32,000 nucleotides of DNA from Sinorhizobium meliloti (GTDB lineage: Bacteria > Pseudomonadota > Alphaproteobacteria > Rhizobiales > Rhizobiaceae): assembly GCF_017876815.1 (NCBI RefSeq), contig NZ_JAGIOS010000002.1:420001-452000 (forward strand). The letters run 5' to 3'. How positions within the stretch are numbered: the stretch's first letter is position 1; each line of letters starts with the position of its first letter. The notes beneath the pieces are model-generated. The model ran no database searches, was not told where the DNA came from, and was given only the letters and a program-made list of their open reading frames with translations. Shown in pieces: positions 1 to 32,000 of this stretch. The translations under genes were made by a program, and so were the position numbers.

Positions 1-561
1 CATGAGCAGCTTCAAAAGCGCGTCGGAGTCGTTTTCGTTGAGGGATGCGGTCGGCTCGTCGAGGATCAGCAGGCGGACTTTCTTCGAAAGCGCCTTGGCA
101 ATCTCCACCAGCTGCTGCTTGCCGACGCCGATATCGGTGATCAGCGTCGCGGGGGACTCGTTCAGGCCCACTTTCTTCAGGAGCTCCTGGGTGCGGGCAA
201 AGGTCTGCGGCCAGTGGATCACGCCCTTTTCGGCCACCTCGTTGCCGAGAAAGATGTTCTCGGCGATCGAAAGCAGCGGAACGAGCGCCAGTTCCTGATG
301 GATGATGATGATGCCGAGCTCTTCGCTGTCCGAGATCGTGCTGAACTGGCGAAGCTCGCCGTCGTAATGGATCTCGCCCTCATAGGTGCCGGCCGGATAG
401 ACTCCGCTCAGCACCTTCATCAAGGTCGACTTGCCGGCGCCGTTTTCCCCGACAAGCGCGTGGATCTCGCCTTCGCGGACCTTGAACGAGACATTGTCCA
501 GGGCCTTGACGCCCGGAAACGTCTTCGTAATGCCCCGCATTTCAAGAATGATATTGTCCAT
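1..561 (-). CDS. gguA: Sugar ABC transporter ATP-binding protein, N-terminal part (gene continues past the window start)
   Basis: Minus-strand reading from the ATG at 561-559 gives [54 protein letters not shown], with Walker [10 protein letters not shown]. It lies directly downstream of chvE, as in the Agrobacterium chvE-gguAB operon. It is absent from the ORF track because it runs off the edge. Confidence 0.85.
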
Positions 562-712
562 ACTCAGCCATTCCAGCTGCAGTGGGAGAGACTGCAGGCG
601 CTCTCCCGTGCTGCGCGGTTGTTTCGACCGGCTCCGATACGAAATAAAACCACGCGGCGGGCCAAAGTGCTACAGCGACATTGCCACGAGACGCATGCCG
701 CCTGGATTAAGA

Positions 713-737
713 GGGTGCGCGAGCGTGTCGCGCACCC
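713..737 (-). terminator. Intercistronic 10-bp stem-loop between chvE and gguA (possible attenuator or mRNA-stabilising hairpin)
   Basis: GGGTGCGCGA (713-722), loop GCGTG, TCGCGCACCC (728-737), located just 3' of the chvE stop. There is no clean U-run on the minus strand. Confidence 0.35.
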
Positions 738-752
738 TCCCGGTTCGCCGCA

Positions 753-1820
753 TCAGTTGTTGAGCTGATCTTCCGTGTAGTAGCCGGAACCGACGAGAAC
801 GTCCTTGGCGTTGGACTTGTCGACGGAAACGGGCTTCAGGAGGTAGGACGGAACGACCTTGACGCCGTTTTCATAGGTCTTCGTGTCGTTGACCTCCGGC
901 TCCTTGCCATCCATGATCGCGTTGACCATGTTGACGGTGACCTTGGCCAGTTCACGGGTGTCCTTGAAGACCGTGGAATACTGTTCGCCGGCGAGGATCG
1001 ACTTGACCGACGGCAGTTCGGCGTCCTGACCGGTGACGATCGGCATCGGCATGTCGCCGGAGCCGTAACCGACGCCCTTCAGAGCCGAGATGATGCCGAT
1101 CGACAGACCGTCATAGGGCGACAGAACGCCATCGACCTTCGCATCGGTATACGCGGACGACAGAAGGTTTTCCATTCGGGCCTGAGCCACGGCGCCATCC
1201 CAGCGCAGCGTGCCGACCTGGTCCATGCCCATCTGGCCGGACTTGACGACGATCTTGCCGCTGTCGATCAGAGGTTGCAGGACGGACATCGCGCCGTCGT
1301 AGAAAAAGAAGGCGTTGTTGTCGTCCGGCGAGCCGCCGAAAAGTTCGACGTTCTTCGGCTCGGTGGCACTGTCGAGCTTCAGACCCTCGACGAGCGATGT
1401 CGCCTGCAGCACGCCGACCTGGAAGTTGTCGAAGGTGGCGTAGTAGTCGACATTGCCGGAATCGCGGATCAGGCGGTCGTAGGCGATGACCTTGACGCCG
1501 GCATCGGCAGCCTTCTGCAGGATGTCGGAGAGCGTCGTGCCGTCGATGGCGCCGATGACGAGGACCTTCGCGCCCTTGGTCACCATGTTCTCGATCTGCG
1601 CCAACTGGTTCGGAATGTCATCGTCGGCGAACTGCAGGTCCGGCGCATAGCCGGCCTCCTTGAACAGCTTCTCCATGGTCTCGCCGTCGGAAATCCAGCG
1701 CGTCGACGTCTTGGTGGGCATGGAGATGCCGACCATGCCCTTTTCCTGGGCGACTGCCGGCGCAGCGAAGCCGGCGACCGTGATCGCCGCAGCCGCGAGA
1801 AGCGAAGTAAAGAATTTCAT
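753..1820 (-). CDS. chvE: Periplasmic multiple-sugar-binding protein ChvE
   Basis: 355-aa ORF with a signal peptide ([25 protein letters not shown]). It contains long stretches I recognise from Agrobacterium ChvE ([65 protein letters not shown]). Confidence 0.95.
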
Positions 1821-2035
1821 CAGATCTCTCCCTGAGTGTTGAACCGGCAGGCGCGGGGCCTCCGTCTATGCGCAGCGATCACCGTCGCGGAGCGTGACCC
1901 CCCGGCGGTGGTTCAAGATAAAGGAAGCCCTCCCCGTCTTATCATACTCCCGCATGCGCTGGCGCATATGCTGGGAAACTGGAATCAATTGCCATAACTG
2001 TCAAATACAATATCGCTTTGCATGCATATCAAAAT

Positions 2036-2051
2036 TGATATACCACTCTAA
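2036..2051. promoter_or_regulatory. Inverted repeat ATATCAA-aa-TTGATAT in the chvE/gbpR divergent region (candidate LysR-type box)
   Basis: 7-2-7 perfect inverted repeat just upstream of the gbpR start. LysR regulators typically bind dyads in their own divergent promoter regions. Confidence 0.3.
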
Positions 2052-2064
2052 AAGAGTGTGATTT

Positions 2065-3075
2065 TTGAAACTCTTGAAAACGGAACCGAATGCGATGCTC
2101 GATGGCAGGCAGAATGCAGCCGGGCTCACAGGAGAACTGCTGGAAACGGGGCTTTTCCGCTCCGGATTGAAGATCAACCACTTGCGGCTCATCCTGGCGA
2201 TCGACGACCATCGGCGCATCAGCGCCGCGGCCGATTCGCTCGGGATTTCGCAGCCGGCGGCATCGCGCATGCTCGCGGAGATCGAAGCGATCGTGAAGGC
2301 GCCGATCTGCGAGCGGGTGGCGCGCGGCGTCGAACTGACCCGCTACGGCGAGGCCCTGGCGCGCCGGGCCCGCACCATCTTTCTCGAGTTGCGCGAGGCT
2401 GCGCGCGAGATCAACGAGCTGAAGACCGGCAGCGGCGGATCGGTCTCGCTCGGATCGGTCACCGGCCCGGGACTCAATCTCGCAGTGCCGGCGATCCGCC
2501 AGGTGTCGACGGCCTATCCCGGGATCGAGATCAACGTGCAGATCGACAACAGCAACGTGCTGACGCGGGAGCTTCTGGCGGCGCGGCACGATTTCATCGT
2601 CGGGCGGATCCCCGACGACCTCAATCCGCGGCTGTTCAACCTGGTCGAAATCGGTTTCGAGGAGGTCTGCCTCATCGTCCGGGAGGGCCACCCGCTGTTG
2701 GACAAGGCGTCAGCCAGCGCCCACGACCTCCCGGCCTACGACTGGGTGTTCCAGCCGCCCGGTACACTGCTTCGACGCGCGGTCGAAGACAGTTTCGCTT
2801 CCGCCGGCGTCCGGCTTCCGGCAACGGTCATCAATACTTCATCGACCATCCTGACGCTGTCGATCGTGCGGAACACCAATGCGATCGCTCCGGTTGCGCT
2901 CGACGTCGCCAGGCTGGTGGCGGGCAACGGCACGGAAGCCGGCGAGATCCGGATTTTGCCGACCGAATTTCCGATCCGCATCAAACCCTATGGGCTGATC
3001 ACGGCGGAAGGCCGGGCTCTCCCCCCGAGCGCAAAGCTGCTTTACGATCTGATCCTGAAGCAGAGCAGGGCGTGA
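2065..3075 (+). CDS. gbpR: LysR-family transcriptional regulator divergent from chvE (GbpR-like)
   Basis: 336-aa ORF with an N-terminal HTH (LRLILAIDDHRRISAAADSLGISQPAASRMLAEIE) and a LysR substrate-binding domain. Its position divergent from chvE matches gbpR. The start is uncertain: TTG at 2065 or ATG at 2095. Confidence 0.85.
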   Translation: MKLLKTEPNAMLDGRQNAAGLTGELLETGLFRSGLKINHLRLILAIDDHRRISAAADSLGISQPAASRMLAEIEAIVKAPICERVARGVELTRYGEALARRARTIFLELREAAREINELKTGSGGSVSLGSVTGPGLNLAVPAIRQVSTAYPGIEINVQIDNSNVLTRELLAARHDFIVGRIPDDLNPRLFNLVEIGFEEVCLIVREGHPLLDKASASAHDLPAYDWVFQPPGTLLRRAVEDSFASAGVRLPATVINTSSTILTLSIVRNTNAIAPVALDVARLVAGNGTEAGEIRILPTEFPIRIKPYGLITAEGRALPPSAKLLYDLILKQSRA

Positions 3076-3091
3076 TCAGGTCCGCATAATC

Positions 3092-3592
3092 TTGATATCG
3101 CAAGATCCTGCCAACCAAGTGCCTGCCCGGAGAGACTTGATGTTCGGCATGTCGGTATTCCACTCGGTGCTCGAGCGGCTCAAGGCCGAGCAGGCCGAAG
3201 AGCTAACGAACGAGGCAAGGGGCGGATGGCGGGGCACCGTCATCGGCGCGGCGCCGGGCTTCATTGCCGAAAGCTCGGCCCACGCGTGGGCATCCCGGGG
3301 CGCCGTGGAACAGGCCTATCGCGCACTGGCGGCGGATGAGCGATCCGAACCTTTCTCCATGCCCGACTATCTCAAGCGCACCAGCCTTGCGGAAGTCGCT
3401 TCCGAGCTCGCGCTCGGAGAAGCGGAAACCGCGCTGACGCTCGCGGCCAAGCGAAGGCGTTTCGCCGCCGCGAATCATCCCGACAGGCTGCCAGTGGAAG
3501 CGCGGCTCAATGCGACCTTGCGCATGAAGCTCGCCAACATGCTCATCGACGAGGCTTTGAGGCGAATCGAAAAGCCGACGGTGACTGGATAA
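3092..3592 (+). CDS. Conserved hypothetical protein with a J-domain-like HPD motif
   Basis: C-terminal region LAAKRRRFAAANHPDRLPVEARLNATLRMKLANMLIDEA resembles a DnaJ J-domain with the HPD tripeptide. The start may instead be ATG at 3140 (MFGMSVF). Confidence 0.55.
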   Translation: MISQDPANQVPARRDLMFGMSVFHSVLERLKAEQAEELTNEARGGWRGTVIGAAPGFIAESSAHAWASRGAVEQAYRALAADERSEPFSMPDYLKRTSLAEVASELALGEAETALTLAAKRRRFAAANHPDRLPVEARLNATLRMKLANMLIDEALRRIEKPTVTG

Positions 3593-3595
3593 GCG

Positions 3596-3838
3596 TCAGT
3601 TCGTGCCGTCGGTCGTGTCGCCGGTGGTTTCGCCTTTGCTCTGGCTCTCCTCCTTCGGCCGGTAAAAGACGAGGAGGGACGCGCCCGCATAGGCGGTCAC
3701 GACCAGAAAGATCGTCCCCCACATCACCTGCCCCCCGTAGAACTCCACCGCCGTCCATACAGCGCAGAACAGGATGATCAGCAGCCGGATCCACAAGGGA
3801 CGATAGAAGGGATGATCCGGATCGATGAATTTGATCAT
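3596..3838 (-). CDS. Small two-TM membrane protein
   Basis: MIKFIDPDHPFYRPLWIRLLIILFCAVWTAVEFYGGQVMWGTIFLVVTAYAGASLLVFY..., with GAGGA upstream of the ATG at 3838. The longer track ORF (to 4006) has an implausible N-terminal extension. Confidence 0.6.
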   Translation of the reverse strand: MIKFIDPDHPFYRPLWIRLLIILFCAVWTAVEFYGGQVMWGTIFLVVTAYAGASLLVFYRPKEESQSKGETTGDTTDGTN

Positions 3839-4507
3839 TCTGGTTCCTCTGGGGAGACTTATGGCAAGTTCATCTACTGCATATTTCTGCAAATAGGTAG
3901 CAGGTACATCTTTTCGGTTCGATGCGTTCGGCCACTTTTGGAAAGTGCGCCGAGCGCATATGTTTTTGTATGTAGTCGGGTGCTGAAATGTCTTCTTCTG
4001 CGACAAGAGATTTGCGAGACGTAGTGGGGCCCTTCGCGGGGCCGCGCCTGACTCTGTTGTGTCGCTCTGTCACCAGGCGTTCGAGCTGTACGGCCCTTTG
4101 TGTCTCTGGTCGACAAAGGAGATGAAGTCCCCTTCCCTGTTGGATGTCATTGATGCAGCCTCGCATCTTAAACGGGAGGGAAACATGGCCTCGCGAAGGT
4201 TCGCCGAACGGCTGGAAGTCCTGCCGTTCCTCGATGACAAGAAGCCCTGATCGCCTCTGAGTTGCTAGATCACAATCATAAAAAGGTTGGGCCGAACATT
4301 GGTTTCCGGACGCATGGGTAGTTGCTACCCAGCTCCAGGCGGTTGACACTTGACGGCGCCAAGGAGATTGGAATAAATATTCCGTGTATTCACCAATTGG
4401 CCGTTTCATTCCAGTTCCTCCGCGGATGCCCCGCGACGCCTTCGCGCGATGAGCGTCAATCATCGTGTGCCAACCCGGTCGCAAACCGGAATTCAAGGAC
4501 GACAGTG

Positions 4508-5500
4508 ATGACAGTGAGATTTGGTCTTCTGGGCGCCGGGCGTATCGGCAAGGTTCATGCGAAAGCCGTCAGCGGCAATGCCGATGCCCGCCTTGTCGCG
4601 GTGGCGGATGCCTTTCCGGCCGCCGCGGAAGCGATCGCCGGCGCCTATGGATGCGAAGTCCGGACGATCGATGCGATCGAAGCTGCCGCCGACATCGACG
4701 CCGTGGTGATCTGCACGCCGACGGATACTCATGCCGATCTGATCGAGCGCTTCGCCCGTGCCGGCAAGGCAATCTTCTGCGAGAAGCCGATCGATCTCGA
4801 CGCCGAGCGCGTCAGGGCCTGCCTGAAGGTCGTGTCCGACACCAAGGCCAAGCTGATGGTTGGCTTCAACCGCCGCTTCGACCCGCATTTCATGGCCGTG
4901 CGCAAGGCGATCGACGACGGGCGCATCGGCGAGGTCGAGATGGTGACGATCACCTCGCGCGATCCCGGTGCGCCGCCAGTCGACTACATCAAGCGTTCGG
5001 GCGGGATCTTCCGGGACATGACGATCCATGATTTCGACATGGCGCGTTTCCTCCTCGGCGAGGAGCCCGTTTCGGTCGCCGCGACTGCGGCCGTGCTCAT
5101 CGACAAGGCGATCGGCGACGCCGGCGACTATGACAGCGTCTCAGTCATCCTGCAGACGGCATCCGGCAAGCAGGCGATCATCTCGAACTCGCGCCGCGCC
5201 ACCTATGGTTACGACCAGCGTATCGAGGTTCACGGCTCCAAGGGCGCCGTCGCCGCTGAAAACCAGCGCCCCGTTTCGATCGAGATCGCGACCGGCGATG
5301 GCTACACGCGCCCGCCGCTGCACGATTTCTTCATGACGCGCTATACGGAAGCCTACGCCAACGAGATCGAAAGCTTCATAGCCGCAATAGAAAAAGGCGC
5401 CGAGATCGCGCCGTCGGGCAACGACGGCCTTGCCGCGCTGGCGCTCGCCGATGCGGCGGTCCGCTCGGTTGCGGAAAAGCGCCAGATCAGCATCGCCTGA
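4508..5500 (+). CDS. idhA: myo-Inositol 2-dehydrogenase (Gfo/Idh/MocA family)
   Basis: MTVRFGLLGAGRIGKVHAKAV... has a Rossmann GxGxxG motif, plus EKP and GFNRRFDP motifs. It closely resembles the S. meliloti IdhA sequence as I remember it. The start was trimmed from the track ORF to ATG 4508. Confidence 0.93.
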   Translation: MTVRFGLLGAGRIGKVHAKAVSGNADARLVAVADAFPAAAEAIAGAYGCEVRTIDAIEAAADIDAVVICTPTDTHADLIERFARAGKAIFCEKPIDLDAERVRACLKVVSDTKAKLMVGFNRRFDPHFMAVRKAIDDGRIGEVEMVTITSRDPGAPPVDYIKRSGGIFRDMTIHDFDMARFLLGEEPVSVAATAAVLIDKAIGDAGDYDSVSVILQTASGKQAIISNSRRATYGYDQRIEVHGSKGAVAAENQRPVSIEIATGDGYTRPPLHDFFMTRYTEAYANEIESFIAAIEKGAEIAPSGNDGLAALALADAAVRSVAEKRQISIA

Positions 5501-5523
5501 CGGCCTGCCGCCTTATCGTGGAG

Positions 5524-5550
5524 AAAGGCCGGGCGCTGGCCGGCCTTTTT
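5524..5550. terminator. Bidirectional rho-independent terminator between convergent idhA and the GGDEF-EAL gene
   Basis: AAA-GGCCGG (5527-5532), loop GCGCTGG, CCGGCC (5540-5545), then TTTTT. Confidence 0.6.
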
Positions 5551-5563
5551 GTCTTATAACGAG

Positions 5564-7927
5564 TTAAGCCCCTACCCGATGCGGCATCGTGGAGGATGAT
5601 GAGGCCGCGTCCACGCTCGGCGCCAGCCCGGGCCGGCCGGTCAGAAACCCCTGGATCTGCCGGCAACCCTCGTCGACGATGATCTGTCTCTGCCGCTCGG
5701 TCTCGACGCCTTCGGTGACGACGGGAAGGTTGAGACTGTGGCCGAGAGCGATGATCGCGCGAATTATGGCATGGGCTGCCGGATCCTTGTCGAGCGAGGC
5801 GGTGAAGCTGCAGTCGATCTTGAGCTTGTCGAATGGAAACGTCTGGAGATTGCTGAGCGAGGAGTGGCCGGTGCCGAAGTCGTCCATCACGATCCGGACG
5901 CCAAGGAGACGCAGCCGGACAAGAGTTGCGAGGACGTCGTCGCGGTTATGCATCAGCGCGGCTTCGGTGATCTCCAGTTCGAGCCGCCTCGCTCCCAGCC
6001 CGGTCCGCATCAGGATGGATTCGATCCGGTCGAAAAGGTTCGGGAGGAGGAATTGTACCGGTGAGACGTTGACCGAGACCGGCAGCGGCTCGTGCCAACG
6101 CACCGCCTCACTGCAGGCCTCTTCCAGCACCCATTCACCGATCTGAATGATCGAGCCGCTCTCCTCGGCGATCGGAATGAACAAATTTGGCCCGACAAGA
6201 CCGCGATCTGGACGGCGCCAGCGCAACAGCGCCTCGTAGCCGACGATCCTGTCGTCCCGCACGTCGACCAGCGGCTGATATTCGAGGAAGAGCTGCCGCC
6301 TGACGACCGCGTGCCTCAGATCGTTTTCGATCTGCCGGCGCGTGCGCACGGCTGCGTCCATCTCGGCGTCGAAGAAACACGCGATGCCCTTGCCGGTCTG
6401 CTTCGCCCGATAGAGTGCCGTATCGGCATTGCCGTAGAGCCGCTCGGCGGTGGTGCCGTCGCCCGGACAGATCGCTACGCCGATGCTGACGCCGACCGCC
6501 ATCGGATCGCGCCGCGTATCCATCTCTTCCGAAAAGAGCTTGAGGATACGGTCCGCGAGTAGTCGTGCGGCTTCCGGCTGCGCCGCCCCGGTCTGGACGA
6601 TGGCGAACTCGTCGCCGCCCAGCCGCGCGATCGTGTCGGCCTCTCCTGCCGCCGCCCGGAGGATATCGGCCACCTTCCTGAGAATACGGTCGCCTTCCCC
6701 ATGGCCGAAAATGTCGTTCACGGCCTTGAAGCGATCGAGGTCGAGACACAGAACCGCCAGCGCGTCATCGTGGTGAACGGCGGCGGCCAAGGCCTGCCTC
6801 AGGCGGCGGTCGAAGGAGCTTCGATTGGAAAGATCCGTCAGCGCATCGTGGTGAGCGAGGTTTTCGATCGTCCGTTCGGCATCCTTGCGCGCCGTCAGAT
6901 CCCGCACGAAGATCACGTCGCATTGCCGGCCCTTGTATTCGATCGTTCGGCAGAGCCTTTCGACGGGCACGTACCCGCCGTCCGCGTGAAGGAGCTCTCC
7001 CTCGCTTGCCCCCTCTCCGGCCCCGAGGTCGTTCGAGCTCCGTCTTTCGGGCGCCTCGGCGAACAGCTCCCGCCGTTGCCTGCCGACGAGCTCGGCGGGC
7101 TTTCGGCCACTGAGAGTGGCGAAGCGTTCGTTCACTTCGATGACTTCGCCGCCGCGAAGGATCACCATGCCCTCCAGCGAGGCATTGGCGAGCCCCTTGA
7201 GGTCCGTCAGGTGCCTGTCGACGAAGAGAGCGCCGAAGGCCATGAGAATGAGCGTGGTCGATGCGGCGATGACGCCGCCCGCCAGCCAGAACGGATCGAA
7301 GACGTGCGTTGCCGCGACGCTCAGGTCGGGGATCAGGACGACGCCGCTCATCGACGTGAAGTGCAGGACGCATATCGCGGCCACCAGGAGCAGGATGGAT
7401 GCGGCGAGGCCGCGCACGCCGCGCAGCACCTGAAACGAATGCAGGGCGAGCCCGGCGATCAAGGTGCCGAGAAGAACGGCGGCGAAACTCGTTTCCGGAT
7501 CGAATGCGACCCGTCCCTGGACCTCGATGGCGTGCATGCCGCTCACGTGCATGGCGGCAATTCCGAGCCCGAGCAGCAAACCGCCAACGGCCGGAGCATG
7601 GCGCGAGGTTCCAGCCAGGCCGACCAAAAAGGCAACCCAGGACGCCGCGATCGCGGACCGCGATGGAAAAGCTCGTGGCGCCGACACCGTAGGCGATGGG
7701 GATTCCCCCGTCATAGGCGAGCATCGCGATGAAATGCGTCGACCATACGCCGACGCCGCAGGCAAAGCGCAGACCGCAATCCAGAGGTGCCGCTGACTGC
7801 CTGCGCTGCGCCGGGCGCGCTCGAGAAGCAGCATCGTCGCGACGCTGCCGGCAAGGCAGACGACCGCCGCCACCACGATCAGGCGCCAGTCATGATCATC
7901 GCGTATGCATGCAATCGCTGAAAACAT
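5564..7927 (-). CDS. MHYT-PAS-GGDEF-EAL membrane signalling protein (c-di-GMP turnover)
   Basis: 787-aa ORF with MHYT-type TM repeats (AAMHVSGMHA, CVLHFTSMSG). It has an intact GGDEF motif (ARLGGDEFAIV) and an EAL domain (YEALLRW, DDFGTGHSSL, KIDCSF). The first MHYT repeat is out of frame (see findings). Confidence 0.88.
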   Translation of the reverse strand: MFSAIACIRDDHDWRLIVVAAVVCLAGSVATMLLLERARRSAGSQRHLWIAVCALPAASAYGRRISSRCSPMTGESPSPTVSAPRAFPSRSAIAASWVAFLVGLAGTSRHAPAVGGLLLGLGIAAMHVSGMHAIEVQGRVAFDPETSFAAVLLGTLIAGLALHSFQVLRGVRGLAASILLLVAAICVLHFTSMSGVVLIPDLSVAATHVFDPFWLAGGVIAASTTLILMAFGALFVDRHLTDLKGLANASLEGMVILRGGEVIEVNERFATLSGRKPAELVGRQRRELFAEAPERRSSNDLGAGEGASEGELLHADGGYVPVERLCRTIEYKGRQCDVIFVRDLTARKDAERTIENLAHHDALTDLSNRSSFDRRLRQALAAAVHHDDALAVLCLDLDRFKAVNDIFGHGEGDRILRKVADILRAAAGEADTIARLGGDEFAIVQTGAAQPEAARLLADRILKLFSEEMDTRRDPMAVGVSIGVAICPGDGTTAERLYGNADTALYRAKQTGKGIACFFDAEMDAAVRTRRQIENDLRHAVVRRQLFLEYQPLVDVRDDRIVGYEALLRWRRPDRGLVGPNLFIPIAEESGSIIQIGEWVLEEACSEAVRWHEPLPVSVNVSPVQFLLPNLFDRIESILMRTGLGARRLELEITEAALMHNRDDVLATLVRLRLLGVRIVMDDFGTGHSSLSNLQTFPFDKLKIDCSFTASLDKDPAAHAIIRAIIALGHSLNLPVVTEGVETERQRQIIVDEGCRQIQGFLTGRPGLAPSVDAASSSSTMPHRVGA

Positions 7928-8046
7928 CGCCGTCCCCCACGCCGAAGACAGCTTGGCAACGAGACTCTAAATAACCGTAAATTGAAGACTGCGCAGCACT
8001 CGCGTCAGCCGGAACTCTGCGACAGCGGCCCGGCAGACCGGCTGCC

Positions 8047-9258
8047 TCACGGATGTCCCGCTGCTGCAATGTCGCCGTCGATCGCACCGAGGGCCCGATC
8101 GAGATGACCGTCGAAAACAAGCCGCTGCTCGTCCGGGACCACCCTTATCTGCGGCATGCCCTGCAGGCGGACCTGCAGCGAATGCGCGAGGCCCTCCTCC
8201 AATCCCTTCTCCAGAAGATCGAAATAGCGCGTGCCCGGCCCCGTCACGAAGATCGGCATCGGCTCGTAGAGACTGAGCATCCGCGAAATGCCGTTTCCGA
8301 GCGCCAAGCCGGCCTGGCGGAAGGCATAGCCGCCCATCCGATTCCCCTGGCGCGCGCTCGCGGCGATCTTGTCCATCTCCGAAAGCGGCACGAACTTCGC
8401 CGGTATCGTGTCGGAGGGCACCTCGAAGGCCGTGCGCAGGATCCCGTAGAAGCCCGCTGCCGCCTCGATGCAGCCATAGCTGCCGCAGCGGCAAAGCCCC
8501 GCGGACGCCTGATGCAGCATATGACCGAAATCCGGCGCCGAGACATCGAGCTCGCCGGACTTGCCTCTTCTGGCGAGCCCAAGCCCGATGCTGTGACCGA
8601 GCGAGACGGCGGCAAGCGCATGGAAACCGCTCTCTCTTTCCTCTTCCCTTACCGCGAGGGCGTGCGCCACCAGCAGCGACTCGTTGCTCAGCATGATCCT
8701 CGCGCGCCAGGCGGGCCGGAGCAGTTCCACGAAGTCGAGTTGCTCGCTGCCGAAAACCGGCGACCAGATGAGCCGCGCGCCACCGCCGGCCACGAGCCCC
8801 TTGCTGCTGATCGAAATGGCAAGCACCTCGTCCTTCGAGATATTCGAGCGGACGAGCAGGCGTTCGAGCGCTGCTGCCAGAACCTCCCCGAAAGCGGCAG
8901 TGCCGCGAAGATCATGGCTGCGCGCATCCTCGAAACGGTCGAGCAGGATGCCGCCATAGTCCGCAAGCGAGTATTGCACGACGTCGGAGGAAATGCGCAC
9001 GACGATCACGTAGCCGCAGCCGCGTCTCGGCTCGAAAAGAACCCGCGGGCGGCCGCGGCCGCCCTGGACGTGCTGCTCGGTCTTGGCGATGATCCCGGAG
9101 CGCTCCAGCTCAGCGGTGATGACGGAGATCGTCGCCGAGGCAAGACCCGTCTGAGCCGCAATCTCCGTATGGGAGAGCGAGCCTTTACGGCGGAGCGCAG
9201 AGAGAACGAGGGCGCTGTTCTGCTGACGCACAAGCTCGGTGCTGGATTTGGTCAGCAT
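8047..9258 (-). CDS. ROK-family transcriptional regulator (XylR-like), divergent from xylF
   Basis: N-terminal wHTH (LSALRRKGSLSHTEIAAQTGLASATISVITAELE) followed by a ROK sugar-kinase-like domain with a Cys motif (GLCRCGSYGCIEA). Confidence 0.85.
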   Translation of the reverse strand: MLTKSSTELVRQQNSALVLSALRRKGSLSHTEIAAQTGLASATISVITAELERSGIIAKTEQHVQGGRGRPRVLFEPRRGCGYVIVVRISSDVVQYSLADYGGILLDRFEDARSHDLRGTAAFGEVLAAALERLLVRSNISKDEVLAISISSKGLVAGGGARLIWSPVFGSEQLDFVELLRPAWRARIMLSNESLLVAHALAVREEERESGFHALAAVSLGHSIGLGLARRGKSGELDVSAPDFGHMLHQASAGLCRCGSYGCIEAAAGFYGILRTAFEVPSDTIPAKFVPLSEMDKIAASARQGNRMGGYAFRQAGLALGNGISRMLSLYEPMPIFVTGPGTRYFDLLEKGLEEGLAHSLQVRLQGMPQIRVVPDEQRLVFDGHLDRALGAIDGDIAAAGHP

Positions 9259-9498
9259 CGGTTCGCCTTGCAGCGCCGCGCGCCCGAGGAGGCGCTCAAA
9301 GCGCGCTGCAGCTCTTCAAGGTGCCGCATGTTCAATCCCTGAACCGGTGCGATCAAGTGAAACATGCATTAGCGTTAGCGGGTCCCTCGAAGACATGCCC
9401 CTCCCAAAGCATCTGACGGCCGAGAAGACAAGGCGCATTCATGTTTCCGTAGCGATTTCAACGCGCTGCGGCAATGATTCACACGCTTCGGCGCCCTT

Positions 9499-9548
9499 GT
9501 TGACAGCTTGCGGAAACTCTGACATTTATTTTCTCGACTGTCGAGAAA
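9499..9548 (+). promoter_or_regulatory. Candidate xylF promoter (TTGACA-N17-CATTTA) with an overlapping 9-3-9 palindromic operator
   Basis: TTGACA at 9499-9504 and CATTTA at 9522-9527. A perfect inverted repeat TTTTCTCGA-ctg-TCGAGAAAA lies at 9528-9548, about 95 nt upstream of xylF. Confidence 0.4.
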
Positions 9549-9642
9549 AAACGCGGCGACGCGATAGCGGCAGCATCTGGAGGCTCGTCGGGGATGCGTG
9601 CGGGAGGTTCGTGCGCGCGGCCGGGCCATTTGGGAGGATAGG

Positions 9643-10680
9643 ATGAAATCCATTTTGAAGCTGATGGCGGGGGCTGCCATCATAGCGTCCATGCATTCCG
9701 CGGCGATCGCCAAGGATCTGGTCATCGGCGTTTCCTGGTCCAATTTCCAGGAAGAGCGCTGGAAGACCGACGAGGCCGCCATCAAGGCCGCGCTCGAAGC
9801 TTCGGGCGATAAGTATATCTCGGCCGACGCGCAGTCTTCCGCCGCCAAGCAGCTCACCGACATCGAGTCGCTGATCGCCCAGGGCGCCAACGCGCTCATC
9901 GTGCTTGCGCAGGACTCCGACGCAATCGGCCCGGCGATCGAGAAGGCAGCCGCCGAGGGGATTCCGGTCGTCGGCTATGATCGCCTCATCGAAAATCCCG
10001 ACGCCTTTTATATCACGTTCGACAACAAGGAAGTCGGCCGCCTTCAGGCGCGCGAGGTATTCAAGCAGAAGCCGGAAGGCAACTTCGTTTTCATCAAGGG
10101 CTCCTCCGCCGATCCGAACGCCGATTTCCTCTTCTCCGGGCAGCTGGAAGTCCTGAAGGAGGCGATCGACGCGGGTAAGATCAAGAATGTCGGCGAAGCC
10201 TATACCGATGGCTGGAAGCCGGAGAACGCCCAGAAGAACATGGAGCAGTTCCTGACCGCCAACGACAATAAGGTCGATGCGGTCGTGGCCTCCAACGACG
10301 GCACTGCCGGCGGCGCGATCGCGGCCCTCGACGCCCAGGGCCTTGCGGGCTCGGTTCCGGTTTCCGGCCAGGATGCCGACAAGGCTGCGCTGAACCGCGT
10401 GGCGCTCGGCACGCAGACGGTTTCGGTCTGGAAGGACTCCCGTGAGCTCGGCAAGAAGGCAGCCGAAATCGCCGTGGCGCTTGCCGGCGGCAAAACCATG
10501 GACGAAGTCGAAGGCGTGCAGACCTTCAACGGCGGGCCGAAGGGCGTCGCCATGAAGTCCGTCTTTCTCGCGCCGCTGGCGATCACCAAGGACAATCTGA
10601 ACGTCGTCATCGACGCCGGCTGGATTTCCAAGGAAGAAGCCTGCCAGGGCGCCAAGAGCGACGTTGCTGCCTGCAAATAA
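9643..10680 (+). CDS. xylF: D-xylose ABC transporter periplasmic binding protein
   Basis: Signal peptide [23 protein letters not shown], then XylF-like sequence ([46 protein letters not shown]). RBS GGGAGGA at 9632-9638. Confidence 0.9.
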
Positions 10681-10795
10681 CCGCAACGAAATGGCCGATC
10701 TCTGGTCTTCAAGAGCGCCGCAACGCACACCGTTGCGGCGCTCTTGCAAGGTGCGAAGCGGATCGAACGACATCGACAGATAAGTGGGGGATGGC

Positions 10796-12157
10796 ATGGC
10801 CATGGCCGAGATCACAAAAGCCAACCAGACACGGGCCGATCAGATACCGGGCACGCAGGCCGGCCGCGCCCGCACGACGGACGAAAACCCGGTGAAACGC
10901 TTCTTCCGTGCCACCGAAATCGATACCCGGCTGCTCGGCATGGTCGGCGCGCTGATCATCATATGGCTCGGTTTCCAGGTGATGACCGGCGGACTGTTCG
11001 ACGGCCTGTTCCTGAAACCGCGCAACCTGTGGAACCTGACCGTCCAGACCTCATCCGTCGCCGTCATGGCGACCGGCATGGTGCTGGTCATCGTCACCCG
11101 CAACATCGACCTCTCGGTCGGCTCCGTGCTCGGCTTCTGCGGCATGATCATGGGCGTCCTGCAGGCGCAGGTCCTGCCACAATATCTCGGCCTCGGCCAT
11201 CCCGCCACCTGGGCGATCACCCTTGCCTGCGGCATCGCGGTCGGCGGCGCCATCGGCGCGCTTCACGGATCGATCATCGCCTTCCTCAACGTTCCCGCTT
11301 TCATCGTGACGCTCGGCGGCCTGTTGGTCTGGCGCGGCGCAACCTGGTTCGTGACGAGCGGCCAGACGGTTGCGCCGATGGACGCCACCTTCCGTCTCAT
11401 GGGCGGCGGCACCGAGGGTTCCATCGGCGCGACGGCAAGCTGGATCGTCGGCTTCCTCGCCTGTATCGCCATCGTCGGCGCCATTTTGAATTCGCGCAAG
11501 CAGCGCAAGCGCTTCGGCTTCCCGCTGCGCCCTGTCTGGGCCGAATATTTCCTGTCGATCCTCGGCTGCGCCCTGGTGCTTGGCGCAGTCGCCGTGGCCA
11601 ACCATTATTACTGGCCGGTCAATATCGCCCGCAGATATGCCGATGCGAACGGCATCGCCTGGCCTGACGGAGGCCTGCAGATCTCGCACGGCATTGCCAT
11701 TCCTGTCCTGGTCGCGATCGTCGTCGGCATCGTCATGACCTTCATCGCCACCCGCCTTCGCTTCGGCCGCTACGTCTTCGCACTCGGCGGCAACCCCGAA
11801 GCGGCCGAGCTCGCCGGCATCAAGACGCGCTGGGTCACCGTCAAGATCTTCACGCTGATGGGCGTGCTCTGCGCCATCGCAGCGGCCATCTCGACGGCGC
11901 GCCTCAACGCGGCGACCAATGCCCAGGGCGAGCTCGACGAGCTCTACACGATCGCGGCCGCAGTAATCGGCGGGACCTCGCTTGCCGGCGGCGTCGGCAC
12001 CATTGCCGGCGCGATGATCGGCGCGCTCGTCATGCAATCCCTGCAGTCGGGCATGGTCCTTCTGGGGATCGATACGCCCTTCCAGCGGATCGTCGTCGGC
12101 GTCGTGCTCGTCACCGCCGTCTGGCTCGACACCGTCTACCGCGCCCGCGCAAAATAA
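10796..12157 (+). CDS. xylH: Sugar (xylose) ABC transporter permease
   Basis: Polytopic membrane protein with a long XylH-type architecture and the conserved block [14 protein letters not shown]...[17 protein letters not shown]. The start could be GTG 10784, ATG 10796 or ATG 10802. Confidence 0.85.
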
Positions 12158-12171
12158 TCAGGAGTTCGAAC

Positions 12172-12957
12172 ATGACTGAACAACGCACTCCGCTCGTGGA
12201 AATGAAGAACATTTCCATCTCCTTCGGCGGCATCCACGCGGTGGACGATGCTTCCGTCGATCTCTACCCCGGCGAGGTGGTCGCCCTCCTCGGCCATAAC
12301 GGTGCCGGCAAGTCCACGCTCATCAAGATTCTCTCCGGCGCCTACAAGCGCGATGCCGGCGAGATCCTGATCAACGGCGAGCCGGCCGAGATCAACAATC
12401 CGCGCGACGCCAAGAAATACGGCATCGAGACGATCTACCAGACGCTCGCCGTGGCCGACAATGTCGACGCCGCCGCCAATCTCTATCTCGGCCGCGAACT
12501 GCGCACCCCCTGGGGCACGCTCGACGACGTGGCGATGGAAGCCAAGGCCCGCGAAGTGATGGGCCGGCTCAACCCCAACTTCCAGCGCTTCAAGGAGCCG
12601 GTGAAGGCGCTTTCCGGCGGCCAGCGGCAATCGGTGGCGATCGCCCGCGCCATCCTCTTCGACGCCCGCATCCTGATCATGGACGAGCCGACCGCGGCGC
12701 TCGGGCCGCAGGAAACCGCGCAGGTGGGCGAGCTCATCAAGCAATTGAAGCGCGAGGGCATCGGCATCTTCCTGATCAGCCACGACATCCACGACGTCTT
12801 CGACCTCGCCGACCGCGTCTCCGTCATGAAAAACGGCCAGGTCGTCGGCCACGCCCGCACCGAGGACGTGACCAAGGACGAGGTGCTCGGCATGATCATC
12901 ATGGGCAAGGTGCCCCCCAAGGCCATCCCCGGCCCCGGCGCCATGCAGATGGCGTGA
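12172..12957 (+). CDS. xylG: Sugar (xylose) ABC transporter ATP-binding protein, single ABC domain
   Basis: Walker [10 protein letters not shown], signature LSGGQRQ and Walker [17 protein letters not shown] upstream. Confidence 0.88.
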
Positions 12958-12975
12958 GGCGACACGAACGCCCCC

Positions 12976-13004
12976 AATGCCGCGTCGACGGACGCGGCAT
13001 TTTC
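12976..13004 (+). terminator. Rho-independent terminator of the xyl operon
   Basis: AATGCCGCGTC, loop GACG, GACGCGGCATT, then a T-run. Confidence 0.65.
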
Positions 13005-13139
13005 TTCGCGCAAGCCGCTTCGCGCGGACACCAAACGCAAATTTCCGCTGCAAACTCAGTCAATCACCATTGAAGCGGCGCGCAAGCTAGGCTAAGAACC
13101 GCTCACAGCCTGCTTCGGCGGCCCTGCCGCCAAACGGAT

Positions 13140-13216
13140 GCACCCGTAGCTCAGCTGGATAGAGTGTTGGATTCCGATTCCAAAGGTCACAGGTTCGAAT
13201 CCTGTCGGGTGCGCCA
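13140..13216 (+). tRNA. tRNA-Arg (anticodon CCG)
   Basis: Folded by hand into a cloverleaf. Acceptor GCACCCG/CGGGTGC, D-arm GCTC..GAGT, anticodon stem TTGGA/TCCAA with loop TTCCGAT. T-arm ACAGG-TTCGAAT-CCTGT, with an encoded CCA. Confidence 0.93.
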
Positions 13217-13307
13217 GTCTTTCAACCACTTACGGCAGATTTGGCATACGTCTAGTTAAGGGCAGGAAGCACATAGGAAGCGCCGGCAATCGCCTGAGAA
13301 CAAGCTC

Positions 13308-13592
13308 ATGTCTAATGACATCGGAGATGACGAACTCATTTCACTCTCAAAGGCCGCAGAGCTTTTCTTCCGCGGTGAGATAAAAAAATCCTCGCTTCGA
13401 ACAGAAGCCCGCAAGGGCAATCTGGAAATATTTCGCATCGCGAACAAAGACTTCGTCACGCGGAATGCCATCAGGCGCATGGTCGAGCGGTGCAAGCTTC
13501 CTTCTCCGGTTAGCTCGACGGCAACACCGCAAAACATCACTGCGAAAGAGGCAGCCCGGCTCAGGCTCGCCGCACTGAAGCGCAATGAGTAG
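13308..13592 (+). CDS. Small putative DNA-binding protein (excisionase/AlpA-like HTH candidate)
   Basis: 94-aa ORF immediately after the tRNA. The segment ISLSKAAELF...LRTEARKGNLEIFRIANKDFVTRNAIRRM looks like a HTH. Its stop overlaps the next start (ATGA). Confidence 0.45.
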   Translation: MSNDIGDDELISLSKAAELFFRGEIKKSSLRTEARKGNLEIFRIANKDFVTRNAIRRMVERCKLPSPVSSTATPQNITAKEAARLRLAALKRNE

Positions 13593-13767
13593 GGGCGCGT
13601 TCAGGCAAGCCGACCTCGAGCGAATTCTCCGGGCCGCCAAGAAGGTAGGCGCCAGTGTCCAGGTCGACCTGCGGACGCTGGAGGTTAAAATTTTTCCGGC
13701 ATCCGACGGAGCCTTATGTATCAACGACGGATTCGCGCCGGACGGAAAGGAGAACTGGGAAGTCTGA
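13585..13767 (+). CDS. Hypothetical small protein, translationally coupled to 13308-13592
   Basis: 60-aa ORF with an ATGA overlap to the upstream gene. No family recognised. Confidence 0.45.
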   Translation: MSRGAFRQADLERILRAAKKVGASVQVDLRTLEVKIFPASDGALCINDGFAPDGKENWEV

Positions 13768-13778
13768 GCGCCGCGAGG

Positions 13779-13979
13779 CTACTCGTCCTTACTGGCCCTT
13801 TCGCGACGATCGAGCTCCGCCTCGACAGCCTGGCGGATGAATTCTGCTCTCTTGTTCTTGCCCACCAGCGCGTCAATTCGCTCGGGCACGCCCTCCGGCA
13901 GCCGCACAAGAATAGGCTTCACTTTCAATGGTGGCCGCCCCATGCGGCGAGGATTATTCGATATCGGAAAGTGAGTCAA
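13779..13979 (-). CDS. Ribbon-helix-helix (CopG/Arc-type) DNA-binding protein
   Basis: GRPPLKVKPILVRLPEGVPERIDALVGKNKRAEFIRQAVEAELDRRE fits the RHH beta-strand plus two-helix pattern. No toxin partner lies downstream. Confidence 0.65.
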   Translation of the reverse strand: MTHFPISNNPRRMGRPPLKVKPILVRLPEGVPERIDALVGKNKRAEFIRQAVEAELDRRERASKDE

Positions 13980-14003
13980 ACCGACCTCCCCCTGCGTATA
14001 AAC

Positions 14004-14034
14004 GATATCGCTTATTGAGCATATAAGCGATATC
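14004..14034. promoter_or_regulatory. 12-7-12 perfect inverted repeat, probable operator of the RHH protein
   Basis: GATATCGCTTAT-tgagcat-ATAAGCGATATC, located between the divergent genes 13979(-) and 14073(+). Confidence 0.45.
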
Positions 14035-14072
14035 TCTTATGCTTTCAACCTTACCAGGTGGAGGCTTGGGTA

Positions 14073-14349
14073 ATGCCGAACGTCGGGAAGATCCGAATTG
14101 GTAGCCGTCCTGAAGACGTGGTCATTCTTTTCGACAAGGGGGAGCCTCCTCTGCACGTGGACCTCGTTACCGAACTGGCCGAGGAGGAGGGGATTATCCG
14201 AGTTTCCTTTGCAGCCCACACAGGACGGAGAAGGCCTCCGAAAAGCGGATATCGTTGCCCGCCTGCGTATGAAGAAAGAGACCGCATGGGAGCTTTGCCG
14301 GGCACTCAAGGATTTGGACAAACCAAGCGGCAAGGCTAGACGGCCTTAG
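14073..14349 (+). pseudogene. Hypothetical gene apparently split by a +1 frame change near 14200-14220
   Basis: Frame a reads MPNVGKIRIGSRPEDVVILFDKGEPPLHVDLVTELAEEEGIIRVSFAAHT and then becomes junk-like. Frame a+1 continues protein-like (QDGEGLRKADIVARLRMKKETAWELCRALKDL) to the stop at 14349. RBS GGTGGAGG at 14057-14064. Confidence 0.35.
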
Positions 14350-14577
14350 TACCACCGAGCGTCCATCGAGACTGTGCAAACGCGGCGAGTTAACAGCCAA
14401 CCTCAGACGTGGCGGCTGGTGCGTTCGTCACCCTCATCCGGCCACTGATGCTCATTTGGCCCTCAAGAATTTCCATCGCCCGGCCGACCGCCCTGTAGTT
14501 GGGGCTCGCCTTACCTGTCCACTTGGCCTTCGTGAAATATCTTCGAGTCTTAGCCTCACGACTGGGGGCGTGAGCAA

Positions 14578-14769
14578 ATGACCGACTGGCAGGACTTAAC
14601 GGAAGAAGACGCCATCGAGGCAGCCGTGGCCGAGCACGGCAAGAACCCAACGGCATCTGTCGCATACTGCGCGCTGGAAGCATACAACGGCCGGGACAAT
14701 GAGGAGCACCGCTTCTGGTTCGGCCTCTTCCTGAAGCTTGCAAAGCGCGAGCACGTCGGCTGGGCATAA
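14578..14769 (+). CDS. Hypothetical small protein
   Basis: 63-aa ORF with acceptable codon bias. No family recognised. Confidence 0.4.
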   Translation: MTDWQDLTEEDAIEAAVAEHGKNPTASVAYCALEAYNGRDNEEHRFWFGLFLKLAKREHVGWA

Positions 14770-15069
14770 GTGACGATGTGCCTCACTACCCATTTCATCG
14801 CCGAGCTTATCAGAGCCGCCAACGAGGCGGACAGGCTGACGCCGTTTGAGGTGAAGCGGCTGCTCAACCGGTCGGTTGACACGATCCGCGAGATGAGCAG
14901 ACAGACGGGCGTCGCTGGCAGCCACCGCGCCCTGAACGTTGTGATCGATATCCAGGTCGCCTCGGCACGCGCCCCGCGACCTGTCTCCAGCGGGGACCAG
15001 AGACGTCCTCCTGGAGGCGGCCGACATCATCAGAACGTTGAAGATTGTGTTGGATGGGAAGGATGTCTA
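14770..15069 (+). pseudogene. Hypothetical gene with a probable frame change near 14945-14985
   Basis: The first frame reads ...HFIAELIRAANEADRLTPFEVKRLLNRSVDTIREMSRQTGV...IDIQVA and then turns Arg/Pro/Gly-rich. The +1 frame gives RDVLLEAADIIRTLKIVLDGKDV* ending at 15069. Confidence 0.3.
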
Positions 15070-15969
15070 GCCCACCCGGTTAGTCGGCGCCACCGTTCGC
15101 GTCGTTCCTAACGCACCACCGAACCAAGCAGCGACGGCACCTAGAACTAGCGAGACAAAGCCAAGAAGCGCTCCACTTGAAACGATGGTGGCAGCCGTGT
15201 CGGCGGCTTCGGTCGCCTGCTGTTTGGCGCGCTCCACCGAGGCTTTATAGCTTTCCTCGTATTGTTGAACTTGGGTGCGCGCCTGATCAACCGGAATATT
15301 CTGCGCCTTCGCAATGGCGTCAGCGGCGCGATTTCTGGCTTCTTCCGCGGTCGCTTCGTCGCCGGTGACTGCCGCACGCACGGCGGCCACCGCAGCGTCG
15401 CGAAGAGCCGCCGGATCGTTGCCGCCGGTCGCATTTCTGACCTGCCGCTCGATGTCGGCAATCGGATCGACGGATGTGGCAACGGCCGGGGCGGCGGCAG
15501 TCGTCACGGTTGCGGCAGTCTTGCCGACGCCCCCGATGATGCTGCTTAAACCGCTGAAGGCGCCACCGACCAAAGTACCGACCGAGGTCGTTAGCAGATA
15601 AAGCACGACCAATGTCGTGACCGCCCAGCTGGTCAGCCCATGGTAACTTCCGGTGGCCTTGCTGGGGCGGCCGGAGACGCGGCTGGCGACATATCCACCG
15701 ACGAAGGCGGCGACGATGCCCGAGACAACGAACCAGAGACCGCCGGCAATGGAAAACGTACTTGGGTCCGGATTGTCCGTTGTCGCCGGATCGATCACGG
15801 CGGCTCCGATCCCGACACCCAGAAGATTTAGCAGAAACTGGACCGCGAGCGCGAGCACCATGCCGGCAAAGACTGCTCCCCAGGAAATTTTGTTGAGGGC
15901 GGCATTCACCGAAGGATCAGAAACGTAATCGGGGTCGCGGGCACGATGAGCGGCAACAGGGTCGGTCAT
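15067..15969 (-). CDS. Membrane protein with an Ala-rich helical C-terminal region (stress-regulon candidate)
   Basis: MTDPVAAHRARDP..., four predicted TM segments, then an AxxA-rich region and a terminal TM. RBS GGAGG before ATG 15969. An exact GSR promoter lies upstream. Confidence 0.75.
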   Translation of the reverse strand: MTDPVAAHRARDPDYVSDPSVNAALNKISWGAVFAGMVLALAVQFLLNLLGVGIGAAVIDPATTDNPDPSTFSIAGGLWFVVSGIVAAFVGGYVASRVSGRPSKATGSYHGLTSWAVTTLVVLYLLTTSVGTLVGGAFSGLSSIIGGVGKTAATVTTAAAPAVATSVDPIADIERQVRNATGGNDPAALRDAAVAAVRAAVTGDEATAEEARNRAADAIAKAQNIPVDQARTQVQQYEESYKASVERAKQQATEAADTAATIVSSGALLGFVSLVLGAVAAWFGGALGTTRTVAPTNRVG

Positions 15970-16007
15970 GGATATATTCCTCCCGGAGAGCACGCGGATC
16001 GCATTCA

Positions 16008-16032
16008 AACGATGAACTCGGGAAACTGTTCC
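16008..16032 (-). promoter_or_regulatory. EcfG/RpoE2-type general stress response promoter (GGAAC-N16-CGTT)
   Basis: The minus strand reads GGAAC (16032-16028), 16 nt, then CGTT (16011-16008). This is 39 nt upstream of ATG 15969. Confidence 0.6.
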
Positions 16033-16431
16033 CGGCACAACCCAGTGATCACAATGGAAGGTCAGTCGGGGACTATTCGCGACCCCGTGACTCGGTTTTG
16101 GATTTGCCGCTTGCGGTCTAGATCAGCTCGAGCAAGCTTCGTCCTCCCGCTCTCTGATCGTTTCGCCTCTAGAAAATCCCATGCTGGTGCCAGATTTAAA
16201 ATTGCAACTTGCGACAGTAAATCGGCGCCGGCCATTAAAACGCAGGGTAGTTTTTGATGCGCTAGCCTGATAGCTACATGACGTTCGTGAGCGTGACTGA
16301 AAGGAATGTCAGGCTCAGCGAACTATCGATGCAGCAGACGACCACGCCGCACCCTTCTGGACGACCTGACGCCGGCTCAACAGAGCGGGTTCGCCTACGC
16401 AATCCAACAACGCGCAACAGTGGAGATCGTC

Positions 16432-16767
16432 ATGACCGAAAACTCTAAGACCCCTCCCGCCAAGAAGACAATCGAAGACCCTCCGGAATATGGCGCTGCC
16501 GCCGGCGAAAAAAGCAATTCCTGGACTGGCAGGGGAAAGCCTCCCGAGCAGCCCAGCGGGGAGACCGAAGCCGGTTATCAACAAAACGGGCAGACCGCCG
16601 TAGCGCCCACCGGAACCGGTGATCAGGCGAAGAAGACGGCAGGTACAAAAGATTGGTTGGGCGGGCCGCAAAACGGAGCCGAAGCGCCTGGCTCCAAGGA
16701 GAGTGGTCCGACAGGCTCGGGGAAAGCGCAGGGCGAAGGAGCAAGAAACCCCCAAACGGGCGAGTAG
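16432..16767 (+). CDS. Low-complexity hydrophilic Gly/Pro/Lys/Glu-rich protein
   Basis: MTENSKTPPAKKTIEDPPEYGAAAGEKSNSWTGRGKPPEQ..., with GGAG 8 nt before ATG 16432. The composition resembles small stress-induced proteins. Confidence 0.55.
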   Translation: MTENSKTPPAKKTIEDPPEYGAAAGEKSNSWTGRGKPPEQPSGETEAGYQQNGQTAVAPTGTGDQAKKTAGTKDWLGGPQNGAEAPGSKESGPTGSGKAQGEGARNPQTGE

Positions 16768-16888
16768 CAGCCGACAATGCTGCGACTTCGCCGCCCTACG
16801 CCATCATGGGTGCGAGCGGCACTGATCGAGTATTCTCACGGTAACTGGGAGTGAAGCGGACACGGCACGATTTCGTGCGGAGTTACGC

Positions 16889-17873
16889 CTATTCCTCGAT
16901 ACCTTTGGGGAACTGGAACACTGCCGCCTCGTCCTCTCTCGACCTTATCCCCTTGAACGACGCATGCCGTAGCTTCCCATCGTCGGTCCAGGCGCAATAC
17001 TCGACCTCGGCGACCAGGACCGGCTCGACGAAGACGGCTCCCTTCCTCCTCAGGACGACTGCTGGAGATTTCGTCGTCATCCCCTCAAGCAGCTTCCGTA
17101 GCTCTCGCGAAAGCTCATGTGACCAGCACGTACCGCAGCCGCCGACATAGACGAGCTCCCCGGCCTTCCGCGCGGCAAGCAGAAGCCGGCCGAGATGACC
17201 AGGCACGGTTGACGGCTCGAATCCCACGATCACGAAGCTATCCCGGCGCTTGCAGGTTATCTTCTGCCACCACTCGCCCCGGCCGGATCGGTAGGGCTTC
17301 TCGGCGTGCTTGGCGATGATGCCTTCGAGGCCGTGAGCGCAGGCGACGCGGAAGAACTCGTCGCCATCAGCCTGCACCTCTTCCGATAGCCGGATGGCAC
17401 CGGCACGGCCGGCGACTATCGGGTCGAGCAGCCACCGGCGTTCGCGAAGCGGCAGTCGGCGCAGGTCCCAACCATCAACATAGAGAAGGTCGAAAGCAAA
17501 AAGATGATTTCGCGTGGATCATGCAAGCTAGGTCGCTTACCGAGCGCGCGCTGAAGCATGCCGAAATCCGACCGCCCCTGATCGTCAAGGACAACCGCCT
17601 CGTCGTCGAGGATTAAGGTTTCGTAACCAAGCTGGCGCGCCTCTGCCGCGATTGAAGCAAAGCGCTGCGTCCAGTCGTAGCCGCCGCGTGTGATTATCCG
17701 TACCCTGTCCGGCTCCACGTGAACGGCCAGACGGTAGCCGTCCCATCTCAAAGGCCCAGTCCGGCCCTTTTGGCGGCTTGTACGACTAGTATCGCCAGAC
17801 ATGGATCAACCCGCTCCGGCATCGGGTCCGGCGATGAGGTGCCGCGCGGTGTTTTCGACGATGGCTTGGCCAT
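16889..17873 (-). pseudogene. ATP-dependent DNA ligase (LigD/LigC-type ligase domain), disrupted
   Basis: Three minus-strand frames together spell a ligase. They read MAKPSSK..DPMPERVDPCLA.., then ..WDGYRLAVHVEPDRVRIITRGGYDWTQRF..LILDDEAVVLD.. The last part reads AFDLLYVDGWDLRRLPLRERR..GLEGIIAKHAEKPYRSGRGEWWQKI..DGKLRHASFKGIR. The frame breaks near 17745-17790 and at the A5/T5 run at 17498-17502. The motif I lysine codon is missing. Confidence 0.75.
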
Positions 17874-18605
17874 TAGCCCATTAACGCACAGGCCCGCGAA
17901 AAGCCGAATTGACTCTTTCGGCTGAGAGAACATATTAGGAACATTCGACGGCGATGCGGCGCCATTCCATCAATCAGGGGCGAAACTAGAATGACGCGCG
18001 TCATGCGAACACTTGCCGATGAGATAGGAACCGCGATTGAAGTCGATCTGGCGGTAATGCCTTCGCACCAAAGGCGGGCCTACGCCGGCCTCGACCAGTA
18101 CCGCCGTCCCGTTGAGGTGCGCGGCGTCCAGGAACTCGCCAAGGGCATTGCCGAATCCTTCGGGGCCTTTGCCATCTTCGATGTGGAGACGGTGCTGCGG
18201 TCTCCGGCGATCACGCCATTCGTTACGCAAACGCTCTACTCGATCCCGCTTGAACTGCGGCGGGCCGCGTGTGACCGCGACCGGCTGAAAGCAGAAAGCG
18301 CGCGCAAGGAGATGGCACGGATAATCTCGGCCGCACTTCTGGCGCGATACCATTTCGAGCCCTTGAAGCACGTCGGCGCCTCCTGCCATCCGAATTGGGA
18401 AGAGGCCTTCGAGCAGCAGTTTGGCGCCGGCCGTGGGGCGATCGACATGAGTGACGAACTGGGAGCCAAGCCCCACATCCCAAGCCGGTCCGTTTGTCCA
18501 CTACTGCGAGCACCCCGGCTGCACGAAGTGGGGCAGCTTCGGCTTCGCAGTCGGCCGCGACGAGCCGCACTGGTTCTGCTCCGAGCATCGGCCGGAATGG
18601 AATTC
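17745..18605. repeat. Diverged direct repeat, copy 1 (ligase 5' end, divergent ORF and Zn-ribbon ORF)
   Basis: Aligns by eye along its length with 22605-23450, at roughly 85-90 percent identity with small indels. Confidence 0.8.
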
Positions 18606-18614
18606 CCGCCATGA
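17991..18614 (+). CDS. Hypothetical protein (repeat-module gene A); the real C-terminus is probably near 18450
   Basis: Rhizobial codon bias, and many differences from copy 2 are synonymous, which supports this strand and frame. The last ~55 codons overlap the Zn-ribbon ORF and look non-genuine. Confidence 0.5.
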
Positions 18615-18633
18615 GGCACAGCCGCGGCATTGA
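18451..18633 (+). CDS. Small Cys/His zinc-ribbon-like protein (repeat-module gene B)
   Basis: The motif ..[36 protein letters not shown].. is conserved in copy 2 as YVHCCEHPGCTRWGGFGFTVGRSEPSWFCFEHRPEW. It has a GTG start. Confidence 0.5.
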
Positions 18634-18649
18634 CCTTCGTCGCAAGCGA

Positions 18650-18683
18650 CCCCGCCACCAACATCCCGTGGCTCGTGGCGGGG
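18650..18683 (+). terminator. Stem-loop after the Zn-ribbon ORF
   Basis: CCCCGCCAC (18650-18658) pairs with GTGGCGGGG (18675-18683). It is followed by a weakly T-rich tail. Confidence 0.4.
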
Positions 18684-18861
18684 TCTGCTCTAAATTGTTG
18701 CTGAAAAGTTTGCTCGTTACCTTTCATGCTCCAGCGCGCTGGGAGCCATGCAGTATTCGCCAAGTGGCTTTTCCCGTCCAGCAAGACGTCCGGATTAATT
18801 CGGAAGGGCGAAAGCTTGGACGTTTGTTGATTTCACGGCCACCTATTTGCTTGCCAAGATA

Positions 18862-18936
18862 CTAGTAGGCGACCTCGTGCTCCTGTTCGGAAACGAGTTC
18901 GCGGTCGCGGCCTTTCTTCTTCGGATTGTCTGCCAT
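18862..18936 (-). pseudogene. Truncated paralog of the 23980-24153 small protein
   Basis: MADNPKKKGRDRELVSEQEHEVAY then TAG. The nucleotide sequence is nearly identical to 24082-24153, and the RBS GGAGGA is retained. Confidence 0.4.
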
Positions 18937-19213
18937 GTAGTTCCTCCATCTAAGAACAGGAGGATAGGGGCGCATTGTTCATAGACAAGGTGCGAGCTAG
19001 TGGTGAACATTTCCTCGCCGCATGATCGTATCGGACCATAGTCTGGTTCGTGAGTGGCGAAGGTCTGAGACTACGCTTCCCGTGATGAAGCGAGAGGCAA
19101 GCCTTCTTGCCAGTGTCATACCTGGGGAGCATAGTGGACCATCAGCGGCACAAGACACGGGCACCGCTGACTGAGAGATCATTGCGCTTTCGCCCCAATG
19201 CGGAGGTCGCGTA

Positions 19214-19465
19214 ATGCTGCAGCACCATCAGCATCCAGATGCGATCATGCCTGATGGCGTCAGCCTTCTGGACGAAATCTTAACCCAACTCTTGACTGAG
19301 AGAGGACTTGGCCGAGACTGCGAAGATGCAGAGCATATCGCCGTAAGGCTAATTTCGCTCTTTCAATCCGGCGTACGCGATCGGGACATGCTGCGCAAAA
19401 TGGCGACCCCTGCGTTATTGGGAGAATTACGCGCTGGTCATCCTGTGTCGCCGGCATCATGTTGA
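19214..19465 (+). CDS. Hypothetical small protein
   Basis: 83-aa ORF with GGAGG 8 nt upstream of ATG 19214. Confidence 0.45.
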   Translation: MLQHHQHPDAIMPDGVSLLDEILTQLLTERGLGRDCEDAEHIAVRLISLFQSGVRDRDMLRKMATPALLGELRAGHPVSPASC

Positions 19466-19848
19466 GAAGCACGGGGTGGTCTGGCGTTAAGGAGTTGGGA
19501 AACGGCCGTTAACAGCTGCGATGAGGTAAACGGCTTTTCAATCATAATGCTGTTCGGGACACCTTTCGACGCCCAGTCCACAGCGCCGTGGCCGCTGATG
19601 TAAACGACCGGTATGTCAGGGTCGATCTCGCGGGCAACACGCGCCACTTCCCAGCCATCCGGGTATTCGCCAAACCGAATGTCGGTAACCACTCCATCGA
19701 TTGGGGCGTTTGCAGCCCTGAGAATCTCTATCGCTTTCCCGCCCCTCGTGACCGCTGTCACATGAAATCCCGCATCGGCGAGCGCGACCTCGAAATCCAT
19801 GAGCAGCAGCGCTTCATCGTCAGCGAGCAATATTGTAACCGCTTCCAT
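19438..19848 (-). CDS. Single-domain response regulator (CheY-like receiver only)
   Basis: MEAVTILLADDEALLLMDFE...GVVTDIRF...VVYISGHG...IEKPF carries the acidic pocket DD, a phospho-acceptor Asp and the conserved Lys. There is no output domain. Confidence 0.8.
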   Translation of the reverse strand: MEAVTILLADDEALLLMDFEVALADAGFHVTAVTRGGKAIEILRAANAPIDGVVTDIRFGEYPDGWEVARVAREIDPDIPVVYISGHGAVDWASKGVPNSIMIEKPFTSSQLLTAVSQLLNARPPRASQHDAGDTG

Positions 19849-19877
19849 AACTATTCCCGTACGGCTGAATCGCACTG

Positions 19878-19903
19878 AACGTGCGGGCATGGTGTATGGT
19901 TCC
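19878..19903 (-). promoter_or_regulatory. EcfG/RpoE2-type promoter (GGAAC-N17-CGTT) upstream of the response regulator
   Basis: The minus strand reads GGAAC (19903-19899), 17 nt, then CGTT (19881-19878). This is 30 nt upstream of ATG 19848. Confidence 0.6.
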
Positions 19904-20006
19904 CCAGAAACTTCATCGCTTTTTCCCACTACCGCTGTGGCCCAACCGGCGTCCAAGTCCGGAAGCTCACGCGCCGTGCCGTGTTGATCGGGCAAGGAGA
20001 CAGGCC

Positions 20007-20150
20007 ATGGCCGACGCGCAAAAGATGAAGAAGCTGACGAGAGCGGCGTAACGGAACACCAGCTGCAGCAGCGGCTCATGACCCGTCTTGGCCGCCAGCA
20101 GGCAAAGGAAGCGCTGGTGGCCGGCTGGCGACGACACTACACGCCCAACG
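20007..20150 (+). pseudogene. Degenerate member of the small-protein family (paralog of 20495-20773 and 24257-24493)
   Basis: MADAQKMKKLTRAA then a stop. Another frame continues TEHQLQQRLMTRLGRQQAKEALVAGW, homologous to ISEHELLQMLIARLHGRQAKEALGDDW. Confidence 0.35.
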
Positions 20151-20165
20151 GAATGCTGCAGCCTT

Positions 20166-20190
20166 GGAACAAAGTGGCACGAGATGCGTT
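20166..20190 (+). promoter_or_regulatory. EcfG/RpoE2-type promoter (GGAAC-N16-CGTT), sRNA module copy 1
   Basis: GGAAC at 20166-20170 and CGTT at 20187-20190. It is nearly identical to 23856-23880. Confidence 0.6.
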
Positions 20191-20195
20191 ACCGT

Positions 20196-20277
20196 GTCGC
20201 CGCGCTCTCTGCGGCACAGGTCGCCAACCTGTTTAGCAGTGCCCGTGTCGTCCCCGCGCGCGGGCATTCGCTTTTTA
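20196..20277 (+). ncRNA. Candidate GSR-dependent small RNA, copy 1 (5' end estimated)
   Basis: No start codon or RBS. Hairpins at 20199-20215 and at CAGGT-cgcca-ACCTG (20217-20231). The terminator stem is 20239-20247/20259-20267, followed by T5 at 20272-20276. Confidence 0.5.
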
Positions 20278-20494
20278 GCCCGGCCCTGGATGACGTTCCT
20301 GCAGCGGACACCGGCATCTTCGCAGCGCCGGTAATCCTTAAGAGCTAGGCGCGGAACCAACGTTATGCCAGCAAGTTGTGCACTCAAGTACGACAGCCCG
20401 GAGTGTCATGTTCTGGTCCTGAACGGGCTGTCTCGGACAGAACAAGCCCCGCCACAGCGCGGGGTTTGCTGTTCAAAAGGGAGTGTCCATTGAG

Positions 20495-20773
20495 ATGAGT
20501 GCAGAAAAGATGAGAAAGCTGATCCAGGACTGCCAGAGAGACATCGCCGCGTACCTTCCGCCGGAGAGCGGCATTTCGGAGCGCCAGCTGCTCCAGCAGT
20601 TGTCTAGCCGCCTCGACGGGCAGCAGGCGCAGGATGCGCTGGGAGATGGCTGGCAAGGCTGGTTGCCCGATGACGAAGACCCAGCCGGCGGTGACGACAT
20701 CAGCGCCGCGGCACCCACGAAGTGGTGGACCGAACCGGAGTTCTTCGGAACGATGTGGAAACTGAGGAGTTAG
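20495..20773 (+). CDS. Small acidic protein, family member B
   Basis: MSAEKMRKLIQDCQRDIAAYLPPESGISERQLLQQLSSRLDGQQAQDALGDGWQGWLPDDEDP... is a paralog of 24257-24493. Confidence 0.55.
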   Translation: MSAEKMRKLIQDCQRDIAAYLPPESGISERQLLQQLSSRLDGQQAQDALGDGWQGWLPDDEDPAGGDDISAAAPTKWWTEPEFFGTMWKLRS

Positions 20774-20894
20774 GCGGTCGCTGGCGAGTTGCGACGCTCA
20801 GCGCGAACTCATGTCGGCTTCTTAGAACTTCCCCTCCAACTGCCGGAGTCGACCTGAGCAGACAGCGCCCTACCTCGCCGGGGGCGCTGCCACT

Positions 20895-21311
20895 TCACTG
20901 CCCCAGCTGGGCGCCGTCGCGCTGGCTGGCCTCGATCCTCTGCAATATTTCTCGCATCACACGTGTATCGGTGGAAAGGCTGTTGAGCGTGTTCTCGACG
21001 GCCTTCATAGAGGTGGCCGCTTCGGCCGCCTGCTTCTCCACCGCCGAGATCCGGAGTTCGTGCTTGTCGAGCTGGCGTAGGGATACCTCCGCCGCAGTCA
21101 GGCGCTTGTCGAGGCGATCGATCGAAGAGGCATGCACTTCCTGGTTCGCACTCAGCCGCTCCCATGTAGCCCCCCAAGCGGCGACACCGCCGGCAAAGCC
21201 TATCAGGATGACGAGGGTGTTGAGGTTATATGCGAACCTCCATTTCGGCGTCGCAACTATCTGTTCGGGTTCCTGTTCAGCCAAGCCCCTGCCCTCGTAA
21301 TACAATGCCAC
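20895..21311 (-). CDS. Membrane-anchored coiled-coil protein
   Basis: 138-aa ORF with one TM (LNTLVILIGFAGGVAAWGATW) and then heptad-like sequence. It has a GTG start. A degraded paralog lies at 28455-28832. Confidence 0.55.
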   Translation of the reverse strand: MALYYEGRGLAEQEPEQIVATPKWRFAYNLNTLVILIGFAGGVAAWGATWERLSANQEVHASSIDRLDKRLTAAEVSLRQLDKHELRISAVEKQAAEAATSMKAVENTLNSLSTDTRVMREILQRIEASQRDGAQLGQ

Positions 21312-21355
21312 GGTGGAAGAGCCGGCCCTTGAGAATGAGAGCCGGCCCGTTGTCG

Positions 21356-21526
21356 TTACTGCGTGTTCTTCGGCGCGATGTAGGTTAGCAGCGCCGGCAG
21401 CCCGATCGTGAGCGCGTAGAGCGCCAGATAGCCGTACCAGGGGGTATTTTCCGGCATGAAGGGAATGCCCGCCGTGCCGGTCAGGGCGCCCCCAGCAGCG
21501 GCGGCGATTGCTTTCGAGATGTTCAT
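21356..21526 (-). CDS. Small membrane protein (56 aa), below the ORF-track cutoff
   Basis: MNISKAIAAAAGGALTGTAGIPFMPENTPWYGYLALYALTIGLPALLTYIAPKNTQ, with a strong RBS AAGGAGAG before ATG 21526. Confidence 0.5.
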   Translation of the reverse strand: MNISKAIAAAAGGALTGTAGIPFMPENTPWYGYLALYALTIGLPALLTYIAPKNTQ

Positions 21527-21538
21527 GAAGGTCTCTCC

Positions 21539-21859
21539 TTATTCTGCGGCTTTGGCTTCGCGCAGGGCGAGGGTGATTGCCGCATAGGCTTCGGCAGCCT
21601 TCACAAGCGCGGTTGCGGCGGTGACGCTGCTGGGGTTCTTGCAGACGACGTCAAGCGCCGACCAGGCCGCAGCCTCGCGGGCAATCGTTCGGGACTTGAT
21701 GTTGCCGGTGCTGGCGACGATCAGGAATGCTGAGTGAGCCGTCGCGGCCGCCGAGCAAACCTGCGGCAGATTCTTCTGGATGGCCGAATCTATCGAGCCG
21801 GTCGTCGTGCAGGAGGCGAGCGAAAGCGCCGCCACCGATGCAAAGATCAGTGAACGCAT
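21539..21859 (-). CDS. Lipoprotein
   Basis: MRSLIFASVAALSLASCTTTG carries a signal peptide with lipobox LASC. The mature part is Ala-rich and helical, with two further Cys. Confidence 0.65.
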   Translation of the reverse strand: MRSLIFASVAALSLASCTTTGSIDSAIQKNLPQVCSAAATAHSAFLIVASTGNIKSRTIAREAAAWSALDVVCKNPSSVTAATALVKAAEAYAAITLALREAKAAE

Positions 21860-21946
21860 GTCTGGTTCCTTTGATGGAGGGTTAAGATCAACGCCCTGGA
21901 GCAAGACTTGCGGGCCAGAGCTAGACAGGACTAGGTTGCCTCGCGC

Positions 21947-22374
21947 TTGACCACCATTCCAGGTATTGGTGCAATTTGCGCCACAGCAATGGAAGCCTTG
22001 GCACCCTCGGCGGCGGCCTTTTCCAAGGGCCGTGATTTTGCGGCGTGTTTCGGGCTTACGCCAAAACAGAACTCGTCCGGAGGCAAGGAGCATCTGGGAA
22101 GGACATCGAAAATGGGCAGCGAGATTTGCGGCGGCTGCTCATCATTGGAGCCACGACCGTCGTCCGTTGGGCGAGGCGACGCGGCGCGCCGGCTGGTACC
22201 TGGCTGGCAAGAATGATTCTGACGAAACCGCCAAAGCTGATTGCAGTCGCTCTGGCCAACAAATTGGCGCGTATCGCCTGGGCTCTCATGGCTCGCGGGG
22301 CGTCTACGAAGATCCGGCCCCTGGCCCTGCCTGATGCAGCAGCCAGAAGTCGCGAGACATCGGGAATGTGGTGA
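21947..22374 (+). pseudogene. IS110-family transposase, 3' remnant with an internal frameshift
   Basis: TIPGIGAICATAMEALAPSAAAFSKGRDFAACFGLTPKQNSSGGKEHLGRTSKMG in one frame. QRDLRRLLIIGATTVVRWA...KLIAVALANKLARIAWALMARG in the next frame. The N-terminal catalytic half is absent. Confidence 0.75.
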
Positions 22375-22599
22375 GGTCTAACGGCGATTATGGGCAATCG
22401 GTCAGGAACGGGATTGGATAAACCAGCAGTGGGATGAGTGCTCAGAAGCAAGTGTAGCCGATTGGGATCCGATCCACGAACTCCATAAAGGCCCGCGGCG
22501 CCTCGATCTCGCCACATGAGGCTGGACAAACGTCAGCGCCTGACCACATGCCTGTACCGAGGTAAGTTTCCGCTTGCATCTTCCGTGGCGTCCACACAC

Positions 22600-22736
22600 G
22601 TGCCCTTCACTTCGTAAGCCCAGTCCGACCCCTTCGGCGGCTTGTCGACCAGCGTCGCAAGGCAGGGATCGACACGCGCCGGCATGGGATCGATTGGAGC
22701 GATATCGCAAGCCTTCTTTGAGGATGCTTTGGCCAT
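22600..22736 (-). pseudogene. 5' fragment of a second ATP-dependent DNA ligase gene
   Basis: MAKASSKKACDIAPIDPMPARVDPCLATLVDKPPKGSDWAYEVK, after which homology ends exactly where KxDGxR should continue. It abuts the IS110 remnant side. Confidence 0.6.
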
Positions 22737-23450
22737 CTAACCATTAACACAGGACCCGGAAAAAGCCGAACTGACTCTTTTGGCTGAGAGAACATATTAG
22801 GAACATTCGGCGGCGATGCGGCGCGCCAGTCCAGGGGCGAAAGGCGCGCATCATGCGAACACTTGAAGATGAGATAGGAACCGGAATTGAAGTCGATCTT
22901 GCGGTAATGCCTTTGCACCAAAGGCGGGCCTGTGCCGGTCTCGACCAGTATCGCGGTCCCGTCGAGGTGCGCGGCGTCCACGAACTCGCTATGGGAGTTG
23001 CCGAATCCTTCGGGGTCTTTGCAATCTTCGATGTCGAGACGGTGTTGCGGTCTCCGGCAATCACACCATTCGTTACGCAGACGCTCTACTCGATCCCGCT
23101 TGAACTGCGGCGGGCCGCCTGCGACCGCGACCGACCAAAAGCAGATAGCGCGCGCAAGGAGATCGCGCGGATAATCTCGGCCGCACTGCTGGCGTGAGCC
23201 ATTGAAGCACGTCGGCGCTTCCTGCCATCCGAATTGGGAAGAGATTTTCGAGCAGCAGTTTGGCGCCGGCCGAGGAGGAGGATCAAGCGGATGAGTGACG
23301 AACATGGCGCGAACCCCACTACGAGACCGGCCGCTATGTCCATTGCTGCGAGCATCCTGGCTGCACGAGATGGGGTGGCTTTGGTTTCACCGTCGGCCGG
23401 TCGGAGCCGAGTTGGTTCTGCTTTGAGCATCGGCCCGAATGGAAAATCGC
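22605..23450. repeat. Diverged direct repeat, copy 2
   Basis: Homologous to 17745-18605. All three gene parts are damaged in this copy. Confidence 0.8.
22853..23197 (+). pseudogene. Truncated copy of repeat-module gene A
   Basis: [39 protein letters not shown]... ends at a TGA created by an ~11-nt deletion relative to copy 1. Confidence 0.5.
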
Positions 23451-23499
23451 GCAGATGCGGTCGAGCGATCAGCGGCCAGATGCAGGCCAACGGCTATAG
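23295..23499 (+). pseudogene. Frameshifted copy of the Zn-ribbon gene
   Basis: The Cys/His motif frame (..YVHCCEHPGCTRWGGFGFTVGRSEPSWFCFEHRPEW..) is separated from the GTG start by a 1-nt insertion (GTGACGAAC-A-TGG). Confidence 0.4.
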
Positions 23500-23566
23500 A
23501 GAAAGCTATATTGGTGAACATTAGCAACTGCTGTAGAATTACCGCAGCCAAACGGAGGGTGAGCAA

Positions 23567-23839
23567 TTGGACGAGCTTCGAAAAGAGGGTTCGCCCGCCG
23601 AGGAAGATAGGCGCGAGTTTTTAAAGGCTTGCGGCCGCTTCGCGGCAGTCACCCCGCCTGCAGTGACCATATTGCTGTCGACCAGCCTCACTTCTGATGC
23701 CATCGCAGCATCCGGCAGCGGCGCCTCCGGGGGAAAGGGCGGCGGCGGGAATAGTGCAAAGGGCGGCAAGGGTGGAAATGGCACGAAGGGCGGTAAAGGA
23801 GGAAATAACGCCAAAGGGAAGGCCAAACCTGGTAAATAA
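23567..23839 (+). CDS. Small secreted protein with a Tat-like signal and a Gly/Lys-rich tail
   Basis: TTG start with GGAGGG 7 nt upstream. DRREFLKACGRFAAVTPPAVTILLS is a twin-arginine signal. The tail reads GSGASGGKGGGGNSAKGGKGGNGTKGGKGGNNAKGKAKPGK. Confidence 0.55.
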   Translation: MDELRKEGSPAEEDRREFLKACGRFAAVTPPAVTILLSTSLTSDAIAASGSGASGGKGGGGNSAKGGKGGNGTKGGKGGNNAKGKAKPGK

Positions 23840-23855
23840 ATGCTGCAGGAAGCCT

Positions 23856-23880
23856 GGAACAAAGTCGCACGAGATGCGTT
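23856..23880 (+). promoter_or_regulatory. EcfG/RpoE2-type promoter (GGAAC-N16-CGTT), sRNA module copy 2
   Basis: GGAAC at 23856-23860 and CGTT at 23877-23880. Confidence 0.6.
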
Positions 23881-23885
23881 ATTCG

Positions 23886-23971
23886 TGGCGCCGCGCATTC
23901 CGCGGCACCAGGTCCCCCAACCTGTTCAGAGTGCCCGCCACCATCCCCTGGTGCGGGCACTCACTCTTTTT
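23886..23971 (+). ncRNA. Candidate GSR-dependent small RNA, copy 2 (5' end estimated)
   Basis: Hairpins at 23887-23909 and at CAGGT-ccccca-ACCTG (23909-23924). A 10-bp terminator stem at 23929-23938/23953-23962 is followed by T5 at 23967-23971. No ORF. Confidence 0.5.
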
Positions 23972-23979
23972 GATATCTT

Positions 23980-24153
23980 CTACTTGCACTGAAGGTAGTC
24001 CATCACCTTATCTCGGTTCGGCCCGGCTTCGCGGATCGCCTCAAGCGCCTTCTGCCGCGTCACCCTCGCCGTTCGCATGAGGTACGCGACCTCGTGCTCC
24101 TGTTCGGACACCAGCTCGCGGTCGCGGCCTCTCTTCTTCGGATTATCTGCCAT
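23980..24153 (-). CDS. Small protein; resembles DUF3606-type proteins from memory
   Basis: MADNPKKRGRDRELVSEQEHEVAYLMRTARVTRQKALEAIREAGPNRDKVMDYLQCK, with RBS GGAGGA before ATG 24153. Confidence 0.6.
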   Translation of the reverse strand: MADNPKKRGRDRELVSEQEHEVAYLMRTARVTRQKALEAIREAGPNRDKVMDYLQCK

Positions 24154-24210
24154 GCTTTCCTCCATCAACATGGATAAAGGATAGGAGCCGACCGGCCGTC
24201 GGCAAGGACT

Positions 24211-24235
24211 GGAACCTCATGCCCGGTGACGTGTT
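24211..24235 (+). promoter_or_regulatory. Near-consensus GSR promoter (GGAAC-N16-TGTT)
   Basis: GGAAC at 24211-24215 and TGTT at 24232-24235, 22 nt before ATG 24257. A homologous degenerate version (GGAAG-N16-TGTT) lies at 19961-19985. Confidence 0.4.
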
Positions 24236-24256
24236 CACCTGCCGAGGAGATGGACC

Positions 24257-24493
24257 ATGGCCGGCAAAGAGAAGATGAAGCAGCTCATTTGGGACTGCCA
24301 GAAGGACATTGCCGCCGACCCGCCGCCGGAGAGCGGCATTTCAGAGCACGAGCTGCTACAGATGCTCATCGCCCGTCTCCATGGTCGCCAGGCGAAGGAA
24401 GCGCTGGGTGATGATTGGCAAGGTTGGGGGCCGGATGACGATGGCGGCGGCGACGGCGGTAGCCCCGTTCGTCAAGACCGAGAGATGGCCTGA
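24257..24493 (+). CDS. Small acidic protein, family member C
   Basis: MAGKEKMKQLIWDCQKDIAADPPPESGISEHELLQMLIARLHGRQAKEALGDDWQGWGPDDDGGG..., with RBS GAGGAG at 24244-24249. Confidence 0.6.
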   Translation: MAGKEKMKQLIWDCQKDIAADPPPESGISEHELLQMLIARLHGRQAKEALGDDWQGWGPDDDGGGDGGSPVRQDREMA

Positions 24494-24658
24494 CACAAAT
24501 AGAGCTGCAGCGGGGGACTGCTGCAGCTCCGATCGCGACGTTTGCCGTCACATAGCTGGGGCGAATTGCCCTGTTCCATTCAAGGGAACCGCTTCGAACG
24601 TCGCTTGCGGATATTTTACTCTCAGCAGAAACGGAATCAAGGGAAAGCGCCTGATTGG

Positions 24659-25091
24659 TCAGCGCCGGTTGTAGCTTATCTCGCGCGCCGCTATCTGGAA
24701 TTCCAACAGACTACCTCGCATCGAGATCCTCTGGTCGAGCTGCGGTTTCCCCAGAAGAGACGCCTTTGTTGTTCCATCGAAGTCGTTGAGACGCGTCTTC
24801 GATGTGGCCCGCGTGTCCAACCGGAACTCGACGAACTTGTTCATAAAGATCCCGGCGACGAAAGCCGCCATAGTCGTGACCGCCCATATGATAGCTGTCA
24901 CCAGAGACGTTCTGCTGGACGTTGAAATTGTGCTGGATGGTAAGGAAGCCGACTAGCAGGTGAAACGCAGTTGCAGCACGGCCGGCGCTCTTTGCCACCG
25001 CGTTACGGGTCGACGTCGTTCGTACACTCCGAAAAAGAGGTCGCCAGGCTGAACCGAGACGCAAAACTTCGGAATTCTCTTTTTGAGGCAT
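24659..25091 (-). other. Two overlapping minus-strand ORFs, possibly one frameshifted two-TM membrane protein
   Basis: Frame Y gives ...AATAFHLLVGFLTIQHNFNVQQNVSG. Frame X continues TAIIWAVTTMAAFVAGIFMNKFVEF... to the stop at 24659. This stretch has lower GC, and the coding status is uncertain. Confidence 0.25.
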
Positions 25092-25440
25092 TTCTTGCCC
25101 GAATGTGGCAGGCGCTTAACCACTTAACCAGAACGGCACACAAAGGTTCTTGAAGCCACCGCCCGTGGCCCGTCGCATTACAGACAAACCCATAAGGGGT
25201 TTGGGATGGCCCCCAGCCCTACACTCCATCTCGATGGAAGGCCCAGGCCCCTCGCCTCGGGCTTTTGTCTGCGGGCTAATCTGCTGGCTCGGTCACCCTC
25301 GACTTTCGCTAGCAAGTATCCCAACAAGTGGTCTAGTCCACCTGTCCGAATTGTGCGCTTTGTTTTTAAGCCTTAAAAGATCCGCTAGTCACTTTGAGCC
25401 TTCTCACGAATTACCGCTCCGCGAAATCTAGAGGGAAGAA

Positions 25441-26604
25441 ATGATCCTCAATGGAACTAGCCTGTCTGACGTCATCCGTGGCTTTCTTAGCGACGACCAG
25501 ATATGGGGATATGCAGGCGACGATTATCTCTACGGCGGCGTCGGCAATGACAGGATCTTTGGCGGCGATGGCAATGACTATATCGTCGGCGGCGTCGGCG
25601 ATGACTATGCCGAGGGCGGCGAGGGTAACGATCGGCTCGACGGCGGCCTCGGGAACGATGCGTTCATGGGTGGAATAGGGAACGACATCTTTGACGGCGG
25701 GGAAGGCAACGACGTTCTCGATGGCGGCCATGGCCATGACCAGATGCTGGGCGGTCGGGGACACGACAAGATTTTTGGTGGCGCGGGAGAAGATTACATC
25801 GACGCAGACGAGGGCGACGACATTATTTTTGCTGGGTCCGGAGACGACGGCTTCAACAATCGGGTGAACCCCGCAACGGGCAAGCTGACGCAGCAGGCGG
25901 TAGGTGGTGGCGCCGGCAACGATACCATCTATGGCGAAGGGGGCAACGACGCTCTAAAGGGCCAATCCGGAAACGACCGGGTCTATGGCGGCATCGGCGA
26001 CGACATCGTCGATGGCGGCAACGGAAACAACTATCTCGATGGCGGCGACGGCAACGATGTGTTGGATTCGGAGGGCGGAAGCGACGAAGCCCATGGTGGC
26101 AGCGGCAATGACAGAATCTCGGTGGGGGCCGGTAACGACCGGGCCTTTGGGGATGACGGAGATGACATCCTGACCAGCGGGGCCGGCGACGATTATCTGA
26201 GCGGCGGCATCCATCAGGATCGCCTTTTTGGCGGCACTGGCAATGACACACTGCGGGGTGACGCAGGCCGAGACGTTCTCTCAGGCGACGCGGGAAGCGA
26301 CATACTCTGGGGCGGATCCGATTCCGACCGCTTTGTCTTCAAGGGCTTAGGGGCACTATCTGGCCAGGATACCGTCATGGATTTTCAGGATGGCCTGGAC
26401 TTGCTTGCCATCGAGACGCTCGGGGTCAAGCAGTACTCCAACTCCGGCGCCGCAGGTACGATCTACGCCTACGACGCCACCGGCGGCGACGTGCTGGTGA
26501 AGGGCTACAATTCTGCCGGGAACGCGTTCTCCATCCTGGTGGACGATCCCAACGGCAGTCTCACCGCTGCCAACTTCTCGAGGGCGGACTTCGTTTTCGC
26601 ATAG
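25441..26604 (+). CDS. RTX-type calcium-binding repeat protein (probable type I secretion substrate)
   Basis: More than 20 GGxGxD nonapeptide repeats (GGVGNDRIFGGDGNDYIVGGVGDDY...). There is no N-terminal signal peptide. The C-terminal non-repeat domain ends in DFVFA. Confidence 0.88.
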   Translation: MILNGTSLSDVIRGFLSDDQIWGYAGDDYLYGGVGNDRIFGGDGNDYIVGGVGDDYAEGGEGNDRLDGGLGNDAFMGGIGNDIFDGGEGNDVLDGGHGHDQMLGGRGHDKIFGGAGEDYIDADEGDDIIFAGSGDDGFNNRVNPATGKLTQQAVGGGAGNDTIYGEGGNDALKGQSGNDRVYGGIGDDIVDGGNGNNYLDGGDGNDVLDSEGGSDEAHGGSGNDRISVGAGNDRAFGDDGDDILTSGAGDDYLSGGIHQDRLFGGTGNDTLRGDAGRDVLSGDAGSDILWGGSDSDRFVFKGLGALSGQDTVMDFQDGLDLLAIETLGVKQYSNSGAAGTIYAYDATGGDVLVKGYNSAGNAFSILVDDPNGSLTAANFSRADFVFA

Positions 26605-26925
26605 GCCCGGGGCGATGGCCTAACTGCAGTCGGCAGTCCCATCCACCCGTACCGACCATCGGCTGCGGATAGGTGCTGCACATCCCCCCTCATATCCGAG
26701 CTGGTTAAGCTCGATGAGGAGCCGCGGCTTGCGTTTTAGGTCTGCAAGTCTCGTGTCCATGTCGGCCGAACCTTAGTCCGGCTCATCGATGGCAAAGGTT
26801 CTTAGGCGGAGCGCTGAGCGAAATCATCGAGGCATATTGGAGTTGTCACCCGGAGCGGCATTCTCGTCTGCCGCTCGTGTGAGTGATGCCTTAGAGTGGA
26901 GTTGCCCCCAAAAGACCGGACATGC

Positions 26926-27756
26926 TCAGGTTTGAGATTGCGAGCTGATGAACTCGCGCGGCGATTGATATCCTAAGGCGCTGTGCGGGTGAAGATTATT
27001 GTAATGCTCGAACCAGAACGGCAGTTGCGCCATGACGGTTTCGGCATCCGGGGTGGGGTTCACCGCGACGTAATCGCGCTTGAAGGTTTTGACGAAGGCC
27101 TCGGCCATGCCGTTCGATTGCGGGCTGCGCACCGGCGTCGTGCACGGTTCCATGCCGATGTCGCGGAGCAAGGACGCGGTGTCCTTGGCGATGAAGCAGG
27201 AGCCGTTGTCGGTGAGCCATTCGATGGGTTCGGACAGCATGTTGATGCGGCCGAAGCGGTTCTCCACTGCTGTGATCACGAGGTCCTGCACGTCCTGGCT
27301 CTTGATGCCCTCGGTGGTGGCGACATGGGCGATTGCTTCACGGTCGCAGCAGTCGAGGGCGAAGGCGACCCGGACCTTCTCCTTGTTGTCGCAGCCGATC
27401 TCGAAGCCGTCGGAGCACCATCTGATGTTCGAACGTTCGACAGCGACCTGACCCTCGTGGAGACGATTATCGACCGCTCCGGTGTGGCGCACCAATAGCA
27501 GATTGTGCAGCTTCATCACCCGGTAGACGCGCTTGGCATTTGGCCACGAACGCCCCAGTTTCCGGGCATTCCGACGCAGGATGGCATGGACACGCCGATA
27601 GCCGTAGGTGGGCATATCGGCGATGACGGCCTTGATGTCCTCCACCAGCTCGCGATCAGGTAGTGGCGGGCGTCCTCTGGCTCTGGAAGGGGAGCCTGCG
27701 GCACGCGCGGCGATATTCGAGCGAGCGACACCCAAAGTTTCGCAAACGCTCTTCAT
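26926..27756 (-). CDS. IS transposase OrfB (DDE integrase core)
   Basis: PTYGYRRVHAILRR, NIRWCSDGFEI, ALDCCDRE, WLTDNGSCF and HPHSALGYQSPREF closely parallel IS2 InsD. The frame is open upstream to the A-run at 27796-27803. Confidence 0.85.
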   Translation of the reverse strand: MKSVCETLGVARSNIAARAAGSPSRARGRPPLPDRELVEDIKAVIADMPTYGYRRVHAILRRNARKLGRSWPNAKRVYRVMKLHNLLLVRHTGAVDNRLHEGQVAVERSNIRWCSDGFEIGCDNKEKVRVAFALDCCDREAIAHVATTEGIKSQDVQDLVITAVENRFGRINMLSEPIEWLTDNGSCFIAKDTASLLRDIGMEPCTTPVRSPQSNGMAEAFVKTFKRDYVAVNPTPDAETVMAQLPFWFEHYNNLHPHSALGYQSPREFISSQSQT

Positions 27757-28168
27757 CCCAAAATCCCCCTCGGAAGAGAGAGCGAGCGCAACAGATTTTT
27801 TTTGGGCTACCGGCGATTTCGAGGGCTTCCTTCAGGATTTCGCTCTCCATCGTCTTCTTGCCCAACAGTCGTTGCAACTCCTTCACCTGCGCCTGAAGCG
27901 CCCGGTATTCGGATGCCGGAACAACCTCCTCTTCGGCGGCCGTCGCCGTCAGTGCCCCTTGGGACGCCAGCTTGCGCCAGGCGAACAACTGGTTCGGCTG
28001 GATGCCGTGCCGACGCGCGACGATGCTCACCGTCGCGTCCGCCTCATAGGTCTCGTGGATGATCGCCAGCTTCTCTGCCGTGCTCCAGCGCCGCCGACGT
28101 TCCGGCCCGGAGAGGACTTCCATCTTAAAATTGCTGCTAGTCATATTACCAACATTACTCCTACCCAC
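27656..28168 (-). CDS. IS transposase OrfA (HTH), with an abnormal 3' extension
   Basis: MEVLSGPERRRRWSTAEKLAIIHETYEADATVSIVARRHGIQPNQLFAWRK...LQRLLGKKTMESEILKEALE parallels IS2 InsC. The start is uncertain (28168, 28142 or 28123). Confidence 0.8.
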   Translation of the reverse strand: MGRSNVGNMTSSNFKMEVLSGPERRRRWSTAEKLAIIHETYEADATVSIVARRHGIQPNQLFAWRKLASQGALTATAAEEEVVPASEYRALQAQVKELQRLLGKKTMESEILKEALEIAGSPKKICCARSLFRGGFWDEERLRNFGCRSLEYRRACRRLPFQSQRTPATT

Positions 28169-28454
28169 TTAGCTAAGTGGGGGAGCATGTCCGGGCCTTT
28201 CGGGGGCTAATTCATAGAGCTCCCCGCGTCGTCCCTTCTGGGAAGCTCTGAGGTGCGCACGCTTTACAGGACTTTCAAGGATGCGAGACCGAGACGATCA
28301 CAGCCTACCGGAAGAAAGCGCATCCACTGACGAGAAACCCGCGCCAGACACTCCAAAGAGAACGATTCCATATCGGCGGAAGTCGGTTGGCGTTAACCAC
28401 GAACGCGATACCGCCCGCCTGAAAACGTTGGAATATCTCGGCAGACGGTGGCTG

Positions 28455-28832
28455 TCACACCACTAGCAGTGCCGGCATTAACGCCGGAGCTGCGCGCCGC
28501 TGACTGGCCTCGATCCGCTGCAGGGTCTCGCGCATCACACGCGTAACGATGGAAAGGCTGTTGAGCGTGTTCTCGACAGCCTTCATTGAGGTAGCCGCTT
28601 CGGCCGCCTGCTTCTCCACCGCCGATATTCGGCTCGTGATTATCGATCTACCGGAGGGAGACGTCCGTCAGGCGCTTGTCGAGGCAATCGATGAAATTTG
28701 CCTGCGAATCCTGATTGGCATTCACCCTCTGCCGTGTCGCGCGCCCCACGCTACGAGGCCGCAGCCAAAGCCGAACAGGATCACCAGCGTGTTGACGTCA
28801 TATTCAAACCTCCATTCCAGAGTTGCGACCAT
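28455..28832 (-). pseudogene. Degraded paralog of 20895-21311
   Basis: MVATLEWRFEYDVNTLVILFGFGCGLVAWGA.. then a stop, a frame change, an in-frame TAG, and then ISAVEKQAAEAATSMKAVENTLNSLS... in a third frame. Confidence 0.55.
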
Positions 28833-29089
28833 TTTTCCGGTTTCCTGTGTTTCGGCCAATGCCCTACATGGACGATAGCGATGCGAAATGGGCCGGCCGA
28901 AACGAACCGGCTTCTGACCTCTCGGAAATCGCGGCGCACCGCGCGGTTTACAATTTGCTGGACTTTGCAGCGCAGCTCGCAGGCCGCCGAGAATCTAAAG
29001 GCTCTGAACGCAAGACCGATTGAGCCCATTTCGCTTTTGGTCGAAACCGAAAGATCAGGCTGACGCAAGCCTTCCTGGATGAATGTGTG

Positions 29090-29900
29090 GCTGTGGCTTC
29101 AGCTCCAAGACGCAGGGGGATACCCTCTTCCTCCCCGTAAGGACGAGCCCGTTAACACTGATAGCTGAATCGGTGGAGGATCTGATCTGTGGTTTGCTTC
29201 TGGTTAGCAGCCGCCTCATTCATGGCGGCCAGAGGCTCGTTGCTAACCGCAGAAGGCGACGAGCCTCGCCCAATAAAAGCCGCACCTCGTATCATGCGTA
29301 CCGCTAACCCGCTCCTCGGCCCCGGATCGCGGGTCTTTTGTGTTTTGGAAAGCAAGCCCCTTCTCATCCCATCCCCGAACATGGGATTGGTTCGAGGACG
29401 ACGGGATACATCGCCCGCCGCCTCGCTGGTGCTGCCTGCAGGGTTAGCCAAGCTTGCGACCACACCGACGTATGCGCCTGCATAAGAGGCCTTATCGCTG
29501 CCGGCGCCGCCATCGATCTATCTGCTTGGATGGAGGTGCCTCAAAATGGATTTTGGGCTGGCCGATTCTACCCGATATCACCTGCATCGGGTCGCTATGG
29601 GCGAGGTACGCCCCAATCGTTTCAATGCGCCCTCCCCGGTCAGGCATCTTGTGCCAGGTGAAAAGCGCTTCGTCGGAAAGCGGATTGGCAAAACCCTGAT
29701 TGAGATCGACCATGATTTTCCAGATACCGCGCTCTTGCGGCTGAATATGTTGTCATCGAAATTTTGGCCAATCGGCCTGCTGCCCAGACGATCGCCGAAT
29801 TCCTATTCGGCTCGCAGTGGAGCAACCGTCGAACGCAATTCGTTGATAAGGCTTCGCCCTGTTCGTGTTCTAACGGTCGAGATCCCAAACGTCCGGATTT
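29090..29900 (-). pseudogene. Fic/DOC-family (DUF4172-Fic type) gene remnant, multiply frameshifted
   Basis: MVDLNQGFANPLSDEALFTWHKM...DPMQVISGRIGQPKIHFEAPPS matches the region preceding the Fic core. A decayed core motif NPMFGDGMRRG (versus HPFxDGNGR) lies in another frame. Confidence 0.5.
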
Positions 29901-30158
29901 CGTGCGAAGTACTCATCAGCATTTCTACGAGGACCCGGACTTTGCGAGCGGGGTGCCGACCCGGCGGTCGGACGACATACGCGCCTGCCGAAGGTGGGGA
30001 TAGCGTCTCATAATCGGAACGAGCGTGCCGGAGGCCACATATTCGTGTGTGATGCAATCGGGGAGCCAGGCGATGCCGAGTCGGGCCGCAACCAGAAGGA
30101 ACAGCAAATTGCGTCCAGGCAACGTCGCCCGCTGGCGCATGTCTCCCGTGAAACCCAT
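29803..30158 (-). pseudogene. LysR-family regulator, C-terminal fragment only, frameshifted
   Basis: LLFLLVAARLGIAWLPDCITHEYVASGTLVPIM in one frame and AYVVRPPGRHPARKVRVLVEML in another. The N-terminal HTH is missing. Confidence 0.4.
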
Positions 30159-30831
30159 TGCCGTCCATAGCGGCGGACAAAGGAGGTCTTGATGACCCTC
30201 GTAACGGACTTGATTCGCTTCTTCGTCCTCAAGACTCGGTCCTCGTTCTGATCGACCACCAGCCCTATCAGCTCACAAACGTGAACAGCCACGAACCGCA
30301 GATGCTGGTCAACAATGCGGCGGCTCTGGCGAAGGCTGCCAAGGCCTTCGCCGTGCCCACGATTCTGACGAGCGTGATCGCTGATCGGGGCGGCCGCATC
30401 TTCCCCCAGATCACTGACGTGTTTCCCGGCCAAGAGGTGATCGATCGGACGTTCATCCACACCTGGCAGGATGAGAAGGTCGTGGACGCGGTCAAGGCCA
30501 CCGGCCGCAAGCAGCTCATCCTCGCGGTGGACCGAGATATGCGTTGCGCCGGCGATCCAGGCGCTCGGCGAAGGTTGGGACGTGACGGTTGTCACCGATG
30601 CGTCCGGCGGCACTTCGGTCGAGGCCCACGAGGTCGCCATCCAGCGCATGATCACGGCTGGCGCGAACATGATGACCTGGCTGGCGGTGGCTGCGGAATG
30701 GCAGCGCGGCTGGCCCCGGACATGCCGCCGAGCTTTCGGAGGTGCTCGTGCAGCATGCCGCCGGCAGCGGCATCGCCTTCCTTTGGGAGCAGCAGCTGCT
30801 CAACACGCCGGTGCCAAAGGACGCGGGCTGA
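30158..30831 (+). pseudogene. Isochorismatase-family hydrolase (YcaC-like) with two frame changes
   Basis: DSVLVLIDHQPYQL...ATGRKQLILA in frame 1. TEICVAPAIQALGEGWDVTVVTDASGGTSVEAHEVAIQRMITAGANMMTW in frame 2. AAELSEVLVQHAAGSGIAFLWEQQLLNTPVPKDAG* in frame 3. Confidence 0.6.
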
Positions 30832-30945
30832 TCTGAGCGGGGATGACGAGATTCTTGAACGACGCTTTGTGAGCCGATCGTTTGTCGAGCCTCGTCATCC
30901 CCATTCTGCTTCGCTCCGTATCTTTCAAGAGATTTGCCCCGTACC

Positions 30946-30971
30946 GGAACAAAGCGGAATGCGATTCGGTT
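30946..30971 (+). promoter_or_regulatory. Relaxed GSR-like promoter (GGAAC-N17-GGTT) upstream of ku
   Basis: GGAACAAAG at 30946-30954 shares the extended -35 of the sRNA promoters, and GGTT lies at 30968-30971, 30 nt before ATG 31001. The same relaxed pattern occurs by chance at 2870-2895, so this is weak on its own. Confidence 0.35.
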
Positions 30972-31000
30972 GACTCCCCTGGATATGCAGGGAGTTAGCC

Positions 31001-31885
31001 ATGGCAGTCTCGGCACGAGCCCAATGGAAGGGCTATCTCCGATTTGGTGAAGTCACTGCGCCGGTGGCGCTATATACCGCGACGTCGACCTCCGACCGGA
31101 TCGCCTTCCACACGGTCAACCGCGAGACCGGAAACCGGGTGCGGCGCGAGTTCATTGACAGCGTCTCCGGCAAGCCGGTGGAAAAGGAAGATCAGGTCAA
31201 GGGCTACGAGATCGGCGACGAGCGATATGTGGTGCTCGAGCCGGAGGAAGTCGCCTCAGCCGTTCCGGAGAGCGACAAGACCTTGCGGGTCCAGGCATTC
31301 ATTCCCTGCGACGACGTCGAAAAGGTCTATTTCGACAAGCCCTATTATCTGACACCGGACAAGATGGGCACGGATGCCTTTGCCTTGCTTCGGGAAGGCA
31401 TGCGCAAGAAGAAGGTCGCCGCAATCGCCCAAACGGTCCTCTTCCGGCGCATGCGCACCGTTCTGCTTCGACCGCATGACAAGGGACTGATCGCTACGAC
31501 CCTGAACTTCGACTACGAGGTCCGGAGCGCAAAGGAGGCCTTCAAGGAGATTCCGGACACCAAGATCGAGGGCGAGATGCTCGATCTCGCCAAGCACATC
31601 ATCGGCATGAAGAAGGGCACTTTCTCGGCCGAAGAATTCGACGATCGCTACGAGGCCGCGCTCGCCGATCTGATCAAGGCCAAGCTCGAAGGCAAGTCGC
31701 TGCCGAAACGCGCACCGCCGAAAGTCTCGAAAGCCAATGACCTGCTCGAGGCGCTCCGCCAAAGCGCCGGGATGAAGAAGCCCCCGGCAGCCTCGAAGAA
31801 GCGCGCGGGCAAGGAAAGCGCGGCAAAGACCAAGGCGAAAACGGCTGCAAAGAGCGCGCCCGCCCAGCGCCGCCGCGCCAGCTAG
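31001..31885 (+). CDS. ku: Ku protein (non-homologous end joining)
   Basis: AQWKGYLRFGEVTAPVALYTATS...YVVLEPEEV...FDKPYYLTPD... form the Ku core, and the C-terminal tail is Lys/Ala-rich. Confidence 0.92.
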   Translation: MAVSARAQWKGYLRFGEVTAPVALYTATSTSDRIAFHTVNRETGNRVRREFIDSVSGKPVEKEDQVKGYEIGDERYVVLEPEEVASAVPESDKTLRVQAFIPCDDVEKVYFDKPYYLTPDKMGTDAFALLREGMRKKKVAAIAQTVLFRRMRTVLLRPHDKGLIATTLNFDYEVRSAKEAFKEIPDTKIEGEMLDLAKHIIGMKKGTFSAEEFDDRYEAALADLIKAKLEGKSLPKRAPPKVSKANDLLEALRQSAGMKKPPAASKKRAGKESAAKTKAKTAAKSAPAQRRRAS

Positions 31886-31896
31886 GGAGGTGAACG

Positions 31897-32000
31897 ATGG
31901 CGCCCCCACGCCCATACTGGAAAGGCTACCTGAAGCTCTCGCTCGTCACCTGCCCCGTCTCGATGATGCCGGCGACCAGCGAGTCCGAGAAGGTCCGCTT
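31897..32000 (+). CDS. ku: Second Ku paralog, N-terminal part (runs off the window)
   Basis: MAPPRPYWKGYLKLSLVTCPVSMMPATSESEKVR, with RBS GGGAGG at 31885-31890. Confidence 0.8.
   Translation, partial: MAPPRPYWKGYLKLSLVTCPVSMMPATSESEKVR

Follow-up and report, generated by a model that had tools for sequence, protein, structure and literature searches.

RpoE2-type promoters cluster in a strain-variable region of the Sinorhizobium meliloti pSymB megaplasmid

The stretch of 32,000 nucleotides analyzed here (the window) is part of the pSymB megaplasmid of Sinorhizobium meliloti. Between tRNA-Arg(CCG) and ku3 it holds a strain-variable region with about seven sites that the evidence supports as genuine RpoE2/EcfG promoters and that would be active in the present strain. 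Many of the gene cassettes in this region very probably carry an RpoE2 promoter of their own, and the clustering may have arisen by duplication and swapping of cassettes. The evidence consists of the presence of the motif, its enrichment, its geometry, its conservation in orthologues and the identity or paralogy of several sites to promoters mapped in strain Rm1021; from it we infer activity in the present strain, the roles of the products and the reason for the clustering. The features are listed in Table 1.

Under stresses such as heat, salt, starvation or desiccation the PhyR-type proteins RsiB1/2 become active and sequester the anti-sigma factors RsiA1/2, which sets RpoE2 free. RNA polymerase carrying RpoE2 recognizes GGAAC (-35) and (G/C)GTT (-10) at a spacing of 16-17 nt and starts transcription 7-9 nt downstream.

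Table 1. Features of the window that bear on the promoter cluster
Feature	Position	Strand	Evidence
tRNA-Arg(CCG), left border of the variable region	13140..13216	+	ARAGORN; Rfam tRNA 68.8 bits
300-aa 'PhnA-like' membrane protein, hydrophobic N- and C-terminal segments	15067..15969	-	ORF, SD GGGAGGA; ml47 annotation
RpoE2-type promoter GGAACAG-N13-TCGTTT	16007..16032	-	exact motif; 16.5 bits; predicted TSS ~15999
136-aa single-domain response regulator, receiver only	19438..19848	-	Pfam Response_reg 1.9e-12
RpoE2-type promoter GGAACCA-N14-ACGTTC	19877..19903	-	exact motif; 16.5 bits; predicted TSS ~19869
Decayed paralogue, GGAAGCT-N13-GTGTTG ahead of an acidic-protein gene truncated to 14 codons (20007-20051)	19961..20051	+	sequence; repeat D3
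RpoE2-type promoter of sRNA copy a, GGAACAA-N13-GCGTTA	20166..20191	+	exact motif; 19.7 bits, >75th percentile of published promoters
sRNA copy a (candidate), ~78 nt	20199..20276	+	fold with terminator, z = -3.6; aligned to 10 other family copies
RpoE2 promoter GGAACCA-N13-AAGTTG	20353..20378	+	15.9 bits; predicted TSS ~20386
Structured leader 20386-20494 (SmelA021 homologue) and 92-aa small acidic protein 20495-20773	20386..20773	+	DNA identity
Matrix match inside coding sequence, GGAACGA-N13-GAGTTA	20747..20772	+	14.6 bits
RpoE2-type promoter of sRNA copy b, GGAACAA-N13-GCGTTA	23856..23881	+	exact motif; 19.7 bits
sRNA copy b (candidate), ~83 nt, three hairpins, middle loop CCCCCAA, then terminator	23889..23971	+	fold z = -7.9
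DUF3606 protein, 57 aa, SMb21683 orthologue	23980..24153	-	Pfam DUF3606 6.5e-15; 98% identical to Rm1021
RpoE2-type promoter GGAACCT-N13-GTGTTC	24211..24236	+	16.1 bits; identical in Rm1021; predicted TSS ~24244
Small acidic protein of 78 aa, paralogous to 20495-20773	24257..24493	+	97% identical to Rm1021
ku3-ku4 operon promoter GGAACAA-N14-CGGTTG	30946..30972	+	identical to Rm1021 SMb21406 promoter; TSS 30981 by homology
ku3, leading gene of the ku3-ku4 operon; C-terminal tail rich in Lys	31001..31885	+	Pfam Ku 8e-48

The variable region and its promoters

Near-identity to Rm1021 stops at 13222, just past tRNA-Arg(CCG), where 99% identity gives way at once to a mosaic of 75-85%. The region that begins there extends over 17.8 kb to ku3. 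It had been described beforehand, in a sequence-only reading of the window, as a tRNA-linked island, and it does lie next to a tRNA gene and vary between strains. However, the search for an integrase gene gave only an IS3-family transposase, and no second copy of the tRNA-Arg 3' end was found as a direct repeat with up to three mismatches; "variable region" is therefore a better name than integrative island. A ligase gene within it (16889-17802) is a frameshifted pseudogene. For the Rm1021 version of the region, four RpoE2 start sites have already been published.

Exact matches to GGAAC-N16/17-CGTT occur at 16008-16032(-), 19878-19903(-), 20166-20190(+) and 23856-23880(+), the same four that the sequence-only reading had reported. 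As stated there, the motif is that of the promoter published for RpoE2 (ECF15/EcfG) of S. meliloti. Dinucleotide shuffles gave 0.70 expected matches, somewhat more than the 0.5 first estimated, and none of 100 shuffles reached four, so the excess over chance stands. No exact match falls within 1-13216, upstream of tRNA-Arg, in agreement with the earlier statement that the core was free of them. Since sites 20166 and 23856, which differ by one spacer base, lie inside one duplication (repeat D12), the independent exact matches number three rather than four.

A weight matrix was built from 92 published RpoE2 promoters, whose own scores have a 25th percentile of 14.9 bits and a median of 16.6 (n=92). 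At a cut-off of 13.4 bits it detected eight sites in the variable region and none in 1-16000, while 200 shuffles of the island sequence averaged 0.88 sites and never exceeded 5. As a real-sequence background, pSymB outside the island yielded one exact match over about 141 kb, and a 50-kb control a single matrix match, the published SMb20704 promoter. Seven of the eight sites score 15.9-19.7 bits, inside the range of experimentally supported promoters. The eighth, at 20747, lies in coding sequence conserved for protein reasons; we found no published TSS that matches it, and it is probably not a promoter. Among the near matches proposed earlier, those at 24211, 20353 and 30946 score 15.9-16.1 bits, at about the 25th-50th percentile of real promoters, but the one at 19961 fails the matrix even at 10 bits or more, its C-to-G change hitting a near-invariant -35 position.

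The -10 elements precede start codons by 20-38 nt, or in one case by about 115 nt with a conserved leader between, or stand directly ahead of a terminated unit of about 80 nt. This bears out the placement claimed for the exact matches, with distances of 38 and 29 nt for two of them and units of about 80 nt behind the other two. For ku3 and the SMa0450-like unit, start sites mapped in Rm1021 fall by homology 5-11 nt past the -10. The term "hotspot" was justified as far as the cluster is real; it is not unique, as pSymB carries comparable RpoE2 clusters at other places, one of them with six promoters in the 1372-1381 kb interval. Likewise, the view that much of the island is wired into the stress response is supported for about eight of some 18 transcription units, not for nearly all.

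Units with counterparts in Rm1021

Dependence on rpoE2 has been published for the Rm1021 counterparts ku3/ku4, SMa0450, SMb21400 and SMb21683. The start site of the SMb21406 (ku3) promoter was mapped in Rm1021 (PMC3616915 Table S19), and lacZ fusions showed its rpoE2 dependence, induction being lost in an rpoE2 mutant (PMC6379672). Ku, named earlier as only possibly under stress control, is thus preceded here by a promoter identical to one whose start site and dependence were established in Rm1021. In strain ml47 a second Ku gene follows ku3.

The promoter at 20353 is two spacer bases away from that of Rm1021 SMa0450, and the leader and gene behind it show about 93% DNA identity to SMa0450 and its leader, as paralogues. 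SMa0450 has a mapped TSS and rises by log2 3.0-3.3 (about 8-fold) upon rpoE2 overexpression in Rm1021. The 78-aa acidic protein most likely corresponds to SMb21400, judging from gene order and strand; SMb21400 is weakly induced by rpoE2 overexpression (log2 0.75-0.93, P ~1e-12; PMC6180224). The three acidic-protein genes are mutual paralogues, and the truncated one with its broken -35 (GGAAG) serves as an internal control. SMb21683, with RpoH-type promoters, responds to rpoE2 overexpression in Rm1021 by log2 1.4-1.6, and the DUF3606 gene probably responds to RpoE2 indirectly, via RpoH2.

Strain-specific units

The CGTT of the membrane-protein promoter ends 38 nt ahead of the ATG at 15969, and its motif is kept in seven of eight Rhizobiaceae orthologues with unalignable flanks. 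The protein belongs to a PhnA-like family common on alphaproteobacterial plasmids; it has no match in Pfam or NCBIfam and none in Rm1021 by tblastn. For the receiver-only regulator, 29 nt separate the end of the promoter from the ATG at 19848, and both GGAAC and CGTT are invariant in six of six homologues (the comparison took in S. meliloti pSymA, S. medicae, S. fredii, Sinorhizobium K101 and Rhizobium CC1099). The regulator gene is accessory, with copies at least 95% identical in only 16 plasmid records; in the plasmid search the S. medicae orthologue was 74% identical. A PDB search returned one close match, 2RDM (E = 1.9e-56; function unknown), the rest being generic receivers. From motif and cross-species footprint, both genes are predicted RpoE2 targets. 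A feedback role for the regulator is conjecture.

A small-RNA family

Both candidate sRNA units close with a GC-rich hairpin and U-tract. In the family of 11 copies, which extends across species, the -35 and -10 are kept while the spacer varies, and indels of 1-4 nt that are not multiples of three indicate that it is non-coding. The consensus structure from these copies has three conserved hairpins almost without covariation (1 of 20 pairs). The two sRNA candidates put forward earlier thus have a predicted promoter of their own, an intrinsic terminator and non-coding conservation, but they are copies of one duplicated unit. In copy a the middle loop is changed to CGCCAA, and this copy may be diverging or decaying.

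The promoter of copy b is identical in Rm1021 (pSymB 1331186-1331211). The Rm1021 locus lies under the annotated ORF SMb21399, and because that ORF is annotated on the opposite strand the array had no probe on the sRNA strand. We found no Rfam family for the sRNA, no mapped Rm1021 TSS for it among the published start sites listed and, as far as could be found, no member of it among 52 modelled trans-sRNAs.

Origin of the cluster

We propose that the tRNA-Arg(CCG)-ku3 interval is a mosaic that varies between strains and is built of accessory gene cassettes, and that many cassettes bring their own ECF15/EcfG (RpoE2) promoter. Freed RpoE2 would switch on seven transcription units in the window: the 300-aa membrane protein, the receiver-only regulator, the two sRNA copies of about 80 nt, two acidic proteins and ku3-ku4; the DUF3606 gene would follow through RpoH2. 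Clustering would result from duplication and swapping of self-promoted cassettes.

A rival account is that the hotspot is mainly segmental duplication of one or two promoter-bearing cassettes, the count reflecting paralogy and not selection for stress control. The shared repeat D12, the 78-93% paralogy between blocks 17893-18937 and 22755-24154 and the related acidic-protein genes speak for it; yet when paralogues are collapsed at least five unrelated promoters are left (membrane protein, regulator, sRNA, acidic1/acidic2 and ku3), those of acidic1 and acidic2 differ in sequence, and each of the five classes is independently conserved in orthologues beyond the island. Moreover, a pseudogene copy has lost its intact -35, as expected if selection keeps intact copies. 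We consider duplication alone improbable. Still less probable is that real promoters are read by another sigma factor of similar specificity, for example RpoE5 or RpoE6, so that control would run below RpoE2 or alongside it. RpoE5 is the second ECF15 sigma of S. meliloti and itself an RpoE2 target, the sites of the two paralogues cannot be told apart by sequence alone, and the RpoE6 consensus is partly like ECF15, but overexpression in Rm1021 changed one gene for RpoE5 and 320 for RpoE2, and the rpoE2 mutation abolishes ku3 promoter induction. Chance or compositional matches are hardly credible: no more than nine bases of the core motif are specified, its relaxed forms occur about three times per 50 kb of control sequence and the 20747 match is probably of this kind, but the count is far above shuffle and real-sequence backgrounds, the sites are consistently oriented and spaced relative to start codons or sRNA 5' ends, cross-species footprints persist, and some sites are identical to mapped promoters.

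Returning to self-promoted cassettes, the data add a few strain-specific genes and small RNAs to an RpoE2 regulon that is already well mapped; what is new is these regulon members and an uncharacterised sRNA family, with a hint that stress cassettes were duplicated and swapped in the variable region. The sRNA, the DUF3606 gene and the small acidic protein recur as a unit, and at one breakpoint the PhnA-like gene of the present strain takes the place of SMb20908 in Rm1021, both genes having separate RpoE2 promoters. These two observations point to a tentative and rather doubtful reading, in which the tRNA-Arg-ku3 interval is a recombination hotspot where small cassettes duplicate, degenerate and move between replicons and strains, and the sRNA forms a new post-transcriptional stress arm. 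If true, the EcfG regulon would grow by modules arriving with the promoter already attached, and the conserved sRNA with three hairpins and a C-rich loop would add a post-transcriptional arm to the general stress response.

Comparison with known systems

Concerning the Rm1021 counterpart region, its gene content differs from that of the present strain: SmelB126/127 and SMb20908 are missing here, whereas the Rm1021 island lacks both the receiver-only regulator and the PhnA-like membrane protein. The regulator resembles EcfG-controlled single-domain regulators of the alphaproteobacterial stress response, such as SdrG, MrrA and, in S. meliloti, SMa0113/0114, in being receiver-only, in its EcfG promoter (here predicted) and in its intact acidic pocket, phospho-Asp and Lys; no specific sequence kinship to these proteins was found. 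Like RpoE2-dependent sRNAs such as SmelB126/SMb_sRNA_432, SmelA060 and SMc_sRNA_259, the candidate sRNAs are short, with an EcfG-type promoter and intrinsic terminator, and both groups are multi-copy, megaplasmid-borne and without known function. The candidates differ from them in sequence, with their three hairpins and CCCCCAA loop. The stress-inducible Ku3-Ku4 NHEJ pathway (Dupuy 2019, PMC6379672) has the same promoter sequence, 20-nt 5' UTR and operon layout as found here, so that ku3 itself adds nothing new to it. With the published RpoE2 regulon the present region shares the -35/-10 consensus and spacing, the pSymB bias, small hypothetical proteins and sRNAs, and for ku3 and the SMa0450-like and SMb21400-like units the promoter sequences equal or nearly equal the published ones.

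Motif enrichment in the island

A pattern search of both strands of the window for GGAAC-N16/17-CGTT, the promoter motif of the general stress sigma factor RpoE2, recovered the four exact matches that had been read by eye (sites 1 to 4, Table) and no others, every one of them downstream of tRNA-Arg(CCG). Dinucleotide shuffling gave an expectation of 0.70 matches, and none of 100 shuffles reached four. The placement described in the sequence-only reading, 20-40 nt before a start codon or at the head of a short terminated unit, was likewise borne out, and the two ~80-nt units folded far better than their shuffles (z = -3.6 after site 3 and -7.9 after site 4). As a tally, however, the four matches count one event twice, since one spacer base is all that separates site 3 from site 4, and both lie within a duplicated block (repeat D12).

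Features of the window and scores of RpoE2-type sites
Feature	Coordinates	Strand	Matrix position; score	Remarks
tRNA-Arg(CCG)	13140-13216			sole tRNA of the window
Membrane protein gene	15067-15969	-		300 aa
Site 1	16008-16032	-	16007; 16.5 bits	ends 38 nt 5' of ATG with Shine-Dalgarno GGGAGGA
DNA ligase pseudogene	16889-17802	-		two ORFs
Receiver-only regulator gene	19438-19848	-		
Site 2	19878-19903	-	19877; 16.5 bits	ends 29 nt 5' of ATG of receiver-domain gene
Truncated acidic-protein copy	20007-20051			14 codons
Site 3	20166-20190	+	20166; 19.7 bits	~80-nt unit directly 3', ending in GC-rich hairpin and U-tract
sRNA copy a	20199-20276	+		
20353 site		+	20353; 15.9 bits	
Acidic-protein leader	20386-20494	+		
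20747 site		+	20747; 14.6 bits	intragenic
Gly/Lys-rich ORF	23567-23839	+		90 aa; ends 16 nt 5' of sRNA promoter
Site 4	23856-23880	+	23856; 19.7 bits	~80-nt unit directly 3', ending in GC-rich hairpin and U-tract
sRNA copy b	23889-23971	+		
24211 site		+	24211; 16.1 bits	
RTX-type protein gene	25441-26604	+		387 aa
IS3-family element	26896-28214			23-nt inverted ends 26905-26927 and 28183-28205
30946 site		+	30946; 15.9 bits	
ku3	31001-31885	+		SMb21406 in Rm1021; ku4 next in strain ml47

A weight matrix was derived from 92 RpoE2 promoters listed by Schlueter et al. 2013 (PMC3616915, Tables S19/S20), each backed by a mapped start site or by 5'-RACE; the threshold was their 10th percentile, 13.4 bits. 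Eight sites of the window reached this value, none of them in positions 1-16000. In 200 shuffles of the 17.8-kb island, matches averaged 0.88 and never exceeded 5. The background scanned with the matrix comprised the window core 5' of the tRNA and two 50-kb Rm1021 stretches, L004 and L005, the latter outside its island part. One match, the published SMb20704 promoter, was found in the 50-kb Rm1021 pSymB control, and one in the non-island parts of the second stretch. The exact motif occurred once in ~141 kb of non-island pSymB versus four times in the island, and the looser GGAAC-N17/18-GTT ~9 times in ~128 kb of control sequence versus 8 times in the island. The enrichment is real, ~7-fold for the loose pattern and ~30-fold for the exact motif, and somewhat lower when the duplicate is collapsed. 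Three near matches listed by eye (20353, 24211 and 30946) pass the matrix, but the fourth, a GGAAG variant at 19961, is absent from the passing sites and fronts a truncated gene. Neither a published anchor nor a footprint was found for the intragenic 20747 match, which is probably a false positive.

One control stretch of Rm1021 pSymB (~413.1-414.9 kb; L003 43106-44946) holds four loose GGAAC-N17/18-GTT matches within 2 kb, one of them exact. None of the four was found in the available portions of the published RpoE2 tables, and they may be a further small cluster or chance.

Sites corresponding to Rm1021 promoters

The 30946 site equals the Rm1021 SMb21406 promoter base for base (GGAACAA-AGCGGAATGCGATT-CGGTTG), for which a start site was mapped 9 nt downstream (PMC3616915); heat induction of a ku3 promoter fusion is lost in an rpoE2 mutant (Dupuy et al., PMC6379672). 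The 20353 site, together with a structured leader and the gene of a 92-aa acidic protein, shows ~93% identity to SMa0450 of Rm1021 pSymA with its leader SmelA021. The SMa0450 start site has also been mapped (PMC3616915), and overexpressing rpoE2 raises the gene's expression 8- to 10-fold. Between promoter and start codon this leader contains a terminator-like hairpin (GCCCCGCCACAGCGCGGGGTTTGCTGTTC), kept in SmelA021, that may serve attenuation or belong to a leader-derived sRNA.

The 23856 and 24211 sites are identical in Rm1021. Based on gene order and strand, the gene 3' of 24211 is most likely SMb21400, which shows a modest but significant rise on rpoE2 overexpression (log2 0.75-0.93; PMC6180224). 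Its neighbour, the DUF3606 gene SMb21683, shows a response as well (log2 1.4-1.6), but its promoters are of the RpoH type, which fits indirect control via rpoH2. A third acidic-protein gene copy is truncated, and upstream of it a paralogue of the 24211 promoter is still recognisable, in which the near-invariant GGAAC has become GGAAG; as an internal control, this copy suggests that the promoter motif decays when its gene is dead. Neither the acidic proteins nor the Gly/Lys-rich ORF gave a Pfam or NCBIfam match.

A putative small RNA family and its neighbours

The ~80-nt units belong to a putative sRNA family of which we aligned 11 copies, from S. meliloti (pSymB, pSymA and chromosome), S. medicae, S. 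kummerowiae, S. fredii and Sinorhizobium sp. CCBAU 05631. The -35 and -10 elements are conserved and the spacer is variable. Three hairpins are predicted: a 5' hairpin, a nearly invariant CAGGU-CCCCCA-ACCUG hairpin with loop CCCCCAA (altered to CGCCAA in copy a) and a terminator. Indels of one to four bases among the copies rule out coding. Because the sequences are so similar, covariation is almost absent (1/20 pairs), and the proposed structure draws on thermodynamics and conservation. With Rfam at E ≤ 1 the tRNA was the only match in the whole window, so that the units fall in no curated family, and the family was not found among the named, modelled S. meliloti trans-sRNAs. The Rm1021 copy lies beneath the opposite-strand ORF SMb21399, whose annotation explains the missing array probe for the sRNA; this ORF is probably spurious. 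In the available portions of the Schlueter et al. tables, neither a start site nor a promoter entry for the sRNA turned up at pSymB ~1331218 or pSymA ~1017540.

In the window, Rm1021 and S. medicae pSMED03 (window 23856-24493; L007 401-925) the sRNA adjoins an opposite-strand DUF3606 gene. A small acidic-protein gene divergent from the latter comes next in the window and Rm1021, and the next ORF of pSMED03 is annotated as hypothetical. This arrangement suggests a recurring cassette of sRNA, DUF3606 and acidic-protein genes, and such a basic/acidic small-protein pair could form a functional module with the sRNA. The Gly/Lys-rich ORF encodes a twin-arginine-like signal (RREFLK) and a tail of GGKGGNG repeats, and a weak RpoE2-like match (10.1 bits) lies 26 nt upstream of its TTG start.

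Membrane protein and receiver-only regulator

These two genes have no counterpart in the Rm1021 island. The upstream regions of six regulator homologues (58-74% protein identity; S. meliloti pSymA, S. medicae, S. fredii, Sinorhizobium K101 and Rhizobium CC1099) share essentially only GGAAC and CGTT, both invariant and constant in their spacing from the ATG. Concerning the membrane protein, GGAAC-N15/16-GTT is kept at the same place upstream of orthologues from Ensifer, Pararhizobium, S. glycinis, S. medicae, Agrobacterium and an alphaproteobacterial MAG, with the -10 weakened in R. leguminosarum. The motif was not found at the aligned position in the Paracoccus and Bradyrhizobium orthologues, so the footprint is claimed for Rhizobiaceae and the one MAG. 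The membrane protein itself gave no Pfam or NCBIfam match.

The receiver of the regulator is intact, and a PDB search gave a close match to the structural-genomics entry 2RDM (E = 1.9e-56), a solved structure whose function is unexplained. An SdrG/FAT-GUY-like identity was considered and is not claimed: the PDB search returned only 2RDM and generic receivers, and no specific similarity to SdrG-type regulators was found. A feedback role for the regulator is conjecture.

Relation of the region to other strains

The region matches strain ml47 pSymB at 99% identity, and plasmid records more widely (206/291 Sinorhizobium); strain Rm41, like ml47, shares the island. Alignment to Rm1021 pSymB gives 99% identity over the core as far as the tRNA; 13223 to ~22600 is a 75-85% mosaic or absent, and 22982-32000 is 97-98% identical except for the IS3-family insertion. 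The variable stretch does adjoin tRNA-Arg(CCG), as the term tRNA-linked island had implied, but neither an integrase gene (domain search) nor an att-type repeat of the tRNA 3' end was found in the window; it is therefore a tRNA-adjacent variable region and no demonstrable integrative island. Rm1021 pSymB 370-420 kb and 1470-1520 kb were rejected as counterparts, the locus being in neither and the Ku there 40% identical; both stretches were reused as background controls.

The IS3-family element carries HTH_Tnp_1 and rve ORFs on the minus strand. It is an insertion relative to Rm1021, whose island has a 99% identical copy at another position, and is missing from ml47 by a coverage gap. An ATP-dependent DNA ligase 13 kb from ku3-ku4 is a frameshifted pseudogene, being split in two ORFs (Pfam DNA_ligase_A_M and DNA_ligase_A_C); the matching Rm1021 segment is 83% identical. 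The RTX-type calcium-binding repeat protein, with nine HemolysinCabind stretches, is the orthologue of Rm1021 SMb21402, and no stress promoter motif is present upstream of its gene.

We compared window 15969-16160 with Rm1021 pSymB ~1318100-1318290 (L005 23100-23290). Some 135 nt beyond a block common to both, the genes are unrelated, a PhnA-like membrane protein here versus the small membrane protein SMb20908 in Rm1021, each with its own RpoE2-type promoter. This hints at an exchange of promoter-bearing cassettes at this site.

The island and the RpoE2 regulon

In S. meliloti, stress acts through the RsiB/RsiA partner switch to free RpoE2, whose holoenzyme reads RpoE2-type promoters. Seven island units would then be expressed in concert: the genes of the membrane protein, the receiver-only regulator and two acidic proteins, both sRNA copies, and ku3-ku4. 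The DUF3606 gene would be switched on indirectly. Published anchors, orthologue footprints and the enrichment support the original proposal that much of the island, possibly with ku, is tied to the general stress response.

The S. meliloti accessory genome probably widens the general stress regulon past the Rm1021 map and illustrates how a sigma-factor regulon can grow through promoter-carrying cassettes. The putative new members, which are a conserved family of membrane proteins, the receiver-only regulator and the multi-copy sRNA family, offer inexpensive and specific targets for work on stress tolerance and desiccation in rhizobial inoculants; present understanding of the general stress response is unchanged. 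The hotspot is genuine, yet not the only one of its kind, and several members had been published before. Modestly new are the strain-specific members (membrane protein and regulator), the uncharacterised sRNA family, whose copies carry a GSR promoter, and the hint of cassette exchange next to SMb20908. For the published RpoE2 regulon, 76-108 promoters have start sites and 200-320 genes respond; pSymB genes, small hypothetical proteins and sRNAs are already known to be prominent in it.

Follow-up and report, generated by a model that had tools for sequence, protein, structure and literature searches.

What is encoded between a small Gly/Lys-rich protein gene and the convergent DUF3606 gene on pSymB of Sinorhizobium meliloti? 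A sequence-only reading of the 32,000-nucleotide stretch analysed here (the window) had placed a promoter, a short non-coding transcript and a terminator at 23840–23975, and had proposed a stress-induced sRNA of the RpoE2/EcfG type; all of the coordinates given for this unit were correct on re-reading. The unit is the second of two copies in the window (copy 2), and it is laid out with its flanking genes as follows.

23567–23839, plus strand: upstream gene, encoding a small Gly/Lys-rich protein that carries a twin-arginine-like signal; the sRNA unit adjoins the stop codon
23856–23862, plus strand: −35 element GGAACAA of copy 2, RpoE2/EcfG-type, 19.0 bits with the promoter matrix; heptamer identical in 17/19 family members
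23876–23881, plus strand: −10 element GCGTTA of copy 2, 13 nt past the −35 heptamer
23888–23971, plus strand: sRNA transcript (the SmelB128 equivalent), 5′ end G23888; covariance model 96.7 bits, fold z = −7.4
23887–23909, plus strand: hairpin 1, GGCGCCGCG/CGCGGCACC, with the core GCCGCG / CAUUC / CGCGGC at 23890–23906, from folding
23909–23924, plus strand: hairpin 2, CAGGU-CCCCCA-ACCUG, loop 23914–23919; the best-conserved part, with the proposed seed loop
23929–23962, plus strand: terminator hairpin (hairpin 3), arms GAGTGCCCGC/GCGGGCACTC at 23929–23938 and 23953–23962, loop UCCCC at 23944–23948, from folding
23967–23971, plus strand: U5 tract, after ACTC, 4 nt past the stem
23980–24171, minus strand: convergent DUF3606 gene (SMb21683 in strain 1021), Pfam PF12244, E = 6.5e-15; stop codon 9 nt past the U-run

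The transcript is a non-coding RNA gene of about 80 nt on pSymB that is already known as SmelB128. The region matches pSymB of many S. meliloti strains at 98.5–100% identity (BLAST), and its counterpart in strain 1021 is pSymB 1331170–1331303 on the plus strand (98.5% identity over 136 nt, BLAST). SmelB128 was catalogued in that strain in 2010 by 454 RNA-seq as a 78-nt RNA at pSymB 1331218–1331295, plus strand (Schlueter et al. 2010, BMC Genomics 11:245; PMC2873474, Tables S1 and S10), with a mean coverage of 43 and 19 in two 454 samples, 3′ ends at 1331240, 1331290 and 1331293 beside the catalogue end at 1331295, and a predicted shape of [][][] at −42.9 kcal/mol (PMC2873474). When mapped through one of the relatives (L001), position 1331218 corresponds to window 23888, and the whole of 1331218–1331295 to window 23888–23967; the 3′ ends 1331290, 1331293 and 1331295 map to where the terminator stem ends or to the first U (window 23962–23967). 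Since an RNA of the predicted strand, position and size stands in the catalogue for strain 1021, the predicted transcript exists and is already catalogued, and the discrete RNA that the sequence-only reading had expected is the 78-nt SmelB128 on the same strand and at the same position (PMC2873474). Whether the family was catalogued had been left undecided: Rfam 15 returned only chance-level matches, for the whole window at gathering thresholds and for both copies at E up to 10, but the published S. meliloti sRNA catalogue holds the RNA.

The window RNA and SmelB128 share locus, strand, size and three-hairpin shape. They differ in that hairpin 1 is 2 nt shorter in strain 1021, and in that the window strain carries an extra sRNA copy (20166–20276) beyond the SmelB128 equivalent. 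The catalogue entry describes a cis-antisense RNA with no promoter, family or function, whereas the window RNA is intergenic, is preceded by an RpoE2-type promoter and has many paralogs.

The promoter of this RNA is of the RpoE2 type. Mapped S. meliloti RpoE2 promoters consist of a −35 heptamer, a 13-nt spacer and a −10 hexamer, with the start 7–8 nt further (PMC3616915, Tables S19–S21). In this format the copy 2 promoter reads GGAACAA / AGTCGCACGAGAT / GCGTTA, with a 13-nt spacer, and the start site is expected at 23888–23889; SMc01505 (rsiA1) and SMb20908 have the same GCGTTA hexamer in their published RpoE2 promoters. The 5′ end of SmelB128 at window 23888 lies exactly 7 nt past the −10 hexamer, the geometry of mapped RpoE2 start sites, and could in principle also be a processing site, as the 2010 454 libraries were not specific for primary 5′ ends. 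The match that had been read as the EcfG/RpoE2 consensus, GGAAC at 23856–23860 followed after 16 nt by CGTT at 23877–23880, is directly present, and scored 19.0 bits with a position matrix built from 31 published RpoE2 promoters (training median 16.5 bits, maximum 19.8). The promoters of copy 1 and copy 2 tie at this score as the best matrix matches on both strands of the 32-kb window, while shuffled windows (n = 30) gave a mean best score of 14.8 bits and one shuffle reached 18. The window holds 7 instances of the looser pattern GGAAC-N15–18-CGTT, where 1.2 would be expected.

Across the family, GGAACAA-N18/19-TT is present in 17 of the 19 distinct members, 52–58 nt upstream of hairpin 2, despite widely divergent spacers. 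This conservation amid divergence is the strongest comparative argument that the promoter is functional. Membership in the RpoE2/EcfG promoter class is plain from GGAAC, the spacing of about 16 nt, CGTT and a start 7 nt after the −10 hexamer, and from this promoter sequence we infer that SmelB128 depends on RpoE2. With a catalogued RNA, a 5′ end at that distance and a promoter kept in 17/19 relatives, the interpretation of the unit as a candidate sRNA gene is supported.

The same observations bear on whether SmelB128 might instead be processed from the 3′ UTR of the mRNA for the upstream Gly/Lys-rich protein, or be a terminator accompanied by a chance promoter-like motif. The unit starts right after the upstream stop codon in copy 2, in the pSymA copy and in a copy of S. 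medicae (L007), and the 2010 libraries did not tell primary and processed 5′ ends apart, which speaks for such an origin. However, the promoter is conserved in 17/19 members regardless of the upstream gene, the SmelB128 5′ end coincides exactly with the predicted start site, and a promoter match this strong is rare in shuffled sequence, which makes this origin very unlikely.

The RNA body folds stably. The segment 23887–23972 reached a minimum free energy (MFE) of −44.6 kcal/mol (z = −7.4), and none of 200 shuffles folded as well. The copy 1 RNA gave −39.6 kcal/mol (z = −4.45), and both MFE structures consist of three hairpins in series, recovering the three hairpins that had been predicted. 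The terminator stem comprises 14 pairs; among family members its lower part, GAGUGCCCGC/GCGGGCACUC, is conserved, while the upper part differs and yet still pairs. The U5 tract had been placed at 23967–23971, 4 nt after the third stem, and was read directly there. Because the U-run begins 4 nt beyond the stem, a simple terminator scan gave no call for the 3′ hairpin. Not all relatives keep an intact U-run: in the pSymA copy and S. medicae WSM419, among others, it is degraded or missing. In Ensifer IC3342 and MPMI2T, where the U-run is weak, about 10 nt separate the end of the three-hairpin element from the ATG of a small ORF, and the element looks leader-like.

The transcript had also been described as devoid of ATG and ribosome-binding site, and the RNA body indeed contains neither an AUG nor a Shine-Dalgarno sequence. 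The indels within the family are not multiples of three, which fits a non-coding body. A 50-aa ORF starting from the ATG at 23840 was considered and rejected: its ATG lies upstream of the start site and is unconserved in the relatives, and 1–2 nt indels occur past the −10 element.

The sequence-only reading further held that the whole unit is repeated upstream. The repeat is real, and the second copy is recovered by the covariance model.

20166–20191, plus strand: copy 1 RpoE2-type promoter, GGAACAA-N13-GCGTTA, 19.0 bits
20198–20276, plus strand: sRNA copy 1, predicted 5′ end 20198–20199, U5 at 20272–20276; covariance model 71 bits

With speed filters on or off, the covariance model found exactly two copies in the window, at 23886–23974 (96.7 bits) and 20195–20281 (71 bits). 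The homology of copy 1 begins at ATGCTGCAG (20153). Copy 1 lies 3.7 kb upstream of copy 2 and is the more degenerate of the two; its hairpin-2 loop is CGCCA, not CCCCCA, and the G therefore breaks the C-run. It adjoins the frameshifted remnant of a small ORF (20007–20150), and both copies are inside a rearranged segmental duplication. BLAST found a single matching place in the pSymB record of strain 1021, from which copy 1 is absent.

The published classification treats SmelB128 quite differently. It was filed as a 'cis-encoded antisense sRNA' against SMb21399 (1330868–1331272; PMC2873474), because the 1021 annotation contains this hypothetical gene on the minus strand. A minus-strand ORF does exist, at 23539–23898. 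This ORF overlaps the plus-strand ORF 23567–23839, which has a good GGAGG ribosome-binding site, is annotated by NCBI and has 486 homologs in Sinorhizobium, Ensifer and Bradyrhizobium, some of them named 'twin-arginine translocation signal domain-containing protein'. The minus-strand ORF (SMb21399) had no family match, and the sRNA recurs at loci that lack the SMb21399 ORF. Given the homologs and ribosome-binding site of the opposite-strand ORF, SMb21399 is probably spurious, and SmelB128 is therefore intergenic, between the 23567–23839 gene and the convergent DUF3606 gene. An antisense RNA to SMb21399 is thus highly improbable; the published filing is probably wrong, and the reclassification of SmelB128 from antisense to intergenic is new.

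The filing may also account for the absence of SmelB128 from later lists. Family models were made for 52 trans-encoded sRNAs, and SmelB128 is not among them (PMC3927594), probably because of the antisense misclassification. On the Affymetrix chip, intergenic regions were represented only from a length of 150 nt upwards (PMC3616915). Since the annotated gap between SMb21399 and SMb21683 is only about 35 nt, a lack of probes probably explains why SmelB128 is missing from the list of rpoE2-dependent intergenic transcripts.

How widely is this RNA distributed? We assembled 18 distinct relatives from BLAST against plasmids and one exact-pattern genome scan, and the addition of SmelB008 brought the set to 19. 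Every significant match among 72,556 plasmids (BLAST) was from Sinorhizobium, and the exact-pattern scan of 185,579 species genomes, which is blind to diverged relatives, returned 8 stretches, all from Sinorhizobium or Ensifer. Neither the plasmid BLAST nor the exact-pattern genome scan gave a significant relative outside these genera. The family occupies pSymB, pSymA (strain 2011, 1015838–1015953) and accessory plasmids, and one member lies on a 3.7-Mb replicon of Ak57 that is labelled pSymB yet is chromosome-sized. Further hosts are S. medicae, S. kummerowiae, S. fredii, S. americanum and three Ensifer isolates. A microarray oligo near the pSymA copy (1015987–1016036) showed no clear stress pattern.

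Independent folding gave the same three hairpins in 17/19 members. On the model-fitted alignment, 92.3% of cells were paired, as compared to 30–44% when the partners were slid. Helix 2 was 100% paired in 18 sequences, with a single one-sided change from G-C to G-U, helix 3 (the terminator) was paired in 96.7% of cells, and helix 1 in 78%. The value for helix 1 is an undercount, because the model-fitted alignment misplaces the GCCGAA/UUCGGC variants, and RNAalifold on the MAFFT alignment failed to find hairpin 1, as the aligned sequences were inconsistent in this part. As the alignments are unreliable at this position, hairpin 1 was read from the independent folds. In most members it is GCCG-CG/CG-CGGC, while four members have GCCG-AA/UU-CGGC or GCCG-AG/UU-CGGC, with the compensatory changes C-G to A-U and G-C to A-U; in Ensifer USDA 6670 (scaffold 16), the whole hairpin 1 stem is replaced by AGAGC/GCUCU. 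Hairpin 2 and the lower terminator stem barely vary and so contribute no covariation. Two-sided changes were limited to 3 pairs, and a single event may underlie the A-U variants of hairpin 1. With so few compensatory events, covariation lends genuine but modest support.

The most conserved element is CAGGU-CCCCCA-ACCUG-UU, which is nearly invariant, with the C-run retained in most members. Conservation of the hairpin-2 loop, as judged by comparison of the members, suggests a sequence-specific contact. This near-invariant C-rich loop across the family, and the standing of the SmelB128 promoter among the region's best RpoE2 promoters, are new.

One member had a published family of its own. SmelB008 is a 77-nt RNA at pSymB 65071–65147 with an RpoE2 promoter and a copy number of 1 (Microorganisms 2020, 8:384; PMC7143759), and its family model, RFMSmelB008, is confined to Sinorhizobium/Ensifer (Reinkensmeier et al. 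2011, Genes 2:925). The model R1, built from the 18 relatives of the window RNA, matched pSymB 65067–65157 of strain 1021 with 47.4 bits (E = 3.6e-11); here R1 was tested on SmelB008, the reverse of scoring the window RNA by RFMSmelB008. BLAST with the window copy had missed SmelB008 because the identity is only about 65–70%, and BLAST with SmelB008 gave further weak matches on pSymA-type replicons.

The promoter of SmelB008 is GGAACAA-N13-GAATTA, and the catalogued 5′ end follows it at the spacing expected. Like the window RNA, SmelB008 has the GGAACAA −35 element, a start 7 nt after the −10 element, a length of about 77 nt, three hairpins, ACCUGUU and C-rich loops, and its terminator stem, GUGCCCGCG/CGCGGGCAC, is the same. 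Hairpin 2 is CAGG-ACCCCAA-CCUG followed by UU, as compared to CAGGU-CCCCCA-ACCUG in the window RNA, whereas hairpin 1 is unrelated in sequence and includes CCCCC in its loop. SmelB128 is thus paralogous to SmelB008, and further copies lie on pSymA, on accessory plasmids and on a chromosome. New as well is the placing of SmelB128, SmelB008 and the unlisted copies in a single multi-replicon family; neither of the SmelB008 sources links it to SmelB128.

An RpoE2-dependent RNA of another family lies nearby in strain 1021. SmelB126/smB9, with 4 copies, is located about 6 kb upstream of SmelB128; it resembles the window family in having an RpoE2 promoter, several copies, a megaplasmid location and a terminator hairpin, and differs in its length of 111 nt and its CUCCCUC motif. 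Kinship with SmelB126 and SmelB127 was rejected, as the sequences are unrelated and the covariance model gave no match. The SmelB126/smB9 family is absent from the window.

The surroundings of the sRNA form a cluster of RpoE2-type promoters, at 19903 (minus), 20166 (plus), 20353 (plus), 23856 (plus) and 24211 (plus). Beside those of the two copies, the matrix scan found the following.

19903, minus strand: RpoE2-type promoter before a single-domain response regulator gene (PF00072)
20353, plus strand: RpoE2-type promoter before the small ORF 20483–20773
24211, plus strand: RpoE2-type promoter before the small ORF 24257–24493 (SMb21400)

The 20353 promoter and its leader are nearly identical to those of SMa0450, and the ORF downstream is an 86% paralog of SMa0450, for which both the rpoE2 dependence (log ratio 3.3) and the start site are experimental and whose leader is SmelA021. 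Across loci, a gene order of sRNA, convergent DUF3606 and small ORF recurs. DUF3606 directly follows the sRNA at the loci L001, L003, L006, L009, L010, L012 and L016, and a C-terminal remnant was found at L005 (tblastn). The synteny of the sRNA with DUF3606 and SMa0450-like genes is new; a literature search on DUF3606 found nothing relevant.

This arrangement raises two further explanations. In the first, the sRNA, or transcription from its promoter, would act in cis rather than on distant targets: antisense pairing or transcriptional interference would modulate the 3′ end, stability or read-through of the convergent DUF3606 mRNA. The tail-to-tail order at most of the loci examined, including copy 2 of the window, speaks for such a link, as does the DUF3606 stop codon only 9 nt from the U-run; the terminator region is common to both transcripts. 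On the minus strand no U-run follows the hairpin, and DUF3606 transcripts may therefore read into the antisense of the sRNA. However, DUF3606 does not directly follow the RNA in copy 1, the pSymA copy, L011, L013/L014 or SmelB008, and the synteny may simply reflect co-duplication. The hairpin-2 loop, moreover, is the most conserved part, which suggests a contact in trans. We regard an action through DUF3606 as unlikely.

The second explanation takes the element for a present or former 5′ leader or attenuator of small ORFs of the SMa0450-like family; premature termination would yield the short RNA, and read-through would allow expression of the ORF. SMa0450 itself combines an RpoE2 promoter with the structured leader SmelA021, a small ORF lies downstream of the RNA at most loci, and the position of the element about 10 nt before the small-ORF ATG in Ensifer sp. 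IC3342 and MPMI2T favours this origin. In the window, however, each small ORF has its own RpoE2-type promoter between sRNA and ORF (20353 and 24211), an opposite-strand gene separates sRNA and small ORF in copy 2, and the S. meliloti copies have good terminators, leaving a leader function decidedly improbable here.

At the window copies, each of the four alternatives is less likely than an independent sRNA gene, and the DUF3606-related and leader functions may be additional roles. The best explanation overall, to which we assign a probability of about 0.7, is an independent sRNA gene of about 80 nt at the SmelB128 locus that would be transcribed by RpoE2 and act in trans.

As such, the sRNA would be transcribed by RpoE2 during the general stress response, to heat, salt or stationary phase, and would regulate its targets in trans by base pairing. 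The CCCCCA loop of hairpin 2, perhaps together with the UCCCC loop of the terminator, may pair with G-rich tracts in mRNA leaders or ribosome-binding regions, and hairpin 1 and the terminator would serve chiefly to stabilise the RNA and form its 3′ end. Pairing of the C-rich loops with GGAG-type ribosome-binding sites had been suggested. Both loops, CCCCCA and UCCCC, are present, but CCCCC fits GGGGG best and leaves a C-A mismatch opposite GGAGG, so that the case for GGAG-type sites is weaker than that for G-tracts.

None of the duplexes that RNAduplex predicted between the two copies and the translation-initiation regions of the neighbouring genes was significant (z between −2.4 and +1.8), and TTGGGGGA-like motifs were not enriched in the window (24 found, 24.3 expected). 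A 9-nt match, GGUUGGGGG at 24423–24431 within the small ORF 24257–24493, is complementary to the hairpin-2 loop; we give it little weight as a target because it occurs only at the S. meliloti pSymB locus and at no other family locus.

Two described sRNAs invite comparison. Xanthomonas sX13 (Rfam RF02232) is a short RNA of several hairpins that binds G-rich motifs through its C-rich loops. It is the only sRNA-type Rfam entry with even a weak similarity to the window RNA, through the CAUCCCCUGG loop; at 13.5 bits (E = 3.6) against a gathering score of 50, the window RNA is not a member, and sX13 differs in phylum-level lineage and in promoter type.

The best functional analogy is with GsrN of Caulobacter crescentus, whose hairpin loop recognises G-rich mRNA sites through six cytosines (Tien et al. 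2018, eLife 7:e33684; PMC5869019). GsrN is sigma-EcfG-dependent and exposes its loop cytosines, and the window RNA has a predicted, conserved CCCCCA loop. The C-loop is in the middle hairpin of the window RNA and in the 5′ hairpin of GsrN. Furthermore, GsrN is encoded beside ecfG-nepR-phyR, whereas the window RNA is on pSymB with only a single-domain receiver gene nearby; rpoE2, rsiA1 and rsiB1 of S. meliloti carry the chromosomal locus tags SMc01504–SMc01506. Unlike GsrN, the window family is multi-copy and megaplasmid-borne. The BLAST homologs of the GsrN authors were confined to Caulobacteraceae, and their S. meliloti GsrN candidate adjoins the GSR locus (PMC5869019); by position, this candidate should be SmelC601. 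The sequence comparison went through Rfam 15, where the window RNA matched no family.

For the most part, the finding confirms known biology: the locus is known as SmelB128, and for its paralog SmelB008 both a family model and the assignment of an RpoE2 promoter have been published. Nor is it a new kind of regulator, since an EcfG-dependent sRNA with a C-rich loop is already known. Its interest lies in the post-transcriptional side of the rhizobial RpoE2 general stress response, about which little is known; RpoE2 activates several sRNAs of unknown regulatory impact (PMC6180224). A broader and still tentative proposal is that SmelB008 and SmelB128 represent one Sinorhizobium-specific, RpoE2-driven family with a near-invariant CCCCCA loop, spread over the chromosome, pSymA, pSymB and accessory plasmids, which might form a redundant, GsrN-like post-transcriptional stress arm acting on G-tract mRNAs, the cassette also serving as the leader of a stress-induced small ORF in some Ensifer. 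If so, the leader form in Ensifer would show the interconversion of an sRNA and an mRNA leader in progress. Redundancy among the paralogs may explain why single deletions could be silent, and the family gives a concrete set of loci and a seed for mutation.

Beyond the promoters of both sRNA copies, the window contains additional matches to the RpoE2-type promoter, the general-stress sigma-factor site, with scores of 15.3-16.6 bits:

19878-19903, minus strand, RpoE2-type promoter match preceding the gene of a single-domain response regulator (19438-19884, minus strand)
20353-20377, plus strand, RpoE2-type promoter match preceding small ORF 20483-20773
24211-24235, plus strand, RpoE2-type promoter match preceding small ORF 24257-24493
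16007-16032, minus strand, RpoE2-type promoter match
30946-30971, plus strand, RpoE2-type promoter match

With the promoters of both sRNA copies counted, ~4.4 kb of the window holds five RpoE2-type promoters. The 20353 match has almost the same sequence as the SMa0450 promoter, which is mapped and rpoE2-dependent. The small ORFs 24257-24493 and 20483-20773 (both plus strand) are paralogs of SMa0450 (86%) and SMb21400. They belong to a family of 78-96 aa with the pattern M..EKMK.LI.DCQ.DIAA..PPESGISE..LLQ, of which a degenerate third copy lies at 20007-20150 (plus strand); neither Pfam nor NCBIfam has a match for the family. A frameshift disrupts one of the copies, which is fused to the beginning of sRNA copy 1. 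Within ORF 24257-24493, GGUUGGGGG (24423-24431, plus strand) is the perfect complement of CCCCCAACC from the C-rich loop and 3' arm of hairpin 2, the middle hairpin of the sRNA. This complementarity is limited to S. meliloti pSymB loci and is not conserved at other loci of the sRNA family.

Downstream of the stress-gene cluster, 25441-26604 (plus strand; SMb21402 in strain 1021) encodes a protein of 387 aa that contains RTX calcium-binding repeats (PF00353, E = 3.7e-59). The sole Rfam match in the window at the gathering threshold is a tRNA-Arg (anticodon CCG, 13140-13216, plus strand).

Upstream of sRNA copy 2, the plus-strand gene 23567-23839 encodes a 90-aa Gly/Lys-rich protein, which carries a twin-arginine-like signal, RREFLKACGRFAAV, and has 486 homologs, Bradyrhizobium among them. 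The original 1021 annotation placed a gene, SMb21399, on the minus strand (23539-23898), and this gene is probably spurious. The published sigma-70-type start site SMb_TSS2913 (minus strand, ~23829) is antisense to the plus-strand gene.

The regions 17893-18937 and 22755-24154 constitute a rearranged segmental duplication, with blocks 89-93% identical, which takes in ligD-like ORF fragments as well as a second DUF3606 copy, truncated, at 18865-18937 (minus strand). The sRNA copies are spaced 3,690 nt apart in the window versus 2,240 nt in strain SM11, and ORF translations at 21.9-22.4 kb looked transposase-like.

In many members of the sRNA family (loci L006, L009, L014, L016 and L020), the -35 element GGAACAA is flanked on both sides by an inverted repeat, which is weak in the window (23850-23870). 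Its sequence varies among members (CCUCUUUG/CAAAGAGG, GCCCU/AGGGC, CGCGC/GCGCG, GCGGGG/CCCCCGC), and it could act as an operator or terminate transcription of the upstream gene.

The pSymA paralog (L004 3008-3125; S. meliloti 2011 pSymA 1015845-1015962) retains an intact promoter and has a degraded U-run, CACTTTCTCC. No entry for it was found in the RNA-seq catalogue of 2010. At ~30 nt 3' of it, a microarray oligo (1015987-1016036, plus strand) was flagged 'trans-encoded sRNA', which would fit read-through.

In Ensifer sp. IC3342 and MPMI2T (L013 3037-3131 and L014 6346-6440), the RpoE2 promoter and three-hairpin element, here with a weak U-run, stop ~10 nt upstream of the start codon (ATG) of a small ORF resembling SMa0450. 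The same promoter/three-hairpin cassette appears to act as a 5' leader in these strains.
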